The notes under the pieces: generated by a model
Databases searched by the model: none
Told to the model about the DNA's origin: nothing
Seen by the model: only the letters and a program-made list of their open reading frames with translations
Program-made: the position numbers and the translations under genes
Assembly (NCBI GenBank): GCA_018061035.1
Contig: JAGOUX010000004.1
Coordinates: forward strand, 1 to 55,929
Length of the DNA: 55,929 nt
Source of the DNA: Minisyncoccota bacterium
GTDB taxonomy: Bacteria; Patescibacteriota; Minisyncoccia; Phycocordibacterales; UBA9973
Direction: 5' to 3'
Shown: positions 1-55,929 of the stretch, one piece after another
Numbering within the stretch: the first letter of the stretch is position 1
How the letters are laid out: every line of letters starts with the position of its first letter

Positions 1-236
1 TATGGCAAAGAATAAAAAACGGAATGCAACTTCAGGCAGATGCTGATAGAGAACCCTACGAACACAAAGGACTACCTGCTCTAACTAACGGTAATCCTGG
101 ACTTGAGGCTATTGATGCTGCGATGCATCAGAAATCTTCTTCATATTTATATTATCTTCACGACAAGCTCGGGGTGGCGCACTATGCTCGGACGCTATCT
201 GAGCATAATCAGAATATTAATAAGTATCTACGTTAG
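1..236 (+). CDS. mltG: C-terminal fragment of MltG/YceG-like endolytic transglycosylase (5' end lies outside the window)
   Basis: The frame is open from the window edge to TAG at 234-236. The tail GLPALTNGNPGLEAIDAAMHQ..YLYYLHD..HYARTLSEHNQNI resembles the conserved YceG C-terminus. Confidence 0.55.
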   Translation, partial: WQRIKNGMQLQADADREPYEHKGLPALTNGNPGLEAIDAAMHQKSSSYLYYLHDKLGVAHYARTLSEHNQNINKYLR

Positions 237-264
237 AGTAATTTTGAGCATGATATAATATATA

Positions 265-816
265 TTGTCGTTTTTTGTGTTCACATATATGAGAAAACAT
301 AACTTTGCATTTATTGATATTGAAACCACAGGACTCAGCTTGATCGAGCATGAGGTTATTGAGATTGGTTGCGTGATCACTGATCCACACTTAGAGGTAA
401 TCGAAGAATTCAGTGTGAAGATCAAGCCCGAACATATTGAAAATGCGCACCCAACAGCATTAAAAGTAAATCACTACAAAGAAGAAGATTGGAAAGATGC
501 TGGCACCCTCAAGGACGCGATGAAGCTTCTCGCCCAAAAAACCAAAGATTGTATTATGGTGGGGCACAATGTCGCCTTTGATGCTGGATTTATCGAGCAT
601 TCTTTTAATGCACTGGGTATAACAAATGCTATGCATTATCACAAGCTTGATACAGTATCTATCGCTTGGGCCAAACTTCATCGCGAACCTGACTTGGAAC
701 ATTTCTCTCTTCGGGAATTATGCGCCAGATTTGATATAAAAAATGAGCATGCACACACAGGGCTTTCTGATGCTCGAGCGACCCATCTGCTTTACAAAAA
801 GCTAATGGAATTGTAG
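265..816 (+). CDS. DEDDh 3'-5' exonuclease (DNA polymerase III epsilon-like)
   Basis: Exo motifs are FIDIETTGL, GHNVAFDAGF and HTGLSDA. The track start at 265 is TTG; an alternative ATG lies at 289. Confidence 0.85.
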   Translation: MSFFVFTYMRKHNFAFIDIETTGLSLIEHEVIEIGCVITDPHLEVIEEFSVKIKPEHIENAHPTALKVNHYKEEDWKDAGTLKDAMKLLAQKTKDCIMVGHNVAFDAGFIEHSFNALGITNAMHYHKLDTVSIAWAKLHREPDLEHFSLRELCARFDIKNEHAHTGLSDARATHLLYKKLMEL

Positions 817-837
817 TCTAAACAAAGTATATCTTTA

Positions 838-873
838 AAAACCTTACGAAGGCTGGCGAGCCTGAGTCCGAGC
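838..873 (-). repeat. 36-nt conserved intergenic element, copy 1 (inverted orientation)
   Basis: The reverse complement reads GCTCGGACTCAGGCTCGCCAGCCTTCGTAAGGTTTT. Confidence 0.8.
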
Positions 874-929
874 AAAAAATTTAGCAAAATTTTATTGTGT
901 GTTTTTTAAGTTATACTTTGTTTAATTTT

Positions 930-1982
930 ATGAAGAAAAAGACAGTATTTGTCGGTATGTCAGGAGGAGTGGACTCATCGGTGAGTGCTGCCATCTTGAT
1001 CGAACAAGGCTATGACGTAGTCGGGGTTTTTATCCGTACCTGGCATCCGGACTTTCTAGAATGCAACGAGGAGGAAGAGCGCAGAGATGCTATGCGAGTA
1101 GCAGCGCAGCTTGATATTCCATTCCTTACATTTGATCTTGAGGAGGTGTACAAGAAAGAAGTAGCAGACTACATGATATCTGAGTACAAAGCAGGCAGGA
1201 CACCGAACCCCGATGTCATGTGCAACAAAGAAGTGAAGTTCGGTGCTTTTCTCAAGAAGGCTCTATCTATGGGTGCAGACTATGTTGCGACAGGTCACTA
1301 TGCGCAAAATATTAAAAATTTGCTTGTAAAAGGTGTTGATCCTTCCAAAGATCAAAGTTATTTCTTGTGGACCCTCAGACAGGATCAACTATGTAAAATT
1401 TTATTTCCGGTTGGTGGTATGCCAAAGACAAAAGTGCGTACTCTCGCCAAGAAATTTAAATTGCCTGTAGCAGAGAAGAAAGATAGTCAGGGGATTTGCT
1501 TCCTGGGTGATATTGATCTCAAGGAATTTTTGAAGTATTACATTAAGTCTAAAAAGGGAAAGGTGCTTAATGAAAGTGGGGAAGTTATCGGACACCATGA
1601 TGGAGTAGTTTTCCATACATTAGGAGAGCGTCATGGATTTACTGTCACTCAAAAGACTCCCAATGATGGGGCGTATTATGTTATATCTAAAGATGTAAAA
1701 AAGAATACACTTACTGTATCTCAAGATAAAAAATCGCTTGATCGGAATGCTAAAAAAATATATCAAATTGAAAATACTAATTGGTCCGCTCTTGTGCCAG
1801 ATCAGGGCAAGACATACTATGCGCAGATCCGTTATCATGGAGAATTGCTCGAGTGCCAGGTCGCTTGCGAAGGACAGTCCTTCGCAGAAGTTATATTTGA
1901 AAAACCAATTCTGGTTGCGGGAGGGCAGTCTATCGTAGTCTATGATAAAGATGTGTGTTTAGGTGGAGGGGTTGTAAAGTAA
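930..1982 (+). CDS. mnmA: tRNA-specific 2-thiouridylase MnmA
   Basis: PP-loop VGMSGGVDSSV and a conserved MnmA core. ATG 930 (MKKKTVFVGMSGG) is preferred over the GTG at 897. Confidence 0.9.
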   Translation: MKKKTVFVGMSGGVDSSVSAAILIEQGYDVVGVFIRTWHPDFLECNEEEERRDAMRVAAQLDIPFLTFDLEEVYKKEVADYMISEYKAGRTPNPDVMCNKEVKFGAFLKKALSMGADYVATGHYAQNIKNLLVKGVDPSKDQSYFLWTLRQDQLCKILFPVGGMPKTKVRTLAKKFKLPVAEKKDSQGICFLGDIDLKEFLKYYIKSKKGKVLNESGEVIGHHDGVVFHTLGERHGFTVTQKTPNDGAYYVISKDVKKNTLTVSQDKKSLDRNAKKIYQIENTNWSALVPDQGKTYYAQIRYHGELLECQVACEGQSFAEVIFEKPILVAGGQSIVVYDKDVCLGGGVVK

Positions 1983-1987
1983 TTATT

Positions 1988-1996
1988 TGATATAAT
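1988..1996 (+). promoter_or_regulatory. extended -10 box, leaderless-type
   Basis: TGATATAAT, 6 nt, ATG 2003. Confidence 0.55.
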
Positions 1997-2002
1997 AACC
2001 AT

Positions 2003-2779
2003 ATGGAAAATTTAGAAAAATTTGTATTACCGATAGTTAGAAAGACAAGAGAAATAACCTTTCCTAGTTTTGGAACTGCAAAAATTTTAGAAAATAAAGG
2101 GAAATATGCATGCGATATAGTTACTGAACTTGATAGGGCGGTAGAAGTATATTTAAAGGAAGAACTAAATAAAATTTATCCAGATATAGAATTTGTGGGT
2201 GAAGAGTTTGGAGGTAATAGAGATGCGAAAAGATTTTGGCTTGTTGATCCTATCGATGGAACAGGTCTTTATTTAAGAGGCCTTGTAGGATGCACAACGA
2301 TGATTGCTCTTATTGAAGATGGGCAGGTTATTTTTTCAGCAATATATGATTTCGTAAATGATGTCATGTATCACGCAGAAAAAGACAAAGGTACATATAG
2401 AGATAATGAAAGAATTCACGTGAGCGATAGGCAATCAGGAGATTCATATATGGCTTGGGAAACCCACTGGGACAAATCTGAAAATATGGAAATTCTGTTA
2501 AGCCTTCATAAATACTCATCATTTATGAAGTTTCTAGCATCGGGATATGAATTCATTCTGATTGCAGAAGGTAAGCTCGAAGGTAAGGTAGTTTTTGATC
2601 CGTATGGAAAGGATTATGACTTTGCTCCTGGAACACTTATTGTTTCTGAGGCAGGAGGCGTGGTTACCAACTTGGGTTTGAGTACTTATGACTATAAAAA
2701 TTATTCTTTTCTTGCTGTAAATGTTCCTATGTACAAGAAGCTAACCGAGGGACCGGATGCCTTGTTTCCGATTAAGTAA
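2003..2779 (+). CDS. inositol monophosphatase family protein
   Basis: WLVDPIDGT motif and IMPase-like length. The start lies 6 nt after TGATATAAT. Confidence 0.8.
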   Translation: MENLEKFVLPIVRKTREITFPSFGTAKILENKGKYACDIVTELDRAVEVYLKEELNKIYPDIEFVGEEFGGNRDAKRFWLVDPIDGTGLYLRGLVGCTTMIALIEDGQVIFSAIYDFVNDVMYHAEKDKGTYRDNERIHVSDRQSGDSYMAWETHWDKSENMEILLSLHKYSSFMKFLASGYEFILIAEGKLEGKVVFDPYGKDYDFAPGTLIVSEAGGVVTNLGLSTYDYKNYSFLAVNVPMYKKLTEGPDALFPIK

Positions 2780-2823
2780 ATATCTTACTTTTCTTTTAGT
2801 TACCCAAGTTATATACTATATTC

Positions 2824-3294
2824 ATGTTTAACTTTTTTACACAAAATAGCGAGATGATTATCAGATTAGTGGTAGCAGTTGGGCTTGGATTGATAATCGG
2901 AGCCGAGAGAATTTATGTTCACAAAGAGGCGGGGATGAAGACTCATGCACTCGTAGCGATGGGCTCAGCACTTTTTATAATTATTTCAGAATTGATTTCT
3001 ATTAAGTATATAAATATCGGAGGATTCGATCCTACACGTATTGCTTCTCAGGTTATCGTCGGTATCGGTTTCCTCGGCGCAGGATCTATTATGCTTCAGG
3101 GTTCTCGACTCAAAGGCCTTACCACTGCAGGAGGATTGTGGGTTACTGCTGGCATAGGTATGGCTGCTGGTTTCGGTTTCTATGCCTTGTCAGCTATATC
3201 AACCGTTCTAATTTTATTTGTTTTTGTTGTAGTGAAATTCTTCGAAGATCCTATTCGCAAGATCTCAGACGAAATGGATGAAACAAAAATCTAA
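2824..3294 (+). CDS. MgtC/SapB family membrane protein
   Basis: GAERIYVHKEAGMKTHALVAMGSALF signature with several hydrophobic helices. Confidence 0.8.
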   Translation: MFNFFTQNSEMIIRLVVAVGLGLIIGAERIYVHKEAGMKTHALVAMGSALFIIISELISIKYINIGGFDPTRIASQVIVGIGFLGAGSIMLQGSRLKGLTTAGGLWVTAGIGMAAGFGFYALSAISTVLILFVFVVVKFFEDPIRKISDEMDETKI

Positions 3295-3302
3295 TATCTC
3301 GA

Positions 3303-3336
3303 TTGACAATTAATTGGAAAGTAGTAAGAATATATA
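3303..3336 (+). promoter_or_regulatory. cassette promoter A1
   Basis: TTGACA (3303-3308), 17 nt, AAGAAT. Shares the AAAGTAGTA spacer motif with promoter A2. Confidence 0.5.
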
Positions 3337-3378
3337 GGTTACATGTTCTTAGCAATTTAGCGAAATAGAGGAGGACAC

Positions 3379-3819
3379 ATGAACAATAAGATCGAAGGCG
3401 AGGATTTGTTTGGCGGTTTGGATCTTGCGCGCGCCGTGTACCCGAGCATGCAGTCCGCACGGACGGGCCTGACACTCGACAACCTGGAGAAGTGGCAACA
3501 CGACCTCCAGAAACAGGAGGGACTCGACGGCCATCTCCTGCTCGAAGCGTTCGATCGCAAGCGCGGCATCGAGAGCTCAGCGAGCTTCGCCGATGTGGAG
3601 GTGTTGTGCGCACGGCACAGCGTCGATGGATTGTTTGCGCGTCTGCGTATTGGCCCCGGGGACATCCTCGGTCTCCCTAAATCAGCGTTCGTGACCGATG
3701 ACGGCATCAAGATGCCGGCACTCGCTCGTCTCGAAGCGGGCGTTGTTCCCATCATCATCCCGCTCGACGCCAAGACCAAACTCGGCGCCAACGTGTCGTT
3801 CCTCCGCCTCAACAGCTAG
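3379..3819 (+). CDS. hypothetical protein, G+C-rich cassette ORF A1
   Basis: GAGGAGG lies 4 nt before the ATG. A TTGACA-type promoter is upstream and the 85-bp hairpin/terminator module is downstream. No family recognised. Confidence 0.6.
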   Translation: MNNKIEGEDLFGGLDLARAVYPSMQSARTGLTLDNLEKWQHDLQKQEGLDGHLLLEAFDRKRGIESSASFADVEVLCARHSVDGLFARLRIGPGDILGLPKSAFVTDDGIKMPALARLEAGVVPIIIPLDAKTKLGANVSFLRLNS

Positions 3820-3828
3820 CCGACGCCT

Positions 3829-3913
3829 CGCCAACCACTTGCATGTGGATGGCGCAGAAATAGCGTCATTCATATGCAAGTGGACCAAGATTTATTCTTG
3901 TCCACTTGTTTTT
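3829..3913 (+). repeat. 85-bp module, copy 1 (long imperfect hairpin plus terminator hairpin)
   Basis: By reading, identical to 4556..4640. Stem CCACTTGCAT/ATGCAAGTGG, then AAGTGGAC..GTCCACTT followed by a T-run. Confidence 0.9.
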
Positions 3914-3917
3914 TTTA

Positions 3918-3946
3918 TTGACAAAAATATTTAAAGTAGTATTAAT
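3918..3946 (+). promoter_or_regulatory. cassette promoter A2
   Basis: TTGACA (3918-3923), 17 nt, ATTAAT (3941-3946). Confidence 0.55.
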
Positions 3947-3974
3947 AATGTAATATTTGCCCTTTACATAAAGC

Positions 3975-4026
3975 GAGGGTCACAGCTAAAAGATTCTAGA
4001 TCCGGAGTTTTTTAGCTATGACCCTC
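3975..4026 (+). other. 17-bp-stem hairpin in the 5' UTR of cassette ORF A2
   Basis: GAGGGTCACAGCTAAAA pairs with TTTTAGCTATGACCCTC with one mismatch. The loop contains TCTAGA. Confidence 0.7.
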
Positions 4027-4057
4027 ATGTCGACGGTCTAGCCTTGTTGGAGGCACT

Positions 4058-4549
4058 ATGCGGAATATGGAAAAGTTGTTTTCCGTACGCGAAGTCGCTT
4101 TCCCCGCTTGGGCAGCGGGGCGCCAGTTGTTCGAGGTTGGCCCGTCCCGTCGAGGCATTTCCTTTTCGGAGGTCGCCAAGATCGAGTGGGTGCCGGTGGA
4201 AGATGATATCTTCCCTGGAGAAGTCGTCGTCGAATTCGTTCAAGGCCGGGATCCCAACAAATTCCTCGGCCTGGCGGAGATGTGCGCCATGAAGTCGCAC
4301 TGGTTGGCGCTGTGGTCGGCGCTCAATCTCGAAGATCACGATGTGCTCGCTTTCCCGCGTGACATCGTGAAAGACAAAGACTGCTTCCTCGTCACCCCGG
4401 CGCTTGTCCGTCGGATGGTGCCGACGAGTGAGAAAGACTCGAATAGCGCGACGATCTGTGTGCCGCAGGTCCAGCGGTTCTGGACGCGGTTGAACGGAAA
4501 CAATAAGTTTAACAAGCGGCTCAAGATCGCCATGTTCAAGACACGCTGA
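4058..4549 (+). CDS. hypothetical protein, G+C-rich cassette ORF A2
   Basis: GGAGG lies 4 nt before the ATG. The promoter resembles that of A1, and an identical 85-bp module follows the stop. No family recognised. Confidence 0.6.
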   Translation: MRNMEKLFSVREVAFPAWAAGRQLFEVGPSRRGISFSEVAKIEWVPVEDDIFPGEVVVEFVQGRDPNKFLGLAEMCAMKSHWLALWSALNLEDHDVLAFPRDIVKDKDCFLVTPALVRRMVPTSEKDSNSATICVPQVQRFWTRLNGNNKFNKRLKIAMFKTR

Positions 4550-4555
4550 AGCGTG

Positions 4556-4640
4556 CGCCAACCACTTGCATGTGGATGGCGCAGAAATAGCGTCATTCAT
4601 ATGCAAGTGGACCAAGATTTATTCTTGTCCACTTGTTTTT
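4556..4640 (+). repeat. 85-bp module, copy 2
   Basis: Same 85 nt as 3829..3913, located directly after the stop of ORF A2. Confidence 0.9.
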
Positions 4641-4668
4641 CGTTTATAATGATTTTTTAAGTATTTTT

Positions 4669-4677
4669 TGCTAGAAT
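4669..4677 (+). promoter_or_regulatory. extended -10 box, leaderless-type (alaS)
   Basis: TGCTAGAAT, 6 nt, ATG 4684. Confidence 0.6.
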
Positions 4678-4683
4678 GCTTTT

Positions 4684-6450
4684 ATGCAGTCAAATGAGAT
4701 AAGAAATAGATTTTTAAAGTTTTTTGAGAAGCGGGGACATAAAATAATTCCTTCTGCTTCGCTAGTGCCTGAGAATGATCCCTCAGTACTATTTAATACC
4801 GCAGGTATGCAGCCACTTGTGCCATATTTGCTCGGACAGGATCATCCTATGGGAAAGAGAATAGCCGATGTTCAAAAATGCGTACGTACTGGAGACCTAG
4901 AAGATATAGGTGATAATAGACATTTTTCATTCTTCGAAATGATGGGTAACTGGTCTTTCGGAGATTATTTCAAGGAGGACGCTATTAAGTGGAGCTATGA
5001 ATTTTTAACTAATGGTGATGATAAGCTAGAAGGAGATAAAGGTTTAGGGTTAGATATAAATCGCTTATACGTGACAGTTTTCGAAGGGGATGAAAACGCT
5101 CCGAGGGATACAGAGTCTGCAGAAATTTGGAAATCTTTGGGTGTACCAGAGAATAGAATATATTTCTTGGGCGCAGAAGATAATTGGTGGGCGGCGGGAG
5201 ACAATGGTCCATGTGGTCCTGACACTGAAATGTTTTACGACATGTCTGGTGCTGTAGGTGATCTATCCAAGGAGGAATTCCTTCAGGCAGTAAAAAATGA
5301 AGATGTGATTGAAATTTGGAACGATGTGTTTATGGAATATGAGAAGAAGGATGGAAAAGTAATTGGTAAATTAAAACAAAAGAATGTGGATACCGGTGCT
5401 GGATTAGAGCGCATTACTGCTGTAATGCAGGGCAAGAAAACGGCATATGAGACTGATTTGTTTTCGTCCGTTCTGGATTTAATCAAAAATGTTGCAGGAG
5501 ATAAATACAATGACAAGGCGGCCAGAATTATTTCTGACCATATTCGTGCATCTACATTTTTAATTGCTGATGGAGTAATACCATCTAATAAGGATCAAGG
5601 TTACGTATTACGTCGATTGCTTAGACGTGCTGTGCGTTATGCCGATCTTTTGAGTATTAATCCTGTGCATTTAAGCGAAATCATTTTTGCATTTATTGAT
5701 ACATATAAGCAAAATTACCCTGCATTGTTCGAAAAGGGAGAGTTCATAAAGGAAACAATTTTGGAGGAAGAAAATAAATTCAGAAAAACACTCGAGCATG
5801 GACTGAAAGAATTCGAAAAGGGGGTAGACCCGTTTATTTTGGCTACTACATACGGTTTCCCGATTGAGCTCACATTGGAATTAGCTAAAGAAAAAGGCCA
5901 GACTATAAATCTTGATGAATTTAATACCAAGATGGCCGAGCACCAAAAGCTTTCTCAGACAGCATCCGCAGGTATGTTCAAGGGCGGGCTTGCTAATCAC
6001 AATGAGAAAACTATCCGGCTTCATACCGCACACCATCTATTGCTCGCTGGGCTACAAACTCTAGTAGATAAGAGCATTAAACAGCGAGGAAGCAATATCA
6101 CCGAAGAGAGATTGCGCATAGACTTCATGTGTGACCACAAACTTACTGATGAAGAGAAGAAAAAGGTTGAGGATTGGGTGAATGAAAAGATCCAGGCAGG
6201 ATTAAATGTAATTCGAAGGGAGATGCCATTGTCTGAGGCAGAAAAGATAGGCGCAGAAATGGAATTTGGCGCGAAGTATCCCGAAGTTGTGTCTGTATAC
6301 TTCATCGAAGATGAGAATGGCACACCGATATCCAAAGAATTCTGTGGTGGTCCTCATGTAAACAACACAAAAGAACTCGGAATATTCAAGATTCAAAAAG
6401 AAGAAGCAGTTTCGGCAGGTGTGCGCAGAATAAAAGCAGTGCTTTCTTAG
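4684..6450 (+). CDS. alaS: alanine--tRNA ligase, compact form (588 aa)
   Basis: N-terminus RFLKFFEKRGH..PSASLVP..DPSVLFNTAGM. Editing-domain motifs HTAHHLL and CGGPHV are present. No C-Ala region follows. Confidence 0.9.
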   Translation: MQSNEIRNRFLKFFEKRGHKIIPSASLVPENDPSVLFNTAGMQPLVPYLLGQDHPMGKRIADVQKCVRTGDLEDIGDNRHFSFFEMMGNWSFGDYFKEDAIKWSYEFLTNGDDKLEGDKGLGLDINRLYVTVFEGDENAPRDTESAEIWKSLGVPENRIYFLGAEDNWWAAGDNGPCGPDTEMFYDMSGAVGDLSKEEFLQAVKNEDVIEIWNDVFMEYEKKDGKVIGKLKQKNVDTGAGLERITAVMQGKKTAYETDLFSSVLDLIKNVAGDKYNDKAARIISDHIRASTFLIADGVIPSNKDQGYVLRRLLRRAVRYADLLSINPVHLSEIIFAFIDTYKQNYPALFEKGEFIKETILEEENKFRKTLEHGLKEFEKGVDPFILATTYGFPIELTLELAKEKGQTINLDEFNTKMAEHQKLSQTASAGMFKGGLANHNEKTIRLHTAHHLLLAGLQTLVDKSIKQRGSNITEERLRIDFMCDHKLTDEEKKKVEDWVNEKIQAGLNVIRREMPLSEAEKIGAEMEFGAKYPEVVSVYFIEDENGTPISKEFCGGPHVNNTKELGIFKIQKEEAVSAGVRRIKAVLS

Positions 6451-6483
6451 CGGATTTTATTTTTTATAGTATACTTATAGTGT

Positions 6484-7665
6484 ATGGGTATATTTTCTTC
6501 CAAGAATGGCAAGGGTGAATTAATACTTGTCTTAGATATTGGGTCTTCTTCGGTGGGAGGAGCATTTTTCTTAATGCAAGAAAATAAAATCCCAAAAATT
6601 ATTTACTCTACACGGGAACAAATCACTACTACGACGCAAGTCGATTTCAATATGTTTATGTCTTTGGCAATGAAATCACTCAATACTTTACTTGCGAACA
6701 TGTTCAAAAAAAGATTGGGTACACCTAATAGAATTTTCTGTGTACTTTCTTCACCGTGGTATATATCTCAAACAAGAGTAATCCATCTAGAGAAAAATAC
6801 CCCATTTATTTTTACATCCAAATTGGCAGATAGTCTGATAGAAAAAGAAATGTCTATTTTTGAGGAGGAATACATGAAGAAATTAAATGGAGCTACTCAC
6901 AAATTTCGTCCGATTGAGATGAAAAACATCAAGACCATTTTAAATGGCTATGAGACTAGCGACCCAATCGATCAAAAGGCCAAAGAGCTAGAAATGACTA
7001 TTTTTATTTCTCTTGCTGGTGAAGAAATAATTTTACAGATAGAAGCAATCATATCAAAGTATTATCACGGACAAGAAGTTAAATTCAACTCCTTTACAAT
7101 GGCATCCTTCGCAGTAGTGAGAGATATGTATTTGCATCAAGACAATTTTTTACTAATCGATATCGGTGGTGAGGTCACAGATATTTCTATGGCCAAAAAG
7201 AATATTTTGAGAGAATCAGTATCTTACCCATTGGGTCGCAATTTTATTCTAAGGTCACTCGCCGAATCACAGAGATGTAGTATCAATGAAGCAGAGGCAA
7301 CATTGTCTTTGTACAAAGATGGACATGCCTCAAATGATTTTGGAGCCAAGTTGGCGCCTATAATGAAAAAAATAAGTGGAGAATGGTTATCCAAATTTCA
7401 AACATCATTGGCCAATCTCTCAAATGATATATCTATTCCAGCTACAATATTTTTGGCTGTCGACAAGGAGTATGCTGACTTTTTTTCTGAAATAATCAAA
7501 ACCGAACAATTCAATCAATATACCCTGACAGAGTCAAAGTTTCAGATAATACTTTTGGGTACCGAAAGCTTGCATGGAGCTGCATTGTTCGAAGAAAGCG
7601 TTGTGCGTGATCCATTTATGATTATCGAGTCTATTTACATTAATCGTTTTTTCTATAAAATATAA
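6484..7665 (+). CDS. actin-fold ATPase, FtsA/PilM-like (tentative)
   Basis: LVLDIGSSSVGG and LLIDIGGEVTDIS look like the phosphate-binding loops of the ASKHA fold. Confidence 0.4.
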   Translation: MGIFSSKNGKGELILVLDIGSSSVGGAFFLMQENKIPKIIYSTREQITTTTQVDFNMFMSLAMKSLNTLLANMFKKRLGTPNRIFCVLSSPWYISQTRVIHLEKNTPFIFTSKLADSLIEKEMSIFEEEYMKKLNGATHKFRPIEMKNIKTILNGYETSDPIDQKAKELEMTIFISLAGEEIILQIEAIISKYYHGQEVKFNSFTMASFAVVRDMYLHQDNFLLIDIGGEVTDISMAKKNILRESVSYPLGRNFILRSLAESQRCSINEAEATLSLYKDGHASNDFGAKLAPIMKKISGEWLSKFQTSLANLSNDISIPATIFLAVDKEYADFFSEIIKTEQFNQYTLTESKFQIILLGTESLHGAALFEESVVRDPFMIIESIYINRFFYKI

Positions 7666-7667
7666 TT

Positions 7668-9026
7668 ATGCCACGAAAACTCGAAGACATAGTCCAGAAA
7701 AAAACTACCAAACAAGGAATTCATATTGTTGAAAAGATTTCTCCTCGCCCAAAAGTATCGCCAGCAAAGATAACTCGCGAAGTTGAAAATGAAGAAATTT
7801 CTCCGCGTAATAAAAAAGTTTGGGAAGAAAGAGAGGAGCCTCGAATCGAAAGAAGGGAGCGCATAATACCACCAATAGGTAGCCAGATAACTACTAGTCA
7901 TCGATACCGTGTTTGGGTTGTGGCACTTATCTCAATACTTTTCTTATTGTTCGCTCTATCTTTTTTGTTTTCTAAAGCATATATAGGAGTCACACCAAAA
8001 ATTCAAGAGGTAACATTGTCTGAACATTTGTCAGCAACAAAAGATGCTACTACCGACAACCTCTCTTACGATTTAGTCGTGATTTCTGGCGAAGAGACCA
8101 AAAACGTAAAAGCTGGAGCCGAAAAGGATGTATCAGTGAAAGCGACTGGTGCAGTGATTTTATACAATAACTTCGGCACAGCAACTCAGGCACTTGATAT
8201 CGACACAAGACTCGAAGGATCTAATGGCAAAATGTACAAGACTGTCAAAAAGGTAATTATTCCAGGAATGTCTCAAGGCAAGCCAGGTAGTATTGAGGTA
8301 GGAATATACGCTATCGAGGCTGGAGCCGAGTACAATAGCTCACCACTTGATTTTAAAATATATGGATTTAAAGGTAGTGCCAAATATGACAAATTTTATG
8401 GTCGCGGTAAGGGATCGATTGCTGGAGGATTGAAAGGTAAGCTACCCGTAGTCACCGATGCTGATAAAATAGCTGTTACATCAGAATTGAAAAAAACGCT
8501 CGAAGCAAAACTTCTTAAAAAGGCAACTGAACAAATTCCAAAAGGATTCATTTTATTCAAAGACGCAGTTTTTCTAAGTACCAATGAGCCAGTCATTGAT
8601 TACAAAATAATCGAGGAAGGTTCTGTCCCGTTACTGCTTAAGGGAACATTGTACGGTTTTATTTTTGATGAAAACAAATTGACCAAACAACTCGCCAAGG
8701 ATTCTATAGATAAGTACGACAATAGTCCGGTATATATCAAAAATATCAAAGACTTGGATTTTGTGCTTTCTAATAAAGAAAATATTTCTTATGCTGATGT
8801 CAAAAATGTCGACTTCACCATCTCTGGAAAAACAGAAATTGTCTGGAAATTTGATGAGAATAAGTTTATGACAGAAATACTCGGTGTTTCGAAATCAGAT
8901 TTCAATTCTGTGTTATCCAAATACCCAAATATTAAATCCGCGGAGATGCATCTAAGACCATTTTGGAGAACTTCACTTCCAGGAGATGTAAATGACATAG
9001 TTCTGACAATTAACTATCCAAAATAA
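7668..9026 (+). CDS. hypothetical membrane-anchored protein
   Basis: Long ORF with a basic N-terminus followed by one hydrophobic helix (VWVVALISILFLLFALSFLF). Coupled to the upstream gene. Confidence 0.5.
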   Translation: MPRKLEDIVQKKTTKQGIHIVEKISPRPKVSPAKITREVENEEISPRNKKVWEEREEPRIERRERIIPPIGSQITTSHRYRVWVVALISILFLLFALSFLFSKAYIGVTPKIQEVTLSEHLSATKDATTDNLSYDLVVISGEETKNVKAGAEKDVSVKATGAVILYNNFGTATQALDIDTRLEGSNGKMYKTVKKVIIPGMSQGKPGSIEVGIYAIEAGAEYNSSPLDFKIYGFKGSAKYDKFYGRGKGSIAGGLKGKLPVVTDADKIAVTSELKKTLEAKLLKKATEQIPKGFILFKDAVFLSTNEPVIDYKIIEEGSVPLLLKGTLYGFIFDENKLTKQLAKDSIDKYDNSPVYIKNIKDLDFVLSNKENISYADVKNVDFTISGKTEIVWKFDENKFMTEILGVSKSDFNSVLSKYPNIKSAEMHLRPFWRTSLPGDVNDIVLTINYPK

Positions 9027-9079
9027 GGGTTTTTCGGATTGACACAATCACTAAAATTTGTTATATTTAGCTTACATAA

Positions 9080-9307
9080 ATGAGTAGCTCAAAAAATGAA
9101 AAAATAGAAAGAGGGGTGGTCACAGAAGCTCTTCCGTCAACTCTTTTTAGAGTTAAACTAGATAGTCAGGCAGACGACGATAAAGAAATCCTCGCTTATC
9201 TTTCAGGAAAAATGAGAATGCACAGAATCAAAGTTCTCATAGGGGACACAGTCGAAATTGTGATAGATCCGTACGGCGGAAAAGGTAGAATAGTCAAAAG
9301 ACTATAA
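9080..9307 (+). CDS. infA: translation initiation factor IF-1
   Basis: S1-like sequence GVVTEALPSTLFRVKLD...GKMRMHRIKVLIGDTVEI. Confidence 0.95.
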   Translation: MSSSKNEKIERGVVTEALPSTLFRVKLDSQADDDKEILAYLSGKMRMHRIKVLIGDTVEIVIDPYGGKGRIVKRL

Positions 9308-9449
9308 TAGTTTATATATCAACTTGTGTTTTTATAAAGAATGGTGTATTATAGTAATTACAGTTTTTAAAAGGATATAACGTTGAAAAATAAGGCTTTT
9401 TTCCTTGTTTTTCATTTGTGTTACCTGAGGCGAAAAATAATTAATTTTT

Positions 9450-9560
9450 ATGAAAATCAAATCATCAATCAAAAAAATATGCAGTAATTGCAAACTGGTC
9501 AAGCGAGCACGACATTTGAGAGTGATTTGTGTTAACCCTAAGCATAAGCAAAAACAATAA
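9450..9560 (+). CDS. rpmJ: 50S ribosomal protein L36
   Basis: Hand translation gives [36 protein letters not shown] (36 aa, below the track cutoff). It sits in the canonical position between infA and rpsM. Confidence 0.9.
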
Positions 9561-9564
9561 TTTT

Positions 9565-9948
9565 ATGATGAGAATTCTTGGTATCACAGTTCCAAACGAA
9601 AAAAGATTAGAAATTGGCCTTACCGTCCTCTACGGTATTGGCATTCCGAAGGCTCGCAAGATTCTCGACCAAGTCGGAATCGAGCACGGACGAAAAGCCA
9701 AGGATCTTTCAGAAGAAGAAGAAAACAAGATCCGAACTATCGTTGAAGGTATCACTATCGAAGGTAACCTCAAGCGAGAAGTAGCCGCAAACATCAAACG
9801 TCTCAAAGATATCAAAAGCTACCGAGGAGTCAGACACATGAAAAGACTACCAGTACGCGGACAGAGAACAAAGACCAACTCACGAACTATCCGAGGAAAC
9901 GTACGAAAGACAATGGCAAGCGGTAAGAGAAAGGAAAGTAAGACATAA
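9565..9948 (+). CDS. rpsM: 30S ribosomal protein S13
   Basis: MMRILGITVPNEKRLEIGLTVLYGIGIPKARKIL. The ATG at 9565 is preferred over the upstream track start. Confidence 0.95.
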   Translation: MMRILGITVPNEKRLEIGLTVLYGIGIPKARKILDQVGIEHGRKAKDLSEEEENKIRTIVEGITIEGNLKREVAANIKRLKDIKSYRGVRHMKRLPVRGQRTKTNSRTIRGNVRKTMASGKRKESKT

Positions 9949-9960
9949 AGTAAATAAAAA

Positions 9961-10389
9961 ATGGCAAAAACAAAAACAACAACTGAAGAAGAAAAAGTAG
10001 AAGCTCCAGTAGTGGCACCAGCTTCTAAGACTCCAAAGAAGAAGATTACTTCAGGTGTTTTGCATATCGAGGCTACATTTAACAATACAAAGGTTCTTTT
10101 CTCAGACAAGCTCGGTAATACATTGTTCTGGTCTAGCGCAGGATCTCTAGGATTCCGCGGTGCCAAGAAGGGAACTCCATTCGCTTCAGGTAAAGTTGGA
10201 GAAATTATTGGTTCTAAGGCTGCAGCATTAGGTGTAAAGGAGGCAGATGTAGTTGTTCTGGGAGTTGGATCAGGAAGAGAGCCTGCGATCCGAGCCTTCA
10301 TGGCTCATGGCATCGAAATCACTTCGATCAAAGACGCTACTCCAGTACCACACAATGGTCCAAAAGCTAAGAAGCCAAGACGAGTATAG
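9961..10389 (+). CDS. rpsK: 30S ribosomal protein S11
   Basis: GVLHIEATFNNT...SAGSLGFRGAKKGTPFA, in operon context. Confidence 0.95.
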   Translation: MAKTKTTTEEEKVEAPVVAPASKTPKKKITSGVLHIEATFNNTKVLFSDKLGNTLFWSSAGSLGFRGAKKGTPFASGKVGEIIGSKAAALGVKEADVVVLGVGSGREPAIRAFMAHGIEITSIKDATPVPHNGPKAKKPRRV

Positions 10390-10407
10390 TAGTTAATTTA
10401 AAATCAT

Positions 10408-11010
10408 ATGATAACCAAACCAAAATTCAAAATTTGCCGAAGACTAGGACCAGGAGTGTATGACAAATGTCAGACCACTAAGTTCGTTGCAGCTGCACCT
10501 ATGGGTGGCCCTGGAACCAAGCGTCCAAAGGCTCTTTCTGAATACGGTACACAGTTGATCGAAAAGCAGAAGATCCGATTCTCTTATGGTATCACCGAGA
10601 GACAACTCTCAAACTATGTTGCAAAGGCTATGCACATCAAGGGAGTAGGAACAGCGGACAAATTCTACGAGCAACTTGAATCTCGACTCGACAATGCTAT
10701 CTATCGTATGGGCTTAGCTCCATCACGACGCGGAGCTCGACAGATGGTATCTCATGGACACTTCATGGTGAATGGCCACAGAACTACTGTTCCTTCATAC
10801 GAACTGAAGATCGGTGATGTGATCAATATCCGAGAAGGTTCTAAGAGCAAGAAACTTTTTGATAATATGGCAGAAAAGCTGAAAGATTATAACGCTCCAA
10901 AATGGCTTACATTTGATATAAGCAAGCAGGAAGGAAAGATAGTTGAGAAGCCGAAAAATATCGAGACATTCCTAGACCTAAACGCTGTATTGGAATTTTA
11001 TAGTCGTTAA
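10408..11010 (+). CDS. rpsD: 30S ribosomal protein S4
   Basis: YGTQLIEKQKIRFSYGITERQ...LESRLDNAIYRMG (S4 domain). Confidence 0.95.
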   Translation: MITKPKFKICRRLGPGVYDKCQTTKFVAAAPMGGPGTKRPKALSEYGTQLIEKQKIRFSYGITERQLSNYVAKAMHIKGVGTADKFYEQLESRLDNAIYRMGLAPSRRGARQMVSHGHFMVNGHRTTVPSYELKIGDVINIREGSKSKKLFDNMAEKLKDYNAPKWLTFDISKQEGKIVEKPKNIETFLDLNAVLEFYSR

Positions 11011-11075
11011 AAAATAACGTTTCCCGCCATAGGCGGACAAGTATTATTAATTAAAATTAGCTTTTAAAAAAAAAT

Positions 11076-12035
11076 ATGCCTGAATATAAAATAATTATGC
11101 CTTCTAAGCCTCGAGTAGTCTTGGAAGAAGGAAATAAAGGAGTTTTTGAAATCGATGGCCTTTACCCAGGCTATGGTCATACTCTTGGCAACTCACTACG
11201 AAGAATAATCCTCTCATCTCTTCCTGGATCTAGTGTTACTTCTATAAAAATAGACGGAGTATCTCACGAGTTTTCTACTCTAGAAGGTGTAAAGGAGGAC
11301 GTAATTGTTCTTATTTTAAATCTAAAAAAGACACGTTTCAAAATGCTTTCTGACGAGCCTCAGACAGTTACTCTATCTGTAAAGGGTCCAAAGGAAGTTC
11401 TCGCATCTGACATCAAGACTGGTGGTCAGGTTGAGATCCTAAACGGCGACCTTCACATTGCTGAAGTTACAGGCAAGGTGAATTTGAATATTGAAATGAA
11501 GATCGAGAAAGGCCTCGGTTTCATCTCTAAGGAAATGGTTCAGAAGGACAAGGTAGATATCGGTACTATTGCTGTAGACGCTATCTTTACCCCTATCCGC
11601 CGTGTTGCTTACGAAGTTGAGAACATGCGTGTCGGTGACCGAACAAACCACAACCGTCTTCGAATCTCTATCGAGACAGATGGTACTCTTTCTCCACGTG
11701 AAGCTCTTTCACAGTCTATCGTTCTTATGATCAACCAGCTCAAAGCTATTGTTGATTTTAAAGAAGTAGAAGAGGAAGCAACTCCAGTTAAGTCTGAAGA
11801 AAAGGAAGAAGAGAAGAAGGGTGATGATTTCAGCGATGTTTTGAAGACCCGAACAGATACCCTCGACCTTTCTACCCGAACATTGAATGCTCTTACTGCT
11901 GCGAACATCCGCACACTTGGCGGCTTGGCTCGCAAGAAGCGAGAGGATCTTCTCGAAGTAGAAGGCATCGGCGAGAAGGGTATTACAGAAATCAAGAAAG
12001 TATTAGGTAAGTTCGGCCTTAATTTAAAGGAATAA
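11076..12035 (+). CDS. rpoA: DNA-directed RNA polymerase subunit alpha
   Basis: GYGHTLGNSLRRILLSSLPG in the N-terminal domain and LDLSTRTLNAL in the C-terminal domain. Confidence 0.95.
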   Translation: MPEYKIIMPSKPRVVLEEGNKGVFEIDGLYPGYGHTLGNSLRRIILSSLPGSSVTSIKIDGVSHEFSTLEGVKEDVIVLILNLKKTRFKMLSDEPQTVTLSVKGPKEVLASDIKTGGQVEILNGDLHIAEVTGKVNLNIEMKIEKGLGFISKEMVQKDKVDIGTIAVDAIFTPIRRVAYEVENMRVGDRTNHNRLRISIETDGTLSPREALSQSIVLMINQLKAIVDFKEVEEEATPVKSEEKEEEKKGDDFSDVLKTRTDTLDLSTRTLNALTAANIRTLGGLARKKREDLLEVEGIGEKGITEIKKVLGKFGLNLKE

Positions 12036-12110
12036 TGTTATACTTGTCCCGTTAGAAATCCAACATACGGGGCAATAAGATGAAATTTATTAATTAAAAT
12101 TTTTAATGGG

Positions 12111-12464
12111 ATGAGACACGGAAATAACAAAAGAAAATTCGGAAGAGAGAAAAATGAAAGAGCTGCGCTCTTGAAGTCTTTGGCGCTCAATTTGATCGTG
12201 CGCGAGAAGATCAAGACCACTCTTCCAAAAGCAAAGGAACTACGACCATTCATCGAGAAGCTTGTGACCCGTGCAAAGAAAGGCGATCTTGCAACACGAA
12301 GACAGATCATCGCCAAGCTTACAAACCGAAGCAAGGAGACCAAGAAGCTTTTTGAGGTCATTGCTCCGAAGTATAAAGGCATAAGTGGAGGATACACCAG
12401 AGTATTGAAATTAGGAGCCCGCAAGTCTGACGGCGCACCGATGGCTATAATAGAATTTGTATAA
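12111..12464 (+). CDS. rplQ: 50S ribosomal protein L17
   Basis: MRHGNNKRKFGRE...GGYTRVLKLGARKSDGAPMAIIEFV. Confidence 0.95.
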   Translation: MRHGNNKRKFGREKNERAALLKSLALNLIVREKIKTTLPKAKELRPFIEKLVTRAKKGDLATRRQIIAKLTNRSKETKKLFEVIAPKYKGISGGYTRVLKLGARKSDGAPMAIIEFV

Positions 12465-12581
12465 ATATAATTAGTACCTGTCCCGTAATAAATTTTAATT
12501 ACGATACACTGATACATTAGACAAAAACAGGAGAATAGTATAGATTAACAATAATAGAAAAAATAAAATTTTATTACCGGG

Positions 12582-12959
12582 ATGAAAACAATGAACAAGA
12601 AAGCAATAAATAGAGAAGTAAAGACTATCGACGCAAACGGCCGAACACTTGGACGCGTAGCGACAGAGGTGGCAATGAACCTAATGGGTAAGACCAAGGC
12701 TACTTTCGAGCGAAATGCGTACACTGGCTTTCCTGTAGTAGTTGTAAATGCTTCAAAGCTTCGCATCACTGCAAAGAAGCTTGCTGAGATCTTCCACACA
12801 CGATATTCAGGTATCCCAGGAGGTCTACGAGTAATCCACGGTAAGGAGACAGCAGAGAAAGAGGGTCTAAAGGAGTTGATCAAGTTGGCAACATACCAGA
12901 TGCTTCCAGACAACAAGATCCGCCGACAGATGATGAAGAATTTAACAGTTCAAGACTAA
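12582..12959 (+). CDS. rplM: 50S ribosomal protein L13
   Basis: IDANGRTLGRVATEVA...HTRYSGIPGG. Confidence 0.9.
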   Translation: MKTMNKKAINREVKTIDANGRTLGRVATEVAMNLMGKTKATFERNAYTGFPVVVVNASKLRITAKKLAEIFHTRYSGIPGGLRVIHGKETAEKEGLKELIKLATYQMLPDNKIRRQMMKNLTVQD

Positions 12960-12966
12960 ATATTAT

Positions 12967-13386
12967 ATGGAGAAAAAAGCAAAAGATAAATACATAGAGG
13001 CTGTAGGACGAAGAAAGACTTCGACTGCGCGCGTTCGAATCAATGAAGCAAGCAAAGCGAGCTTTACTGTGAACGACCAGGATGCGAAGGATTACTTCAA
13101 AACCGAAGGCGAGCGCCGACTTATCCAGGACCCTATAGCGAAGGGTGTGCTTGAGTCAAAGGCCGGAGTAAAGTGGAATATCGAAGTCCATGTTATGGGC
13201 GGAGGTACTCACTCTCAGGCTGAAGCAGTACGCCACGGACTATCCCGAGCACTCGTAGAAACTGACGCAGAATTCAGACCTAAATTAAAGACCCTTGGAT
13301 TCCTAAAAAGAGATCCTCGAGCCAAGGAGCGCCGAAAATTCGGACTCAAGAAAGCTCGAAAAGCCCCTCAATGGAGTAAACGTTAG
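12967..13386 (+). CDS. rpsI: 30S ribosomal protein S9
   Basis: GRRKTSTARVRI...GGGTHSQAEAVRHGLSRAL...KKARKAPQWSKR. Confidence 0.95.
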   Translation: MEKKAKDKYIEAVGRRKTSTARVRINEASKASFTVNDQDAKDYFKTEGERRLIQDPIAKGVLESKAGVKWNIEVHVMGGGTHSQAEAVRHGLSRALVETDAEFRPKLKTLGFLKRDPRAKERRKFGLKKARKAPQWSKR

Positions 13387-13390
13387 AAAC

Positions 13391-13412
13391 AAGCCCCTCA
13401 CGGGGCTTTTTC
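13391..13412 (+). terminator. rho-independent terminator after rpsI
   Basis: AAGCCCC-TCAC-GGGGCTT plus T-run. Confidence 0.8.
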
Positions 13413-13497
13413 TTTTGCATTCCTAATATTGACTTTATTACTAATTATGTTATGATTATAACAGATTTTTTCCGCGCTAATTGCGCAAGGAGACTAC

Positions 13498-13932
13498 ATG
13501 TTCGAATTGTACGTTGCAATACTGGGTAGCAGCACGATCTTGGCTGTCGTCATGGCCCTCGTGGTGATCTACCTCGAAATAACCAAGGGTCTGAGCGGCC
13601 TTGCCGTCGCAGTCAACAAGCTTGTGGGGAGCAAGAACCTCATCATGCTTGAGCTGTATGGCTACGCGACGTTATTCTCGTGGATCGCCTTGGCCATTCC
13701 GTGGATTGACCTCTTTACGATTTCGAAGTGGGCGCATTTCGAGAACCACAACCTGCGAACCTACTTCGGGCTGATCTCGAACAACGACGCGAACTTCTAT
13801 CTTTTCGCTGTGTTCTTCGGAGTTCTTGGCTCCAAGGCGGCGTTGGCGTTCATTGATCTGGCAAAGCTTCTGCGCAAGGGTCGGGTCAAGTGCACACCAC
13901 ATGGTCCGTTCGTGTCGTGGAGCCCAGAATAA
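13498..13932 (+). CDS. hypothetical membrane protein, G+C-rich cassette ORF B
   Basis: AAGGAG lies 5 nt before the ATG. The protein has about four hydrophobic segments. An AT-rich promoter region lies upstream and a hairpin plus T-run downstream. Confidence 0.55.
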   Translation: MFELYVAILGSSTILAVVMALVVIYLEITKGLSGLAVAVNKLVGSKNLIMLELYGYATLFSWIALAIPWIDLFTISKWAHFENHNLRTYFGLISNNDANFYLFAVFFGVLGSKAALAFIDLAKLLRKGRVKCTPHGPFVSWSPE

Positions 13933-14019
13933 ATTCTGCACACATGGCGGGTGAGACAAAAGTAAGTTGTTTCGCCCACCAGTAATAAAACGCCGCTCGG
14001 CGTATCTCCGAGCAATAGA

Positions 14020-14058
14020 AAGCCAGGACACCGAAAGGAAATATGTCACTGGCTTTTT
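14020..14058 (+). terminator. terminator of cassette B, related to the module-family terminator
   Basis: GAAAGCCAGGACACCGAAAGGAAATATGTCACTGGCTTTTT resembles GAAAGCCAGCAACACTCGAAAGGAGGAAATGTTGCTGGCTTTTT at 49961-50005. Confidence 0.7.
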
Positions 14059-14111
14059 AAATTTCTAATATTTTTTGGACCTGTCCGCCTCTAGCGGGAG
14101 GGGTCTTTTTA

Positions 14112-14120
14112 TGCTAAAAT
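14112..14120 (+). promoter_or_regulatory. extended -10 box, leaderless-type (grpE operon)
   Basis: TGCTAAAAT, 6 nt, ATG 14127. Confidence 0.6.
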
Positions 14121-14126
14121 ACCCTT

Positions 14127-14705
14127 ATGAATGAAGATGAAGAGATAAAAACTAGCACTCCCGAAGAAGCGGAAGATGACGTTGTAGAATTCGAATTTAA
14201 TGACGACGGGGAAGAGGACCTCAAGAAAACTCTCAAGAAGCTTCGTGCTGATTTAAAAGTTGCCAAGAAAGAAAAAGAAGAATACCTCACAGGCTGGCAG
14301 AAGGAGCGGGCGGACTTTGCTAACTACAAAAAACAAGAAGAGAATCAAAAATCTCTTTTCTCAGAAGCAGTGCGCGAGCGAATACTTGGACGGTTTTTGA
14401 GCGTTATGGATAGTTTCAATATGGCCTTTGCCAACAAAGAGGCGTGGGAGAAAGTAGATCCGAATTGGCGCAAAGGAGTGGAGTATATCTACAACCAGAT
14501 GAATACAGTATTCGAGGAATATGGTGTGAAGCCGATAGGAGAAATCGGAGAAAACTTCGATCCAAATATTCATGAATCTATAGATACAGTCCCAACGGAT
14601 AAAAAAGAAGACAATCATAAAGTCGCAGCAATTATCCAGAGAGGATACAAACTAGGAGATAGAGTGATGCGTCCAGCCCGAGTCAACGTATATGAATTCC
14701 GTTAG
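14127..14705 (+). CDS. grpE: nucleotide exchange factor GrpE
   Basis: Acidic N-terminus, coiled-coil region, then FDPNIHESI...GYKLGDRVMRPARV. The start lies 6 nt after TGCTAAAAT. Confidence 0.9.
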   Translation: MNEDEEIKTSTPEEAEDDVVEFEFNDDGEEDLKKTLKKLRADLKVAKKEKEEYLTGWQKERADFANYKKQEENQKSLFSEAVRERILGRFLSVMDSFNMAFANKEAWEKVDPNWRKGVEYIYNQMNTVFEEYGVKPIGEIGENFDPNIHESIDTVPTDKKEDNHKVAAIIQRGYKLGDRVMRPARVNVYEFR

Positions 14706-14718
14706 AGATTAAATAGTT

Positions 14719-14979
14719 ATGTACTACACTTATCTTTTACAAAGCACGAAAAATGGTAAATGGTATACTGGATGTACAAATGATTTAAGGAAACGTTTTA
14801 AGCAGCATAGCGAAAATCGGTCAACATATACAAAAAATAAAGGTCCATGGAAATTAATTTATTATGAAGCATGTTTAAGTAAAGAAGATGCGTTTGCTCG
14901 TGAGAAATGTTTAGCAACTGGTATGGGAATACGCTATCTGAAAAATCGCTTAAAATGTTTCCTATCTCTAACGGAATGA
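14719..14979 (+). CDS. GIY-YIG nuclease family protein (UPF0213-like)
   Basis: YYTYLLQS..GKWYTGCTNDLRKRFKQH. Starts 13 nt after the grpE stop. Confidence 0.8.
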   Translation: MYYTYLLQSTKNGKWYTGCTNDLRKRFKQHSENRSTYTKNKGPWKLIYYEACLSKEDAFAREKCLATGMGIRYLKNRLKCFLSLTE

Positions 14980-16697
14980 GTTCAAAAATTCCTCAAACTA
15001 AAGATTGCGTAAATTGTAAGAATAAATTTGAAATAACATCAGAGGATTTTTCCTTCTACGAAAAAATAAAAGTCCCTCCACCAACTTTCTGTTCTTGGTG
15101 TAGGTTCTTACGCAGACTAGTCTGGCGCAATGAGAGAACTTTGTACAAGCGAAACTGTAGTCTATGTAGTAAAAGCATGATCTCAATGTATTCTGAGAGT
15201 GCACCATTCCCAGTGTATTGTCATGAGTGTTGGTTTAGCGACAAATGGGAAGCAAGCTCATATGGGCGAGATTATGATTTTTCGAAGCCATTTTTCACTC
15301 AATTTAAGGAACTTCAAAACGCTGTTCCTCGATCAGCATTGTGGCAGAGGAATTGCACCAATTCAGAATACGCAAACATGGTGGCAGAGTCTAAAAATGT
15401 GTATCTCTCTGTGTCAGTCACAAATGGCAGCTCGGATGTTTTCTATTCCAAGGCGATTGATGCGTCGTTCAATATTATGGATAGCTATACCCTCAAGAGC
15501 TGTGACTCCTGCTATGAAAATCTTGAAGGTGAGAAGAATTATAATTCTCAAAATCTTGAAAATTGCCGAAACTGTATAGATTCATTTTTTCTAATTGATT
15601 GCACTAATTGCAGTAATTGCTTCATGTCATCAAATTTGCGCAACAAGCAGTATTGTCTTCGCAATCAACAGTACAGCAAAGAAGATTATTTTAAAGAATT
15701 GGAAAAGCTCAATCTCGGCAATAGAAACGAGCGTAAAATACTTATAACTGAATTTCAGGATTTGTGCGAAAGATCTATTCATCGATATGCGAATATAGTT
15801 CAAGCCCAGAATTCTACCGGAAATAATCTTTCCAATGTGAAAAATTGTCAAAATAGCTTTGATGTATATGATGCCGAAAATTATAATTATAGCTTTCGCA
15901 CATATACTTCCAAGGATTGCATGGATTACGATTACGGGCAGTCCTCTGAGCTTATGTATGAGTGTACAACAGGCGCGATGTATGATTCAAATGTAAAATT
16001 TGCATATTCTGCTACTGGCAATGTACGTGATTCGGAATATATCGATTCGTGTGTTAGTGCGACAAATCTCTTTGGTTGCATATGCATCAAGAAAGGAGAA
16101 AATATAATCTTAAACAAACCATACTCTAAGGAAGAATACGAAAAACTTCGGGAGAAAATAATTGCTCACATGAGCGAACTGCCATATATAGATCAAAAGG
16201 GAAGAAGCTATTCATATGGAGAATTTTTCCCAATGGAAGTATCCCCATTTTCATATAATGAAACAATGGCGCAAAACATGGAGCCAATAACAAAAAATGA
16301 GGCATTTGAAAGGGGTTATCCATGGAAGGATGCAGATGAAAAAAATCCCAATATAACAATTGAAACAAATAATATACCGGATAGCATAAACGAAGTAAGT
16401 GAAGAAATATTGTCTGAGGTGCTGGGTTGTGCCCACAAAGGAGAATGCAATCAACAATGCGCTGTGGGATTTCGTATTACTCAAGGAGAATTGCAATTTT
16501 ACAAGAAGTACAATATTCCACTTCCTGATCTTTGTCCAAATTGTAGATTTTATGAGCGATCCAAGAAGGTTTTGCAACCCAAACTCTATGATAGGACATG
16601 CATGAAGTGCAATGAGATAAAATTCAAGACCCCATATGCTCCTGGTAGACCAGAAATAATCTATTGTGAATCTTGCTATAATAAAGAAATATATTAA
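14976..16697 (+). CDS. Cys-rich zinc-ribbon-capped protein, paralogue 1 (unknown function)
   Basis: The ATG at 14976 overlaps the GIY-YIG stop (ATGA). CxxC modules sit at the N- and C-termini and the protein ends YCESCYNKEIY. Paralogous to 18522..20192 and 20192..21922. Confidence 0.75.
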   Translation: MSSKIPQTKDCVNCKNKFEITSEDFSFYEKIKVPPPTFCSWCRFLRRLVWRNERTLYKRNCSLCSKSMISMYSESAPFPVYCHECWFSDKWEASSYGRDYDFSKPFFTQFKELQNAVPRSALWQRNCTNSEYANMVAESKNVYLSVSVTNGSSDVFYSKAIDASFNIMDSYTLKSCDSCYENLEGEKNYNSQNLENCRNCIDSFFLIDCTNCSNCFMSSNLRNKQYCLRNQQYSKEDYFKELEKLNLGNRNERKILITEFQDLCERSIHRYANIVQAQNSTGNNLSNVKNCQNSFDVYDAENYNYSFRTYTSKDCMDYDYGQSSELMYECTTGAMYDSNVKFAYSATGNVRDSEYIDSCVSATNLFGCICIKKGENIILNKPYSKEEYEKLREKIIAHMSELPYIDQKGRSYSYGEFFPMEVSPFSYNETMAQNMEPITKNEAFERGYPWKDADEKNPNITIETNNIPDSINEVSEEILSEVLGCAHKGECNQQCAVGFRITQGELQFYKKYNIPLPDLCPNCRFYERSKKVLQPKLYDRTCMKCNEIKFKTPYAPGRPEIIYCESCYNKEIY

Positions 16698-16699
16698 TC

Positions 16700-18532
16700 A
16701 TGGTGACCGATATAAAACAAAAGAATACATACTTTTCTTGGCTGGATGTGTCTAAGTCCATTTGGTATTTCTTAGAAGAAGACAAAAAGAAATTTATTTT
16801 TGCATTTATTGTTCTTACTCTCGGTTTCTTCTATGATCTTGTTCCAATATATGTTGTTGGTAAAATAGTAGATTTTTTCTCTACCTATCAAGCTGGAGAT
16901 TCTCTGAGGACTTTTTATCTTCTTATTATATTTCTGAGCGTAAGCTGGACACTGGTCTTAATGACTCGAGACAGGATGCGAACAGTAATACAAATAATCG
17001 GAGAAAATGCTCGTACCAAGGCTCGTACATACGGTTTTCAGCGTTTAACAGAGTTTTCTCTTGAATGGCATCAAAAGGAGAATACAGGCAATAAGTTGCA
17101 GAGAATTTTTACAGGTTCTGACTCTATCACCAGATGGATGAGGATATTACGAAGTGATTTGATAAAAATCTTTGCAGATATTGTTGGTGCGGCAGTATTT
17201 TTTGCTTTCACCGATTATAAATTTATTCTTGTTGTTTTGTTCTATGCAATAATTTATCTATATGTGGAATTCTATTTTAGTAACAAGCTTATGGCTTTAA
17301 GTGATGAATTCAACACACATAACCAAAACGCCGGAGGAACATACATAGAATCTGCGAATAACATGCTTGCGATAAAGGCACTAGGAAGCGAAAAAGGTGC
17401 CATTGCTAGAGTGGCCGAAAGAGAAAAGTTGTCTAGAGATACAGCAGCGAAGAAAGTTCGAGTGCAGACTTCTCAGTGGAAACTTTTACATATTTTAATG
17501 GGTCTTTCTCTATTATTATTTTTGTATTTTATTGGACTATCTGTTTTGTCTGGTCAAATTACCATAGGGCTAGTTTTGGTTTTGTTTACTTATTTTTCTA
17601 AACTACAATCTTCTTTGGCGAATGTGTCGAGTAAGCATATGGAAATCATTGATCTTCGTTCCGACCTAGGTAACATGATGCCTATATTTAAGGAAACTGA
17701 ATTAATCAAGACTGGCAATAATTCTTTCCCAAAAAATTGGGATAAGATAGAGATCAAGAATGCAGTAATGGATTACGGGTCAGGGCAAATGGGGCTTAAA
17801 GACTTCAGTCTTACATTAGAGAGAGGCACCAAGACAGGAGTAGCTGGATTGTCGGGAAGCGGAAAGTCTACTTTGGCTAAAATAATTTTAGGACTATACG
17901 CCCTTAAGGAAGGTAAATTCAAGGTCGGGAATCAAAGTTATTACAATATTTCACACAACGAAACTCTAAATAATATCACTGTGGTTCTACAGGAAACAGA
18001 GCTCTTCAATCTGTCGCTTAAAGACAATATTACTATGATGCGAGGTGAAGACATTGAGCTTTTGAATCAGGCAATAGAAATTTCTCAGCTAAAAGAAGTT
18101 ATAAACAAATTACCTGATGGACTCAATTCTATGGTAGGCGAGAAGGGCTATATGCTCTCTGGTGGAGAGCGTCAGAGGCTTGGTATTGCTCGAGCAATAT
18201 ACAAGAATTCTCCTATCATCATTCTAGATGAAGCTACTTCTTCTTTGGATTCTGAAACAGAAGGCAAGGTTATGGAGAAGCTCCTTGGTGCCTATGGGAA
18301 AGGCAAGACTTTCCTAATAATTGCTCACCGTTTAGGTACGCTCAAATATACAGACAATATTGCAGTGATGGAAGATGGGAGGGTTTTAGAGGAGGGGAAT
18401 TATGATGAGCTAATGAACAACAAAGATTCTATATTTTGTAGAATGAATTCCGTTAGAATCCGTGAAGGCTTGGAACGTGCTTCTGCCTCTAATGGAATGA
18501 ACAAAGTACAGAAGAAAAAAGATGGAAACTAA
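16700..18532 (+). CDS. ABC transporter, fused permease/ATPase (type I exporter-like)
   Basis: N-terminal half has multiple TM helices. Walker A GLSGSGKST, signature LSGGERQR, Walker B IIILDEATS. Confidence 0.9.
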   Translation: MVTDIKQKNTYFSWLDVSKSIWYFLEEDKKKFIFAFIVLTLGFFYDLVPIYVVGKIVDFFSTYQAGDSLRTFYLLIIFLSVSWTLVLMTRDRMRTVIQIIGENARTKARTYGFQRLTEFSLEWHQKENTGNKLQRIFTGSDSITRWMRILRSDLIKIFADIVGAAVFFAFTDYKFILVVLFYAIIYLYVEFYFSNKLMALSDEFNTHNQNAGGTYIESANNMLAIKALGSEKGAIARVAEREKLSRDTAAKKVRVQTSQWKLLHILMGLSLLLFLYFIGLSVLSGQITIGLVLVLFTYFSKLQSSLANVSSKHMEIIDLRSDLGNMMPIFKETELIKTGNNSFPKNWDKIEIKNAVMDYGSGQMGLKDFSLTLERGTKTGVAGLSGSGKSTLAKIILGLYALKEGKFKVGNQSYYNISHNETLNNITVVLQETELFNLSLKDNITMMRGEDIELLNQAIEISQLKEVINKLPDGLNSMVGEKGYMLSGGERQRLGIARAIYKNSPIIILDEATSSLDSETEGKVMEKLLGAYGKGKTFLIIAHRLGTLKYTDNIAVMEDGRVLEEGNYDELMNNKDSIFCRMNSVRIREGLERASASNGMNKVQKKKDGN

Positions 18533-20192
18533 AAACTGCCAAAATTGCAAACAGGACTTTGAGATCACAAGCAGTGATAAGTCTTACTATCAAAAAATAG
18601 GAGTTTTAATCCCAAAGATTTGCCCAGATTGTCGAGCGCAGTTAAGACTTTCTTTTCGGAATGAAAGATTTCTGTATAAGCGGAAGTGTGATAATTGCCA
18701 GAAGGACACAATCTCTGTATACAGTCCAAATAAAACTTTTCCGGCTTGGTGTCACGATTGTTGGTGGAGTGATGACTTGAATGGTCAAAGCTTCGGAGTT
18801 GAGTATGATTTCAATAAACCGTTTTTCGACCAACTAAACGATTTATTTAAAAAGGTTCCTAAACCAGCAATTATTGGTAGTAATAATGTTAATTCTAACT
18901 ATGTAAATCTAGTAGCAGATAGTAAAAACTGTTATATGATTGTAGAAAGTTCCAATAATGAAAATTGCATTAATTGCTATTGGATACAGCTATCAAAGGA
19001 TCTAGTTGATTGCTCCTTCACCAACAAAGTCGAGCTATCATATGACGTTGATGACTGCTATGATTCAAGTAATTTAAAATTTTCGAAGGGTTGTTATAGT
19101 TGTCTCGATGGTTCATTTTTAATAGATTGCCGTGGTTGCACGAATTGTGTGGGGTGTATTAATTTACGTCAGCAAAGTTACTGTATTTTCAATAAGCAGT
19201 ATTCCAAGGAAGAATATTTTGAAAAACTTAAGTCATATAGGCTGGATACTCATTCTGGGATAGAAGCATTCAAGAAGGACTTCTCTCAGTTTACCAAAGA
19301 CAAACCTAGAAAGTTTGCAGAAATAACCAATGGGGTAAACTCAACAGGGAACTATATGACCAATGTTAAGAATAATAAGCAATGCTTCCACTCATACGAG
19401 GCAGAGGATAATTCATATTGTGTTCATGCTTGGCGTGGAGCAAAGGATTGTATGGACTCAAGTACTGTAGGAAGAGGAGCCGAACTCATATACAACAGTA
19501 TAAATATGGGTATGCAGGTGTCTAATGTAATTGCTGGCTATCATTGCTGGGGTTCTCAGTTTATGGAGTATTGTCTCAATTGTCCTAATTCAAATAATTG
19601 TTTTGGCTGCGTAGGTTTGAAGAAAAGTTCCTACTGTATTTTCAATAAACAATATACAAAGGAAGACTATTTTATATTGAAGGATAAGATAATTAGTGCA
19701 ATGAAGGAGTCTGGGATATATGGAGATTTCTTTCCGAAAAATATGTCGCCTCTCGGATATAATGAATCCTCTGCTCTAGATGAATTTCCATTAACGAAAG
19801 AGCAGGCAAGGGCTGATGGTTTCGCTTGGGAAGATATGGAAAGGGGAATATACGGCAAGGAAAATATTGACTGGAATACATTTCCTGACTCGACAAGGGA
19901 GCTGCCCGAAGACTTCAATGTTCATGAGTCGGTCTTTTGTTGCTTAAGCTGTAGTAAGAATTATCGGATCATTGATGATGAGTTTACCTTTTATAAAAGA
20001 ATGGAATTACCATTTCCTCGTACTTGTCCTGAGTGCCGGCACGTTGCTCGCTTTGTAGCCCGAGGACCAAATAAGCTGTGGCATCGTAACTGCATGAACG
20101 AAGGCTGTCAAAACGAATTTGAGACATCATACTCTCCAGAGAGGACTGAGATTGTTTATTGTGAAAGTTGTTACAACAAAGAAATCTACTAA
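18522..20192 (+). CDS. Cys-rich zinc-ribbon-capped protein, paralogue 2
   Basis: The start overlaps the ABC gene by 11 nt. Architecture matches paralogue 1. Confidence 0.8.
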   Translation: METKNCQNCKQDFEITSSDKSYYQKIGVLIPKICPDCRAQLRLSFRNERFLYKRKCDNCQKDTISVYSPNKTFPAWCHDCWWSDDLNGQSFGVEYDFNKPFFDQLNDLFKKVPKPAIIGSNNVNSNYVNLVADSKNCYMIVESSNNENCINCYWIQLSKDLVDCSFTNKVELSYDVDDCYDSSNLKFSKGCYSCLDGSFLIDCRGCTNCVGCINLRQQSYCIFNKQYSKEEYFEKLKSYRLDTHSGIEAFKKDFSQFTKDKPRKFAEITNGVNSTGNYMTNVKNNKQCFHSYEAEDNSYCVHAWRGAKDCMDSSTVGRGAELIYNSINMGMQVSNVIAGYHCWGSQFMEYCLNCPNSNNCFGCVGLKKSSYCIFNKQYTKEDYFILKDKIISAMKESGIYGDFFPKNMSPLGYNESSALDEFPLTKEQARADGFAWEDMERGIYGKENIDWNTFPDSTRELPEDFNVHESVFCCLSCSKNYRIIDDEFTFYKRMELPFPRTCPECRHVARFVARGPNKLWHRNCMNEGCQNEFETSYSPERTEIVYCESCYNKEIY

Positions 20193-21922
20193 TGGAAACA
20201 AAAAACTGCCAAAATTGTAAGAAAGATTTTGAGATTACACAGGATGACTTTTCTTTCTACGAGAGGATTAGTGTACCGCCGCCTACATTTTGTCCGCATT
20301 GCCGAAGCCAGCGCAGGATGGTTTGGAGGAATGAATATAAATTATTCAAGAAAAAGGACGCCCATACTGGTAAGGAGATATTTTCTCAATACCATTCGGA
20401 CTCACCGCTACAAATATATTCAAATGAATTTTGGATGAGTGATGGTTGGGATCCAATGGATTATGGTAGAGATTACGATTTTTCGAAGTCGTTCTTTCCT
20501 CAGTTTCGGGATTTACTTTACGCTGTTCCAGCAAAAGCTCGTAGTTTGAGCAATGAGATCAACTCAGAATATTGCAATAATGCTGACGATCTAAAAAATT
20601 GCTACCTCTGTTTTAATGCCATCATGTTACAGGATTGTGCATATACTATCCAGGTTGCACGCCTTCGTAATTGTTTTGATCTTACATGCTCTACAAGCTC
20701 TGAGAATTGTTATGATTCAATCAACATTACTGATAGTAGTTTAGTGCAGTCTTCTATTGATTGTGCCATGGGCCTTGATCTATTTTTTTGTGCAGATTGC
20801 CGTAACTGTAGTAATTGCGTGGGCTGTGTCGGTCTTCGGAGCAAGAGCTACTGTATTTTCAATGTCCAATATTCCAAGGAGGAATACCAGGAAAAATTTG
20901 CAAGCCTCAACCTTGATTCGCATCTCGGTCGGCAAGCTGTAAAGGCCAAGATGCTAGAGATATATTTTGCAAAACCACACAAATACATGCACACCATGAA
21001 AAGTGTTGATTCCTCGGGTGATTATATTTTTGGTTCTAAGAATACAAAGCAATCATGGGTCACGATGAAAGCTGAGAATGTAAAATATGCACAAGATACT
21101 AGATACACCAAAGATGCCTACGATACTCTGGTATCCTGGAAAGCAGAGGATGCTTATGAGGGCGCATGTATTGGCTTGGGTTCATCCACAATCAGGTTCG
21201 TATTCCAAAGCTTCCCAGGGATTTTTGATGTCAGCTATTCTGCATTTTGTTCAGATTGTTCACATTGCTTTGGTTGTGTAGGTTTACGATACAAAGAATA
21301 TTGTATTTTCAACAAGCAATACACCAAGGAGGAATACAATGCTTTGGTGCCAAAAATAATCGAGCAGATGAAGACTGTGGAGTATATCAACCCGCAAGGG
21401 CATCGTTATGCATACGGAGAATTTTTTCCACCGGAGTTTTCGCCACTAGCTTACAATGACACGATCGCAAGCGACCACTACCCACTAACTGAAGAGGAGA
21501 TAAAATCAGGAGGCTTTATAACTAGGCAAGGTAGCACTCGGGATTATGCACCCACACTCAGATCAGATGATATACCAGATAAGATTGAAAATGTTTCTGA
21601 ATCAATATTGAACCAGATAATTGAATGCGAGGATAAAGGTGTTTGTGTGCACGATTGCACCAAGGCTTTCCGCATTACTGCAGAAGAATTGGCATTTTAT
21701 AAGAAGATGAATATACCTCCGCCGCACAAGTGCCCTAATTGCCGCCTTAAAGCACGACTAGTATTTAGAGGGGGATTGCATTACTTCACGCGTGAGTGCA
21801 TGTGCGATAAAGCTGGCCACGACCACACCGATAAGTGTCAAAACAAATTCGAAACGAGCTACCACCCAGATGGGCTCGAGATTGTTTATTGTGAAAGTTG
21901 CTACAACAAAGAAGTATATTAA
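20192..21922 (+). CDS. Cys-rich zinc-ribbon-capped protein, paralogue 3 (second N-terminal knuckle degenerate)
   Basis: The ATG at 20192 shares one base with the TAA of paralogue 2. METKNCQNCKKDFEIT closely matches the paralogue 2 N-terminus. Confidence 0.8.
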   Translation: METKNCQNCKKDFEITQDDFSFYERISVPPPTFCPHCRSQRRMVWRNEYKLFKKKDAHTGKEIFSQYHSDSPLQIYSNEFWMSDGWDPMDYGRDYDFSKSFFPQFRDLLYAVPAKARSLSNEINSEYCNNADDLKNCYLCFNAIMLQDCAYTIQVARLRNCFDLTCSTSSENCYDSINITDSSLVQSSIDCAMGLDLFFCADCRNCSNCVGCVGLRSKSYCIFNVQYSKEEYQEKFASLNLDSHLGRQAVKAKMLEIYFAKPHKYMHTMKSVDSSGDYIFGSKNTKQSWVTMKAENVKYAQDTRYTKDAYDTLVSWKAEDAYEGACIGLGSSTIRFVFQSFPGIFDVSYSAFCSDCSHCFGCVGLRYKEYCIFNKQYTKEEYNALVPKIIEQMKTVEYINPQGHRYAYGEFFPPEFSPLAYNDTIASDHYPLTEEEIKSGGFITRQGSTRDYAPTLRSDDIPDKIENVSESILNQIIECEDKGVCVHDCTKAFRITAEELAFYKKMNIPPPHKCPNCRLKARLVFRGGLHYFTRECMCDKAGHDHTDKCQNKFETSYHPDGLEIVYCESCYNKEVY

Positions 21923-21930
21923 TCACTAGA

Positions 21931-21958
21931 CACATCAGCGTACTAGTATGCTGATGTG
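21931..21958. other. 28-bp near-palindrome/hairpin after Cys-rich paralogue 3
   Basis: CACATCAGC-GTACTAGTAT-GCTGATGTG. The core AGCGTACTAGTATG resembles AGCATACTAGTATG at 47709-47722. Confidence 0.6.
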
Positions 21959-22025
21959 GGGAATGGCAAATAGGTGTGAGAGGGGTAGGTTTGGACTTTG
22001 TGTTGCTGTGATATATAATTTCCCT

Positions 22026-23033
22026 ATGTCATTAGAAAATCAGATAGGTAATAGAGATAATATTCCCGCAAAAACGACCATTGAGCAGATGGCATCTGCA
22101 AATACTTATGAGCAGTTGCTAGATTGTTGGGCTGGTTTAGTTGGGACTTTAGACAAAGATCTAGTAGAAAACTGGGGAACTTTAGAATTTAACATTAAAA
22201 ACTTATATAGCACTTTTTCCAAACCCCCGTTTGCCTGTGATGGTATTGCCAAAAATATTTTTGAGAATGAAGATTTATTAAGTAAGGCAGCTGAAATGAA
22301 AATTCCGAAAGAGTTCCTTTTGCAGACAGTCAGAGTAGGTGCTGTAAAAGATTTGCAATCTAGGATCGAGAAGAGCTCCAAGGAGCCAGTGCGGCTTTAT
22401 CCTGATGGTACTGTGTCGCGTGTGTTTCGCGAAGAGGTTGAGTTGGGAAAATTGGAGAACCAAGATGAAGAGATAAAAAGGTTGCGCAATCTTTTGTCAA
22501 AAGTAATGGATACACCCAACATGGATGGTTTTACTTGGGCAAATAATGAAATTAAGGAAATTTCTGACACAAAAAGGAAAGAGCAAGCTGGTGCTGTCGA
22601 GGAAAGAAATATTCAAAATGAGAAGTCAAAGGAGGATGCAATTCGTAATATTGGAGAACAGATGCATACACCAGAATATCATTTATCAAAGGCGCAAGCA
22701 GATCTTTTAAGAGAGGATTTCGCTAATAAATTACACCTATGGAAGGGAATTTTAGAAAATTCTGAATCAGGTGAGTTGAGGGCATATTTAGACTCTTTTT
22801 TGGAAAAAGATGAAGACACAGAATTAACACCAGAGTTTTTTGAGAATTTCAAAAGATTTTATCAAGCATATTTAGATTCACACCCCAATATTTCAGGCAG
22901 GTCTACTTTGCCTTTGGAAATAATTGATCCAAGCTCTGGCTGGTTTTCAGCAGTTTTAATAAACAAACAAACAAATTTAAGAAATTTCGTAACCTCTATA
23001 TACGGAAATATGGGGCAGTGGTTTCAGTTATAA
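22026..23033 (+). CDS. hypothetical protein (acidic/Lys-rich)
   Basis: ATG 22026 lies 6 nt after TATAAT (22014-22019), which fits the leaderless pattern. No family recognised. Confidence 0.5.
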   Translation: MSLENQIGNRDNIPAKTTIEQMASANTYEQLLDCWAGLVGTLDKDLVENWGTLEFNIKNLYSTFSKPPFACDGIAKNIFENEDLLSKAAEMKIPKEFLLQTVRVGAVKDLQSRIEKSSKEPVRLYPDGTVSRVFREEVELGKLENQDEEIKRLRNLLSKVMDTPNMDGFTWANNEIKEISDTKRKEQAGAVEERNIQNEKSKEDAIRNIGEQMHTPEYHLSKAQADLLREDFANKLHLWKGILENSESGELRAYLDSFLEKDEDTELTPEFFENFKRFYQAYLDSHPNISGRSTLPLEIIDPSSGWFSAVLINKQTNLRNFVTSIYGNMGQWFQL

Positions 23034-23139
23034 TTATTTCCCAAAAGTTTCGAATAACACTTTCCTAGTTTCGTCGTCTATTGATTCGGTGACTAGGAAC
23101 ATCACCCGAACGAAAGATTACTTCGTACGGGGCAAGTTG

Positions 23140-23670
23140 CTACTTATTGAAACTTTGAAGGAATATATCCTTCGAAATCTCGTCCACATTATCTGTGGTT
23201 ATTATTATCATCTCTGTGGTGAGGCCGAGGTCTTTTTTGATGTTGGTGAAGAGGTGCTCGAAAGGGAACGGTGAGATCCATGCAGAATTCTTGAGGCAGA
23301 CGAAGCCTGCTTTTTTGAGAAGGTAGCGGAGGCTTTCGCGCTCGGCTTTACGAGCTTCCGGTAGGTCGAGGAGGATGATTCTCCATAGGCCGTCCCAGGA
23401 GGTGTTGACCATGGCTGTGTCGCTATCTAGGGCTAGGCTGTGGACCTTCTTTTTGCCTTCTTTGGTCAGGCGGGCGTATTGATTTTGAGGGGAGGCCACT
23501 TGCTCTATCAGACCAGCATCCCGAAGGCCTTTTAATGAGCGTGTAATGGCGTACTTGGGGTTCTTTTGGTCAGAATGAGTATTGACCTTATCAGCCAATT
23601 CAGGCAGGGAAATGGCCTGTTTTTGGCCCAGTACGCGTAATATTTTTTTTGAATAATCGTTGTTTTTCAT
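23140..23670 (-). CDS. winged-helix regulator with PaaX-C-like domain (tentative)
   Basis: N-terminal wHTH-like segment (ISLPELADKV...ITRSLKGLRDAGLIE). C-terminal WDGLWRIILLDLPE..R..LRYLLKKAGF..L..SAWISP resembles the PaaX family. Confidence 0.45.
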   Translation of the reverse strand: MKNNDYSKKILRVLGQKQAISLPELADKVNTHSDQKNPKYAITRSLKGLRDAGLIEQVASPQNQYARLTKEGKKKVHSLALDSDTAMVNTSWDGLWRIILLDLPEARKAERESLRYLLKKAGFVCLKNSAWISPFPFEHLFTNIKKDLGLTTEMIIITTDNVDEISKDIFLQSFNK

Positions 23671-23683
23671 CGTTCTTACTTGG

Positions 23684-23733
23684 TCCCGTTAGAGATAGAG
23701 GGTCGCTTCGAGCCCTCGTGATCTCTAACGGGA
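23684..23733. other. long hairpin/inverted repeat between the PaaX-like gene and dnaK
   Basis: TCCCGTTAGAGAT (23684-96) pairs with ATCTCTAACGGGA (23721-33). An inner GAGGG..CCCTC stem is also present. Confidence 0.7.
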
Positions 23734-23761
23734 TTGACACATCTACATATTATCGTATATA
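23734..23761 (+). promoter_or_regulatory. canonical promoter about 250 nt upstream of dnaK
   Basis: TTGACA (23734-39), 16 nt, TATATA. Confidence 0.45.
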
Positions 23762-23881
23762 TTGTCTTTTGACAAGTATTCCGCGACCACGAAATACTTG
23801 CGAAAAATAAAAGGTTCGTATATAATATCCATAAATCAGATCTTTTTGAAAAACACACAGTAATTTTCTGTTGAAAATTCT

Positions 23882-23917
23882 GCTCGGACTCCGGCTCGTC
23901 AGCCTCCGTAAGGTTTT
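23882..23917 (+). repeat. 36-nt conserved intergenic element, copy 2 (upstream of dnaK)
   Basis: GCTCGGACTCCGGCTCGTCAGCCTCCGTAAGGTTTT. Confidence 0.8.
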
Positions 23918-24007
23918 TCCAAAAGACTAATTTATTAAATTATTAATAACAAAATTGCGTCGGCCTTTTAATGGAACTTAGTCCGACGTGATTTAGCAAA
24001 ATCACAT

Positions 24008-25903
24008 ATGTCAAAAATCATAGGTATAGACTTGGGTACAACAAATTCTGCCGTCGCTGTCATCGAAGGTGGACAACCAAAAATTATAGAAAATATCGAA
24101 GGTGCGCGTACTACTCCGAGTATCGTATCTGTCGCTAAAAATGGAGATCGATTAGTCGGCCTCCTCGCAAAGCGTCAGGCTGTGACCAACCCAGAAAATA
24201 CTGTGTACGGTATCAAGCGCTTCATGGGCCACAACTTTGAAGATCCAGAAGTTCAGAAGGACCTCAAAAACGCGTCTTTCAAAATCCAGAAATCTGCAAA
24301 CGGCGGAGTGGAAGTAAAGATTGGCGACAAGTGGATGCGCCCAGAAGAAATCTCTGCGATGATCTTGGGTAAGATCAAGGCTGATGTGGAAGCAAAGCTC
24401 GGAGAGAAAATCACCGAAGCAGTCATCACTGTGCCTGCATACTTCAACGATGCACAGCGTAAAGCTACCAAGGATGCCGGCGCTATTGCAGGCCTTGATG
24501 TAAAAAGAATAATCAACGAGCCTACAGCTGCAGCTCTAGCGTACGGATTTAACAAAAAGAAAAATGAGAAGATTGTAGTGTACGACTTTGGAGGCGGTAC
24601 TTTCGATGTATCAGTTCTTGAAATAGGTGACGATGTTATTGAAGTAAAGTCTACAGATGGCGACAGCCACCTTGGAGGCCGCGATATAGACCACAAGATC
24701 ATTGCTTGGATCGCCGAAGAATTCAAAAAGATTTCTGGTGTAGATGTCCGCAACGACAAGCTCGCTCTTCAACGTCTAGATGAAGCTGCAGAAAAAGCAA
24801 AGATTGAACTTTCTACTTCAGTTGAAACAGAAATAAATATTCCATTCATCACTTCTACTGCAGAGGGTCCTCAACACCTTCTCCTCAAGATGAACCGCGC
24901 TCAGCTCGAAGGTATTGCAGACGAATATATTGCAAGGTCTATCGAGATCACCAAGCGCGCTATGGTTGCTTCCGGATTCAAGATGGAAGATATGAATGAG
25001 ATCATCATGGTGGGAGGTCAGACCAGAATGCCAAAGATCGTGGAAGAAGTGAAGAAAGTATTCGGCAAGACTCCAAACCTTTCTATCAATCCAGACGAAG
25101 TGGTAGCCCTCGGTGCTGCGGTGCAGGCCGGAGTGCTCCAGGGAGATGTGCGTGATGTGCTCCTTCTCGACGTCATCCCATTATCTCTCGGTATCGAGAC
25201 TTTGGGTGGCGTAGCTACCAAGCTCGTAGAGAGAAACACCACTATCCCTTCAAACAAATCCCAAGTGTTCTCAACTGCTGCGGACAATCAGACCAGTGTG
25301 GAAATTCACATCGTGCAGGGTGAGCGCCCAATGGCGAGCGACAACAAATCTCTCGGAAGATTTATCCTCGACGGCGTACCACCAGCACCTCGCGGAGTTC
25401 CGCAAGTCGAAGTGTCTTTCGATGTAGATGCCAACGGTATTCTAAATGTCACTGCCAAGGAAAAGAGCTCTGGTAAGACTCAGTCTATCCGCATCGAAGC
25501 AAGCTCTGGCCTCAAGGAAGAAGATATCAAGAAGATGCAGGCAGATGCAGAAGTTCATGCAGAAGAAGACAAGAAGAAGAAAGAAGTAGTAGATATGAAG
25601 AACAATGCCGAGATGATTCTCTACACCGCCGAAAAAGCTTTGAAAGACGGAGGTGACAAAGTCCCTGCAGATGTGAAGACCAATGTGGAAGCAAAGATCA
25701 CAGCTCTCAAGGGCGTGAAAGATGGCACCGATGGCGACGCGATCAAGAAGGCGACAGAAGAGCTATCTTCTGAAATGTCCAAGATTGGTGAGGCTATGAG
25801 CAAAGCCGCGCCAGCGGGCGAAGCCCCAGGCGCGGCACCAGAAGGTGCAGCCGAAGCGGAAGTAAAAGAAAAACCAGCCGAAGGCGAAGAACCAAAGGCT
25901 TAA
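24008..25903 (+). CDS. dnaK: molecular chaperone DnaK (Hsp70)
   Basis: [20 protein letters not shown], and full-length Hsp70. Confidence 0.97.
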
Positions 25904-25917
25904 ATTTATTCACAAAA

Positions 25918-25939
25918 AGCCCCTATTAAGGGGCTTTTT
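25918..25939 (+). terminator. rho-independent terminator after dnaK
   Basis: AGCCCC-TATTAA-GGGGCT plus TTTT. Confidence 0.8.
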
Positions 25940-25962
25940 GGTGTATAATAAAAAATAATTCT

Positions 25963-26997
25963 ATGAAAACTGCATTAAAATATTCAAAAAATGATATTGA
26001 TAAAGCTGGTAATGTCCTGGCAGGTATTCCTGATCAGAAAATAAATCAGGATCTGGCAATTGAAATACTAGAAAATTTTAGATCAATACACATCCACCCT
26101 CTTATAGTTTTTAGAATGTCTCTTGAGAGAAAAACAAAAATAGTTTCTAAAAATGTTTTGATTTCCCAGAGACTAAAAAGAGCTCCATCTATAGTAAACA
26201 AATTAAAGATTCAAAAAAATATGTCGTTGTCTCAGATGCAAGACATAGGTGGACTAAGAGCCGTAATGAATGACTTAAATGAAATGTATGAACTTAGGGA
26301 TCTAATACGCTCTGGAGAGAAGCAAACAGCTTTTAAGTCTACTTTTATTAGAGAGACAGACTATGTAAAATCTCCAAAAGAAAGTGGATACAGGAGCATA
26401 CATTTAGTTTATAAATATGATAAGAATGTTCCAATAAATAGCCAATGTAGAATTGAAATTCAACTCAGGACTAAGATTCATCACGCATGGGCTACAGCAG
26501 TAGAAGTAATTGGGACATATCTTAGACAACCATTGAAACAGAGTTTTGGTGATAAAGAATTATTAGATCTTTTTAAAGAAATTAGTAAAGTTTTTATTTT
26601 ACTAGAAAGTGGAGCTTTCGATCCTGTTTTATTTAAAAAAACATCTGCAAGAATAGAAGAATTGAAATTAAGAGAAAAATTAAAAGGTTTTACTGTTGCT
26701 ACTCAATCCGCACAAAGTAATACAAAAGAGAAGGGAAAGTACTTCCTGATTTCTTTAAACTTCAAAGATAGATTGTTGTCTTTGAGACGATTTGGAGAAT
26801 CTAAATTGGACCAAGCGAACAATGAATACTCAGAGTTGGAAAAGAAATATTTGAACGATAAAAATACTGAAGTTGTTTTAGTTTCAGTAGACGATATTAA
26901 TAATCTCAGTAAGCTATACCCAAACTACTTCCTAGATACGGAGGAATTTGTAAAGCTGTTAGACCTGATTGATACAAAAATTAAAGAAAATAAATAG
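25963..26997 (+). CDS. RelA/SpoT-domain nucleotide pyrophosphokinase (small alarmone synthetase-like) with about 140-aa C-terminal extension
   Basis: Synthetase-fold motifs: SQRLKRAPSIVNKL, MQDIGGLRAV, GYRSIHLVYKY, IEIQLRTKIHHAWATAVE. Confidence 0.75.
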   Translation: MKTALKYSKNDIDKAGNVLAGIPDQKINQDLAIEILENFRSIHIHPLIVFRMSLERKTKIVSKNVLISQRLKRAPSIVNKLKIQKNMSLSQMQDIGGLRAVMNDLNEMYELRDLIRSGEKQTAFKSTFIRETDYVKSPKESGYRSIHLVYKYDKNVPINSQCRIEIQLRTKIHHAWATAVEVIGTYLRQPLKQSFGDKELLDLFKEISKVFILLESGAFDPVLFKKTSARIEELKLREKLKGFTVATQSAQSNTKEKGKYFLISLNFKDRLLSLRRFGESKLDQANNEYSELEKKYLNDKNTEVVLVSVDDINNLSKLYPNYFLDTEEFVKLLDLIDTKIKENK

Positions 26998-27019
26998 TGT
27001 TTACTAAAAAATGAAGTAA

Positions 27020-27496
27020 TTAAATTTCCTTAAGTAAATCCTCAAGATCAAGAGGCTCTGTGACCATTTCTACTAGGCCATCGTTTGAGACTTTCCATGT
27101 TGACCTTGGGCGGTCGACGTAGAGCTCTACGCCTATGCCGTCTGGATCGTTTAGATAAATTGCTTCGGATACTCCGTGGTCGGCTGTTCCGGTGATCGGA
27201 TAGTTTGCTTCCATGAGGCGCTTTAGTATGAGCGCGAGTTCGCGGCGGGTTGGGAAGAGGATTGCGTGGTGGTAGATGCCGGTGTGGCCAGCTGGTGGCG
27301 GCGTTGCGCCTTTGCCTGCCCAAGTGTTGAGCCCGATGTGGTGATGATAGCCTCCGGCAGAGAGGAAGACGGCGGATGCGCCGTAGCGGGCGGTGACTTC
27401 AAATCCGAGAATGTCGCGGTAAAAAGCGAGCGAGCGATCAAGATCGCCGACTGTCAGGTGCACATGTCCTATCTGTACGTCTTTATGTATTGGCAT
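27020..27496 (-). CDS. VOC family protein (glyoxalase/extradiol dioxygenase fold), G+C-rich
   Basis: IGHVHLTVGDLDRSLAFYRDILGFEV...HHIGLNTW. ATG 27496 lies 2 nt after the stop of the upstream gene. Confidence 0.8.
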   Translation of the reverse strand: MPIHKDVQIGHVHLTVGDLDRSLAFYRDILGFEVTARYGASAVFLSAGGYHHHIGLNTWAGKGATPPPAGHTGIYHHAILFPTRRELALILKRLMEANYPITGTADHGVSEAIYLNDPDGIGVELYVDRPRSTWKVSNDGLVEMVTEPLDLEDLLKEI

Positions 27497-27498
27497 AT

Positions 27499-27738
27499 TT
27501 ATATTTTCTTTAGGAATTCGGTTCTGAGAACTAGACCTTTCATGCCTTCTGCATTGCATTCTACCAATTCCTCGTCACCTGTGAGGCGGATGTTTTTGAT
27601 TTTAGTTCCTTGTTTTAGGGTGCTAGAAGTCCCTTTGACTTTAAGATCTTTGATGATGATGACGCTGTCACCACTAGCGAGTATATTGCCATGTGCATCC
27701 TTGGTTATCACTTCTTCTTCCGTATCTTCATTTTCCAT
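27499..27738 (-). CDS. PhnA/YjdM C-terminal-domain protein
   Basis: GDSVIIIKDLKVKGTSSTLKQGTKIKNIRL...LRTEFLKKI matches the YjdM C-terminal domain. The N-terminal Zn ribbon is absent. Confidence 0.8.
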   Translation of the reverse strand: MENEDTEEEVITKDAHGNILASGDSVIIIKDLKVKGTSSTLKQGTKIKNIRLTGDEELVECNAEGMKGLVLRTEFLKKI

Positions 27739-27744
27739 AGCACT

Positions 27745-27753
27745 ATTCTACCA
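27745..27753 (-). promoter_or_regulatory. extended -10 box, leaderless-type (yjdM-like/VOC operon)
   Basis: On the minus strand: TGGTAGAAT, 6 nt, ATG 27738. Confidence 0.55.
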
Positions 27754-27785
27754 CAGCTCCATTTTTTTAATCACCCATCCTACTT

Positions 27786-27811
27786 AGCTACTTTAGTGCA
27801 CTAAAGTAGCT
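27786..27811. promoter_or_regulatory. perfect 26-bp palindrome (candidate operator) between divergent leaderless promoters
   Basis: AGCTACTTTAGTGCACTAAAGTAGCT equals its own reverse complement. Confidence 0.7.
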
Positions 27812-27832
27812 TGCCGGCCAGTTTTCAATTTA

Positions 27833-27841
27833 TGTTATTAT
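27833..27841 (+). promoter_or_regulatory. extended -10 box, leaderless-type (alkA-like)
   Basis: TGTTATTAT, 6 nt, ATG 27848. Confidence 0.5.
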
Positions 27842-27847
27842 AAATTT

Positions 27848-28399
27848 ATGAAACTCAGAATAGATAAAAAGAAATTACGGAAGATTGCGCCAACTACGAA
27901 TCCATTCCTCTCACTAGCGCGAGCGATGATATACCAACAGATTTCTACAAAAGCAGGGGATGCTATCTACAAAAAATTCTTGGCCCTCTTCGGCAAGAAA
28001 AAGCCGAGCGGAGAAGCTTTTCTGAATTTTAGTATTGCTCAATTAAAATCCGCAGGTATTTCGCCTCAGAAGGCAGGATATCTCAAAGACCTTTCAGATA
28101 AATTTGTAGATAAGACTATAAATCATAAAAACTTTCACAAGATGACGGACGTTGAGGTAAAAGAACATTTACTACAAGTCAAAGGGATAGGTCCATGGAC
28201 AGCAGACATGTTTTTAATCTTTGCACTCAATAGACCTGACATATTGCCAGTGGGAGACTTGGGCACAAGAAAAGGATTCCAGAAAGCTTTCAATTTGAAA
28301 AGTTTGCCGACAGAAAAACAAATGCTCAAGCTATCAGAGCCACACGCGGGCGAGCGTACCAACCTTACTCTGCATCTGTGGGGAATATTAGATAATTAA
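27848..28399 (+). CDS. HhH-GPD DNA glycosylase (AlkA-like 3-methyladenine glycosylase II)
   Basis: VKGIGPWTADMFLIFALNRPDILPVGDLGTRKG. Confidence 0.8.
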   Translation: MKLRIDKKKLRKIAPTTNPFLSLARAMIYQQISTKAGDAIYKKFLALFGKKKPSGEAFLNFSIAQLKSAGISPQKAGYLKDLSDKFVDKTINHKNFHKMTDVEVKEHLLQVKGIGPWTADMFLIFALNRPDILPVGDLGTRKGFQKAFNLKSLPTEKQMLKLSEPHAGERTNLTLHLWGILDN

Positions 28400-28402
28400 A
28401 AT

Positions 28403-28741
28403 ATGTCTACCCAAAAAGAAACCGTTGAGTTCATATTAGAAAAGCTAGATATGCCCAAGCATTTTGCTGTGCGGGCGATGTTTGGCGAATACGCACTCTA
28501 TGCGAATGGGAAGACAGTGGCTCTAGTTTGCGACGATCAGCTGTATGTAAAAATTTTACCTACTTCCGAAGAGCTAGAAGGCGTGTGCGACAAGGATCAG
28601 GCATATCCAGGATCAAAGCTCCATTATGTAGTAGAAGAATCCCAGCTTTCTCAAATACCAAATCTCGCAGAAATTCTTTTAAATATTTCAAAGTCTTTGC
28701 CAGATAAGAAGCCGAAGAAAAAGAAAACTAAGAAACTTTAG
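28403..28741 (+). CDS. TfoX N-terminal domain protein
   Basis: RAMFGEYALYANGKTVALVCDDQLYVK is a TfoX_N-like core. Confidence 0.65.
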   Translation: MSTQKETVEFILEKLDMPKHFAVRAMFGEYALYANGKTVALVCDDQLYVKILPTSEELEGVCDKDQAYPGSKLHYVVEESQLSQIPNLAEILLNISKSLPDKKPKKKKTKKL

Positions 28742-28851
28742 CGCGCTAAAGTAATTTATGAAATAACAAAACCCCGTCGCTTAGGGCTTCGGGGTTCATG
28801 CTTGTTGATTGTGGCGAACGGAGCGCGGGTGCTCCGTTCGCTTTTGGTGGC

Positions 28852-29136
28852 TTACTTCATGAAGAAGATGATTGACTTGAGTGCGGCGATGTCAATCTCC
28901 AGCTTGGTCTCCTTGGAAAAGGTTGAGACTCCGAGATGGGGGCAGGGATCCACCTTGCCTTCACACTCGGGACAGTCGCCCGCTGTCTTGAATATTTCGA
29001 TCTTTGCCAGCTCGATCTCATCACAGTTCTCAACGAGTTCGAGGAGCTTTTCCCACACAGCGCTTATGTCAGCAGAAGTGTGGACCGTTTTCTTGGTCGT
29101 GACGACTACCTCAAACCTTGCAACGCTTCCTGCCAT
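28852..29136 (-). CDS. hypothetical small protein, G+C-enriched cassette ORF D1
   Basis: GGAGGAGG lies 5 nt before the ATG on the minus strand. Contains CPECEGKVDPCPH. Two hairpins and a T-run lie downstream. Confidence 0.5.
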   Translation of the reverse strand: MAGSVARFEVVVTTKKTVHTSADISAVWEKLLELVENCDEIELAKIEIFKTAGDCPECEGKVDPCPHLGVSTFSKETKLEIDIAALKSIIFFMK

Positions 29137-29221
29137 GGCTTCCTCCTCCCAGGATGTCTGGGGTACATAGTCACATACAAATTACCACGTTTTGTGGAAA
29201 AGTAAATACCTATAGTGGCTC

Positions 29222-29249
29222 TTGCAGTTAATTTAAAATATTGTATAAC
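29222..29249 (+). promoter_or_regulatory. cassette promoter for the DUF397 ORF
   Basis: TTGCAG, 16 nt, TG-TATAAC. Confidence 0.45.
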
Positions 29250-29309
29250 TTAAGTGTAAGCTCATCCGCTCGGGTAGCCAACCCCGGGAGAAAGGAGACC
29301 AAAAAGTAG

Positions 29310-29543
29310 ATGGCAAACGGCGCGCGTAAACCCTTTACGTTCCCTGTCACTGACGGGGACTTCGTAAAGTCGAGTTACAGCAACCCGGGCGGCCTGATCT
29401 CGACGTGTGTCGAGGTCGCGGTCAAACCTGAAGGCGTCGCGGTGCGTGACAGCAAGGCAACCAACGGTCCTGTGCTGTACTTCACCCACGACGAGTTCGT
29501 GGCGTTCAAGAAGGGCGTCGCGGCCGGCGAGTTCGGCGGCTGA
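29310..29543 (+). CDS. DUF397 domain protein, G+C-rich cassette ORF D2
   Basis: VKSSYSNPGGLISTCVEVAV..GVAVRDSKATNGPVLYFTHDEFVAFKKGVAAGEF matches the DUF397 pattern (SSYS..G.CVEVA...V.VRDSK...GP.L.F....W..F). Confidence 0.75.
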   Translation: MANGARKPFTFPVTDGDFVKSSYSNPGGLISTCVEVAVKPEGVAVRDSKATNGPVLYFTHDEFVAFKKGVAAGEFGG

Positions 29544-29614
29544 TAGCCATCCGAACTGATCCCTCCCGTCAACACGGGCGCATGTTCAAGCGATATTGAA
29601 TGATTTTTCCCTTA

Positions 29615-29650
29615 ACGGGCCGACTAGCAACATGCTGGTCGGCCCGTTTT
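29615..29650 (+). terminator. terminator after the DUF397 ORF
   Basis: ACGGGCCGAC..GTCGGCCCGT plus TTTT. Confidence 0.8.
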
Positions 29651-29660
29651 ACATTTAATT

Positions 29661-29669
29661 TGCTATAAT
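29661..29669 (+). promoter_or_regulatory. extended -10 box, leaderless-type
   Basis: TGCTATAAT, 6 nt, ATG 29676. Confidence 0.6.
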
Positions 29670-29675
29670 TATTTC

Positions 29676-30125
29676 ATGAATATAATTTCTCTTTTTATTT
29701 TATTGGCAGGGTTTGTGGTTGGCCTAGGCGCGGTGACGGTAATAGACCTGCACGGCTTTCTGGGGAGAAAATCAAAATATTGGACAGAGGCTACTACTCG
29801 CACCCACAAGGTCACCAAGCCCCTGATCTGGCTCGGTATGATTTTGGTCATAATTGGTGGAGCTATGTTTTATAAAAATACAGAGTTTACTGGATTGCTG
29901 ATGTTTCATCTAATCTCTGTACCCATCATGATACTCAATGGAATATTTTTATCTTTTTCTGTCAGCCCATTTTTATTGCAAAGAGAAAAAGAGGGTAGAG
30001 AAGGTGAACTGTTGCCTAAAAATTGGCAGACCAAAATCACCTTGAGTTTCATCCTTTCATTTGTTTCTTGGTGGGGTAATTTATTTATATTGGTTTGGTA
30101 TATCACTACACATTTAGTAAGGTAG
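29676..30125 (+). CDS. hypothetical membrane protein (A+T-rich, backbone-like)
   Basis: About four hydrophobic helices. The start lies 6 nt after TGCTATAAT. Confidence 0.55.
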   Translation: MNIISLFILLAGFVVGLGAVTVIDLHGFLGRKSKYWTEATTRTHKVTKPLIWLGMILVIIGGAMFYKNTEFTGLLMFHLISVPIMILNGIFLSFSVSPFLLQREKEGREGELLPKNWQTKITLSFILSFVSWWGNLFILVWYITTHLVR

Positions 30126-30144
30126 AAATATTTTTATAAGTATT

Positions 30145-30172
30145 TTGATTTTTATCTATAAAACTGCATAAT
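30145..30172 (+). promoter_or_regulatory. cassette promoter for ORF E
   Basis: TTGATT, 16 nt, TG-CATAAT. Confidence 0.45.
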
Positions 30173-30189
30173 ACGAAACGGAGGCTCCT

Positions 30190-30585
30190 ATGAACCAACG
30201 CGACAAGCATCTTGCGGACTGTATTCGCAAGGGCTTTGCCCACAACGATGTATATACGAAAAACGGGCGCTGGTCCATCACCAATGGACACGTCTGGGAA
30301 AGCACTTCTGCTGCCGGCCTTGCCTTGGTCGACTTGCTCGGAGTCGAGGCTGCTGTCCGGCTTCTGTGGTCGGTATCCCTCGAAAAGGACAAGCCCAAGG
30401 GGAAGACGGAAGAGGCGAGTCAGTTGCTCGGGCTCACCGTCTCGGAGTATTTGGCTCTCGAAGAGCACTCAGAAGTGCTCTCGCCGGCCCAGATCGCCGA
30501 CTTGCTCGAATCGGGCTGGTTCCCGTTTGAGCCGGACGCCATCGAGTACGTCGCAGGTTTGAGATACGACGATTGGTCGTTCTGA
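30190..30585 (+). CDS. hypothetical protein, G+C-rich cassette ORF E
   Basis: ACGGAGG lies 5 nt before the ATG. Promoter is TTGATT-N16-CATAAT, and a strong terminator sits at 30603..30638. Confidence 0.55.
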   Translation: MNQRDKHLADCIRKGFAHNDVYTKNGRWSITNGHVWESTSAAGLALVDLLGVEAAVRLLWSVSLEKDKPKGKTEEASQLLGLTVSEYLALEEHSEVLSPAQIADLLESGWFPFEPDAIEYVAGLRYDDWSF

Positions 30586-30602
30586 TCTTGCAATCATTCA
30601 TC

Positions 30603-30638
30603 AACAGGCCGGCGAGCAAATGCTCTCCGGCCTGTTTT
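30603..30638 (+). terminator. terminator after cassette ORF E
   Basis: AACAGGCCGG..CCGGCCTGTT plus TT. Confidence 0.8.
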
Positions 30639-30645
30639 AAATTTA

Positions 30646-30654
30646 TGATATTAT
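30646..30654 (+). promoter_or_regulatory. extended -10 box, leaderless-type (rhodanese)
   Basis: TGATATTAT, 6 nt, ATG 30661. Confidence 0.5.
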
Positions 30655-30660
30655 GGGCAT

Positions 30661-30903
30661 ATGATAATAATAGATGTCAGAACTAAAGAGGAATACGATG
30701 CAGGGCATATAGAAGGGGCAATGCTTCACGATATTATGGATATGATGCAGGGAAAATTTCCCAGTGTCGGGAAGGATGAGGAAATAACTTTGTATTGTGA
30801 ATCAGGAAATAGATCTATGATGGCAAAGAACTTTATGGAGCAAGCAGGGTTCACGAAAGTTTTTGATGGTGGAGCAATGGAAGATTTGCGAAATAAGCTC
30901 TAG
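30661..30903 (+). CDS. rhodanese-like domain protein
   Basis: IIDVRTKEEYDAGHIEGA...LYCESGNRS (active-site Cys loop). Confidence 0.8.
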   Translation: MIIIDVRTKEEYDAGHIEGAMLHDIMDMMQGKFPSVGKDEEITLYCESGNRSMMAKNFMEQAGFTKVFDGGAMEDLRNKL

Positions 30904-30944
30904 GAAAAACATACCATTTGGATAATTAGGTATATAATAAATGT

Positions 30945-31340
30945 ATGAATACATTAAAAGTTTTATATGTGTTTTGTTTGATCGGGGTTTTAGATACTTT
31001 GTATCTCATTTATCATAAATTAAAAGGTACAGATGTTGCGTGTGTTTTCTTCCCGAGAAAATGGTGTCACAAGGTTCAGCATTCTTCGTATAGTAAAACA
31101 TTCGGCATCCCGAATTCTGTTGCAGGATTCTTTATGTATGTGATTATCCTTGCTCTAGTGTATTTGTATTCTGCGGGTTTAGTGGCATTTTGGCCAATTC
31201 AGGCAATCATCACCTTTGGTTTCTTGTTCTCATTATATTTTATGTTTGTGCAAGCTTTCGTATTGCGTGCATTTTGTACATGGTGCGTGGTTTCGTTTAT
31301 AAATTTCTCGGTAATGTTTTTCGGTGTTTGGTTGAGCTAG
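30945..31340 (+). CDS. vitamin K epoxide reductase (VKOR) family protein
   Basis: Four-TM protein with a loop Cys pair (C..C in GTDVACVFFPRKWC) and CTWC in the last helix. Confidence 0.7.
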   Translation: MNTLKVLYVFCLIGVLDTLYLIYHKLKGTDVACVFFPRKWCHKVQHSSYSKTFGIPNSVAGFFMYVIILALVYLYSAGLVAFWPIQAIITFGFLFSLYFMFVQAFVLRAFCTWCVVSFINFSVMFFGVWLS

Positions 31341-31413
31341 TTGAGACTAGTCCCGTGTGAATAATGATACGCTAAGCCAAAACTCGGCTTCATTTTGTGC
31401 TACTATAAAAATA

Positions 31414-32652
31414 ATGAAAATTTGGGATGTGATCATAATAGGCGGAGGGGCAGCAGGCATGATGGCTTCGGGGCGCGCTGGCGAGCGGGGAAAGAGCGTG
31501 CTCGTCTTGGAGAAGAATCCGGGCTTGGGCAAGAAGCTCTTAATCACTGGTGGAGGCAGATGCAATGTCACCAACAACAAACAAGAAGTCCGTACCATGC
31601 TCGCCAAGTACAAAGGCAACGATCAATTTCTTTTCTCCACATTTTCTCAATTTAGCGTCAAGGACGCTCTTCATTTTTATAATTCCCGCGGTATGGCGAC
31701 CAAAGAGGAGAATGAGAATAGAATTTTCCCGGTTTCTAATAGCTCTAAATCGGTGTGGGATGTACTAGTAAACTATATGAAAGAAGGCGGAGTGAAGGTA
31801 GAGACTGGCGCGGAAGTATCTGGCATTTCTACGGATAAAGAAACTCAAAATATAATTGTGAAAGTGAAAGGAGGCAAAGAATTTGTCGGCAAGACTTGCA
31901 TCGTAGCAACAGGAGGCACATCCAGACCAGAAACAGGCTCGACGGGGGATGGATACAAATTTTTGAAGAAGCTCGGACATACGATTATCGAAAACGATTT
32001 CGCTCTTGTGCCAGTGAAGCTATCGGATGAATGGGTGAAGGTGCTTGGCGGGGTAAGTTTGCAGGATATAAAGCTTACCAGCTTTCAGAACGGGCAGAAA
32101 CAGGAGAGCATGAAAGGGAAAATCCTATTCACTCACTTCGGTATCAGCGGGCCGACAGTGCTCAATATGAGCAAGGATATTGGTGAGCTCCTCAAGTATG
32201 GAGAAGTCGTGCTTGAGCTAGATTTATTCCCCAAGAAGGACATAGGTACTCTCCGTACAGATCTGCACAAACTTCTGCTCGACGAAAGTAATAAGAAGAT
32301 CAAAAATACACTCAACAAACTGGCTCCGTCTGCATTCGTATCGGCACTTCTCGACCTTGCAGGTGTGGATGGGGATACAGTCAATAATATTTTAAGCAGT
32401 GAGAATAGGAAGAAATTGGTGAATCTGATGAAGGCAGTACCGTTAAATGTATCTGGACTACTCGGCTCTGATAAAGCGATCATAAGCTCGGGTGGAGTGA
32501 AGCTTGAGGAAGTTGATTTTAAAACTATGCAGTCAAGATTGATTCCCAATCTATATCTTGTGGGAGACGTGCTCAACATAGACAGACCGACAGGTGGATA
32601 TAGCCTTCAGCTCTGCTGGAGTACTGGATATGTGGCCGGTAGTAGTGTGTAA
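31414..32652 (+). CDS. NAD(P)/FAD-dependent oxidoreductase, HI0933/BaiN family
   Basis: DVIIIGGGAAGMMA and ITGGGRCNVTN. ATG 31414 is preferred over the track start. Confidence 0.85.
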   Translation: MKIWDVIIIGGGAAGMMASGRAGERGKSVLVLEKNPGLGKKLLITGGGRCNVTNNKQEVRTMLAKYKGNDQFLFSTFSQFSVKDALHFYNSRGMATKEENENRIFPVSNSSKSVWDVLVNYMKEGGVKVETGAEVSGISTDKETQNIIVKVKGGKEFVGKTCIVATGGTSRPETGSTGDGYKFLKKLGHTIIENDFALVPVKLSDEWVKVLGGVSLQDIKLTSFQNGQKQESMKGKILFTHFGISGPTVLNMSKDIGELLKYGEVVLELDLFPKKDIGTLRTDLHKLLLDESNKKIKNTLNKLAPSAFVSALLDLAGVDGDTVNNILSSENRKKLVNLMKAVPLNVSGLLGSDKAIISSGGVKLEEVDFKTMQSRLIPNLYLVGDVLNIDRPTGGYSLQLCWSTGYVAGSSV

Positions 32653-32808
32653 ATAGTTTTATTTTTGTTATACTTATTGATATATGTTTCCTGTTAGAAG
32701 CCGCGGTCACGGTTTAGAAAAATAAAATTATGAATATACCAAGAGGTCGTAAACAATTTAATAAAGTAGAGTTGCAGTCATTGTCGACGGCGACCTGCTT
32801 CTAACGGG

Positions 32809-35034
32809 ATGGAACTTCCTGATCTTCCAGTAAATAGAGATCTTACATATCTCGGTATAACAACATACCGAGACAAAAACCAACTTTTTGGTATTAAGAG
32901 AAAAGATAGAAGACAGCACGTCTATGTGCTTGGTAAATCTGGTACGGGTAAATCTGTGCTCATGTTCAACATGATCATTCAGAACATCAACAATGGCGAA
33001 GGTGTTTGTGTGGTAGATCCGCACGGTGAGCTAGTCGAAGGAGTACTCTCTGCTATTCCTCCACATCGTCTCAAGGATGTAATATATTTCAATCCTGCTG
33101 ATACTGACTATCACATCGGGTTCAACGTGCTTGAACTCATGGATCCGCAGTACAAGCACCTTGTCGCCTCTGGTCTGATGGGTATATTCACCAAGATTTG
33201 GGCGAATGCATGGTCTGCTCGAATGGAATACATTTTGAACAACACCATTCTGGCACTACTAGATACTCCGGGTACAACACTTCTCGGTATTCCTCGAATG
33301 CTCGTAGACAAGGATTACCGTCAGAAAATAATTGGCAATCTAAAAGATCCGGTGATCAAGGCATTCTGGGTGCACGAATACGAAGCCTGGCAGGATAAAT
33401 TCCGAAACGAAGCCATTGCGCCGATTCAGAACAAGGTGGGACAATTCCTCTCGACCTCTATCATTCGTAATGTCGTGGGCCAGGAGAAGAGTACTATTAA
33501 TATTTTCGACATCATGAACGAAGGAAAAATATTCCTGGTGAACGTGTCGAAGGGACGTATCGGTGAAGACAACTCTTCGCTTCTCGGAGGTATGATCATT
33601 ACCAAGGTTCAGCTTGCAGCCATGGAGCGCGTGCGAATACCCGAGGAGAATCGAAAAGACTTCTACCTATACGTGGACGAGTTCCAAAACTTCGTGACCG
33701 ATGCATTTGCGAGCATTCTTTCTGAAGCCCGCAAATACCGTCTCAACCTAACTGTGGCGCACCAGTATACTGCTCAGCTTATTTCAGACAAGAGCTCTGC
33801 TGTTCGTGACGCAGTCTTCGGCAACGTGGGAACTATGATTATTTTCCGTGTAGGCTCTGATGATGCAGACTTCCTAGAAAAGGAATTTGATCCTGAATTT
33901 ACTCCCGGCGACATTGTGAATTTGCCGAACTATAAAATATATTTGAAACTCATGATCGATGGTGTGACGTCTCGACCATTTTCTGCGAAAACTTTACCAC
34001 CGCTTGCAAAGAGTGGTAATAAAGAAATTGAGAATGAAGTTATAAATTCATCACGCAAATTGTATTGTAAACCCAAAGAATGGGTAGAAGACCAAATTAA
34101 TCGCTGGAGTGGAATGTCTCTCGGAGATATTGATAATAGTGGCGGATCACAGGGTGGATCGAGTGGGTATGCATCTGGAAGTAGCAGTAGTGGAAATGGA
34201 GCATTCGAGAAATTCCCAGCTATATGCTCACTATGCAAAAAAGAAACTACTGTGCCGTTCAAGCCTGAGCCAGGCCGAGCAGTGTATTGTAAGGAATGCG
34301 TAGCGAAAATTAAATCAGGAGAGGTGAAGGTGGAAAAGGGTGCAGAGAACCAAGTGCGCTATGATGATTCGAAATTCTACAAACCTCTCGCTGATCTCGG
34401 TATTGAATTCGCTCCCAAAAATTCACAGGAAAATTCTAGCAACATAGAAGAGAACAGGCATCCTGAGAGATCAAATAAATCTGGTCCACATCCAGAGCAT
34501 CCTGAAGCTCGAAAGGGTGGATTACTCTCTGCAATAAAAAAGGCAGTTGTCGGACCTAGTCCCATGAAGGCCAAAGAGAACCCTGCTCTTAAGGAAATAA
34601 TTTCTAAAACTATGAGTGGTGAGATTGCTCCTGCTGTGTCTCGGGTTCCAAGAACCGAATTTACTAATTCGACCCCACCTGCAATATCTTTGAGCGCTCT
34701 TAAGGATAAGCCAAAGGAAGTGGTGGTGAATTCCAAGGACAGAGCTGCAAGCGCAGATGATATGAATAAATTGAAGGATCTGATACAAAAGGCAGAGAAA
34801 GCTCCTGTGACCCCGGAACCGAAAAAGGAAGAAGTTAAACCTATTCCAGTAGTTGCTCCACAACCAAAAGTAGAAGTAACATTGCCTCCGAAGCCTCCAG
34901 TCGTATCAGCTCCGAAAGTCGAAATACCTCTACCTCCCAAGCCGCCTATCAGCTCCACAACACCTCCGTCTCCACAAAATCTACCAATCAAAGAGGTGCC
35001 TGAAGAAGTGCTTAAGAAAATATTGGAACAGTAA
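32809..35034 (+). CDS. TraD/VirD4/TrwB-like P-loop ATPase with low-complexity tail and CxxC-x17-CxxC zinc ribbon
   Basis: Walker A GKSGTGKS, Walker B FYLYVDEFQNF, ARKYRLNLTVAHQ. The tail has CSLCKKETTVPFKPEPGRAVYCKEC followed by a Pro/Lys-rich region. Confidence 0.7.
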   Translation: MELPDLPVNRDLTYLGITTYRDKNQLFGIKRKDRRQHVYVLGKSGTGKSVLMFNMIIQNINNGEGVCVVDPHGELVEGVLSAIPPHRLKDVIYFNPADTDYHIGFNVLELMDPQYKHLVASGLMGIFTKIWANAWSARMEYILNNTILALLDTPGTTLLGIPRMLVDKDYRQKIIGNLKDPVIKAFWVHEYEAWQDKFRNEAIAPIQNKVGQFLSTSIIRNVVGQEKSTINIFDIMNEGKIFLVNVSKGRIGEDNSSLLGGMIITKVQLAAMERVRIPEENRKDFYLYVDEFQNFVTDAFASILSEARKYRLNLTVAHQYTAQLISDKSSAVRDAVFGNVGTMIIFRVGSDDADFLEKEFDPEFTPGDIVNLPNYKIYLKLMIDGVTSRPFSAKTLPPLAKSGNKEIENEVINSSRKLYCKPKEWVEDQINRWSGMSLGDIDNSGGSQGGSSGYASGSSSSGNGAFEKFPAICSLCKKETTVPFKPEPGRAVYCKECVAKIKSGEVKVEKGAENQVRYDDSKFYKPLADLGIEFAPKNSQENSSNIEENRHPERSNKSGPHPEHPEARKGGLLSAIKKAVVGPSPMKAKENPALKEIISKTMSGEIAPAVSRVPRTEFTNSTPPAISLSALKDKPKEVVVNSKDRAASADDMNKLKDLIQKAEKAPVTPEPKKEEVKPIPVVAPQPKVEVTLPPKPPVVSAPKVEIPLPPKPPISSTTPPSPQNLPIKEVPEEVLKKILEQ

Positions 35035-35035
35035 T

Positions 35036-35731
35036 TTAGATTCCTGATACGGCTCTATAGGTAGCAATAATAGCAGCAGTTTCTCCGCGGAAGGTAAGCG
35101 GTCCTAGAGATGCGGGTGTGTAGCCAACTTCTTTTGCTCTTATTACTTCAGCATCTGTGAATCCGCCTTCTGGGCCGATGAGGATGCTTGCAGTCGAAGC
35201 TTTTTTATCGGGAGCGTATGCCTGTTCCGATAAATGGAAAATTATCTTTTCATCTGCCTCAGACCCATCGCGGACCGCATCTTCAAATTCTAGAATAGGG
35301 AAGAGAGTAGGCACGATACTTCTACCGCACTGCTCACTCGCTTCACGAATGATTTTTTCAAGTCTCTCGGTATTGAGTCCGGTCTTTACTGTGCGCTCGG
35401 TAATCACTGGGATAATATTTTTTACTCCCGCTTCGACTGCCTTTTGGACTGCGAGCTCGAAGTTTTCTTTTTTTAGTATTGCTAGATACAAATTAACCTT
35501 CCGTCCGGATTCTTTGCTCTCGGAGACATTGCTAATAGCCCCAGTAACTTTGTCATTGGAAACTAATTCTAGAATTACTTCTGCCTCTCTACCTTTGCCA
35601 TCAGAAAGTATCACCGTGTCGCCAGCAGAAAGCCTCAAAACAGCGCGTATTTGTTTGATTATTTGGAAGTCAGTGATTTCTACAGTTTTTTGTGAGAGAT
35701 TGAAATCCCCGATGAATCTATGAAGTTTCAT
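35036..35731 (-). CDS. rsmE: 16S rRNA (uracil1498-N3)-methyltransferase RsmE
   Basis: MKLHRFIGDFNL...ILIGPEGGFTDAEV. ATG 35731 is preferred. Confidence 0.85.
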   Translation of the reverse strand: MKLHRFIGDFNLSQKTVEITDFQIIKQIRAVLRLSAGDTVILSDGKGREAEVILELVSNDKVTGAISNVSESKESGRKVNLYLAILKKENFELAVQKAVEAGVKNIIPVITERTVKTGLNTERLEKIIREASEQCGRSIVPTLFPILEFEDAVRDGSEADEKIIFHLSEQAYAPDKKASTASILIGPEGGFTDAEVIRAKEVGYTPASLGPLTFRGETAAIIATYRAVSGI

Positions 35732-35834
35732 ATATGAAGATAATACACTGGAACAATTGAACAATCAACAAATAAGTGTTAAAATTATTAAGCTTCGCGC
35801 CAAAAGGACTTACGCGACGTGATTCGCAAAATCA

Positions 35835-37286
35835 ATGCCGAAACCTAATCGAGTTCAAATAATAAAATATGGTCCGCCACCGCCAGAACTTCCTGTCTTC
35901 GGAAAAGTAAAACCAGAAGACGTGTCTTTCATCGGGCGTACTAACTACGTGGCATCTCTCGAAGAAAAGAAATTTATTTTCGGTATTAAGCGCGTGGACC
36001 GTCGTCGTCATCTATACATCATCGGTAAATCTGGAGTTGGTAAGACCAAGCTCCTCGAGCTCTTCCTAAGACAGGACGTGTCCTATGGTCATGGTCTCTG
36101 TCTTATCGACCCGCACGGAGATGTCATCGACGCCATGCTCGACTATATTCCGAGAGAGCGTATCGAAGATGTGTGTATCATTGATCCGGCAGACATAGAC
36201 TTCCCGGCATCTTTCAATCCTCTTGCAAATGTGGATCCGATGTTTAAATTTCAGCTCACTCAAGGACTGATCGAAGTCTTCCAGAAGCAGTTCGGTGCGA
36301 ACTGGACGCCTCGTCTCGAGCACGTTTTTCGATTTACTTGTTTGGCACTGCTCGACTATCCACACGCGACAATGCGTGGAATGATCTCAATGCTCACAGA
36401 CAGAAACTATCGTCAAAAAGTGGTGGAATATATCACTGATGACATGGTCAAAAGATTCTTCGCTATCGAATTCGCCGACTGGTCAGAAAAATTCGATACT
36501 GATGCGATCATTCCGCTTGTGAACAAGCTCGGACAATTCCTTTCTGATCCACTTCTTCGCAATATCTTCGGACAAAAGGAGAACAAGATTGATATTTCGA
36601 AACTAATGAATAGCCAGAAGATAATATTCATCAATCTCTCGAAGGGTCGCCTCGGTGAAGAGAACTCTTCTTTCCTGGGGTCTATGTTCTTGACTAAGAT
36701 CAAGCAGGCAGGAATGGAACGCGCATCTATGCCCGAGAGCGCTCGTAAAGATTTCTACATATATGTGGACGAGTTCCAAAATGTGGTCACCCAGACATTC
36801 GAAAATATTCTCTCTGAAGCGCGCAAGTACGGACTCAATCTAACAATGGCGCACCAATACGTGGGGCAGATCATACCGAAGGTCTATCAAGCAGTGCTCG
36901 GAAATGTGGGATCGGTAATATCCTTCCGTATAGGAGGCGAGGACGCAGTTAGACTTAAGCCAGAATTCTCACCACTATTCGATGTGAAAGATATGATCAA
37001 CCTCGCGGTCACAGAATTCTATGTGAAGATGACTATCGATGGTGAATCCTATGATCCGTTCTCTGCAGAAACTCTCCGAGTTCTGCCACCAACCCATCCA
37101 TCGTACAGAGAGGAGATTATCGAAGCTTCACGCAGAAAATATTCTATTCCAAAAGACGCTGCTCAGAGACTGATTGCAGAAGAAGAGTCGACTATTATTC
37201 GTAGCGCGGAGGAAAAAGCTATTATCGAAGGTAAAGGCCGAGGCGAGGACAAACCAAAGGTTCAGGAAGCTGAGCCGATGATATAA
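35835..37286 (+). CDS. TraD/VirD4/TrwB-like P-loop ATPase, paralogue 2 (no tail)
   Basis: GKSGVGKT, FYIYVDEFQNV, ARKYGLNLTMAHQ. Collinear with 32809..35034. Confidence 0.7.
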   Translation: MPKPNRVQIIKYGPPPPELPVFGKVKPEDVSFIGRTNYVASLEEKKFIFGIKRVDRRRHLYIIGKSGVGKTKLLELFLRQDVSYGHGLCLIDPHGDVIDAMLDYIPRERIEDVCIIDPADIDFPASFNPLANVDPMFKFQLTQGLIEVFQKQFGANWTPRLEHVFRFTCLALLDYPHATMRGMISMLTDRNYRQKVVEYITDDMVKRFFAIEFADWSEKFDTDAIIPLVNKLGQFLSDPLLRNIFGQKENKIDISKLMNSQKIIFINLSKGRLGEENSSFLGSMFLTKIKQAGMERASMPESARKDFYIYVDEFQNVVTQTFENILSEARKYGLNLTMAHQYVGQIIPKVYQAVLGNVGSVISFRIGGEDAVRLKPEFSPLFDVKDMINLAVTEFYVKMTIDGESYDPFSAETLRVLPPTHPSYREEIIEASRRKYSIPKDAAQRLIAEEESTIIRSAEEKAIIEGKGRGEDKPKVQEAEPMI

Positions 37287-37341
37287 TAGGAAATAAAAGT
37301 AATTTTTATAAAACACACGATAATATTCTACTGAATTTTTC

Positions 37342-37377
37342 GCTCGGACTACGGCTCGTCGGCCTACGTATGGTTTT
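37342..37377 (+). repeat. 36-nt conserved intergenic element, copy 3 (upstream of dnaJ)
   Basis: GCTCGGACTACGGCTCGTCGGCCTACGTATGGTTTT. Confidence 0.8.
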
Positions 37378-37419
37378 CTAAAATTTACTTTTATTTTTGA
37401 TTGAATTTTGATTAAAATC

Positions 37420-37428
37420 TGCTAGTAT
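37420..37428 (+). promoter_or_regulatory. extended -10 box, leaderless-type (dnaJ)
   Basis: TGCTAGTAT, 6 nt, ATG 37435. Confidence 0.55.
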
Positions 37429-37434
37429 TTAGGC

Positions 37435-38520
37435 ATGGCAAAGGATTATTACGAAATACTCGGTGTAAATAAGGGCGCGACAAAGGAGGAAATTAAAAAA
37501 GCCTTCTATAGGCTCGCGCACAAGCATCATCCAGATAAAAAAGAGGGAAATGAGGCTAAATTTAAAGAAGTAAACGAAGCTTATCAAGTGCTCTCAGATG
37601 AGGCAAAACGTTCAAAATACGATCAATTTGGGGCCGGATTTGAAAATATGTCTGGTGGATACGGAGGCGGGGCTCAGGGCGGATTCGAAGGCTTCGACTT
37701 CTCAGGATTCCAAAATGGCGGAGCTGATTTTGATTTCGGTAATCTCAACGATATTTTTAGTGACTTTTTCGGAGGTGGTGGAGGTAGAGCTCAGACACGT
37801 AGGGGACGAGATATTTCTACAGAAATTCAGATATCTTTTTCTGAATCAGTATTTGGTATCGAGCGAAAGATTTTAATAACAAAAATGTCGTCATGTTTGA
37901 TCTGTAAGGGCTCAGGCGCGAAGACTGGCAGTAAGATGGAGACATGTAAAACCTGTAATGGCCAAGGCAAGATCCATGAAGCCAAGAGAACAATATTCGG
38001 AACTATCTCAAATACAAAAGTTTGTGATCATTGCCATGGTTCAGGCGAAGTACCAAAAGAGCCATGCGATACATGTAAGGGCAAAGGAGTACTAAGACGT
38101 GAAGAAGAGATTGCTCTCAATATTCCCGCAGGTATTCGTGATGGTGAAATGGTGCGCATGACCGGGCATGGTGAAGCGGTATCAAGGGGAACCACTGGAG
38201 ATCTATATATCAAGATCAATGTTGCCCCACATCCAGTATTCAAGCGAGATGGCCATGATCTAGTAATGAACCTCAATATCAAGCTCTCTGATGCACTTTT
38301 GGGTACAAAGTATCCAATCGAAACTCTTGATGGGGAAATAGAAGTTACTATTCCTGAAGGCGTAACTATTAATGAAATATTGCGAGTAAAAGGCAAGGGT
38401 GTGCCAGTCTCAAAAGGCAAAAGAGGCGACCTGTTGATCAAACTAAATATCAAACTACCGACAAAGATCTCAAAGAAATCTAAAGAGCTGATCGAAAAGC
38501 TAAAGGAGGAGGGAATATAA
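37435..38520 (+). CDS. dnaJ: molecular chaperone DnaJ
   Basis: J domain (KDYYEILGV...HPDK), G/F region, and four CxxCxGxG repeats. Confidence 0.95.
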   Translation: MAKDYYEILGVNKGATKEEIKKAFYRLAHKHHPDKKEGNEAKFKEVNEAYQVLSDEAKRSKYDQFGAGFENMSGGYGGGAQGGFEGFDFSGFQNGGADFDFGNLNDIFSDFFGGGGGRAQTRRGRDISTEIQISFSESVFGIERKILITKMSSCLICKGSGAKTGSKMETCKTCNGQGKIHEAKRTIFGTISNTKVCDHCHGSGEVPKEPCDTCKGKGVLRREEEIALNIPAGIRDGEMVRMTGHGEAVSRGTTGDLYIKINVAPHPVFKRDGHDLVMNLNIKLSDALLGTKYPIETLDGEIEVTIPEGVTINEILRVKGKGVPVSKGKRGDLLIKLNIKLPTKISKKSKELIEKLKEEGI

Positions 38521-38521
38521 T

Positions 38522-39094
38522 ATGATTTCAGAAAAATTTATATTTTTCGGTTTACTAATCCAAATTTTTGGTAGTTTATATTATTTTAAAGACATACTTC
38601 GGGGCACCACAAGACCTAACTTAGTGTCTTGGCTCGTATGGACTTTGTCACCATTTGTGGGAGCTTTCTTCCAATACAAAGCTGGGGCCGGAATTTTGGC
38701 GTTGCCTATATTTATGGGTGGCCTTATATCTTTGTCTGTTATTGCGCTATCTTCTTTCAAGAAAAATGCATTTTGGAAGTTAAACAACCTAGATTTAGTG
38801 TGTGGCGTATTTTCTATTATTGCACTAGGTTTGTATCTAGCCACTCATCATCTAGGAATATCAATTGTTTTTGCTATTGCTAGCGACAGTTTGGCTTATT
38901 TACCAATTTTTAGAAAATTATGGAATTTCCCTAACACGGAAACATCCATTGTGTACTTTACGGGAATTTTATCTAATGTATTAGTGCTTTTGACACTAAA
39001 GGAAGCTGTAGCTTCAATCTACTCTTTCAACCTGGCTGTTATAATCTTAAACCTGGTTGTGGTGTTTTGCATTTATCGTAAGAAGATTATTTAA
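38522..39094 (+). CDS. hypothetical polytopic membrane protein
   Basis: Starts 1 nt after the dnaJ stop. About six hydrophobic helices. Confidence 0.5.
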   Translation: MISEKFIFFGLLIQIFGSLYYFKDILRGTTRPNLVSWLVWTLSPFVGAFFQYKAGAGILALPIFMGGLISLSVIALSSFKKNAFWKLNNLDLVCGVFSIIALGLYLATHHLGISIVFAIASDSLAYLPIFRKLWNFPNTETSIVYFTGILSNVLVLLTLKEAVASIYSFNLAVIILNLVVVFCIYRKKII

Positions 39095-39977
39095 ATCTCT
39101 TCTGGAATTTGTGAGCAATCATGGTGTACATGAGCTGAGCAGATCCATACTCTGTGAGAAATGTTTCTTTTTGAGGAGATACTTCTACAATATCCGCGCC
39201 CACGAGTTCCTTTTTGGTGATGAGCTGTTCGAGTAGATCTACGCCATACCACCACTCTAATCCTCCTTGTACTGCTGTACCAGTGCCAGGCATGTGGGCT
39301 GGGTCAAAGCCATCTACATCGATAGTTATATACAGGTATTTTGTCTTAACACTTTTTAGGATATCTGCGACTGTTGGAACTTTCTTACCATTACCCCATT
39401 CGAAGACGGTGATGTTGTTCTTCTTGTCGGTGAAGTAATTGTATTCTTCATGAGAGTATGTGCGGATACCAACCTGAACTATAGGGAAGCCCATTTCACT
39501 GGCTCGGCGCATGACTGCTGAGTGAGCAAACTGCGAAGGTGTGTCACTATAATCTCCATCATTATTGCGGAGATCACAGTGCGCATCTATTTGAACTATG
39601 GTCACATCTTTTGGATTGTATTTTTTGCTGAGGGCTTCGAAGTTGCCAATGCAGACAGAATGCTCTCCACCTAAAAGAAATATGAATTTATTTTTTGAAA
39701 GTATTCTAGAAGAGGTTTCCTTTATCTTTTCGTAAGCTTGCTTCGGTGAAAGTTTTTCGATCATACTCAAATTCAAGTGTGCAGTCTTAACAAAATCAGT
39801 AACATCGGTCTTGAATTTACGGTCAAAAAATTCAATTTGGGTGTTTAAAAATTCTACAACTTTCTTTGGGCCTAAGGCTGTGCCTTTGTGGCTGGAGGCT
39901 GTTTTTTCATATGGAGCAGAAAGTATGACTACATCTGCTTCCTCTATCTTTTTTGTGTTTACTATTGTTTTTATCAT
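39087..39977 (-). CDS. arginase-family hydrolase (agmatinase-like)
   Basis: GGEHSV, DAHCDL and IDVDGFDP metal-binding motifs. Confidence 0.8.
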   Translation of the reverse strand: MIKTIVNTKKIEEADVVILSAPYEKTASSHKGTALGPKKVVEFLNTQIEFFDRKFKTDVTDFVKTAHLNLSMIEKLSPKQAYEKIKETSSRILSKNKFIFLLGGEHSVCIGNFEALSKKYNPKDVTIVQIDAHCDLRNNDGDYSDTPSQFAHSAVMRRASEMGFPIVQVGIRTYSHEEYNYFTDKKNNITVFEWGNGKKVPTVADILKSVKTKYLYITIDVDGFDPAHMPGTGTAVQGGLEWWYGVDLLEQLITKKELVGADIVEVSPQKETFLTEYGSAQLMYTMIAHKFQKRFK

Positions 39978-40041
39978 CCCGGTAGTAAATTTAAATTAAT
40001 AATCTTTAACCTCGTGCGCCGTAATCAAAAATTTACTACGG
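39978..40041. other. 14-bp-stem inverted repeat in the divergent arginase-family/metK intergenic region
   Basis: CCCGGTAGTAAATTT pairs with AAATTTACTACGGG with one bulge. It starts directly upstream of the minus-strand ATG. Confidence 0.6.
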
Positions 40042-40111
40042 GACAAGTATGTCTAAAGACTAGCATGTATACTTTTATATGCAAATATAGTGTGCTAGAA
40101 TTCCCTTATAT

Positions 40112-41056
40112 ATGAACATCAGAACAGCAGAATTCGTCAGCCCGGGGCATCCTGATAAAATTTGTGATTTTATTGCCGACTCTTTATTAGATGCGTATCT
40201 AGAACTCGACAAGGATAGTCGAGTCGCTGTTGAGGTCATGGGTGGGCACAATCTCATCACTATAAATGGAGAAGTTACCAGTCAGGCAGAACCTGATCTC
40301 GAAAAGCTCGTGAAGTCTATTGTCGGAGAAACATACAAAGTAATAATAAATTTATCCAAACAAAGTCCGAGTATTGCTCAAGGTGTAGATACCGGTGGGG
40401 CGGGTGATCAGGGTATCATGAAAGGCTATGCAGTGGAAGGATTGGAGAATCTCATGCCTCTTGAATACGAGCTCGCGCGTGATCTGTGCCAGAAAGTGTA
40501 TGAAAAATATCCTTATGACGGTAAAGTGCAGGTAACCGTAGAAGGAGATGTTATAAAGACAGTGATAGTTAGCTTTCAGAATTCTAAAAATGAAGATCTA
40601 CTTCCGCTCGTACAAGGATTAATAAAATCAGAAGAATATATCATAAACAGAGCAGGCGAATGGACCTTGGGAGGATTCGATGCAGACACAGGACTCTCAG
40701 GCAGAAAATTGATTATCGATAACTATGGTCCAGAGATACCAATAGGTGGCGGATCATTTTCAGGTAAGGATTATACCAAGGTGGACCGAAGCGCTGCATA
40801 TATGGCTCGCAAAATTGCCATTGATTTTATCAAGGCGAAAAAGGCAAAAGAAGCATTCGTAAAATTAGCGTATGCGATAGGGAAGCCCGAGCCGGTGATG
40901 GCGGTGGCTATGCTAGATGGCAGAGAGGTGGAAATCGAAGGTTACGATCTCTCTCCTTTAGGAATTCGCAAGGCGCTTAAATTAGATACTGTAAAATTCA
41001 GAGAAACATCTCAATGGGGACATTTTGGAAGAAAAGATTTTCCTTGGGAGAATTAA
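40112..41056 (+). CDS. metK: S-adenosylmethionine synthetase, compact (314 aa)
   Basis: SPGHPDKICD, GAGDQGIMKGYA, GGGSFSGKDYTKVDRSAAY. Confidence 0.85.
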   Translation: MNIRTAEFVSPGHPDKICDFIADSLLDAYLELDKDSRVAVEVMGGHNLITINGEVTSQAEPDLEKLVKSIVGETYKVIINLSKQSPSIAQGVDTGGAGDQGIMKGYAVEGLENLMPLEYELARDLCQKVYEKYPYDGKVQVTVEGDVIKTVIVSFQNSKNEDLLPLVQGLIKSEEYIINRAGEWTLGGFDADTGLSGRKLIIDNYGPEIPIGGGSFSGKDYTKVDRSAAYMARKIAIDFIKAKKAKEAFVKLAYAIGKPEPVMAVAMLDGREVEIEGYDLSPLGIRKALKLDTVKFRETSQWGHFGRKDFPWEN

Positions 41057-42429
41057 ATCTTTGAAACCCTTTGTCCCTCCGCACCATCTTTGACCTCATA
41101 GCCGAGATTATTTATCTGAGCTCGAATTTCGTCAGACTTTTTAAAATCTTTTTCTTGTCGAGCAGTTTCTCTTTCAGTTACCAATTTCTGTACTTCATCG
41201 GGAATGACATCAGCTTTCACATTTTCAAAACCGAGTCCTAGGACTTTGTCGAAATCTAAAATGGTGGCCTTTTTGTCAGCAGGAGACATGTTCTCGTCCT
41301 TCATTACATCCCAAAGAAGTGATATCGCTCTCGGAGTGTTGAGGTCGTCGTTTATGAATTCAGTGAACTTAGTTTGGTATTCTTCGTGTACATTTCCAGT
41401 CTCATTACCAAGGTCTACATAGAGGGCAAAAAGGCGTTTTAAGGCTGTTTCTGAGGCTTCTAAGGCCTCCCAGACAAAGTTCACGCGGGTGGTGTAATTA
41501 GCCATGAGAAGCCAGAAACGATAAGCCACAGGCTGGATACCTCGTTCAATTACTTCTCGTAGGGTGTAGAAGTTATTTGCGGATTTAGACATTTTTTTCT
41601 GATCCACAAGTACCCATTCGTTATGCATCCAATATTTAGAAAATTGCTTACCGGTCACACCTTCTGATTGGGCAATCTCATTTTCATGGTGGGGAAATAT
41701 ATTATCAACTCCACCAGTATGAATATCTATCTGCTCTCCGAGGTTTGCCATCGACATCGCAGAACATTCAATATGCCAGCCTGGTCGGCCCTTACCTAAT
41801 TCTGTTTCCCAGTACACTTCGCCATCCTGCTCATCCCAGGCTTTCCATAATGCAAAGTCTTGAACGTTGTCCTTGTCGTATTCATCTGTCTGTATTCTGC
41901 CTGAAGCATTTTCTTTTTGTTCAGATAGATCGAGGTGAGAAAGCTTGCCGTACTCGGGAAATTTTTTAATATTGAAGTAAACGCTACCGTCAGCGCTTTT
42001 GTAGGCGATACCTTTGGCTTCTAGTTTCTTGATGATTTCCACCATTTCATCTATATAATCAGTGGCCTTTGTGAATTTAGTTGGCGGTAGGATATGCAAG
42101 GATTCTATATCTTTAAAAAATTCAGTACTATAAAATTCGGTGAACTCTTTTAAGCTTTTACGCTCGCGTTGTGATTCGCGGATGGTTTTGTCATCAATGT
42201 CGGTGAGGTTCATTATGTGCTTTACATTGTAGCCATTGTAGCTGAGGACTCGTTTTAGAGTGTCGGCGAAAACATAGGCTCGGTAGTTGCCAATATGTGG
42301 ATAGTTGTAGACGGTCGGCCCACAGGAGTAGAACAAAACTTTGTCTTCGTTTAAGGGTACGAATTCCTCTTTTTCTCTAGAGAAAGTATTACGGAGAAAT
42401 ATTTTGTTATGCAATTTGTTTGAATTCAT
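41053..42429 (-). CDS. cysS: cysteine--tRNA ligase
   Basis: YSCGPTVYNYPHIGNYR (HIGH) and KMSKS. Confidence 0.95.
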   Translation of the reverse strand: MNSNKLHNKIFLRNTFSREKEEFVPLNEDKVLFYSCGPTVYNYPHIGNYRAYVFADTLKRVLSYNGYNVKHIMNLTDIDDKTIRESQRERKSLKEFTEFYSTEFFKDIESLHILPPTKFTKATDYIDEMVEIIKKLEAKGIAYKSADGSVYFNIKKFPEYGKLSHLDLSEQKENASGRIQTDEYDKDNVQDFALWKAWDEQDGEVYWETELGKGRPGWHIECSAMSMANLGEQIDIHTGGVDNIFPHHENEIAQSEGVTGKQFSKYWMHNEWVLVDQKKMSKSANNFYTLREVIERGIQPVAYRFWLLMANYTTRVNFVWEALEASETALKRLFALYVDLGNETGNVHEEYQTKFTEFINDDLNTPRAISLLWDVMKDENMSPADKKATILDFDKVLGLGFENVKADVIPDEVQKLVTERETARQEKDFKKSDEIRAQINNLGYEVKDGAEGQRVSKI

Positions 42430-43420
42430 TTCGGTATATAGAGATTAGGGTATAGAGCAGGCTGACAGTAAGTGGACCAACGATGATTCCCACCGGGCCG
42501 AGAAGTGAAATTCCACCAAGCACGGCGAATAGTATAAGAAGAGGTGGAATATTGATACTTCCGCCGACAATATAAGGACTTAGGAAATTGTCGATCATGC
42601 CCACGCCGAGGGCTGACCACAAGACAAGACCGATGGCGTTGCCACTATCACCTGTAGCAAGAAGGAAAATTATTGCTGGAATTGAAACCAAAGCAGTACC
42701 TATCGTAGGTAAAAGTGAGGCCACTGCTGCTACCATTCCCCAAAGTGCGGGATTGGGAACATGAAAGAGCCATAAGCCGAAGCCCATCAGGATACCCTGA
42801 ATTAATCCGATAAAAAGAGAACCCTTGATTACACCGTTGACCGCTAGGGTAAGCCTTTTGATTATTTTCTCGTCATTCTCGTCGCCAAGAGGAGAGAGTA
42901 CAATAAGCGATTGTCTCCAATGTGCTCCGTCTTTGAGGAAGTAAAACATAATCAGGAGCATAAGAATAAATGAGAAGAACGCAGAAAGGGTGGTAGTGAA
43001 AATATTTGCAATATTGCTCGAAGTGTAGGCGATGAAATCAGAAACCCGAGCTTTTACATCAAAGACCACGCCATTTGGTAGGGCATTGTTTACAGCCAAA
43101 TCTATACGATCTAGAAAAGGCTGACTCGCGCCACTCTTGGTAATGCTGTGGAACATATCCTGACTCTGATTGAATACAATAGCTCCAATGCCGAGTATTG
43201 GTCCACAGAGGATAATAGTGAATAGTACAACTGTCAGGAGAGATGCAAGCCAATTTGGTGTTTTTAGATTGAACCACTTATAGACAGGATATAAGACTAT
43301 AGAGAAACATATGCCCAAAACCAGCACTATCCAAAAAGGGCGGAATATCAAAAAGGTGAATATAAGGGTAGTTAGTAATAAACCGAAGAAAAAGTACTTT
43401 TCAGCTATTTTTGTTTGCAT
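42407..43420 (-). CDS. AI-2E family transporter (PerM-like)
   Basis: Polytopic membrane protein with a typical AI-2E layout. ATG 43420 lies 8 nt after TGTTACAAT. Confidence 0.75.
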   Translation of the reverse strand: MQTKIAEKYFFFGLLLTTLIFTFLIFRPFWIVLVLGICFSIVLYPVYKWFNLKTPNWLASLLTVVLFTIILCGPILGIGAIVFNQSQDMFHSITKSGASQPFLDRIDLAVNNALPNGVVFDVKARVSDFIAYTSSNIANIFTTTLSAFFSFILMLLIMFYFLKDGAHWRQSLIVLSPLGDENDEKIIKRLTLAVNGVIKGSLFIGLIQGILMGFGLWLFHVPNPALWGMVAAVASLLPTIGTALVSIPAIIFLLATGDSGNAIGLVLWSALGVGMIDNFLSPYIVGGSINIPPLLILFAVLGGISLLGPVGIIVGPLTVSLLYTLISIYRNEFKQIA

Positions 43421-43480
43421 ATATGGATATTGTAACATACGCTTGCTTTTTCGTTAAATATCTTATAATATAGGACCAGT

Positions 43481-43807
43481 ATGAAAACAGCTGAATTTGC
43501 AGTAATAAAAACAGGCGGAAAGCAATACAAAGTCTCTGAAGGAGGCCTTGTTTCTATTGAGAAAATGAAGGGCGAATATGCTAAAGGCGACAAGATCACT
43601 TTCACAGAGGTCCTATTGGTAGACAACGGCAAGGACACAACAATTGGTACACCATTTATAGACGGAGCAAAGGTAGAGGCTGAAATCGTAGAGATCGGCC
43701 GAGCCCGAAAAGTCCTAGTACTCAAATACAAGCAAAAGTCACGATACTTGAAGAGAAACGGTCACCGACAGCCATTCTTTAAAGTAAAAATTACTTCTAT
43801 AAAATAA
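43481..43807 (+). CDS. rplU: 50S ribosomal protein L21
   Basis: FAVIKTGGKQYKVSEG...LKYKQKSRYLKRNGHRQ. Confidence 0.95.
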   Translation: MKTAEFAVIKTGGKQYKVSEGGLVSIEKMKGEYAKGDKITFTEVLLVDNGKDTTIGTPFIDGAKVEAEIVEIGRARKVLVLKYKQKSRYLKRNGHRQPFFKVKITSIK

Positions 43808-43818
43808 ATAAAAACAAA

Positions 43819-43845
43819 AACCACCTAATCGGTGGTTTTTGTTTT
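43819..43845 (+). terminator. rho-independent terminator after rplU
   Basis: CCACC-TAATC-GGTGG plus TTTTTGTTTT. Confidence 0.75.
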
Positions 43846-43846
43846 G

Positions 43847-43855
43847 TGGTAATAT
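43847..43855 (+). promoter_or_regulatory. extended -10 box, leaderless-type
   Basis: TGGTAATAT, 6 nt, ATG 43862. Confidence 0.5.
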
Positions 43856-43861
43856 ATCAAT

Positions 43862-44071
43862 ATGCTCAAGATACTTACAAAGCTGTTTTGGTTTATATTC
43901 TCAGCGGGAATAGGAATGGTTATATTTCTTGTTTTGGTTAAAATTACTGATGAAAATATTTCTGAAAATTACGCTTTGGCTGGAGGTGCTTTTGTGTTGA
44001 TTTATCTAATTTTAGCTCTAGGTGTTACCTTGTATTTTTATAAGTTTTTTACAAAACTTTTTGTTAAGTAG
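43862..44071 (+). CDS. hypothetical small two-helix membrane protein
   Basis: The start lies 6 nt after TGGTAATAT. Two hydrophobic segments. Confidence 0.45.
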   Translation: MLKILTKLFWFIFSAGIGMVIFLVLVKITDENISENYALAGGAFVLIYLILALGVTLYFYKFFTKLFVK

Positions 44072-44683
44072 CTATTGTCTATTTCTTAGAGCATTCTTGA
44101 GGGTCTCGTTATCTGAATACTCGAGCTCCGTACCTGTCGAGAGTCCTCGGCCAAGGGATGAAATTTTTATATTTTTTGTATCGCAGATATCTTTGATTTG
44201 CTCACGTACATACTGATCTGTATGCTCTCCCTGTGGATTAAGAGAGAAGGCGAGTATGACCTCTTGTAGGTCTTTTTGATTAGAAATTTTCTGTTTGAGT
44301 TCCTCTATTCGTACTCGGCTCTTTGTAGTCTTTTCAACTATTGGCACGAGACCGCCCAAGATGAAATATTTGCCACCATAAACTTTGCTTTTCCTTACAC
44401 TCTCAAGATCAGAGTCTTTTTCGATAACCATAAGCATTGTAGGGTCCGTGTTTGGATTACCGCAAATATCACATAGGGTGGATTTATTTTCTTTTCCTAG
44501 GAAAAATTGATAGCATTCCTTGCACTGAGATACTTCTTTTTTAAGTTCCAGTATCATCCGAGATAGATTGTTTGCATATTCGCCATTTCGGAACATTAGA
44601 AAATACACAAAGCGGCGAGCTTGCCTTTCGCCGATACCGGGAAATTCCTTAAATATTTCTGTGAGTTTGTCTATAGAATCCAT
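44072..44683 (-). CDS. recR: recombination protein RecR
   Basis: FPGIGERQARRFVYFL (HhH), CxxC..CxxC zinc finger, and Toprim region. Confidence 0.9.
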   Translation of the reverse strand: MDSIDKLTEIFKEFPGIGERQARRFVYFLMFRNGEYANNLSRMILELKKEVSQCKECYQFFLGKENKSTLCDICGNPNTDPTMLMVIEKDSDLESVRKSKVYGGKYFILGGLVPIVEKTTKSRVRIEELKQKISNQKDLQEVILAFSLNPQGEHTDQYVREQIKDICDTKNIKISSLGRGLSTGTELEYSDNETLKNALRNRQ

Positions 44684-44813
44684 CCCGTTAGAGGCAGGAA
44701 ATGTTTACCATTTCCGTAGTTATGCTACTTTTAATAAAAAATTTAAACACAGAGATATAGTAACACATTATTTATTTTATAGACCATATGACCTCTGGTG
44801 GGATCCATATCCC

Positions 44814-46241
44814 TTAAAAGTCATCAAGTCCGCCACTAACCTTAGAAGGGGCGAAGTCAGAAAGAGAGCTCTTTTCTAGATTGAGGAATGTAGTGGTTTT
44901 CTCATCGAAGTATAGGTCTACCTTTCCGACAGGTCCGTTTCGGTGCTTCTCGATCAATATTTCGGCGATGTTTGTCTTCTCGGATTCATCCTTGCCTTTG
45001 TCTTCTCGGTGAATGAACATAACCACGTCGGCGTCCTGCTCGATAGATCCAGAGTCACGAAGGTCGGATAGGCGAGGCTTGCCACCACGGGATTCCACGG
45101 CACGAGAAAGCTGAGAAAGAGCGAGCACTGGCACATCGAGCTCCTTTGCGAGGGACTTGAGGGAGCGGGAGATTTCGGTAACTTGGTTCACCATAGAATC
45201 GTGGTTCTTGGTCGTAGTCATGAGCTGTAGGTAGTCGACTACGATAAGGTCGAGTCCCTTCTCGGCTTTGATACGTCGAGAAAGAGCCTTCATACGAACA
45301 ATAGAGTTGCCGGCCTGATCGTCGATATATATTTTTGCCTTAGCGAGTCGGTCCAACGAATCTCGGATAAGAGAAAAATCTTTATCAGAAGAAACATGTC
45401 CCGTGCGTAGATTCCAGGCATTGACTCGTGATTCAGCAGAGAGCATTCGGTCCACGAGCTGTTGAGAGGACATTTCAAGTGAAAAAATAAGAATTGATTT
45501 TTCGTGAACAGTTCCTGCCATGCGAGCCATGTCTAGAGCCAGCGTAGTTTTACCCATAGATGGACGAGCGGCAAGAATGATTAGGTCTGAATTTTGAAGT
45601 CCCGAGAGCATATTGTCGAGTTCTTTGAATCCAGTAGGAAGTCCACGAAGCATGCCTTTGTTCTCGTGAAGCTTTTCCATTCGCTCATATGCTTCTGGGA
45701 GAGCATCTTTTAGATTGACGAATTTTTGGTTCTTTGGACTTGAAACAACGCTAAACATTTTCTTTTCTGCGAGATCGAGAATGTCATCCATGTGATCATC
45801 GCCCTCCTCAAAAGCAAGCTCTGAAACATAATCTGCAGCTTCGATAAGACTTCGAAGGACATATTTTTTCTGAACAATGTCAGCGTAATGTTTGACATTG
45901 GTGCTCGATGGAACGACATTTACAATTTCGGCAAGATATTGGTTGCCACCGACGCGATCGAGGTTTTTCTGCTCGGCTAATTTGGTAGATAGGGAGAGCA
46001 TGTCGATGGGTTCATTCTTGGCATCGAGGTCCTGCATAGCAGAAAAAATTATCTTATGCTTTTCTGCATAAAAAGAATCTGGGGTAACCATGTCTTCCAC
46101 TTCATGCATCGCGTCCTTGCGAAGCATGATAGATCCAAGTACTGCTTGCTCCGAAGGAATGCTTTGGGGAGGGATGCGGAGATTGGTATTTTTGATATTA
46201 TTATGTCGTCCGTTGTTGTCCTTGTTTGTCATTCCATCCAT
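44814..46241 (-). CDS. dnaB: replicative DNA helicase DnaB
   Basis: PPQSIPSEQAVLGSIM, Walker A ARPSMGKTT, and a RecA-like C-terminal domain. The true start may be the ATG at 46232, 7 nt after TGCTAGAAT. Confidence 0.9.
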   Translation of the reverse strand: MDGMTNKDNNGRHNNIKNTNLRIPPQSIPSEQAVLGSIMLRKDAMHEVEDMVTPDSFYAEKHKIIFSAMQDLDAKNEPIDMLSLSTKLAEQKNLDRVGGNQYLAEIVNVVPSSTNVKHYADIVQKKYVLRSLIEAADYVSELAFEEGDDHMDDILDLAEKKMFSVVSSPKNQKFVNLKDALPEAYERMEKLHENKGMLRGLPTGFKELDNMLSGLQNSDLIILAARPSMGKTTLALDMARMAGTVHEKSILIFSLEMSSQQLVDRMLSAESRVNAWNLRTGHVSSDKDFSLIRDSLDRLAKAKIYIDDQAGNSIVRMKALSRRIKAEKGLDLIVVDYLQLMTTTKNHDSMVNQVTEISRSLKSLAKELDVPVLALSQLSRAVESRGGKPRLSDLRDSGSIEQDADVVMFIHREDKGKDESEKTNIAEILIEKHRNGPVGKVDLYFDEKTTTFLNLEKSSLSDFAPSKVSGGLDDF

Positions 46242-46309
46242 TCTAGCATTTCATATAGAATGTCAAAGAGGGAAAGTTGGCAAAGGTGTTACTAAAATGT
46301 GGACAAATA

Positions 46310-46318
46310 TGATAATAT
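46310..46318 (+). promoter_or_regulatory. extended -10 box, leaderless-type (trpS)
   Basis: TGATAATAT, 6 nt, ATG 46325. Confidence 0.55.
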
Positions 46319-46324
46319 ATTCGT

Positions 46325-47338
46325 ATGGAAAATAAAGAGAAAATAGTGCTTACAGGCGACCGTCCGACAGGAAGACTTCATTTGGGACATTACGTAGGCT
46401 CAATAAAAAATCGTGTAGCTTTACAGAATGAAGCAAGTAAGGCTTACTATATGGTGGCTGATATTCAAGCGCTCACAGATAATGCTGATAATCCAGAAAA
46501 AGTTCGCAGTAATGTGATGGAGGTAGTGCTCGACAATTTGGCTTGTGGAGTAGATCCAAAGAAAACCACTTTTTTCATACAATCGATGATTCCAGAGATT
46601 GCAGAGCTTACCGTATTATTTATGAATTTGGTCACAGTCCAACAGCTATCTCACAATCCTACTATCAAAACAGAGCTCAAAGAAAAAGGTTTGGCCGAGG
46701 GTACTCCGCTCGGATTTATGGCATACCCAGTGTCTCAGGCGGCAGATATACTTTTTTGCAAAGCTAATACTGTGCCTGTCGGGGTTGATCAGATGCCTGT
46801 ACTTGAGCAAGCGAATGATATTGTCAAAAAATTCAATGCGATATATGGAGTCGATTTATTTCCCAAGATTACCGGAGTGACGAGCTCTATCCCACGACTT
46901 GTAGGGATTGATGGCAATGCAAAAATGTCCAAATCTCTCGGTAATTGCATATTCCTTTCAGATTCCGACAAAGAAATAGAGGAAAAAGTCATGCAAGCTT
47001 TTACTGATCCTGATCATGTGCGGGTAGAAGACAAAGGTAAGGTAGAAGGCAATGTTGTTTTCACATACCTCGATGCATTCGATGAGGATAAAGCCGGCGT
47101 AGCAGAATTGAAAGAAAAATATCAACAAGGGGGATTAGGAGATGTGGTGCTTAAGAAAAGACTTACGAAAGTACTTGTAGATATCATCTCTCCAATACGA
47201 GCAAAACGTGAGGAATATGCCAAAGATCCTCAATATGTAATGAGCATTCTAGAAAAAGGAATTGCTGTTGCTCGTGAGGACGCAAAAAAAACCATGGAAG
47301 AAGTTCGCAAAGCTATCAAAATAGACTATTTTAGCTAA
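46325..47338 (+). CDS. trpS: tryptophan--tRNA ligase
   Basis: TGDRPTGRLHLGHYVG (HIGH) and KMSKS. Confidence 0.95.
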   Translation: MENKEKIVLTGDRPTGRLHLGHYVGSIKNRVALQNEASKAYYMVADIQALTDNADNPEKVRSNVMEVVLDNLACGVDPKKTTFFIQSMIPEIAELTVLFMNLVTVQQLSHNPTIKTELKEKGLAEGTPLGFMAYPVSQAADILFCKANTVPVGVDQMPVLEQANDIVKKFNAIYGVDLFPKITGVTSSIPRLVGIDGNAKMSKSLGNCIFLSDSDKEIEEKVMQAFTDPDHVRVEDKGKVEGNVVFTYLDAFDEDKAGVAELKEKYQQGGLGDVVLKKRLTKVLVDIISPIRAKREEYAKDPQYVMSILEKGIAVAREDAKKTMEEVRKAIKIDYFS

Positions 47339-47622
47339 TGAAAAATAATATCGAACAGTACAAACAAGAAGCAGTGGAAGTAATCCACAAAATTGGTAAG
47401 GATAAGAACCTGCTCGCACTTTTCTTGCGAGATATCCTAACCCCACGCGAATTCGAAAATATCGGCGTGCGCTGGCAGATAGTGAAGCGCTTGGCGAAAG
47501 GGGAGCATCATGCTGCCATAGCTGAGAGTCTTCATCTAGGTGTGGCGACTGTCACTAGGGGGTCCCGAGAAATGCGCAAAAAAGATGGCGGACTCCAAAA
47601 AGCATTGAAGGCTTTGAAATAA
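47338..47622 (+). CDS. TrpR-family (YerC/YecD-like) DNA-binding protein
   Basis: LTPREFENIGVRWQIVKRL...IAESLHLGVATVTRGSREM. The ATG overlaps the trpS stop (TAATG). Confidence 0.8.
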   Translation: MKNNIEQYKQEAVEVIHKIGKDKNLLALFLRDILTPREFENIGVRWQIVKRLAKGEHHAAIAESLHLGVATVTRGSREMRKKDGGLQKALKALK

Positions 47623-47868
47623 AAGCTAATTTTTACTTTATATATTGGTAATTTGAGTTTTCCACAGTAAGGCAATTTATTTACTTGCTTTATTTTTTTA
47701 TATATACTAGCATACTAGTATGATGATATTAAGAAATTTACAAATAAACACAAAGTATTGGCGCAGTTTTAGCAGCCAAGCTTTTGCGTCGATTTGTTAG
47801 TTTCTTTCTCTAGATAAGGAATTCACACACCGGCGTAAAAAGCGTCGTTTGTTCTTTATGGAGGCAGT

Positions 47869-48078
47869 ATGCCGTTGGATAAGCAAGTGTCTACTGAAGC
47901 AGTATCGCAGGTAAGTGGTTCTTACGAAACGGTTGGTGTGGGTGCCCATACTTTCATTCGCACGAGCCGTGAAGATAGTTCTGTTCTCGAGTGTCTGACT
48001 TGCGAGAAAAAAGGCACTGTAGAGCAGCTCGAAATCGAGCCATGTGAGTCGAAAGGTTCTCGGCGCGCTGGCTGGTAA
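47869..48078 (+). CDS. hypothetical small protein, cassette region F ORF1
   Basis: GGAGG lies 4 nt before the ATG. G+C-enriched. Contains CLTCEKK. Confidence 0.45.
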   Translation: MPLDKQVSTEAVSQVSGSYETVGVGAHTFIRTSREDSSVLECLTCEKKGTVEQLEIEPCESKGSRRAGW

Positions 48079-48107
48079 CAACTTCATCTTGAAAGGAGGT
48101 GATAATC

Positions 48108-48218
48108 ATGGTTCGTAACTGGATTGCTGCGGATGGGGACGGAAGTTCAACTCTAGCGCCTTGGCCTTACAAACATCGGCCAGGCAAGGTTCTCAAGTCG
48201 AAGGAGCCCAAGAAGTAA
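48108..48218 (+). CDS. hypothetical 36-aa peptide, cassette region F ORF2
   Basis: Hand translation gives MVRNWIAADGDGSSTLAPWPYKHRPGKVLKSKEPKK. AAAGGAGGTG lies 7 nt before the ATG, and a GC-rich hairpin follows at 48245..48272. Confidence 0.4.
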   Translation: MVRNWIAADGDGSSTLAPWPYKHRPGKVLKSKEPKK

Positions 48219-48244
48219 TACGGGCTTTATGCAAATCGTTTGGG

Positions 48245-48272
48245 GCGTCGCGTGTGGGATATCACGCGGCGC
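48245..48272 (+). terminator. GC-rich hairpin after region-F ORF2
   Basis: GCGTCGCGTG-loop-CACGCGGCGC. The T-run is weak. Confidence 0.5.
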
Positions 48273-48291
48273 TTCCCAAATTTCTTTACAC

Positions 48292-48319
48292 TTGCATTAT
48301 TTTATATTTACGCTATATT
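48292..48319 (+). promoter_or_regulatory. promoter upstream of leader copy L1
   Basis: TTGCAT (48292-97), 16 nt, TATATT (48314-19). Confidence 0.45.
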
Positions 48320-48394
48320 AAAAATGTGAACAGATTACAAGCAAACATTATCGTCGTCGACCTGAAGGGCTTCTTTTTTAAGAAGTACTCTTTC

Positions 48395-48510
48395 ATTTAG
48401 AAGACTGATGCTTGCGCTGTAACAACTCTCAAACAAACTACAACCCAAACACCAGCCTTCTAAAGTAAGACTGGTTTTTACTTTATCGGGTGTGGGTGTT
48501 CTTTCATCAA
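48395..48510 (+). ncRNA. structured 5' leader, copy L1 (candidate attenuator/riboswitch-like element)
   Basis: About 115 nt alignable to 49004..49125. Terminator hairpin CCAGCCTTC..GACTGG plus T-run (48452-48479). Upstream TTAGAAGACTG can pair with CAGCCTTCTAA. Confidence 0.55.
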
Positions 48511-48523
48511 CGGAGGCAAGCAT

Positions 48524-48844
48524 ATGCGAGGAAATACGGGCAAGGATCACGGTTCCAGCAATCCCGGATTTTTTGGTGGCTCTGATCATGGAGACACCGA
48601 GGGTTATGCCGAGATTGCTCGGCGAATCCGCGAAGCGGGGTCTGCGCAACCAGTGCAGACATCGGTCGAGAGCCCCAGGCTCGCGATGGTTCATGATCCC
48701 TTCGAGCTGCCGGAGACGGGGTCGCATCAGGCGTATACCAATCCGTGCTCGGAAAATTACGTTGCCACGGCCGCCAAGCCGCCACAGCGTGTCGTCGAGC
48801 GAGTGCCCTTTCGTATGAGTTCCAATCTCTCACGCAGAGACTAG
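48524..48844 (+). CDS. hypothetical protein, cassette region F ORF3
   Basis: ACGGAGG lies 7 nt before ATG 48524, so this frame is preferred over the overlapping 48492..48818 and antisense frames. A 13-bp-stem hairpin follows the stop. Confidence 0.5.
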   Translation: MRGNTGKDHGSSNPGFFGGSDHGDTEGYAEIARRIREAGSAQPVQTSVESPRLAMVHDPFELPETGSHQAYTNPCSENYVATAAKPPQRVVERVPFRMSSNLSRRD

Positions 48845-48857
48845 GGCTCAATCGGTC

Positions 48858-48889
48858 AGCGCCGCGTGTCCATCATGACACGCGGCGCT
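48858..48889 (+). terminator. GC-rich hairpin after region-F ORF3, sequence-related to 48245..48272
   Basis: AGCGCCGCGTGTC-loop-GACACGCGGCGCT (13-bp stem). Confidence 0.55.
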
Positions 48890-49003
48890 ACCAAAACTTA
48901 ATTTCGAAATAATTAATACATTACAAATAATTTATATATGTCATTATATGAAAGTGAATAAAAACCGACAGGAAATTAATAATGTTTTCTTTTTCAGCCC
49001 TCA

Positions 49004-49125
49004 ATTTAGAAGGCTGATCTTTGTGCTGTAAAAATAAACTCTCAAAAACGAACTACAACCCAAACACCAGCCCTCTAAAGGGGCTTTTCCTTTTTTAGGC
49101 GGTGTGGGGTTCTTTTTGTTCGTCG
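49004..49125 (+). ncRNA. structured 5' leader, copy L2
   Basis: Shares ATTTAGAAGnCTGAT...CTCAAA..ACTACAACCCAAACACCAGCC with L1. Terminator AGCCCTCTAAAGGGGCT plus T-run (49069-49096). Confidence 0.55.
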
Positions 49126-49152
49126 AAAACCAAATAGAGAGGATGTGAGGAA

Positions 49153-49521
49153 ATGAGACTTCCAGTGTTTCAAAAGTTGTTCTTTGTCGTGGATCATTCC
49201 GGAAGCTGTGGTGGAACTAGTGATGGCGGACGCAATCCAAGAAAAAGAAACAAGAAAGAGGTTGCTGAGAGAAATGCCGAAAAAGCAGCCGACGCCTTTT
49301 TCAATGCTCAGAATGACGTCGTTCGCGTGCAGAAAGAATTGGAAAACGCGAACGAGCACTACTGGAACACATTTTGGAGCATGAAGAAGTTTTGGGGAGG
49401 TAATCTCGTTGAGGCGGCTATGATGGTCGATGAGATGGAGAATAATTTGGTCACTGCTAGGGAGGTTTTGGCATCAGCCAGAGTCGCCGCTATCGCCGCC
49501 GCCAAAGTCGCGAAGGTGTGA
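49153..49521 (+). CDS. hypothetical coiled-coil-like protein, cassette region F ORF4
   Basis: Preceded by the second copy of the structured leader. TGAGGAA lies directly before the ATG. The C-terminal half is Ala/Glu-rich. Confidence 0.5.
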   Translation: MRLPVFQKLFFVVDHSGSCGGTSDGGRNPRKRNKKEVAERNAEKAADAFFNAQNDVVRVQKELENANEHYWNTFWSMKKFWGGNLVEAAMMVDEMENNLVTAREVLASARVAAIAAAKVAKV

Positions 49522-49664
49522 AAGATTCCATTGATTAGGTTTTGAGCTAAGAGATTGGTGGGATTGAGAGTTTGTGAAAACTCTACAAAAATTCACAGGT
49601 GATGGGGTCTACCTATCAAGTGGCTCTTAATGAAGTTCTTTGGAGGACGAAAGGAGGTGATGAA

Positions 49665-49928
49665 ATGATTCCTCAGAGTAGCTACTGGTTTGGTCCTGAC
49701 GACGAGCCACAAGGTGAACCACAACCCAAAAGTGACGCTCCGAAACTCGAGAATTTCTTCGATTTTCTCGACGAAGTTCTGCGGGGGCTGGTGCGGATGC
49801 CTGAAGGGGTGTTGGTGCACAACTCACACGAGTACTCACTGGAGCGACGACGGTGCAATACCTGCGATGCCGACGGCGAAAACCTCCAACAGCATTGCGT
49901 CGGCATTTGGCCGACCTTCGGCAACTAA
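49665..49928 (+). CDS. hypothetical small protein, cassette region F ORF5
   Basis: AAAGGAGGTG lies 6 nt before ATG 49665, the same SD context as ORF2. Followed by the 3' module 49936..50005. Confidence 0.5.
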   Translation: MIPQSSYWFGPDDEPQGEPQPKSDAPKLENFFDFLDEVLRGLVRMPEGVLVHNSHEYSLERRRCNTCDADGENLQQHCVGIWPTFGN

Positions 49929-49935
49929 TAGCAAC

Positions 49936-50005
49936 AGGTGTAGATCCTGATCACTCTACAGAAAGCCAGCAACACTCGAAAGGAGGAAATGTTGCTGGCT
50001 TTTTA
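49936..50005 (+). repeat. 3' module family, copy F (small hairpin plus terminator)
   Basis: AGGTGTAGATCCTGATCACTCTACAGAAAGCCAGCAACACTC...TGTTGCTGGCTTTTT. Confidence 0.8.
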
Positions 50006-50025
50006 TATTGTGTTAATATGTATTT

Positions 50026-50252
50026 AGAGCCGTTGAGCCAGCTGACACTGGGGAGGTAAAGGAAGACCCTTCGACTTTGCTCAGGGCAAGATCGAAGATG
50101 TAGAACCTTTCGGGTAAGCCCGTTAAAGCTGTAATGAAGTATCCTCCTTCGCTAAAGCTATGGAGGACAAGAAGTAGGGTGGCACCGCGAAATATCGCCC
50201 CTGCAAATTTATCAGATTAAAAGATAAGTTTGGAGAGGCGATTTTTTGTTTT
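50026..50252 (+). promoter_or_regulatory. T-box leader upstream of aspS
   Basis: AAGTAGGGTGGCACCGCG (50172-50189) matches the T-box consensus AANNNGGGTGGNACCGCG. AGAG..GTTGA near the 5' end is GA-motif-like. A terminator helix ATCGCC(50194-99)/GGCGAT(50237-42) is followed by a T-run. A GAC (Asp) candidate specifier lies at 50065-50067. Confidence 0.8.
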
Positions 50253-50266
50253 CTCCACAGTAAATT

Positions 50267-51652
50267 ATGAAAAACAGAATATATATAAAAGATCTTAAGG
50301 GAAGTATTGGGCAAGAAGTAATTATTGCCGGATGGGTGGATGTGCGTCGAGACCAAGGCAAAATGGTCTTCTTTGATATGCGAGATATGACTGGCAAGGT
50401 GCAATGCGTGACCCTACCAATTCATCCCGAAGCAATAGCTAGTGCAAAGGAAATCAGGCCAGAGTGGGTGCTGATCGTAAAAGGCATAGTGAAGGCTCGC
50501 ACTGATAAAAACGCAGAAGCTGGTGGTGGTGTCGAGATTGAGGTTACAGGTATAGAAGTACTAAATAAAGCAGAGACCACTCCTTTTCAGATCACCGAAT
50601 CTACATCAGGCATCAACGAGGATTTGAGAATGAAATATAAGTATCTTGATCTCCGCACAGAGCGAATGCAGAAGAATATTCGTATGCGAGACAAGATTAT
50701 CACCTTTTTCCGCAAATACATGCACGACAATGATTTTATCGAAATTGAAACACCAATATTAATGAAGGGAACTCCGGAAGGTTCTCGTGAGTATGTAGTA
50801 CCTTCTCGAATTTTCAACGGACAGTTTTATGTGTTGCCTCAATCTCCTCAGCAGTTCAAACAGCTTTCTATGGTGGCTGGTTTTGAAAAGTATTTCCAAA
50901 TCGCTCGCTGTATGCGTGACGAAGACACACGAGGTGATAGACAGCCGGAATTCACCCAGCTCGACTTCGAGATGTCATTCGTAACTCAAGAAGAAGTTCT
51001 TGAATATACAGAAGCGATGTTCATTGAACTCGTAAAGACCGTGTACCCAGAGAAAAAGATAACTCAGATTCCTTTTCCAAGAATTTCATACGCTGAATCT
51101 ATGGAGAAGTATGGATCAGACAAGCCGGACATGCGAGTGAATAAGGAAGATCCGAATGAGCTTGCTTTTGCATGGGTTCTAGATTTCCCAATGTTTGAAA
51201 AGACAGATGATGGCGAGCTTCAGGCAGTGCATCATCCATTTTGCTCTATCAAAGAGGAGGACAAGGCCAAGTTTATGAGTGGGGAGGATATGTTTTCAAT
51301 TCGTGCCAATGCTTATGATCTAGTATTAAACGGCTACGAACTTTCTTCAGGATCTATTCGTATCCACGAGCGAGAAGTACAAAAGAGAGTATTCGAATTA
51401 TTGAAAATCAGCGAGGAAGTACAGCAGGCAAAATTTGGCCACATGCTCGAAGCATTTACTTTTGGCGCACCTCCACACGGAGGCTTCGCTCCCGGTATTG
51501 ATCGTATTGTTATGATCCTCCAAAACGAGCCAAACATTCGTGAAGTCATAGCCTTCCCAAAGACAGGTGAAGGTAGAGACCTTATGATGGGTGCTCCAGC
51601 TCCAATCACTGACAAACAGCTTAAAGAGCTCGGAATTAAACTCGGCAAATAA
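50267..51652 (+). CDS. aspS: aspartate--tRNA ligase, compact (461 aa)
   Basis: OB-fold N-terminus, QSPQQFKQL, class II motifs (FQIARCMRDED, GGFAPGIDR). Confidence 0.93.
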   Translation: MKNRIYIKDLKGSIGQEVIIAGWVDVRRDQGKMVFFDMRDMTGKVQCVTLPIHPEAIASAKEIRPEWVLIVKGIVKARTDKNAEAGGGVEIEVTGIEVLNKAETTPFQITESTSGINEDLRMKYKYLDLRTERMQKNIRMRDKIITFFRKYMHDNDFIEIETPILMKGTPEGSREYVVPSRIFNGQFYVLPQSPQQFKQLSMVAGFEKYFQIARCMRDEDTRGDRQPEFTQLDFEMSFVTQEEVLEYTEAMFIELVKTVYPEKKITQIPFPRISYAESMEKYGSDKPDMRVNKEDPNELAFAWVLDFPMFEKTDDGELQAVHHPFCSIKEEDKAKFMSGEDMFSIRANAYDLVLNGYELSSGSIRIHEREVQKRVFELLKISEEVQQAKFGHMLEAFTFGAPPHGGFAPGIDRIVMILQNEPNIREVIAFPKTGEGRDLMMGAPAPITDKQLKELGIKLGK

Positions 51653-51982
51653 ATGAATTCTGTAATCTCAGGCATTGTGGTGCGGGGGGATGGATACGGT
51701 AGGAAGCTTGGATTTCCAACGGTAAATTTAGAGACCAATATTACTGAATTTCCTCCTAAGGGAGTATATGCTGGAACTGCAGAGCTAGAAGGTGTGGAAT
51801 ATAGAGCAGGTATAATCATCGGCCCCCACAACAAGACTGAAGCCCATCTCATAGGGTACAACGGAGATGCATATGGCAAAGAAGTGATACTAACTTTGAA
51901 AAAATTCTTGCGAGAATATAAAAACTTCGATACAGAAGAGCAACTTATAAATCAAATTAAAGAGGATATAAAATTATGTTAA
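51653..51982 (+). CDS. riboflavin kinase domain protein
   Basis: GIVVRGDGYGRKLGFPTVNL...GVYAG...EAHLIGYNGDAYGKEV. Confidence 0.7.
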   Translation: MNSVISGIVVRGDGYGRKLGFPTVNLETNITEFPPKGVYAGTAELEGVEYRAGIIIGPHNKTEAHLIGYNGDAYGKEVILTLKKFLREYKNFDTEEQLINQIKEDIKLC

Positions 51983-52884
51983 GAAAATTATCATTTTCTG
52001 GTCCACTACTTATTATTGTTGCTGCGCTCTTGTGGGCTTTTGATGGGCTTATCCGTCAGCACTTATATTCTCTGCCTCCAATTACGATTATTTTCTTTGA
52101 GCATTTGATCGGACTTTTCATTCTTCTCCCTTTTGCATTGCCATATGTATTTAAGGCTAAGATCGAAAAGAAGGAATGGTGGCTCATTGTACTTTTGTCT
52201 GTATTGAGTGGAGTTTTGGGAACTCTGTGGTTCACTACCGCACTCGGCAAGGTAAATTATATTTCCCTATCGGTAGTGTTCTTGCTTCAAAAGCTTCAAC
52301 CATTGTTCGCTATTAGTACCGCTATATTTTTCTTAAAAGAAAAATTCGAGAAAAAATATTTAATCTGGGCTCCGGTAGCTATCATCGCGGCATTTCTTGT
52401 TACATTCAAAAATGGAATTGTGGATCTTTCGACTGGTGAGGGTACAGCTATCGCAGCATTGTATGCTCTTGGTGCAGCATTTGCTTGGGGATCATCTACG
52501 ACATTTTCTAAAATGCTTCTCACTAAAGTGCGTTCGGAAGTAAGCATGTTTTATAGATTTGTCTTCACTTTGGTATTGTCATTTATTCTTCTCGTGACCT
52601 TTGGTCATAGCGCTAGTCTATTTGAGCCTACATTGTCTCAACTTGGATTCTTTGCACTAATAGGTATATCTACAGGTATGGTGGCATTGCTTATCTATTA
52701 CAAAGGTCTGGCCAAGACATCCGTGCATATCTCTACCATCCTAGAGCTAACATTCCCATTCATTGCGATATTTATTGATATGAAAGTAAATCACACAACG
52801 CTATCATTGACCCAATGGCTAGCGGCATTTGTGTTGGTGTTTAGTATTTACCAGATTGCTCGATTGCGAGAAAGTCAGGCATAA
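51976..52884 (+). CDS. DMT-superfamily (EamA-like) transporter
   Basis: About ten hydrophobic helices in two similar halves. Confidence 0.7.
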   Translation: MLRKLSFSGPLLIIVAALLWAFDGLIRQHLYSLPPITIIFFEHLIGLFILLPFALPYVFKAKIEKKEWWLIVLLSVLSGVLGTLWFTTALGKVNYISLSVVFLLQKLQPLFAISTAIFFLKEKFEKKYLIWAPVAIIAAFLVTFKNGIVDLSTGEGTAIAALYALGAAFAWGSSTTFSKMLLTKVRSEVSMFYRFVFTLVLSFILLVTFGHSASLFEPTLSQLGFFALIGISTGMVALLIYYKGLAKTSVHISTILELTFPFIAIFIDMKVNHTTLSLTQWLAAFVLVFSIYQIARLRESQA

Positions 52885-52887
52885 ACG

Positions 52888-52957
52888 AAAAATACCAGCG
52901 AAAGGGACTCTGTGAGAGTGTTGCTGGTATTTTGGAGAGTGATTAGGATCTCCACCT
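52888..52957 (-). repeat. 3' module family, copy G1 (after the AstE-like gene)
   Basis: The minus strand reads AGGTGGAGATCCTAATCACTCTCCAAAATACCAGCAACACTC...CGCTGGTATTTTT. Confidence 0.8.
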
Positions 52958-52971
52958 AGTACTTTCGGCCG

Positions 52972-53802
52972 CTAGCAATAGCAACCGAAATAAAATGCTT
53001 CTTTCCCGACTCCATCACAGTCGTCTGCGAAGAGGATGAGCCCATCCTTCTTCGCGGTGACTTCAACATCGCCGTCGTGGCCGATGATTTCACCCTTGTT
53101 TACGGGCTCGAAATCTTTCCACTCCCGTGCGCGTTTGAACCCGCTCGCGGTTGTGTGGTAGATTTCTTCGATCTGAACTCGCTCCTTGGAGATGATATCC
53201 ATCTCATCTTCCACAAGAGTGATGTGTCCTCGAGCATGAAGGAAGCCGAAAATTGCAAGGGAGGCCTTTGACACTACGCTTGGGTCCTCGTGATGTCCGC
53301 ACTCGACACAGACACCGATTCTGCCTGCCCGATTCATGTACTCGTCGGTTCCACCAGGACAGACCTGGTCAAAACCCGAGACGATAATTTCGACAGGAAG
53401 TTTCTCGGCGATGAATATGCCGTTCTGTTCGCAGATTGCGAATGGCTTGCTTTCAGGCGTGTCGCTCGAGTGGATATCGAGTAGTGCACCGGCCTCGTCG
53501 AGATAAGACTTCAAGTACCCAGCGCGGTGGTACTCGTAGGTGTGTTTGTGCCACTCATAGTATGCGCTCGGCGCCATGAACGCGCGGTTCAGGTCGAATT
53601 CTGTAAAGCGCATGTTTTTGGCGACGGCGTTGGGGTTGCCCACGACGAGAAAAACCGTGCCCCATTCAATCTTGAGCCCATCTTGCACAAAGAGCTCCTC
53701 AAACGCTTGAAGCCCACAAGGTTCATTGCCGTGGACTCCAGCCAGGATTACGCTTGTTGGGCCCGGCATGGACCCTGTAATCCTTATGACTTCTTCTCTC
53801 AT
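52972..53802 (-). CDS. succinylglutamate desuccinylase/aspartoacylase (AstE/AspA, M14-like) family protein, G+C-rich
   Basis: ILAGVHGNEPCG, DLNRAF, LLDIHS, VECGHH motifs. Own promoter TTGTCT-N17-TATATT on the minus strand, with the 3' module downstream. Confidence 0.75.
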   Translation of the reverse strand: MREEVIRITGSMPGPTSVILAGVHGNEPCGLQAFEELFVQDGLKIEWGTVFLVVGNPNAVAKNMRFTEFDLNRAFMAPSAYYEWHKHTYEYHRAGYLKSYLDEAGALLDIHSSDTPESKPFAICEQNGIFIAEKLPVEIIVSGFDQVCPGGTDEYMNRAGRIGVCVECGHHEDPSVVSKASLAIFGFLHARGHITLVEDEMDIISKERVQIEEIYHTTASGFKRAREWKDFEPVNKGEIIGHDGDVEVTAKKDGLILFADDCDGVGKEAFYFGCYC

Positions 53803-53882
53803 CGGTCACTACCTTTCTCAAATAACAGAATATTAGCTTTAATATAGATTATTTAGTGCCTAAAGACAAGTTTATTTATAAG

Positions 53883-53891
53883 TGGTATAAT
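53883..53891 (+). promoter_or_regulatory. extended -10 box, leaderless-type (PCD)
   Basis: TGGTATAAT, 8 nt, ATG 53900. Confidence 0.5.
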
Positions 53892-53899
53892 ATAGAAAT

Positions 53900-54232
53900 A
53901 TGAATAATGATTTATTGCAGAAAAAATGTGTGCCGTGCGAAGGGGGAGTAGCCCCACTCGTGCAGATAGAGGCCGAGGCTTTTATGAAATGGGTAGATGG
54001 TTGGACGCTAAGTGTAGACAATAAAAAGATCAGCAAAGAGTATAAATTTAATGATTTTAAAGATGCGATGGTGTTTGTGAACAAAGTAGCCGATGTCGCC
54101 AATGCCGAAGACCACCATCCAGATATTTATATCTACTACAACAAAGTAAAACTCGAGCTCACCACACATGCGATAAATGGCCTGTCTCAAAATGACTTCA
54201 TCGTGGCTGCAAAGGTGGACGCTGTAAATTAA
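53900..54232 (+). CDS. 4a-hydroxytetrahydrobiopterin dehydratase (PCD/DCoH)
   Basis: CVPCEGG...W....FKDAMVFVNKVADVANAEDHHPDI...V.LELTTH. Confidence 0.85.
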   Translation: MNNDLLQKKCVPCEGGVAPLVQIEAEAFMKWVDGWTLSVDNKKISKEYKFNDFKDAMVFVNKVADVANAEDHHPDIYIYYNKVKLELTTHAINGLSQNDFIVAAKVDAVN

Positions 54233-54298
54233 AAAACCGGTCAACATATCTCCTTTGAGTGTTGCCGGTTTTCTGGAGAGCGATCAGGATCTCCACCT
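54233..54298 (-). repeat. 3' module family, copy G2 (after the 80-aa ORF; also terminates the PCD gene on the plus strand)
   Basis: The minus strand reads AGGTGGAGATCCTGATCGCTCTCCAGAAAACCGGCAACACTC...GACCGGTTTTTT. Confidence 0.8.
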
Positions 54299-54323
54299 GT
54301 TGCGTTACTTGTGCGCCTTTGCA

Positions 54324-54566
54324 CTAATGAATCGAGTCCGTTCTGTTAGAGATGTAATTTGGGTTTTTCTTTTTATATTCTTCCAAAAACTTCCACTCTT
54401 GCGCGATTCTCTTGTCTCGAGTAATCTTGGAAGTTTTGTTGCACCACTTACACCATGAGACTGGACCTTTTCTTTCGTTTTTCTTTGGATATATCCATTC
54501 GTGTGTCCCTCTGATGGACTTCAAGCATTTCCATCTCTCAACGATTTTCTCTTTATTGGCCATCAT
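54324..54566 (-). CDS. hypothetical Lys-rich small protein (weak call)
   Basis: An 80-aa ORF with WCKWC and no clear SD. Its stop is followed by the same 3' module as the AstE-like gene. Confidence 0.35.
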   Translation of the reverse strand: MMANKEKIVERWKCLKSIRGTHEWIYPKKNERKGPVSWCKWCNKTSKITRDKRIAQEWKFLEEYKKKNPNYISNRTDSIH

Positions 54567-54653
54567 TCTTCAAAGAACAATGAGTTCTGCACAACGCAAA
54601 ACCCCTTCCGAAGTTTTCAACTTGGGAAGGGGTTATTTTCGAAAATAAATATA

Positions 54654-55025
54654 TTATGTATTCAAAGACAATCCTTTCCTAAGTTTGGAATGGTTGCTGT
54701 GATGATTTGATAAGCGCGACAATACAAGTCGGTACCCGCCAAGGGAACCTTTTAGCCATTTGGATATGCGTGCGATGGTTGCCGATGAGAGGCCAGTGCT
54801 TTCTATAATCGAGTTATACTGAACATCTCGAGATAACAGGGAAGCAGCCTCGAGTCTGTTTGCAAATTCTGAAATTTCGGCCATTGTCATGAGGTCACGA
54901 AAAAAGTTCTCTACCTCTATGGGGTTCTCTAGTTTTAGAATTGCATTTATGAGCTGGGAATTCTTCTTTGTTGTCCAGTCCACTTCAGTACCAATGTTTT
55001 CAGTTTTAATAATTTTTTCTTGCAT
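54654..55025 (-). CDS. TrpR-family (YerC/YecD-like) DNA-binding protein, second copy
   Basis: FFRDLMTMAEISEFANRLEAASLL...STGLSSATIARISKWLKG. Confidence 0.75.
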   Translation of the reverse strand: MQEKIIKTENIGTEVDWTTKKNSQLINAILKLENPIEVENFFRDLMTMAEISEFANRLEAASLLSRDVQYNSIIESTGLSSATIARISKWLKGSLGGYRLVLSRLSNHHSNHSKLRKGLSLNT

Positions 55026-55028
55026 GAC

Positions 55029-55070
55029 TATACTTTATCAAACTAAAGTACTTTAGTCAACTAAAGTAAC
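55029..55070. promoter_or_regulatory. tandem overlapping inverted repeats with the same half-site (candidate operator array)
   Basis: TACTTTATCAAACTAAAGTACTTTAGTCAACTAAAGTA. Half-site TACTTTAG/CTAAAGTA, as at 27786..27811. Overlaps the -10 of the divergent TrpR-like gene. Confidence 0.65.
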
Positions 55071-55129
55071 ATATAGCTGTGGAAAACTCCAGTTGATATA
55101 GTAAATATATTGTTAAATTTAATAATTAG

Positions 55130-55138
55130 TGGTATATT
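55130..55138 (+). promoter_or_regulatory. extended -10 box, leaderless-type (response regulator)
   Basis: TGGTATATT, 7 nt, ATG 55146. Confidence 0.5.
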
Positions 55139-55145
55139 ATTTCGT

Positions 55146-55814
55146 ATGACAATACTTGTTGTGGAGGATGAGAAAAAATTAGCAGACTTATTAAAGCGTG
55201 CACTAGTCGGCGAACATTATACAGTAGAAGTAGCAAATGACGGAGAGGAAGGCTTGCAAAAAGCGTTAAAGAATAATTACAGTCTAATTGTACTCGACCT
55301 CATGCTTCCTAAAAAAGATGGCATGGAAATTTGTCGCGAATTAAGAGCTCGACATGTCCACACACCAATAATAATTTTGACTGCTAGAGGAATCCTCGAA
55401 GATCGCGTCAAAGGTCTTGATCTCGGTGCTGATGATTATTTGACTAAGCCATTTGAAATGAGTGAGCTTTTTGCTCGTGTTAGAGCATTATTACGTCGCC
55501 GAAAGACAACTGACTCGCTCATACTAAAAGCTGCAGATTTGATCATGGATACAAAAGCTCATGAGGTGACTCGAGCAGGAAAGAAGATTTCTCTAACACT
55601 AAAAGAATATAAAATACTTGATACGCTTCTACGAAAAAATGGTGAGGCCATCACTCGTGCTCAGCTCATCAATGAGGCATGGGGCCACGATTTCAAAGAA
55701 GATAACCATGAATTAAACGTCCACATTAGATATTTGAGAAGTAAAATTGACGAAGGCCATTCAAAATCTCTGATTCAGACAGTAAGGGGAGTGGGTTATA
55801 TCTTGAAAGAATAA
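55146..55814 (+). CDS. OmpR-family response regulator
   Basis: Receiver domain (ILVVEDE...LDLMLP..DG) plus winged-helix output (IQTVRGVGY). The start lies 7 nt after TGGTATATT. Confidence 0.9.
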   Translation: MTILVVEDEKKLADLLKRALVGEHYTVEVANDGEEGLQKALKNNYSLIVLDLMLPKKDGMEICRELRARHVHTPIIILTARGILEDRVKGLDLGADDYLTKPFEMSELFARVRALLRRRKTTDSLILKAADLIMDTKAHEVTRAGKKISLTLKEYKILDTLLRKNGEAITRAQLINEAWGHDFKEDNHELNVHIRYLRSKIDEGHSKSLIQTVRGVGYILKE

Positions 55815-55929
55815 TTTACAATAGAGGAAAGAACACATTAAATGTGCTGCCTTTTTCTAGGGTGCTTTTTACCTTTATCTGTCATCTATGAGAATCTACA
55901 ACCCATTTCACTATTGCTAATCCTAATCC

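Follow-up and report, generated by a model that had tools for sequence, protein, structure and literature searches.

Phage morons, described by Hendrix and colleagues, are reportedly lone extra genes of deviant composition that lie between neighbouring genes and carry their own promoter and factor-independent terminator. The minimal mobile elements of Neisseria, described by Saunders and Snyder, are said to consist of varied whole-gene cassettes between the same conserved flanks, without mobility genes, and are reportedly exchanged when naturally transformed DNA recombines through the homologous flanks. These two systems are probably the closest analogues of the units (islets) reported here, which we found in a 55,929-nt stretch of DNA analysed over its whole length (the window). 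There, about a dozen small accessory genes, amounting to about 13% of the sequence, are lodged between operons. On balance, we think it rather likely that the islets are horizontally acquired, moron-like or minimal-mobile-element-like single-gene units from a GC-rich pool that uses Shine-Dalgarno (SD) sites, and that they were installed by transformation and recombination.

The window (41.4% GC) is chromosomal DNA of an ultra-small, Nomurabacteria-like member of Paceibacteria (Patescibacteria, or CPR); relatives of its GrpE are annotated as Nomurabacteria or Paceibacterota. Its backbone genes (n = 46) have a GC content of 0.406 ± 0.036 and a GC3 of 0.391 ± 0.060, with a maximum of 0.57. The first-pass annotation of this DNA had described the backbone as SD-poor and often leaderless, and indeed an SD motif was found at 3 of 54 backbone starts, while a TAnAAT box lies 5 to 9 nt upstream of many. 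Across 64 related species, 95 of 1020 ORFs had an SD-like motif close to one of their candidate starts, which is the chance level (7.3% for a single random 13-nt stretch), and a −10-like box abutted the start codon in 434 (43%). Native genes are thus AT-rich and SD-less, many of them apparently leaderless with a −10 box adjoining the ATG.

Composition set the listed ORFs apart, as the first-pass annotation had claimed. The 12 that were scored have a GC content of 0.49 to 0.62 (z of 2.2 to 5.8) and a GC3 of 0.46 to 0.78, the latter differing from that of the 46 backbone genes with p = 1.7e-7 (Mann-Whitney). The earlier by-eye figure of 55 to 65% became 49 to 62% on computation: six ORFs are strongly GC-rich (3379, 4058, 13498, 28852(-), 29310 and 30190, GC3 0.65 to 0.78), whereas the cluster at 47869-49928 (GC3 of 0.46 in ORF 47869), 52972(-) and 27020(-) are moderately so. 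On the SD-bearing strand GC3 exceeds GC1, which exceeds GC2, and this argues that the GC-rich ORFs genuinely encode proteins. GC content is likewise elevated in the units' untranslated regions, at 0.38 to 0.57 versus 0.31 ± 0.07 in backbone intergenic regions (n = 27).

A GGAGG, AGGAG or GAGG motif precedes the ATG in 11 of the 13 listed ORFs, against the 3 of 54 backbone starts (Fisher p = 2e-8), at a spacing of 2 nt (49153) to 12 nt (29310) rather than the 4 to 8 nt first given; the exceptions are 52972, with a weak site, and 27020, with none. In the latter, a glyoxalase/VOC-family gene, an internal ATG (M22) adjoins a TATAAAT box, so that the sequence may permit leaderless, host-style expression, and the gene could be an import that is older or has ameliorated. 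Strong hairpins with T-runs lie 3′ of the ORFs, as had been proposed; in most units the fold z lies between −4.5 and −8 (−8.0 in islet A). A simple scan of the equally proposed promoters gave no enrichment over shuffles; judged by position, these sites are plausible. Each islet would form a self-contained transcription unit, in which an AT-rich promoter of the sigma-70 type, a 5′ UTR of raised GC content and a canonical SD precede a single, mostly orphan ORF of 36 to 276 aa and an intrinsic terminator (Table 1). The units follow MgtC, S9, TfoX, the Trp_repressor-like gene and EamA, in line with the operon-boundary positions first noted. ORF 48108 has only 36 aa, its end lying at 48218. The GC-rich stretch at 50024-50205 is no cassette but a T-box leader.

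Table 1. Islets, related units and shared modules in the window, with putative signals and the contigs that span their junctions
Unit	Span	Strand	Promoter-like site	SD	ORF	3′ end	Contigs and remarks
Islet A	3303..3913	+	TTGACA-17-AAGAAT, 3303-3331	GGAGG 3370-3374	3379-3819, 146 aa, GC 0.60, GC3 0.76	85-nt module 3829-3913, two hairpins and T-run	L093
Islet B	3918..4640	+	TTGACA 3918-3923; TATTAA about 3940-3945	GGAGG 4049-4053	4058-4549, 163 aa, GC 0.57, GC3 0.74	Module 4556-4640, 100% identical to 3829-3913	L093; structured 5′ UTR, about 110 nt
Islet C	13429..14062	+	TTGACT 13429-13434; TATGAT 13452-13457	AAGGAG 13487-13492	13498-13932, 144 aa, GC3 0.73; membrane protein predicted by eye	Three hairpins, T-run after the last	L001, L002; between rpsI and grpE
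VOC-family gene	27020..27559	-		None convincing	GC 0.51, GC3 0.52		
Islet D	28760..29175	-		GGAGGAGG, 5 nt upstream of ATG	28852-29136, 94 aa, GC3 0.65	Terminator hairpin 28791-28767 and T-run	L091, L092
Islet E	29223..29652	+	TTGCAG...TGTATAAC	AGGAG, 12 nt upstream of ATG	29310-29543, DUF397, 77 aa, GC 0.62, GC3 0.78	Terminator 29614-29648, 16 bp	GC-rich 5′ UTR
Islet F	30145..30640	+	30145-30172	GGAGG 30180-30184	30190-30585, orphan, 131 aa, GC3 0.72	Terminator 30603-30636	L086
Cluster G	47680..50008	+		SD-led ORFs	47869-48078, 69 aa		L088, L089 (46457-49153); 3′ of Trp_repressor-like gene
Cluster G		+			48108-48218, 36 aa		
Cluster G		+			48524-48844, 106 aa		
Cluster G		+			49153-49521, 122 aa		
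Cluster G		+			49665-49928, 87 aa	Second 3′ module 49929-50008	
Shared 5′ leader module	48395-48465; 49004-49080	+					In cluster G
Islet H	52885..53870	-		Weak	52972-53802, AstE/AspA-family (M14-like deacylase), 276 aa, GC 0.53, GC3 0.62	Second 3′ module 52885-52964	
Candidate older islet	54227..54566	-			54324-54566, orphan, 80 aa, GC 0.39, GC3 0.52	Second 3′ module 54227-54305	Not GC-rich overall

Most of the GC-rich ORFs are orphans, and no homologue of the islet ORFs was found within 1.1 Mb of related loci from 64 related species. The presence/absence comparison that had been suggested was informative at the rpsI-grpE site: in a sister species whose GrpE is 90% identical, grpE directly follows rpsI and islet C is absent, and none of 62 relatives has a GC-rich insert there. 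Nine of the 62 hold AT-rich inserts at this position, which marks it as a hotspot. Another Nomurabacteria genome (L004) contains the same kind of unit. Atypical GC content is a mark of recent imports, and a foreign origin of the units, as first proposed, is supported by their composition (untranslated regions included), by SD sites in an SD-less lineage, by their orphan status and by their presence/absence variation. That the source was a high-GC partner or host, as further proposed, is possible; no donor was found. DUF397, the family of the islet E ORF, is typical of actinomycetes, and all 30 of its plasmid-record matches are from Actinomycetes (39 to 55% identity). It counts against an import that the orphans have no match among billions of proteins, which is odd for genes from well-sampled GC-rich bacteria.

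Strain comparisons bear on the route of acquisition. alaS is 63 to 86% identical between strains within flanks that are 99 to 100% identical, and grpE diverges by about 5% against a baseline of about 0.7%; these core genes have undergone mosaic recombination among strains. Ordinary transformation and homologous recombination at hotspots would therefore suffice. The source would be a GC-rich, SD-using gene pool and the islet sites permissive intergenic hotspots, and the islets were most likely installed, and are still exchanged, when DNA taken up by natural transformation recombines by a homologous or homology-facilitated route, a site-specific recombinase being uninvolved. Competence of the host is suggested by TfoX, which is encoded in the window, and by general knowledge of CPR. 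The conserved non-coding end modules may act as extra homology anchors. A strong SD may also serve as an entry ticket, since a structured, GC-rich, leadered foreign mRNA could perhaps not otherwise be translated in this host. The anti-SD motif is absent from some Parcubacteria (PMC9297842), and if it were also absent here, the idea of an SD filter would fail. Islet positions are stable among conspecific strains, and mobility was thus never directly seen.

A possible but doubtful alternative is a dedicated cassette-exchange system, in which the 5′ and 3′ modules are recombination or uptake sites, like integron attC or uptake-sequence terminators, and the enzyme that captures and shuffles promoter-ORF-terminator cassettes is a recombinase encoded outside the window. 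The shared modules reported by the first-pass annotation are real, and they are what speaks for such a system. The identical 85-nt module follows two highly divergent ORFs, 3379 and 4058. Their proteins, once taken as unrelated, are remote tandem paralogues with only 20% identity, so that full identity of the module calls for gene conversion or for some process acting on the module itself. The same mgtC-alaS interval holds one divergent member of this family (P0136) in the sister species, against two in the window, a difference that also marks these genes as accessory. The second 3′ module also lies 3′ of a GC-rich ORF in a second species, so that the family now covers at least four ORFs from two species, and its hairpin shows a compensatory change (TGTAGA/TCTACA versus TGGAGA/TCTCCA). 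The 5′ leader module precedes three different ORFs, one of them in a conspecific strain (L088) where the leader is unchanged and a different ORF runs from 49153 on, the divergence starting exactly at the ATG; this swap counts for the preferred reading as well. No copy of the modules was found in a species-representative genome collection or in the 64 relatives; a 3′ module on at least four ORFs and yet not found in those relatives hints at something beyond generic recombination.

Against an exchange system, a Pfam scan of 39 backbone ORFs, all large ones included, found no integrase, transposase or serine/tyrosine recombinase, as the first-pass annotation had also noted, and no attC-like site or terminal-repeat/target-duplication signature was seen. 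By inspection and folding, the modules lack attC core sites and a single long imperfect hairpin. The cassettes have promoter-like sites of their own and are scattered rather than arrayed, the modules are low in copy number, and they are plausible as terminators and leaders in themselves. The modular dissemination mechanism first suggested is partly supported, in that modules are shared between ORFs and species and one ORF has been swapped behind its leader.

We regard it as improbable that the ORFs are instead native genes of the lineage whose GC-richness and SD are maintained by selection. They would then be no imports but small, fast-evolving proteins of an accessory regulon that is translated separately and depends on the SD. 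This reading draws on the DUF397 ORF of islet E, whose family assignment was upheld (E = 1.6e-15). Its closest relatives (L084, L085; 59 to 67% identity) are GC-rich islets in other AT-rich contigs, single-gene units (GC3 0.81) with their own promoter-like site, SD and terminator, next to differing neighbours that lack SD motifs. Four-fold degenerate sites in the trio are 43 to 65% different (saturated), and GC3 is still 0.78 to 0.81; these relatives and their lasting GC3 speak equally for the GC-rich gene pool of our preferred reading. The 3379/4058/P0136 family shares one locus in two species, at only 34 to 42% identity. P0136 was the sole homologue of ORF 4058 in an exhaustive HMMER search and a remote homologue (34% identity) of ORF 3379, for which a word-indexed search gave none. 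Its GC-type amino-acid make-up (G+A+R+P of 0.33 versus 0.21 ± 0.04 in the backbone) also favours a GC-rich pool. ORF 30190 differs in a strain variant (L086) that keeps islet F by 9 mismatches and 3 amino-acid changes, which resembles purifying selection. Native status is contradicted by the absence of the ORFs from the loci of the 64 related species, and of 13498 from the sister species, by the GC-elevated untranslated regions, and by the graded GC3 (0.46 to 0.78), which resembles amelioration. We know of no selective reason for such a composition.

Equally unlikely, in our estimate, is that a GC-rich phage or plasmid (e.g., actinophage-like) left the islets in the chromosome as single genes, its remnants or morons. 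Their own promoter and terminator, deviating composition and small orphan ORFs would fit phage-moron architecture; the canonical anti-SD tail could pair along its full length with two of the SD contexts (AAAGGAGGTGAT), and the DUF397 ORF matches phrog_10815 (E = 5e-14). However, three ORFs have no relatives in IMG/VR, ORF 30190 is unmatched in 50,697 phage genomes, the orphans have no PHROG hits, and the flanks are housekeeping genes, with phage structural, integration and replication genes absent nearby.

Assembly chimerism or contamination, with GC-rich fragments joined into an AT-rich contig, is very unlikely. Such artefacts do exist in data of this kind, since in one short public contig (L090) the window sequence passes at 48166 into HemY-like DNA of 63% GC, but independent assemblies from several samples recovered both junctions of eight ORFs (JGI 3300043411, SRR35185575, SRR12762291, SRR11088468/367), some with sequence variants, contigs from other samples cross junctions at 94 to 100% identity, and a promoter-like site, an SD and a terminator frame every unit precisely.

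Horizontally acquired single-gene units thus remain our preferred reading, and they can be set beside known systems. A study of Patescibacteria attributes up to 13% of genome length to horizontal transfer, beside which stands the 12.9% of the window that the islets span, and reports islands of 2.7 to 45 kb and individual transferred genes (PMC12455944); in the part consulted, it describes neither one-gene units that bring an SD into a backbone lacking it nor shared non-coding modules. Integron cassettes, including the Vibrio superintegron with its VCR repeats, resemble the islets in their small, mostly orphan ORFs, variable site content and conserved structured repeat of about 80 to 125 nt 3′ of each ORF. 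Unlike integrons, the islets lack IntI, attI, attC core sites and a single imperfect hairpin, carry promoter-like sites of their own and occupy seven or more separate places. Like phage morons, they appear to be autonomous single-gene units with their own promoter and terminator and a composition unlike their surroundings, but their setting is a cellular chromosome, where housekeeping operons flank them, with no prophage or nearby phage genes, and they differ from the host in their mode of translation initiation (SD versus none). With the Neisseria minimal mobile elements they share variable whole-gene cassettes at conserved sites and the absence of mobility genes; in the islets, however, the contrast with the host in composition and SD is far stronger, and conserved non-coding modules, besides flanking genes, bound the variable ORFs.

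The first-pass annotation had described at least 13 ORFs as GC-rich in AT-rich surroundings, eleven of them with a strong Shine-Dalgarno (SD) site, and our analysis confirmed that observation. The window has a GC content of 41.4%. In 46 backbone genes (native AT-rich genes outside the islets), GC was 0.406±0.036 and GC3 0.391±0.060, whereas the 12 listed ORFs that were scored ranged from 0.49 to 0.62 in GC and from 0.46 to 0.78 in GC3 (Mann-Whitney p=1.7e-7), so the difference in composition was real. Six ORFs (3379, 4058, 13498, 28852(-), 29310, and 30190) deviated strongly, with GC3 of 0.65-0.78, and the cluster at 47869-49928, the AstE-like ORF 52972(-), and the VOC gene 27020(-) deviated moderately. 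The order GC3>GC1>GC2 on the SD-bearing strand, with the mirror-image order in antisense ORFs, fits genuine genes with GC-rich codon usage. Because the untranslated parts of the units were GC-elevated too (0.38-0.57 versus 0.31±0.07 in backbone intergenic DNA), the entire transcribed unit is deviant, beyond its codons. Combined, the units make up 12.9% of the window.

Independently assembled contigs from other samples contained both junctions for eight of the ORFs, and the islets are thus not an assembly artefact; ORFs 49153, 49665, 52972(-), and 27020(-) were on none of these contigs. One further contig (GCA_020047435.1 JAHZTN010171427.1), in which 100%-identical window sequence is joined at 48166 to HemY-like DNA of 63% GC, was rejected as a variant junction; it is probably an assembly chimera, and the window is unaffected.

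As read from the sequence, a unit consists of an AT-rich promoter-like site, a 5' UTR of ~10-150 nt, an SD and ATG, the ORF, and one to three stable hairpins with a T-run after the last. Fold z-scores of most units were between -4.5 and -8. A generic promoter scan showed no enrichment over shuffles in this AT-rich DNA, and the unit promoters are therefore putative ones, placed by consensus and position only. The units are scattered over at least seven separate intergenic sites, with mgtC/alaS, rpsI/grpE, tfoX, trpS plus the TrpR-like gene, and eamA as flanking genes. Their location at operon boundaries, noted at first pass, held up: they sit 3' of the genes for MgtC, S9, TfoX, the Trp_repressor-like protein, and EamA, and directly 3' of each comes the -10 box belonging to the following backbone gene. 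Similar GC-rich hairpins after ORFs 48108 and 48524 may form a third shared 3' element.

Features of the window, with independent contigs and their identity to the window where available
Feature	Position	Details
Islets A and B	ORFs 3379, 4058	L093 (JGI 3300043411): islets 99.4-100%, whole contig 88%
Islet C	ORF 13498	L001 (JGI 3300043411) 97.6%; L002 (SRR35185575) 93.9%
Islets D-F	ORFs 28852(-), 29310, 30190	L091, L092 (SRR11088468, SRR11088367) 100%; islet F also L086 (SRR12762291) about 98%
Cluster G	ORFs 47869, 48108, 48524, 49153, 49665	up to 49153: L088, L089 (JGI 3300043411, SRR35185575) 99.4-99.8%
Islet H	ORF 52972(-)	
VOC gene	27020(-)	
Promoter-like site, islet A	3303-3331	TTGACA-17-AAGAAT
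Promoter-like site, islet F	30145-30172	TTGATT-16-CATAAT
85-nt 3' module	3829-3913, 4556-4640	
Second 3' module	49929-50008(+), 52885-52964(-), 54227-54305(-)	after ORFs 49665, 52972(-), 54324(-)
5' leader module	48395-48465, 49004-49080	precedes ORFs 48524 and 49153
Hairpin after ORF 48108	48244-48275	GCGTCGCGTG...CACGCGGCGC
Hairpin after ORF 48524	48858-48893	GCGCCGCGTGTC...GACACGCGGCGC
T-box leader (RF00230)	50024-50205 (+)	45 bits, E=8.5e-7, below gathering score
Class II aminoacyl-tRNA synthetase gene	50267-51652	downstream of T-box leader
grpE	14127-14705	
GIY-YIG-domain ORF	14719-14979	86 aa, directly 3' of grpE
Cys-rich operon	14907-21922	four large paralogues, 556-610 aa, internal repeats
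PaaX-like ORF	23140-23670	GC 0.47
Rhodanese gene deletion in L086	30716-30876	161 bp, internal; conspecific strain
TraG/VirD4-like ATPase genes	32809-35034, 35835-37286	TrwB_AAD_bind, T4SS-DNA_transf
Palindromic motif ACTTTAGT...ACTAAAGT	27785-27815, 54990-55070	elsewhere: L083 244-281; L094 1773-1810
Leader stem	12048-12110, 12481-12581, ~32690-32808, 39978-40043(-), 44684-44750(-), 23688-23740(-)	elsewhere: L003, L010, L022, L025, L030, L045, L004 19860-19915

The claimed split in translation signals held as well. An SD (GGAGG, AGGAG, or GAGG) was present 2-12 nt 5' of the ATG in 11 of the 13 listed ORFs (the full AAAGGAGGTGAT in two of the 13), compared with only 3 of 54 backbone starts (Fisher p=2e-8); at many backbone starts, a TAnAAT box ends 5-9 nt before the ATG. 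The contrast is lineage-wide: among 1020 ORFs of 100 aa or longer in 64 related species (~1.1 Mb), 95 had an SD-like motif close to any of their candidate starts, which is chance level given a rate of 7.3% for a single random 13-nt stretch, and a -10-like box abutted a start in 434 of the 1020. Native genes without an SD, many of them leaderless-like, and SD-led islet genes thus stand in contrast inside one genome. According to one survey, only 48% of Parcubacteria 16S rRNAs have the anti-SD motif (PMC9297842). A 16S rRNA gene or its 3' end, sought in the window and all fetched loci, was present in none. The SD enrichment may be a signature of the donor, or it may reflect a filter on imports, which depends on the anti-SD status of the host. 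If native translation starts at 5' ends or on AT-rich leaders that lack structure, an imported GC-rich mRNA that has a leader would perhaps be translated only with the help of a strong SD. The contrast is relevant to two questions about the CPR/Patescibacteria, a mostly uncultured group with little-known hosts and rules of gene expression: whether their ribosomes still rely on the anti-SD, and which foreign genes become expressible after transfer.

Several backbone genes carry a long-range leader stem, whose 5' arm opens with (T)CCCGT just after the -10 box and whose 3' arm ends in (A/C)(C/T)GGG directly before the ATG. Its middle covaries across genes and species (TACTA/TAGTA, TTATAA/TTATAA, TTAGAA/TTCTAA), and at least 9 of 10 positions were paired in 16 of 32 GGG-preceded starts versus 50 of 358 control starts. 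The stem may have a role in processing or initiation in this SD-less lineage.

The closest relatives of GrpE are 80-99% identical and come from MAGs labelled Nomurabacteria, Paceibacterota, or Patescibacteria. The backbone consists of housekeeping genes, among them those for AlaRS, CysRS, a class I W/Y synthetase, and a class II D/K/N synthetase; S13, S11, S4, L17, L13, S9, L21, and RpoA; GrpE, DnaK, DnaJ, DnaB, RecR, MetK, and MgtC; and TfoX with two TraG/VirD4-like ATPases. The genes for these ATPases are paralogues that share a 242-nt repeat at 71% identity, and they may represent DNA-transfer machinery in a genome rich in imported genes. A tRNA scan of the window found zero genes, and Rfam at curated/gathering thresholds gave zero matches in the window. 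At relaxed thresholds, the sole credible match was the T-box leader, which accounts for the GC-rich non-coding stretch at its position; the leaders and 3' modules matched no family. The PaaX-like ORF was rejected as an islet, as it is a conserved core gene found in most relatives. The Cys-rich operon is hypervariable among strains, with ~22% divergence from 15000 on and similarity to L001/L002 stopping at 15314, and its single member scanned had no Pfam match. A sister species, whose GrpE is 90% identical to that of the window (196-kb contig, JGI 3300050046), has five Cys-rich genes versus four in the window. The GIY-YIG-domain ORF is kept in conspecific strains and missing at that position in the sister species. 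The palindromic motif recurs in divergent promoter regions, with one copy adjoining the Trp_repressor-like gene, is present in another species too, and looks like a putative operator.

We further compared the islet sites with those of relatives. In the sister species, only 174 bp separate rpsI from grpE, and islet C is missing. The rpsI-grpE gap is usually 40-260 bp in 62 related species, and the inserts of 580-1780 bp in 9 of the 62 are all AT-rich and encode unrelated proteins. On this comparison, rpsI-grpE is an insertion hotspot that contains a GC-rich gene only in the window's species. The proposal that islet C is younger than its flanks was rejected, since the mismatch map showed the flanks (grpE and the end of rpsI) to be locally hyper-divergent versus a baseline of ~0.7%. 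Islet proteins had zero homologues in 1.1 Mb of related loci (64 species) and fell into clusters of one or two members in large protein collections. A word-indexed search with ORF 3379 returned nothing, and an exhaustive HMMER search with ORF 4058 returned one match, the protein P0136. Pfam families were found for only three listed ORFs, namely, DUF397 (29310), AstE/AspA (52972), and Glyoxalase (27020). PHROGs, PADLOC, and NCBIfam gave nothing for the orphan ORFs, IMG/VR held no relatives of ORFs 3379, 30190, and 29310, and phage genomes no match to ORF 30190. The predicted structure of the 3379 protein reached a pLDDT of 32 alone and 54 with a three-sequence alignment; a Foldseek comparison with the PDB returned no match under E=0.5, and PDB sequences searched by profile returned none.

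Two families could be traced beyond the window. On the sister contig, the gene for P0136 occupies exactly the mgtC-alaS interval that holds islets A and B in the window; P0136 shares 34% identity with the 3379 protein and 39-42% with the 4058 protein. As both match P0136, these two proteins, previously thought to be unrelated, are remote tandem paralogues (20% identical); the sister species has a single ORF at this site, where the window has two. When the DNA of islets A and B was aligned, the promoter region was alignable, the ORF had diverged past recognition, and the 3' module was 100% identical over 85 nt, starting just past the stop codon and taking in the whole T-run. P0136 is rich in GC-type amino acids (G+A+R+P 0.33 versus 0.21±0.04 in the backbone), and, with GrpE as the yardstick, identity between backbone proteins of the two species is ~90%. 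Either the family evolves extremely fast or different alleles replace one another at this site.

The second family is DUF397 (PF04149; 57.5 bits versus a cutoff of 24, E=1.6e-15), a family called BldB-like, which is encoded by ORF 29310. Its nearest relatives are P0133 (67%) and P0134 (59%), followed by a Streptomyces protein (48%). P0133 and P0134 are encoded on two short contigs (L084 and L085) whose other genes have 41-51% GC and lack an SD. The DUF397 genes there have GC of 0.59-0.63 and GC3 of 0.81, each with its own TTGAC-type promoter-like site, SD, and terminator, and their neighbours differ (NUDIX in L084, GrpB in L085). At identical amino acids, four-fold degenerate sites of the trio differ by 43-65%, at or near saturation for this composition, and GC3 stays at 0.78-0.81; most of the divergence therefore arose under a GC-favouring regime. 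The simplest reading is that each of the three was imported separately, from diverged GC-rich donors; alternatively, GC would be under selection inside CPR genomes. Plasmid records with a DUF397 match (tblastn) numbered 30, all from Actinomycetes and with identities of 39-55%. A further unit built in this way turned up incidentally in another Nomurabacteria genome (L004 19991-20254; GC 0.58, AGGAG before the ATG, own terminator).

In the second 3' module, a terminator comes after a small hairpin whose loop is conserved. In a different species from aquifer metagenomes (L083, L094), it follows another GC-rich ORF, and a Pterin_4a gene is once more close by. Between copies, the small stem of this module differs in a compensatory way (TGTAGA/TCTACA versus TGGAGA/TCTCCA). 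A covariance model recovered only these four copies, with a weak match at the islet C terminator (E=0.14) and nothing in 64 relatives, and a metagenome scan returned L083 as the sole contig. An exact-pattern scan for the 85-nt module gave no match in species-representative genomes, among which the window's species is apparently not represented. MITE/REP-like elements would have terminal inverted repeats, target-site duplications, and many genomic copies; for the shared modules, no such repeats or duplications were seen by eye, 2-3 copies occur in 56 kb, and copies outside this species were found only on overlapping short contigs of one other organism (L083, L094, others). Strain L088 is 99.4% identical to the window up to the ATG at 49153, the 5' leader module included, and then carries a different ORF starting MSKKNSELAKL... 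In alaS, the window and L093 are 63-86% identical over 4684-6200 (~1.5 kb; AlaRS of 588 and 579 aa, respectively), and identity in both flanks, islets A and B among them, is 99-100%; this mosaic allele points to import from a distant lineage. Relative to L001, grpE diverges by ~5% and the next gene by ~22%, against the baseline of ~0.7%. Recombination is clearly at work in shaping these genomes. Transformation plus homologous recombination is a candidate route of islet exchange, to which the mosaic alaS/grpE and the TfoX of the window point indirectly.

Taken together, these data fit horizontally acquired single-gene units at recombination hotspots. The first-pass annotation had proposed capture from a high-GC partner or host, of which the foreign origin is supported and no donor was found, and a modular dissemination mechanism, of which the modularity is real and new machinery is not needed on present evidence. 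Families that are GC-rich across saturated divergence suggest repeated import from a GC-rich reservoir, a signal that could guide the search for a partner organism. A bolder reading, which we consider doubtful as a whole, is that SD-less AT-rich Patescibacteria tap a GC-rich, SD-dependent gene pool of circulating promoter-ORF-terminator modules with non-coding adapters. The islets would then stay GC-rich through continual re-import from a GC-rich partner or host, for which DUF397 would point to an Actinomycetota-like organism, and would be a genomic record of Nomurabacteria's host. Equally tentative is its alternative, that the SD sites mark out an additional translation channel, under control of its own, in a lineage whose initiation is otherwise SD-free. 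A more specific exchange mechanism acting via the modules seems improbable, with the identical 85-nt module and module-bounded swaps leaving some room for it. Non-coding adapters and hotspot swaps suggest a simple, recombination-based cassette exchange in very small genomes. Specialists would not expect the clean split between SD and no SD, GC-richness outlasting saturated divergence, or orphan ORFs framed by conserved non-coding adapters in so small a genome, and our literature search found no paper describing such SD-led GC-rich units in an SD-less backbone.

We lastly consider known mobile units. Pfam scans of 39 backbone ORFs of the 56-kb window, all large ones included, found no integrase or recombinase, giving only RecR, the GIY-YIG-domain ORF, and the two TraG/VirD4-like ATPases; the earlier statement that no integrase, transposase, or recombinase is visible thus stands for these ORFs. 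Integron arrays combine contiguous promoterless cassettes with the tyrosine recombinase IntI, next to which lie attI and the Pc promoter; their attC sites are imperfect inverted repeats, each forming one hairpin and carrying the cores R''(RYYYAAC)...R'(GTTRRRY). The 85-nt module, in contrast, begins CGCCAAC, ends GTTTTT, has no attC cores by inspection, and forms two separate hairpins, the second being the terminator, and the islets have their own promoter-like sites, are dispersed, and lack IntI. Integron membership thus fails for all the features tested. Unlike a classical genomic island, the islets have no unit-specific flanking direct repeats, and the window has no tRNA genes or integrase. 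They resemble phage morons as autonomous promoter-ORF-terminator units of foreign composition, with promoters assigned by consensus and position only, but lie outside phages or prophages, between housekeeping flanks, with no PHROG structural matches. They are like the minimal mobile elements of Neisseria in having one or few small ORFs per unit, no recombinase domains, and differing content between the same flanks (rpsI-grpE, mgtC-alaS, and strain L088 at 49153).

What the first reader, a model, noticed from the sequence alone, without database searches (positions are those of the whole stretch)
14127..21958. grpE-led operon encoding a GIY-YIG protein, an ABC exporter and three large Cys-rich zinc-ribbon-capped paralogues
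Six genes are translationally coupled or nearly so. The gaps or overlaps are 13 nt, ATGA overlap, 2 nt, 11-nt overlap and 1-nt overlap. No internal promoter or terminator is visible until the hairpin at 21931..21958.

The three 556-596-aa proteins share one architecture:
- An N-terminal module: CxxC-x24-CxxC (C.NC...FEIT..D..FY.KI.VP.P..C..CR), then CxxC-x17-CxxC.
- Two internal Cys-dense repeats, each ending in YC(I/L)FN.QY(S/T)KE(E/D)Y.
- A C-terminal copy of the N-terminal module, ending VYCESCYNKE(I/V)Y.

I do not recognise this as a characterised family. Co-transcription with grpE and an exporter is an unusual context. It could point to a stress-, metal- or redox-linked function, or to an export-related one, although no signal peptides are visible.
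Basis: partly seen in the sequence, partly recalled or inferred. Interest (0 to 1): 0.8.

Follow-up and report, generated by a model that had tools for sequence, protein, structure and literature searches.

The report
Zinc-finger-capped paralogues in a chaperone locus
Three tandem genes encode members of a very large, uncharacterised protein family found in Parcubacteria-type (CPR) bacteria; the proteins are soluble, carry zinc fingers at both ends, and their genes recur inside the heat-shock chaperone locus next to orphan secretion-type ATPases and one particular ABC exporter, which points to an undescribed cellular machine of unknown function.

Summary
Six same-strand genes, grpE, GIY-YIG, ParA, ABC exporter, ParB and ParC ("Par" is my label), have exactly the stated gaps and overlaps. 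The three ~570-aa proteins are about 40% identical paralogues. Each has a double zinc finger, two all-beta repeats, an acidic linker and a second double zinc finger.

The family has no Pfam or NCBIfam model for the core and no significant PDB fold match. It has 5,080 clusters at 50% identity, and every source name is "hypothetical protein".

The operon is a mosaic. GIY-YIG is a mobile cassette flanked by inverted repeats. The ABC gene is a precise 1,822-bp indel against a 98%-identical strain.

The context is nevertheless conserved. Many Parcubacteria share a superlocus: rpsI-grpE-Par(n)-PaaX-like(-)-dnaK-VirD4-like ATPase-Par(n)-VirD4-like ATPase-dnaJ. Of 21 orthologues of this ABC exporter found without reference to Par, 18 lie next to Par genes.

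My best reading (about 0.35) is that Par proteins are cytoplasmic, zinc-stabilised adaptor or scaffold subunits. They would serve a lineage-specific ATPase and exporter module built into the Hsp70 locus. Cargo, redox-holdase, nucleic-acid-binding and insertion-hot-spot readings remain open. Function is unproven.

The parts
14127..14705 (+). grpE, the Hsp70 nucleotide-exchange factor and first gene of the block
   Evidence: Pfam GrpE at 4e-39. In other Parcubacteria grpE follows rpsI directly and is followed directly by Par genes.
14696..14977 (+). Mobile cassette: a GIY-YIG nuclease gene (14719-14979) flanked by 14-nt inverted repeats, ATTCCGTTAGAGAT (14696-14709) and ATCTCTAACGGAAT (14964-14977)
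   Evidence: Pfam GIY-YIG at 1e-15. The inverted repeats were found. The homologous cassette in the 98%-identical strain L006 sits at a different site with the same repeats. It is not a conserved partner, appearing in 5 of 86 loci.
14976..16697 (+). ParA, Cys-rich paralogue 1 (573 aa, 33 Cys)
   Evidence: The best species-representative homologue is 60% identical. The corresponding gene in strain L006 is only about 68% identical at the nucleotide level, except for its last 46 nt.
16700..18532 (+). ABC exporter: a half-transporter with a type I exporter fold, TMD plus NBD, and no N-terminal peptidase or CLD domain
   Evidence: ABC_membrane and ABC_tran hits; all NCBIfam equivalog hits (MsbA, HlyB, CydDC and others) fall below their cutoffs. 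Bases 16704-18525 (1,822 bp), bounded by ATGG direct repeats, are absent from strain L006. Orthologues at 58-72% identity sit in Par arrays.
18522..20192 (+). ParB, Cys-rich paralogue 2 (556 aa, 38 Cys). Domains: N-terminal double finger aa 1-92 (18522-18797), R1 aa 93-240 (18798-19241), R2 aa 241-398 (19242-19715), acidic linker aa 399-468 (19716-19925), C-terminal double finger aa 469-556 (19926-20189)
   Evidence: The AF2 full-length model has pLDDT 83.6 and pTM 0.86; the core model has pLDDT 81.7. More than 100 orthologue clusters are 55-72% identical. dN/dS against L006 is 0.06.
20192..21922 (+). ParC, Cys-rich paralogue 3 (576 aa, 34 Cys); the second N-terminal finger is degenerate
   Evidence: dN/dS against L006 is 0.15.
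21931..21958 (+). 28-nt palindrome after ParC with no T-run; it borders the unk361 indel
21962..23033 (+). Strain-specific insertion carrying a 361-aa ORF of unknown function. It is not part of the conserved system
   Evidence: Absent from L006, where 42 nt take its place. It has no homologue in any fetched locus and no family hit.
23140..23670 (-). PaaX-like wHTH regulator, transcribed divergently from dnaK
   Evidence: PaaX_M at 3.5e-19. It holds the same position in 12 of 80 loci and in all four ATPase-centred loci. No CIRCE element occurs in the window.
24008..25903 (+). dnaK (Hsp70)
   Evidence: HSP70 at 4.9e-243.
32809..35034 (+). Soluble VirD4/TraG-like ATPase with a CxxC-x17-CxxC zinc finger and a disordered Lys/Pro-rich tail ('T4CPzf')
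   Evidence: TrwB_AAD_bind, DUF87, TraG-D_C and zf_Tbcl_2 hits. TIGR04272 scores 47.8 bits against a cutoff of 36. No TM segment. It is the commonest neighbour family of Par genes, with 34 ORFs in 26 of 80 loci, 23 of them directly adjacent.
35835..37286 (+). Second soluble VirD4/TrwB-like ATPase ('T4CP2'), always just upstream of dnaJ
37435..38520 (+). dnaJ
   Evidence: DnaJ, DnaJ_C and DnaJ_CXXCXGXG hits.
38522..39094 (+). Conserved polytopic membrane protein after dnaJ ('unk190')
   Evidence: No family hit. Maximum KD19 is 2.47. It is syntenic in 10 or more loci.

Best explanation
The three 'Par' proteins belong to an ancient, multi-copy family seen here only in Parcubacteria/Paceibacteria. 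They are soluble cytoplasmic proteins.

Architecture. A duplicated all-beta core is built from roughly 12-residue hairpin repeats in a solenoid- or meander-like arrangement. Each end is capped by a LIM-like tandem of Cys4 zinc fingers.

Proposed role. I propose that they act as zinc-stabilised, bivalent adaptor or scaffold subunits of a lineage-specific ATP-driven handling or export module. That module contains two soluble VirD4-like ring ATPases and, in a subset of lineages including this one, a dedicated MsbA-type ABC exporter. It has been built into the grpE-dnaK-dnaJ heat-shock locus, so it would be expressed with the Hsp70 system. The diverged paralogues would supply different partner or client specificities.

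What is shown:
- the architecture and the conservation of the Cys ligands;
- solubility;
- purifying selection;
- family size;
- the conserved, tightly spaced or overlapping gene order with grpE, the ATPases and the ABC exporter.

What is inferred:
- zinc binding, by analogy with CxxC-x17-CxxC proteins shown to bind zinc;
- physical interaction with the ATPases, the exporter or DnaK;
- the adaptor role itself.
For: Architecture and cytoplasmic location:
- There is no TM segment or signal peptide.
- The terminal fingers start at residue 6. Their Cys ligands are conserved in 83-99% of 345 diverse members, except the second N-terminal finger at 57%.
- The C-terminal module resembles the LIM domain of CRP1 (E=0.005). 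LIM, zf_Tbcl and zf_Tbcl_2 give sub-threshold or marginal hits.
- Small proteins carrying the CxxC-x17-CxxC domain bind zinc by ICP-MS (PMC12704099).
- The full-length AF2 model has pTM 0.86, which implies one compact unit. The core is a run of 8-10-residue strands.

Functional constraint:
- dN/dS is 0.06-0.15.
- Length is uniform: median 575 aa, interquartile range 564-590.
- No member among the ORFs of the fetched loci is fused to another domain.

Genetic coupling:
- In 80 species-representative loci there are 220 Par genes, 217 of them on the same strand as the query match in their locus. The median Par-Par gap is 17.5 nt.
- The top neighbour families are the VirD4-like ATPases (26 loci, 23 of 34 genes directly adjacent), DnaK (15), the PaaX-like regulator (12) and DnaJ (10). 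grpE is adjacent in 5 of 5 cases.
- The ABC-centred test gave 18 of 21 orthologue loci with adjacent Par genes, with recurrent overlap or close spacing between ABC and the next Par gene.
- The same superlocus appears in loci centred on the ATPase.
- Near-1:1 coupling of ABC to Par and ancient, conserved paralogues fit complex subunits better than bulk cargo.
Against: - There is no experimental or co-folding evidence of any interaction.
- Two of four ATPase-centred loci have the dnaK-ATPase-ATPase-dnaJ backbone with no Par gene in it. The ATPases therefore do not need a Par gene in cis.
- 65 of 80 Par loci have no dnaK within 10 kb, and some Par arrays lie next to unrelated genes such as mraY, ftsW and murG.
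- Par genes next to the ABC exporter are not orthologous to one another: median 41% identity, the same as for any other Par pair.
- The ABC gene is dispensable in a 98%-identical strain.
- Profile-profile comparison did not confirm that Par and the ATPase share a finger (probability 2%).
- The core fold has no informative match.
Confidence: 0.35

Rival explanations
1. Par proteins are the cargo. They would be leaderless substrates kept export-competent by DnaK, DnaJ and GrpE. The VirD4-like ATPases would recognise or unfold them, and they would be moved out by the ABC exporter (type-I-like) or by the Patescibacteria T4SS encoded elsewhere. Outside the cell they might serve as surface or host-directed proteins of an epibiont.
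For: - Tandem paralogue arrays sit beside translocation-type ATPases and an exporter.
- There is no N-terminal signal peptide, and the extreme C-terminus is very conserved.
- The core is repeat-built and all-beta. Its only fold hits, all weak, are beta-helix proteins, several of them (adhesins, an autotransporter, tailspikes) secreted or surface-exposed.
- Patescibacteria carry thousands of orphan VirD4 homologues and a T4SS that is not linked to relaxases (PMC12102498).
Against: - Cys4 zinc fingers at both termini are typical of cytoplasmic proteins.
- The VirD4-like ATPases have no membrane anchor, and the window holds no virB4-sized gene.
- There is no RTX motif (0 of 345). The ABC protein has no C39 or CLD domain.
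- Strong purifying selection and ~70% identity among more than 50 ParB-type homologue clusters are unusual for surface or effector proteins.
- Most Par arrays lack the ABC gene.
Confidence: 0.2
2. There is no specific functional coupling. The slots after grpE and after the first ATPase would simply be permissive insertion or recombination hot-spots in a highly expressed locus. Par would be an expanding cytoplasmic family with an unrelated function, and the ABC gene and GIY-YIG would be fellow passengers.
For: - The slot after grpE holds different genes in different genomes: Par, ABC, CutA1, GIY-YIG.
- Strains that are 98% identical differ by indels of ABC, unk361 and GIY-YIG, and ParA has been replaced by a 68%-identical allele that shares a 100%-identical 3' end. 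This suggests recombination at the conserved Par termini.
- Par neighbours of the ABC gene are not orthologous.
- Many Par arrays lie elsewhere in the genome.
Against: - Orthologues of this one ABC exporter sit next to Par genes in 18 of 21 loci retrieved without reference to Par, and at different positions in the superlocus.
- VirD4-like ATPases also flank Par arrays outside the chaperone locus, for example L003.
- Orientation is uniform and junctions are very short or overlapping.
Confidence: 0.2
3. Par proteins bind nucleic acids. Their basic treble-clef fingers would hold DNA or RNA for the VirD4/TrwB-like motors, which are DNA-dependent translocases in conjugation. The system might process DNA taken up by nucleotide-auxotrophic CPR cells.
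For: - The zf_Tbcl-type fingers are basic (mean net charge +2.4 and +5.4), with conserved Arg residues on the helix after the second CxxC.
- The ATPases carry the TrwB all-alpha DNA-binding domain and weakly match the DNA-translocating ATPase CedD.
Against: - The whole protein is acidic (mean net charge -4.9), and the linker is strongly acidic (-6.6).
- The conserved partners DnaK, DnaJ and GrpE handle proteins.
- The fetched contexts show no conserved relaxase or other conserved nuclease. The only nuclease nearby is the mobile GIY-YIG cassette.
Confidence: 0.13
4. Par proteins are redox- or zinc-switch holdases in the style of Hsp33. Oxidation would release zinc from the Cys4 centres and expose client-binding surfaces, and clients would be handed to DnaK, DnaJ and GrpE on recovery.
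For: - Each protein has about 35 Cys, with four predicted Cys4 sites plus variable core Cys.
- The genes are embedded in the Hsp70 locus, directly after grpE.
Against: - There is no similarity to Hsp33 or to the DnaJ zinc domain.
- This reading does not explain the ATPases or the ABC exporter.
- It does not explain why 3-12 paralogues are needed.
Confidence: 0.12

Closest known systems
zf_Tbcl (PF13451), zf_Tbcl_2 (PF23477) and the CxxC-x17-CxxC domain (TIGR04272)
   Same: The terminal modules have the same Cys spacing, CxxC-x24-CxxC followed by CxxC-x17-CxxC, and the same predicted treble-clef topology of a knuckle plus a helix. Some homologues pass the zf_Tbcl threshold. Domain relatives bind zinc experimentally (PMC12704099).
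   Different: Those are small stand-alone or appended fingers. Here they cap a ~570-aa protein whose 300-aa core has no family. The window's own proteins score below all thresholds.
LIM-domain proteins (for example CRP1 and CRP2)
   Same: The module is a tandem double zinc finger of about 55 residues ending in ...YC..CY. It is probably a protein-protein interaction module. This is the best PDB sequence match (E=0.005).
   Different: The ligand pattern is C4+C4, not CCHC+CCC(C/H/D). The score is below the Pfam cutoff. The resemblance is probably convergent or reflects generic treble-clef features.
Type I secretion substrates with their ABC exporter (RTX proteins and HlyB)
   Same: The proteins are leaderless, repeat-built and all-beta, with a conserved C-terminus, and they are encoded next to an ABC exporter.
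   Different: There are no GGxGxD repeats, no membrane-fusion or outer-membrane partner, and no C39 or CLD domain on the ABC protein. Cytoplasm-type zinc fingers are present. Most family members have no adjacent ABC gene.
Type IV coupling proteins (VirD4, TraG, TrwB) and their substrates
   Same: The commonest neighbours are VirD4/TraG-family P-loop ATPases. PMC12102498 reports 5,713 such homologues in Patescibacteria, only 148 of them near virB4, and raises the possibility of exaptation.
   Different: The ATPases here lack the N-terminal membrane anchor. They sit between dnaK and dnaJ rather than with virB genes or a relaxase.
Zinc-centre chaperone components (Hsp33, the DnaJ Cys-rich domain)
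   Same: These are also Cys4-zinc proteins linked genetically or functionally to the Hsp70 system.
   Different: There is no sequence, motif or fold similarity.
Beta-solenoid or beta-helix proteins (pectate-lyase-like proteins, pentapeptide repeat proteins, TibA)
   Same: The core is built from repeats and is all-beta. These are the only fold-search hits.
   Different: E is 1e-3 or worse and TM is 0.18 or less. The predicted strands are 8-10 residues long with tight turns, a hairpin meander with a period of about 12, rather than three-sided coils.

Membership tests
zf_Tbcl (PF13451) | HMM score at or above the gathering cutoff of 24 bits | tested here: inconclusive
   ParB scores 18.0 bits (N-terminal module) and ParC 18.1 bits (C-terminal module). 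ParA gives no hit. Homologues P0092 (30.5 bits) and P0117 (28.4 bits) pass. 22 of 78 members hit at E<0.01.
zf_Tbcl (PF13451) | Two CxxC pairs, with a helix starting at the second pair (treble clef) | tested here: met
   C6/C9 and C34/C37 are conserved in 97-99% of members. The AF2 model shows strands 2-5 and 12-15 and helices 17-26 and 35-43.
CxxC-x17-CxxC domain (TIGR04272 / PF23477 zf_Tbcl_2) | HMM score at or above the cutoff (36 bits for TIGR04272, 27 bits for PF23477) | tested here: not met
   No Par hit in NCBIfam. The best Par-family Pfam score is 26.5 bits, for P0053. 6 of 78 members hit at E<0.01. hhalign of Par against the finger-bearing ATPase found no finger match. The neighbouring ATPase does pass, at 47.8 bits.
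CxxC-x17-CxxC domain (TIGR04272 / PF23477 zf_Tbcl_2) | Cys spacing of CxxC-x17-CxxC | tested here: met
   Present at ParA residue 61 and ParB residue 56, and in 260 of 345 family members. It is absent from ParC.
LIM domain (PF00412) | HMM score at or above 22.9 bits, with a CCHC + CCC(C/H/D) ligand pattern | tested here: not met
   ParB scores 19.7 bits. 4 of 78 members hit. The ligands are C4+C4.
Type I secretion (RTX) substrate and system | GGxGxD nonapeptide repeats in the substrate | tested here: not met
   0 of 345 family members have the motif.
Type I secretion (RTX) substrate and system | HlyB-type ABC protein reaching the family cutoff, with a C39 or CLD N-terminal domain, plus a membrane-fusion protein gene | tested here: not met
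   TIGR01846 scores 216 bits against a cutoff of 725. The TMD starts at about residue 32. No MFP appears among the neighbour families or called genes.
Type IV secretion coupling protein and substrate pair | Coupling protein with an N-terminal transmembrane anchor, encoded with virB4 or a relaxase | tested here: not met
   Maximum KD19 is 1.13-1.18, so there is no TM segment. The window has no other ORF of 650 aa or more, so no virB4-sized gene. All NCBIfam TraD and VirD4 equivalog hits are far below cutoff.
Type IV secretion coupling protein and substrate pair | Substrate translocation depends on the coupling protein | not testable with these tools
   This needs genetics or biochemistry in a cultivated Paceibacteria co-culture.
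Hsp33 / DnaJ-type zinc chaperone domains | Hsp33 family HMM or CxCx(27-32)CxxC centre; DnaJ CxxCxGxG repeats | tested here: not met
   No Pfam hit. CxxCxGxG occurs in 8 of 345 members. The Hsp33-like spacing occurs only by chance in Cys-rich stretches.
4Fe-4S ferredoxin-type cluster binding | CxxCxxCxxxC(P) motif | tested here: not met
   2 of 345 members have it. The recurrent core motif is CxxCxxCxxC, in 213 of 345 members. Metal identity cannot be tested here.

The most novel reading that the evidence does not exclude
Par proteins, the two anchorless VirD4-like ATPases, the dedicated ABC exporter and DnaK, DnaJ and GrpE together form a previously unrecognised chaperone-coupled translocation system specific to Parcubacteria/Paceibacteria. 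In it the Par paralogues would be leaderless cargo or effectors, or cargo-specific adaptors, that are delivered out of the cell and possibly into hosts. This would give a function to the thousands of orphan VirD4 homologues in Patescibacteria. It would also define a new protein fold and a new secretion logic in organisms with 0.6-1 Mb genomes.
Probability: 0.15. Interest if true: 0.85.

Novelty: categorically new. Interest (0 to 1): 0.62.

Why it matters
Parcubacteria/Paceibacteria are among the most abundant uncultivated bacteria. Their genomes are tiny, yet some devote 10-12 genes of about 1.7 kb each, roughly 2% of the genome, to this one family. The family has no known function and no recognisable core fold.

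Its genes are interleaved with the Hsp70 chaperone genes found in these loci, with two highly conserved orphan VirD4-like ATPases, and with one specific ABC exporter. The role of those ATPases is an explicit open question in the Patescibacteria T4SS literature (PMC12102498).

The work here defines the family, its domain plan and its conserved partners. That turns a block of "hypothetical proteins" into a testable system. Tests include zinc content, localisation, interaction with the ATPases, the exporter and DnaK, and the stress response. These could be done in the few Paceibacteria co-cultures that now exist.

Tried and rejected
- **Family libraries.** Pfam, NCBIfam and PADLOC scans of the Par proteins gave nothing above threshold and no defence-system hit.
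- **PDB by sequence and profile.** Only a marginal LIM match appeared.
- **Fold search.** The full-length model was searched against PDB and BFVD, and the better core model against PDB. There were no significant matches. The weak hits were all generic beta-helices, with TM of 0.18 or less.
- **Shared finger.** I first thought Par and the VirD4-like ATPase share the same finger. hhalign does not support this (probability 2%), so I downgraded it to "same Cys spacing only".
- **ABC-coupled subfamily.** I tested whether the Par gene downstream of ABC forms its own orthologous subfamily. It does not: median identity is 41% in every class.
- **CIRCE/HrcA control.** The window has no CIRCE element, allowing up to 3 mismatches.
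- **The 13-nt palindrome upstream of dnaK as an operator.** The same repeats flank the mobile GIY-YIG cassette, and the PaaX-like/dnaK intergenic region is only about 40-100 nt in other species. The palindrome is more likely a MITE-like relic.
- **Non-coding RNAs.** The window has no Rfam family hit and no tRNA.
- **Domain fusions.** None exist among the Par ORFs in the fetched loci.
- **Med15_N hits.** Hits in 8 of 78 members were judged compositional.
- **Literature.** Seven searches found no description of the family. The Paceibacteria metatranscriptome paper PMC10936435 does not mention it.

Full report
**1. What is in the window**

- grpE (14127-14705), then a 13-nt gap;
- an 86-aa GIY-YIG protein (14719-14979), then an ATGA overlap;
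- ParA (14976-16697, 573 aa), then a 2-nt gap;
- an ABC exporter (16700-18532), then an 11-nt overlap;
- ParB (18522-20192, 556 aa), then a 1-nt overlap;
- ParC (20192-21922, 576 aa).

"Par" is my working label for the Cys-rich paralogues. GrpE, GIY-YIG and the ABC half-transporter (ABC_membrane plus ABC_tran) are clear Pfam matches. All NCBIfam equivalog hits to the ABC protein (MsbA, HlyB, CydDC, bacteriocin exporters) are far below their cutoffs, so only its fold class is known.

**2. The paralogues**

ParA, ParB and ParC are 40-41% identical over their full length. Within ParB the N-terminal module (6-81) matches the C-terminal module (474-551) at E=2e-16. The first internal repeat (101-235) matches the second (250-385) at E=2e-23. 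The plan is therefore: double finger, R1, R2, an acidic linker of about 70 aa, double finger.

ParC has lost the four Cys of its second N-terminal finger. The third Cys pair of the C-terminal module is CxxC only in ParA.

None of the three has a hydrophobic stretch (maximum KD19 of 1.2 or less), a Walker A motif or an RTX motif.

**3. Family size, range and constraint**

- A word-indexed search returned more than 6,800 relatives, every named one "hypothetical protein". Named sources are almost all Paceibacteria, Nomurabacteria, Staskawiczbacteria or the Patescibacteria group.
- An exhaustive profile search of 1.84 billion cluster representatives found 5,080 clusters at E of 1e-3 or better and 2,097 at 1e-30 or better. 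The top 150 are nearly all full-length proteins of 540-600 aa.
- The 80 best species-representative genome loci are all Parcubacteria-type MAGs: Nomura-, Lipton-, Giovannoni- and Staskawicz-bacteria and RAAC4_OD1. Some carry generic "Saccharibacteria" labels, which I did not check, although several of those loci show the same gene order.
- Across 345 diverse members the first N-terminal finger and the whole C-terminal module keep their Cys in 83-99% of sequences. The second N-terminal finger keeps them in about 57%. Core Cys are only partly conserved.
- The most conserved non-Cys stretch is YGEFFP..SPF.YNET.A...FPL just after R2.
- The zf_Tbcl-type fingers are basic (+2.4 and +5.4) and the linker is acidic (-6.6).
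- Against a 98%-identical strain (L006), dN/dS is 0.06 for ParB and 0.15 for ParC, so these are constrained genes.

**4. Structure**

- AF2 on ParB with 122 sequences gave pLDDT 83.6 and pTM 0.86. The termini were confident and the core was at pLDDT 65-72.
- A core-only model with a more diverse alignment reached pLDDT of roughly 80-96 across most of both repeats. Each repeat is a run of 8-10-residue strands joined by 2-residue turns, with a period of about 12 residues. Each ends in a Cys cluster and a helix.
- Foldseek against PDB and BFVD found nothing significant. The core's best hits (E of 1e-3 or worse, TM of 0.18 or less) are all beta-helix or solenoid proteins. That says "repeat-built all-beta" and nothing about homology.
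- By sequence profile the C-terminal module weakly resembles LIM domains (CRP1, E=0.005).
- The fingers give sub-threshold zf_Tbcl, zf_Tbcl_2 and LIM hits. Only some homologues pass the zf_Tbcl cutoff.
- Small Methanosarcina proteins with the CxxC-x17-CxxC domain bind zinc by ICP-MS (PMC12704099). Zinc binding by the Par caps is therefore a reasonable inference, not a result.

**5. The six-gene block is a mosaic**

A 13-14-nt inverted repeat flanks the GIY-YIG gene: ATTCCGTTAGAGAT at 14696-14709 and ATCTCTAACGGAAT at 14964-14977. The core 13-mer occurs 8 times in the window against 1.2 expected.

In strain L006 the homologous GIY-YIG gene sits at another site with the same repeats. A third species has a GIY-YIG gene with different flanking repeats. 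It is a mobile cassette, not a partner.

L006 also lacks the ABC gene. Its sequence reads TAATC-ATGG-AAACT where the window has TAATC-ATGG[...1,822 bp...]ATGG-AAACT. This is a precise indel bounded by a 4-nt repeat. It makes the ABC ORF use the former ParB start and creates the 11-nt overlap.

L006 further lacks 21962-23033, the 361-aa ORF. Its gene upstream of ParB is only about 68% identical to ParA at the nucleotide level, except for a 100%-identical final 46 nt. This suggests recombination at the conserved Par termini.

**6. The context is nevertheless conserved**

Downstream of the finding the window carries, in order:
- a PaaX-like regulator (minus strand, 23140-23670);
- dnaK (24008-25903);
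- a soluble VirD4/TraG-like ATPase with a bona fide CxxC-x17-CxxC finger (32809-35034; TIGR04272 at 47.8 bits against a cutoff of 36);
- rsmE (minus strand);
- a second VirD4-like ATPase (35835-37286);
- dnaJ (37435-38520);
- a membrane protein (38522-39094).

The same order recurs in many species: rpsI-grpE-Par(n)-PaaX(-)-dnaK-ATPase-Par(n)-[rsmE(-)]-ATPase-dnaJ-membrane protein.

I clustered all neighbours in the 80 species loci without prior assumptions. The results:
- 220 Par genes, 1-9 per 20 kb, 217 on the same strand as the query match in their locus, with a median gap of 17.5 nt;
- the VirD4-like ATPases as the top neighbour family (34 genes in 26 loci, 23 directly adjacent to Par);
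- then DnaK (15 loci), the PaaX-like regulator (12), DnaJ (10) and ABC (7);
- GrpE in 5 loci, directly followed by a Par gene in all 5.

Some genomes have at least 10-12 Par genes spread over several loci.

**7. Tests not centred on Par**

I searched metagenomes with the ABC protein alone. This returned 21 orthologues at 58-69% identity. Eighteen have an adjacent Par gene, usually in the order ATPase-ABC-Par-ATPase-dnaJ. One (L096) has grpE-Par-ABC-Par-Par, as in the window. ABC and the next Par gene often overlap or lie within about 50 nt. Two species-representative orthologues at 71-72% identity are likewise embedded, at different positions in the superlocus.

I also looked up four orthologues of the finger-bearing ATPase. 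All four showed the backbone grpE...PaaX(-)-dnaK-ATPase...ATPase-dnaJ. Two of them had Par genes, one with ABC after grpE. In the other two CutA1 followed grpE and there was no Par gene in the superlocus.

The ATPase itself is extremely conserved, at about 70-80% identity across 120 clusters.

Par genes next to ABC are not mutually orthologous: median identity is 41%, the same as any other Par pair.

**8. Interpretation**

Firm points:
- This is a very large family, seen here only in Parcubacteria-type bacteria.
- It is soluble, capped by Cys4 fingers, and has an unrecognised all-beta core.
- It is under purifying selection and is kept in multiple ancient paralogues.
- Its genes are non-randomly and tightly linked to orphan VirD4-like ATPases, to one ABC exporter orthogroup and to the Hsp70 genes.

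Inference, at about 0.35: Par proteins are cytoplasmic zinc-stabilised adaptor or scaffold subunits of an ATP-driven handling or export module that is co-expressed with DnaK, DnaJ and GrpE. Three observations favour subunits over bulk cargo: the cytoplasm-type fingers, the translational coupling with ABC and the ATPases, and the ancient conserved paralogues.

Rivals:
- cargo of a chaperone-coupled export route (0.20);
- no real coupling, with the slots being insertion or recombination hot-spots (0.20);
- nucleic-acid binding for DNA-translocase-like motors (0.13);
- an Hsp33-like redox or zinc-switch holdase (0.12).

The evidence against my preferred reading is real. There are no interaction data. 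The ATPase backbone exists without Par genes in cis. Most Par arrays lack dnaK or ABC nearby. The ABC gene is dispensable in a sister strain.

**9. Comparison with what is known**

The end modules work like LIM or treble-clef double fingers, but they fail the HMM thresholds for LIM and for the CxxC-x17-CxxC domain. For zf_Tbcl they pass only at family level.

The system resembles a type I or type IV substrate-plus-transporter cluster in gene logic, but it fails the defining features I could test. There are no RTX repeats, and no membrane-fusion protein or C39/CLD domain. The coupling-protein homologues have no membrane anchor, and no virB4 or relaxase lies nearby.

PMC12102498 reports 5,713 VirD4 homologues in Patescibacteria, only 148 of them near virB4, and says exaptation cannot be ruled out. 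The dnaK-ATPase-ATPase-dnaJ arrangement and its Par and ABC satellites give that question a concrete context. I found no paper describing the Par family or this superlocus, within a library that lacks most subscription journals.

**10. Verdict**

In kind this lies outside any characterised family or system, but its function is unproven. Interest is 0.62.

Noticed in passing
window 14696-14977; 23684-23733; also 12047-12059 and 44683-44695; L006 about 9150-9460: The 13-14-nt inverted repeat (A)TCCCGTTAGAGAT / ATCTCTAACGGGA(T) flanks the small GIY-YIG gene. It also forms an 'empty' hairpin of two arms plus a 24-nt spacer that abuts the -35 box of the best dnaK promoter-like site (TTGACA-18-TATATT, 23734-23763). 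The motif occurs 8 times against 1.2 expected. It looks like a small GIY-YIG mobile cassette with MITE-like relics, and it has moved between strains that are 98% identical.
   Followed up: partly
window 24008-38520; L109-L112, L005, L010, L072, L075: Two anchorless VirD4/TraG-like ATPases sit between dnaK and dnaJ as a conserved backbone, even in genomes with no Par genes there. One carries a CxxC-x17-CxxC finger and a long Lys/Pro-rich tail, and is about 70-80% identical across 120 clusters. Orphan T4CP homologues embedded in the Hsp70 operon appear to be undescribed.
   Followed up: partly
window 23140-23670 (-) and the intergenic region 23671-24007: A PaaX-like wHTH protein with a Cas2-like central domain occupies the position of HrcA, transcribed divergently from dnaK, and the window has no CIRCE element. 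It may be the heat-shock regulator of these bacteria. The intergenic region is 337 nt here but only about 40-100 nt in other species.
   Followed up: partly
window 21962-23033: A 1,072-bp segment with a 361-aa acidic ORF of unknown function is absent from the 98%-identical strain L006 and from all other fetched loci. It begins right after the 21931-21958 palindrome.
   Followed up: partly
window 13387-14126: rpsI and grpE are about 50-190 nt apart in other Parcubacteria but 740 nt apart here. The extra DNA has a good terminator after rpsI (13391-13408), a promoter-like site (13429-13456), a hydrophobic 144-aa ORF (13498-13932) with no family, and a terminator-like hairpin (14087-14104) only 22 nt before the grpE start. 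The position of the grpE promoter is therefore unclear, and the mRNA may be leaderless.
   Followed up: no
window 16107-16703 vs L006 345-971: ParB and ParC are 98% identical between the two strains. The gene upstream of ParB is only about 68% identical, except for its last 46 nt, which are 100% identical. This is consistent with cassette-like exchange of Par genes by recombination at their conserved 3' ends.
   Followed up: partly
L110 5528-5833; L112 4924-5229: In two genomes whose chaperone locus lacks Par genes, the slot after grpE holds CutA1, a divalent-cation tolerance protein. This may be coincidence or a hint of a metal link.
   Followed up: no
window 25963-26997: A small RelA/SpoT-domain protein, a putative small alarmone synthetase, lies directly after dnaK in this strain and not in most other loci.
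   Followed up: no
whole window: No tRNA gene and no Rfam family at gathering threshold was found in 55.9 kb.
   Followed up: yes

Follow-up and report, generated by a model that had tools for sequence, protein, structure and literature searches.

The block described here (positions 47623-50005) lies between a trpR-like gene and aspS in a Nomurabacteria-type genome of the candidate phyla radiation, within a window of 55,929 nucleotides, by which we mean the whole stretch of DNA that was analysed. It contains five small plus-strand ORFs (Table 1), all of them present as first proposed, and a ribosome-binding site of the GGAGG or GAGGA type can be read in the sequence before each one. Two of the encoded proteins carry a CxxC motif, CLTC in ORF1 and CNTC in ORF5. 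The G+C content of the ORFs exceeds that of the flanking genes (about 0.41), and their third-position GC is 0.46-0.61, compared to 0.34-0.41 in trpS and aspS. A T-box stands directly downstream of the interval, before aspS; it matches the Rfam model, as proposed, but below threshold (45.2 bits vs a gathering score of 93, E 4.7e-8). The sequence context shared by ORF2 and ORF5, AAAGGAGGTGAT, is also present, but it is not a special feature of the scaffold, as we take it to be the complement of the 16S rRNA 3' tail, i.e. a trivial extended ribosome-binding site. The motif resembling a DnaA box does not occur in the window above chance level.

Table 1. Features of the trpR-aspS interval, with the basis of each assignment.
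Feature	Position	Strand	Basis and remarks
GTTTTCCACAG, resembles DnaA box	47657..47667	+	just 3' of trpR; kept as GTTATCCACAG in five related species (alignment)
Unit 1 promoter, TTTACT, 17 nt, TATACT	47680..47721	+	promoter scan
Near-palindrome ATACTAGCATACTAGTAT, resembles TrpR operator	47704-47721	+	overlaps unit 1 promoter and its -10 box
Trp-type leader ORF, MMILRNLQINTKYWRSFSSQAFASIC, stop	47720..47800	+	one Trp codon; tandem WW in most relatives
Terminator-like hairpin CGGCG..CGTCG, then TTTGTTCTTT	47831..47857	+	terminator scan; between Trp-type leader ORF and ORF1
ORF1, 69 aa, CxxC, orphan	47869..48078	+	
ORF2, 36 aa	48108..48218	+	perfect extended ribosome-binding site AAAGGAGGTGAT; ATG at 48108
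GC-rich hairpin GCGTCGCGTG..CACGCGGCGC, no U-tract	48243..48278	+	unit 1 end
Unit 2 promoter, TTGCAT, 16 nt, TATATT, 6 nt to GTG	48292..48325	+	sequence reading
Leader ORF 1, MNRLQANIIVVDLKGFFFKKYSFI, stop, FFF type	48326..48400	+	minority class, stop is TAG within conserved block
Attenuator RNA copy 1	48363..48506	+	covariance model, folding, helix statistics
Copy 1 antiterminator hairpin	48396-48465		folding, -14.6 kcal/mol
Copy 1 terminator hairpin and U-run	48449-48484		folding, -6.3 kcal/mol
ORF3, 106 aa, 59% G+C, orphan	48524..48844	+	
Perfect 13-bp GC-rich hairpin AGCGCCGCGTGTC..GACACGCGGCGCT	48857..48892	+	unit 2 end
Unit 3 -10 box CATTAT, TG before it, 6-nt spacer	48942..48953	+	
Leader ORF 2, MNKNRQEINNVFFFSPQFRRLIFVL, stop, FFF type	48954..49031	+	canonical frame, end at CTG TAA
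Attenuator RNA copy 2	48972..49117	+	covariance model, terminator scan, folding
Copy 2 antiterminator	49005-49080		folding, -15.7 kcal/mol
Copy 2 terminator AGCCCC..GGGGCT and U-run	49069-49096		folding, terminator scan, -8.3 kcal/mol
ORF4, 122 aa	49153..49521	+	
ORF5, 87 aa, CxxC	49665..49928	+	
Two-part 3' module	49935..50005	+	small hairpin TGTAGA..TCTACA, then terminator hairpin GCCAGCAACA..TGTTGCTGGC and TTTTT

The non-coding sequence around these unrelated tiny ORFs is modular and repetitive, as the sequence-only reading had described it. The GC-rich hairpins located 3' of ORF2 and ORF3 are indeed related, with arms GCGYCGCGTGT and ACACGCGGCGC, and in the terminator scan neither has a passing U-tract. 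Copies of the 3' module that follows ORF5 were found at the two further sites named earlier (52888-52960 and 54233-54300), in the opposite orientation, and their alignment shows a compensatory change (TGGAGA..TCTCCA). Both sit 3' of minus-strand genes, one of which is not GC-rich; the module recurs as a general-purpose terminator element of the genome and is not, as had been thought, a cassette feature. Integron gene cassettes, marked by attC sites (imperfect palindromes with GTTRRRY cores) and an integrase nearby, do not fit what is seen: the hairpins are short perfect GC palindromes, no GTTRRRY cores were noticed on reading the sequence by eye, and the interval between trpR and aspS contains no integrase.

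The leader reported to be duplicated before ORF3 and ORF4 is present in two copies of about 145 nt, far beyond chance. Its 22-nt core, AACTACAACCCAAACACCAGCC, has exactly two occurrences in the window vs 0 expected, and a covariance model built from other genomes gives 101.8 bits for copy 1 and 104.7 bits for copy 2, with no further score above 21 bits in the rest of the 56-kb window. Each leader also includes a conserved small ORF, which had been overlooked. The last nine codons of this ORF can pair, as the 5' arm, with the invariant 22-nt core to give a long antiterminator hairpin. The core overlaps the terminator, and the CAGCC common to both helices makes terminator and antiterminator mutually exclusive. 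In the terminator helix, 91% of cells are paired and 8 of 10 pairs show compensatory double changes, with a covariation score reached by none of 500 shuffles. The extended antiterminator is 80.5% paired over 25 pairs, vs 30-45% when the partner strand is slid, two search patterns having held one antiterminator strand constant, and the near-invariance of its two strands leaves limited covariation. The predicted terminators are weak in both window leaders.

The leader pattern matches 65 loci among species-representative genomes, nearly all of them Nomurabacteria/Paceibacterota and often several per genome, as well as more than 120 metagenome contigs. About 150 distinct copies were identified, almost all from Nomurabacteria/Paceibacterota genome bins and metagenome contigs, and searching with the covariance model yields 86 copies, which score 73-139 bits. 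The family is absent from Rfam 15 and from the literature searched, and Rfam gives no T-box match for the repeated leaders. It looks like a widespread element of the Nomurabacteria-type lineage, apparently new as a family and of a known kind, the leader-peptide attenuator. A CRISPR spacer against the leader occurs in a genome from outside the candidate phyla radiation.

The small ORF was compared in 152 distinct leaders. It starts with GTG in 111 and ATG in 41, exactly 6 nt past the -10 box in 127 of them, and in 96 this box is extended by a TG on its 5' side. By eye, no ribosome-binding site is seen before it, and the promoter geometry points to a transcript start at the GTG and to leaderless initiation. 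The peptide is mostly 23-35 codons long and its frame is conserved despite this varying length, with an in-frame end at CTG-TAA in 108 leaders; the others stop within the same conserved block (TGA in 35, TAG in 8), which therefore holds a stop codon in all three frames. Since the RRLIFAL frame is not kept in 44 leaders, window leader 1 among them, the peptide sequence itself is probably not essential, and the nucleotide conservation of the leader could owe more to RNA than to coding. Runs of at least three identical residues are found in 84 of the 152 peptides (F 55, L 12, I 9, V 4, Y 2, C 2), compared to a mean of 22 and a maximum of 33 in shuffled peptides. In 54 of these 84, the run ends 12-13 nt upstream of GAAGGCUG. 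Both window copies, in units 2 and 3, carry FFF.

These codon runs can be set against the downstream genes of homologous leaders. FFF leaders precede chorismate mutase (L015), prephenate dehydratase (L200), and class IV aminotransferase (L007, L183, L228, L278), a YYY leader is found upstream of chorismate mutase (L286), and a CCC leader upstream of CysE (L080), a reading which hinges on the choice of start codon, the alternative start giving LLLL. Asd in L015 is preceded by a K/T/V-rich leader. As judged from sequence, codon run and pathway agree in the cases where the function of the downstream gene is known, which concerns only about a dozen genes. In L232, a CCC leader precedes a Cys-rich mini-protein, opposite to what amino-acid sparing would predict, and in the window the cargo consists of five orphan ORFs instead of genes for the metabolism of the sensed amino acid.

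ORF1 is preceded by yet another leader, diverged from the other two and accompanied by a candidate TrpR-type operator, which had also escaped the sequence-only reading. The near-palindrome over the unit 1 promoter is identical at 14 of 18 positions to GTACTAGTTAACTAGTAC, the trpO of E. coli. It is unique in the window (0.17 expected), and the operator block is invariant in an alignment of six species. The adjoining gene matches Pfam Trp_repressor (E 4e-15) and reaches 41 bits vs the 67 cut-off of the NCBIfam TrpR equivalog. W or WW occurs in at least 13 homologous leaders; in L097, a WW leader and the candidate operator precede trpB, where in the window they precede ORF1-ORF2. The window leader itself scores just 9.6 bits with the covariance model, and ORF1-ORF2, which are probably co-transcribed, lie behind what is by its sequence a degenerate or diverged copy of the Trp-type leader. 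A candidate pairing between the hairpin of this leader and its ORF was noted by eye.

We consider it probable that the block comprises three tandem, independently promoted transcription units, each gated by an attenuator. In units 2 (ORF3) and 3 (ORF4-ORF5), transcription would start about 6 nt past the extended -10 box, at the GTG opening a leaderless ORF of 24-25 codons with FFF. The final ~27 nt of this ORF (TTTAGAAGGCTGATnTTTGCGCTGTAA) would pair with the invariant core (TTACAACCCAAACACCAGCCYTCTAAA) to form the antiterminator, and the 3' part of the core could alternatively fold into the terminator hairpin, followed by the U-run. A ribosome that reaches the stop codon would cover the 5' strand, so that the terminator forms and transcription ends. 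A ribosome stalled at the Phe codons would sit 12-13 nt or more upstream of this strand; whether stalled or absent, it would leave the strand free, so that the antiterminator, the more stable of the two hairpins, forms and transcription continues into the downstream ORFs. Each unit would thus be switched on by amino-acid shortage via a tiny translated leader, a direction which we infer from the arrangement of the helices. Unit 1 would follow this design in a diverged, Trp-codon form, with a TrpR-type operator over its promoter and a TrpR-like gene next to it.

The five ORFs belong to no recognised protein family, as had been stated: no significant match was obtained for any of them, ORF2 included, in Pfam, PADLOC, PHROGs, or NCBIfam. 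Among 5.8 billion clusters, ORF3, ORF4, and ORF5 find only themselves or near-identical strain or species variants, and an exhaustive HMMER search of 1.8 billion representatives with ORF1 returned a 97% strain variant and spurious repeat proteins only. Relatives are limited to ORF5 (95% protein identity, related species) and ORF1, whose strain variant differs by one synonymous and two non-synonymous SNPs. The alternative frames, which had been suggested as possible real genes, have no family match either, and the annotated frames are favoured for ORF4 and ORF5 only, on the basis of codon-position GC and of the substitution pattern in ORF5. In the related contig L086, ORF5 shows 95.8% nucleotide identity, with five synonymous and four non-synonymous codon changes, and is better conserved than the preceding spacer (82.5%); by these sequence comparisons, none of the other four ORFs is as well supported as a protein-coding gene. 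ORF1, ORF2, and ORF3 are putative coding sequences, indicated by a ribosome-binding site and an open frame, and ORF3, over which other frames hold ORFs of 108-130 aa, is of uncertain status.

The cargo changes rapidly. The trpR-to-aspS gap measures 1.3-2.9 kb and its content differs in every species examined. ORF4 is a mosaic in L086, where a different middle section stands between the retained first ~26 codons and 3' end, and strain L003 retains leader 2 in front of a wholly different ORF in place of ORF4. Among 82 cargo ORFs, 64 are singletons. Leaders of different species are followed by members of one cargo family (..EWF..LPCGC..GWVH..C; 11 members), and, relative to the long ORFs of the same loci, the cargo proteins are enriched 3-4 times in Cys and about twofold in Arg and Trp. 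The five small, G+C-richer proteins appear as lineage-specific products with fast turnover, replaced wholesale or as mosaics between species and even strains, and our best guess is that the cargo consists of starvation-induced small proteins, often zinc-ribbon-like.

Alternatively, the five ORFs might be non-functional, i.e. G+C-rich acquired or degraded filler behind attenuators that once controlled biosynthetic genes, with ORF1-ORF2 in the place of trpB, an explanation we regard as rather unlikely. It would account for the four ORFs out of five without relatives beyond near-identical strains, the other-frame ORFs over ORF3, the poor conservation of the ORF4 stop codon and middle in L086, the same operator and leader before TrpB in L097, and the many singletons. 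It does not fit the strong, correctly spaced ribosome-binding site before every ORF, the conservation of ORF5 beyond its flanks with synonymous changes in excess, the coding-like GC by codon position in ORF4 and ORF5, or the recurrent family and distinctive composition of the cargo; moreover, a search of all frames for residual similarity to TrpB, PDT, CM, IlvE, CysE, and Asd returned nothing.

It is less likely still that the leader is a gene of its own, producing a functional peptide of 24-30 aa or a trans-acting small RNA of ~130 nt, with the downstream ORFs as unrelated neighbours. The element has its own promoter and terminator, is multi-copy within genomes, and has a nearly invariant core, and two reports describe trans functions of terminated attenuator RNAs and leader peptides in Sinorhizobium (PMC6614838, PMC7298713). 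However, in most loci the downstream ORF begins ~55-130 nt past the terminator, with no separate promoter seen by eye, the type of codon run follows the pathway of the downstream gene, and the frame-breaking variants preserve the RNA sequence, contrary to a function of the peptide sequence; a trans role might also complement attenuation, as opposed to taking its place. A small-protein conflict system (toxin-antitoxin, anti-defence, or secreted effectors), the function first proposed, seems very improbable: the genes are short and evolve fast, vary between strains, often come in pairs (ORF1-ORF2, ORF4-ORF5), and cluster in a variable hot spot, and this organism, as a member of the candidate phyla radiation, probably lives attached to other cells, but PADLOC, PHROGs, Pfam, and NCBIfam give at best 13-16 bits, typical coiled-coil or CxxC noise with no toxin, antitoxin, or defence domain above it, no toxin fold is predicted (ORF4, helical hairpin, pLDDT 67; ORF5, low-confidence model), the leader was not found in 2.9 million viral contigs, and amino-acid-specific attenuator control is not a known trait of such systems.

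In candidate phyla radiation bacteria, genomes are tiny, biosynthesis is nearly absent, and known regulators are very few. An amino-acid-specific, multi-copy attenuator family of the kind we favour for this block would be a concrete and testable answer to the question of how they sense nutrients, and its covariance model a sequence handle for finding genes induced by scarcity of a given amino acid. Regions of this type are now annotated as hypothetical ORFs on either strand, and their strain-variable orphan micro-proteins point to an unexplored starvation-induced class, or to a site of gene birth behind a ready-made regulated promoter. We tentatively raise the broader possibility, which is speculative, that Nomurabacteria and related candidate phyla radiation bacteria run a genome-wide 'ribulon', in which one leaderless leader-peptide attenuator scaffold, adapted to the codons of eight or more amino acids, mainly induces hypervariable Cys-/Arg-rich micro-proteins, not biosynthesis, upon shortage of a specific amino acid. 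If so, the micro-proteins could answer a failing supply from the host, cargo would be swapped between strains by recombination in the conserved leader and 3' flank, and the CRISPR spacer matching the leader would record physical contact with such cells.

Like T-box leaders, the leaders described here would be cis-acting sensors of amino-acid or tRNA-charging status with a switch between terminator and antiterminator at their end, but they contain an ORF predicted to be translated instead of the tRNA-binding Stem I and T-box sequence. They resemble the trpL, pheL, leuL, ilvL, and hisL attenuators of E. coli, which are classical ribosome-mediated ones, with a short leader ORF in which codons for the regulating amino acid form a run, mutually exclusive terminator and antiterminator upstream of structural genes, and a cargo that fits the codon run where it is known (Trp, Phe, Tyr, Cys). 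The trp operon of E. coli combines an attenuator with a TrpR operator, and unit 1 likewise pairs its leader with a TrpR-type operator. Unlike in E. coli, the leader ORF is apparently leaderless, with its GTG 6 nt past the -10 box and no ribosome-binding site, and its stop codon and last nine codons form one strand of the antiterminator. In addition, a single homologous scaffold has diversified to F, L, I, V, Y, C, W, or K/T codons, most of the cargo, including all of it in the window, consists of tiny orphan proteins instead of biosynthetic operons, and the host has a reduced candidate phyla radiation genome. A study on mycobacterial polycysteine leaderless short ORFs, the 'Cys ribulon', describes 5' AUG/GUG sORFs that sense one amino acid via ribosome pausing, many independent copies of which give a collective response (bioRxiv 10.1101/834739, Canestrari et al.). 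The two systems would share leaderless single-amino-acid sensor ORFs, suggested here by promoter geometry, in many copies, and they differ in amino-acid repertoire, sequence, and lineage; in the leaders described here, the alternative structure is an intrinsic terminator, so that control would be transcriptional.

The repetitive arrangement of leaders and small ORFs that the sequence-only reading described between the TrpR-like gene and aspS is confirmed as a whole, and is best explained, judging from its sequence, as three putative amino-acid-responsive transcription units: two are of Phe type, and the third, of Trp type, carries a TrpR-type operator. The gene order is trpS, the TrpR-like gene, the 2.4-kb block, a sub-threshold T-box, and aspS. 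The five plus-strand ORFs are borne out with slightly adjusted coordinates (start positions 48108 for ORF2 and 49665 for ORF5), each with a GGAGG-type ribosome-binding site upstream; the context AAAGGAGGTGAT shared by ORF2 and ORF5, previously listed among the repeated elements, is an extended ribosome-binding site. Third-position GC of the five ORFs is 0.46-0.61, compared to 0.34-0.41 in trpS and aspS, in a window of about 41% G+C. In each of the three units (ORF1-ORF2, ORF3, and ORF4-ORF5), an AT-rich promoter and a leader (leaders 0, 1, and 2, respectively) are followed by a single ORF or an ORF pair and, at the end, a hairpin. No tRNA or tmRNA genes were found, and no Rfam model matched anywhere in the window at gathering thresholds; at relaxed thresholds, only miRNA-like hairpins matched over the leaders and only the sub-threshold T-box elsewhere. 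This T-box aligns end to end with the Rfam model, with Stem I almost wholly absent (4 nt in place of 74 model positions), and the region 5' of aspS is kept in many related genomes.

Coordinates of the features discussed in the text.
Feature	Position	Strand	Remarks
trpS	46325-47338		
TrpR-like gene	47338-47622		Pfam Trp_repressor, E 4e-15
DnaA-box-like motif	47657-47667 and 55077-55087 (minus strand)		GTTTTCCACAG / GTTATCCACAG; fits consensus TTWTNCACA
TrpR-operator-like near-palindrome	47704-47721	+	ATACTAGCATACTAGTAT; over -10 box; invariant; unique in window
Leader 0 ORF	47720-47800	+	Peptide MMILRNLQINTKYWRSFSSQAFASIC; single W retained
Terminator-like hairpin and U-run after leader 0 ORF	47831-47857	+	From terminator scan
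Leader 1 ORF	48326-48400	+	Peptide MNRLQANIIVVDLKGFFFKKYSFI; TAG-stop class
Leader 2 ORF	48954-49031	+	Peptide MNKNRQEINNVFFFSPQFRRLIFVL
T-box upstream of aspS	50024-50205		Sub-threshold Rfam match, 45 bits, E 4.7e-8
aspS	50267-51652		
276-aa gene	52972-53802	-	G+C about 0.54; same 3' module as ORF5
85-nt direct repeat	3829-3913 and 4556-4640		100% identical; terminator-like hairpin at end
G+C-rich ORFs 5' of the 85-nt repeat copies	3379-3819 and 4058-4549		

The reported duplication of the leader is real, the two window copies being alignable across about 115-145 nt. They have in common a 22-nt core that occurs exactly twice in the window (0 expected) and is present in 5 species-representative genomes. 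The upstream block GGCTGATnTTTGCGCTGTAA of the leader was found at 65 loci, a third search pattern gave 14 further loci, and a metagenome scan matched at least 120 contigs; four loci (L043, L064, L081, and L082) were discarded as chance pattern matches. Nearly all matches fall in genome bins of Candidatus Nomurabacteria / Paceibacterota, often at several loci per genome. The covariance model R1 recovers 86 copies at 73-139 bits in the collected loci and exactly two in the window (104.7 and 101.8 bits). The best-supported reading is that the window leaders belong to a large family of putative leader-peptide attenuators, apparently leaderless, in Nomurabacteria-like bacteria. The family has no entry in Rfam 15 and full-text literature searches found no description of it, making it undescribed in these sources. 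A phage or mobile-element origin was rejected, as the family is absent from the viral contigs of IMG/VR.

The conserved Nomurabacteria leader (L039, L178) also matches, at 32 of 34 positions, a CRISPR spacer (TACAAATTAGAAGGCTGATATTTGCGCTGTAAAA) next to the degenerate terminal repeat of an array (repeat GTTTCAATCCGCTTTAGACGCGAAGTATTCACCAAC) at L035:5915-7580 (JALHNX010000047.1, binned as Pyrinomonadaceae). This array adjoins a 1587-aa hybrid histidine kinase, indicating that L035 is not a candidate phyla radiation genome, and the spacer may be a trace of this bacterium's contact with Nomurabacteria DNA.

Across 152 distinct leaders, a small ORF has GTG (111) or ATG (41) as start codon and begins exactly 6 nt after the -10 hexamer in 127; TG precedes the hexamer in 96, and no ribosome-binding site was seen before the ORF. 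This spacing suggests a leaderless mRNA. The ORF is mostly 23-35 codons long and ends within a conserved block, T-TAG-AAGGC-TGA-TnTTTGCGCTG-TAA, at the TAA of CTG-TAA in 108 leaders, at TGA in 35, and at TAG in 8; the block thus holds a stop codon in all three frames. The frame is held through many independent length changes, which is unexpected of non-coding sequence and makes the ORF look translated. The peptide consensus is MNKNIQAN..(run)..S..RRLIFAL followed by the stop, and 84 of the 152 peptides contain runs of at least three identical residues (F 55, L 12, I 9, V 4, Y 2, C 2), compared to 22 on average and 33 at most for shuffled peptides.

Weak matches of the covariance model to the reverse strand of each leader pointed to complementarity between the final 27 nt of the leader ORF and the invariant core. 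The resulting predicted antiterminator is modelled with 25 pairs, of which 21 form in over 80% of sequences and the other 4 are mismatches that are themselves conserved; the extended helix is 80.5% paired overall, versus 30-45% with the partner strand slid. The 3' end of the core (ACACCAGCC) doubles as the 5' strand of a hairpin with a U-run behind it. Pairing in this terminator helix reaches 91%, 8 of its 10 pairs show compensatory double changes, and none of 500 shuffles attains its covariation score; for a weaker helix further upstream (CAGCC/GGCTG), pairing is 74-80%. Folding gives -14.6 and -15.7 kcal/mol for the window antiterminators, compared to -6.3 and -8.3 kcal/mol for the terminators, so that read-through should be the default unless a ribosome covers the 5' strand. 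The codon run stops 12-13 nt short of the antiterminator strand in 54 of the 84 run-bearing leaders. With the ribosome footprint that we estimate, a ribosome stalled at the run would leave the antiterminator 5' strand free, and one at the leader stop codon would cover it.

Downstream genes of known function are few and all belong to amino-acid synthesis. FFF leaders precede chorismate mutase (L015), prephenate dehydratase (L200), and class IV aminotransferases (L007, L183, L228, L278), a YYY leader precedes chorismate mutase (L286), and a leader rich in K, T, and V precedes aspartate-semialdehyde dehydrogenase Asd (L015). A WW leader with a TrpR-type operator precedes TrpB (L097, 577 bits, cut-off 392). 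Serine acetyltransferase CysE follows a CCC leader at L080 (244 bits, cut-off 211), a type that depends on the canonical start codon, since an alternative start gives LLLL. This pairing of codon run and downstream gene is classical attenuation logic. Cargo, i.e. the ORFs downstream of the leaders, contains 3.7% Phe behind FFF leaders, versus 4.4-4.7% behind leaders with an L run, an I run, or no run and 5.0% for long ORFs; this depletion of the sensed amino acid is small. At L232:1445-1612, a CCC-type leader lies upstream of a 55-aa Cys-rich ORF (MCDAYTAKCKKHKVKHDISEECPECLKE...), contrary to the prediction of a cysteine-sparing response.

Unit 1 has a related leader of Trp type. About 110 nt 3' of trpR are conserved across five related species and hold a DnaA-box-like motif, a -35 box, the near-palindrome, and the ATG of a small ORF. 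By our comparison, the near-palindrome is identical to the E. coli trp operator at 14 of 18 positions. The small ORF that follows encodes WW in most relatives (e.g. MLILNRLQINRFWWRINDFIFALFR in L097), and the combination of palindrome and W/WW leader peptide occurs at at least 13 loci (the window, L009, L029, L036, L089, L095, L097, L105, L183, L214, L222, L228, and L229). With a covariance-model score of only 9.6 bits, leader 0 was rejected from the main family and assigned to a related one of Trp type, of which, with moderate confidence from its sequence features, it would be a degenerate member. An alternative pairing of leader 0 was looked for and could not be established. The DnaA-box-like motif lies just 5' of promoters and was also noticed, by eye, ahead of several leaders at other loci; in the window it is no more frequent than chance predicts. 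In L105, a Trp-type leader precedes a conserved protein of about 480 aa (homologue in L214), which may be an unrecognised tryptophan-related gene; the L105 copy has no Pfam match.

Family cargo has a median length of 81 aa, exceeds its locus in G+C in 74 of 82 cases, and consists of singletons in 64 of 82. One cargo family of 11 (..EWF..LPCGC..GWVH..C) is found in different species. Relative to long ORFs at the same loci, cargo is 3-4 times richer in Cys and roughly twofold richer in Arg and Trp. The trpS-(trpR)-aspS arrangement is widespread, with a trpR-to-aspS gap of 1.3-2.9 kb where trpR is present, and what the gap contains changes with each species examined. L097 has TrpB there, L089 has two LPCGC-family ORFs, and L088 and L105 have larger ORFs that are unknown; canonical leaders occur in the gaps of L086, L091, L092, L098, and L105.

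The ORFs of the block are similarly isolated. A search of 5.8 billion protein clusters gave no relative for ORF3 or ORF4, ORF1 has one 97% strain variant only, and ORF5 has one relative (95% protein identity); no paralogue or homologue of the five was found in the window or in about 80 related loci. Of the five, ORF5 has the best support as a gene: at the nucleotide level it is 95.8% identical to its counterpart in the related contig L086, versus 82.5% for the spacer before it, and 5 of the codon changes in ORF5 are synonymous and 4 non-synonymous. Protein-level conservation of an upstream GTG extension of ORF5 was not found between the window and L086. ORF4 is a mosaic, of which L086 shares the first 26 or so codons and the 3' end, the middle section being unrelated. 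Strain L003, from a sample shared with a window-like contig, retains leader 2, with divergence growing toward its 3' end, followed by a completely different ORF. SNPs between near-identical strains are too few for a selection test. Predicted structures are of low confidence for ORF5 (pLDDT 55) and a generic helical hairpin for ORF4 (pLDDT 67).

Decay of biosynthetic genes was rejected as the source of this cargo, as alternative frames lack Pfam matches and no residual similarity to TrpB, PDT, CM, IlvE, CysE, or Asd is seen. Cargo acting as structured RNA was also rejected, as the bodies of ORF3 and ORF4 show no folding advantage over shuffles (z -2.2 and -0.5), the stronger z-scores of cargo regions being due to the terminal hairpins. 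Family libraries gave no significant match for ORF1-ORF5 in annotated or other frames; the proposal that overlapping frames are the real genes finds no Pfam match in any alternative frame, and the suggested toxin-antitoxin and anti-defence functions are without support. One contig, L005:1404-2096 (GCA_020047435.1), is identical to the window as far as 48166, inside ORF2, and continues into a HemY_N-like gene of about 65% G+C. An insertion of foreign DNA into ORF2 was rejected in favour of the likeliest and simplest explanation, a chimera of metagenome assembly.

The hairpins after ORF2 and ORF3 are indeed related, both being GC-rich palindromes without U-tracts, and hairpins of this type were not found in the loci of other species. 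The ORF5 3' module has two parts, a small hairpin with a compensatory change between copies, then a terminator. Its recurrence is real: two minus-strand genes, of which one is not GC-rich, are followed by copies in the opposite orientation, which makes it a generic terminator module of this genome rather than a cassette-specific element. The 276-aa product of one G+C-rich gene with this module resembles, by eye, the succinylglutamate desuccinylase / aspartoacylase family. The 85-nt direct repeat, whose copies sit 3' of two G+C-rich ORFs, is by its sequence and position another apparent shared 3' module.

Among known systems, the nearest are the classical attenuators of trp and phe and, in mycobacteria, the polycysteine leaderless short ORFs (10.1101/834739). 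Compared to these, the leader family differs in the geometry of its predicted switch, in having one scaffold diversified across many amino acids and, chiefly, in its cargo of hypervariable orphan micro-proteins.
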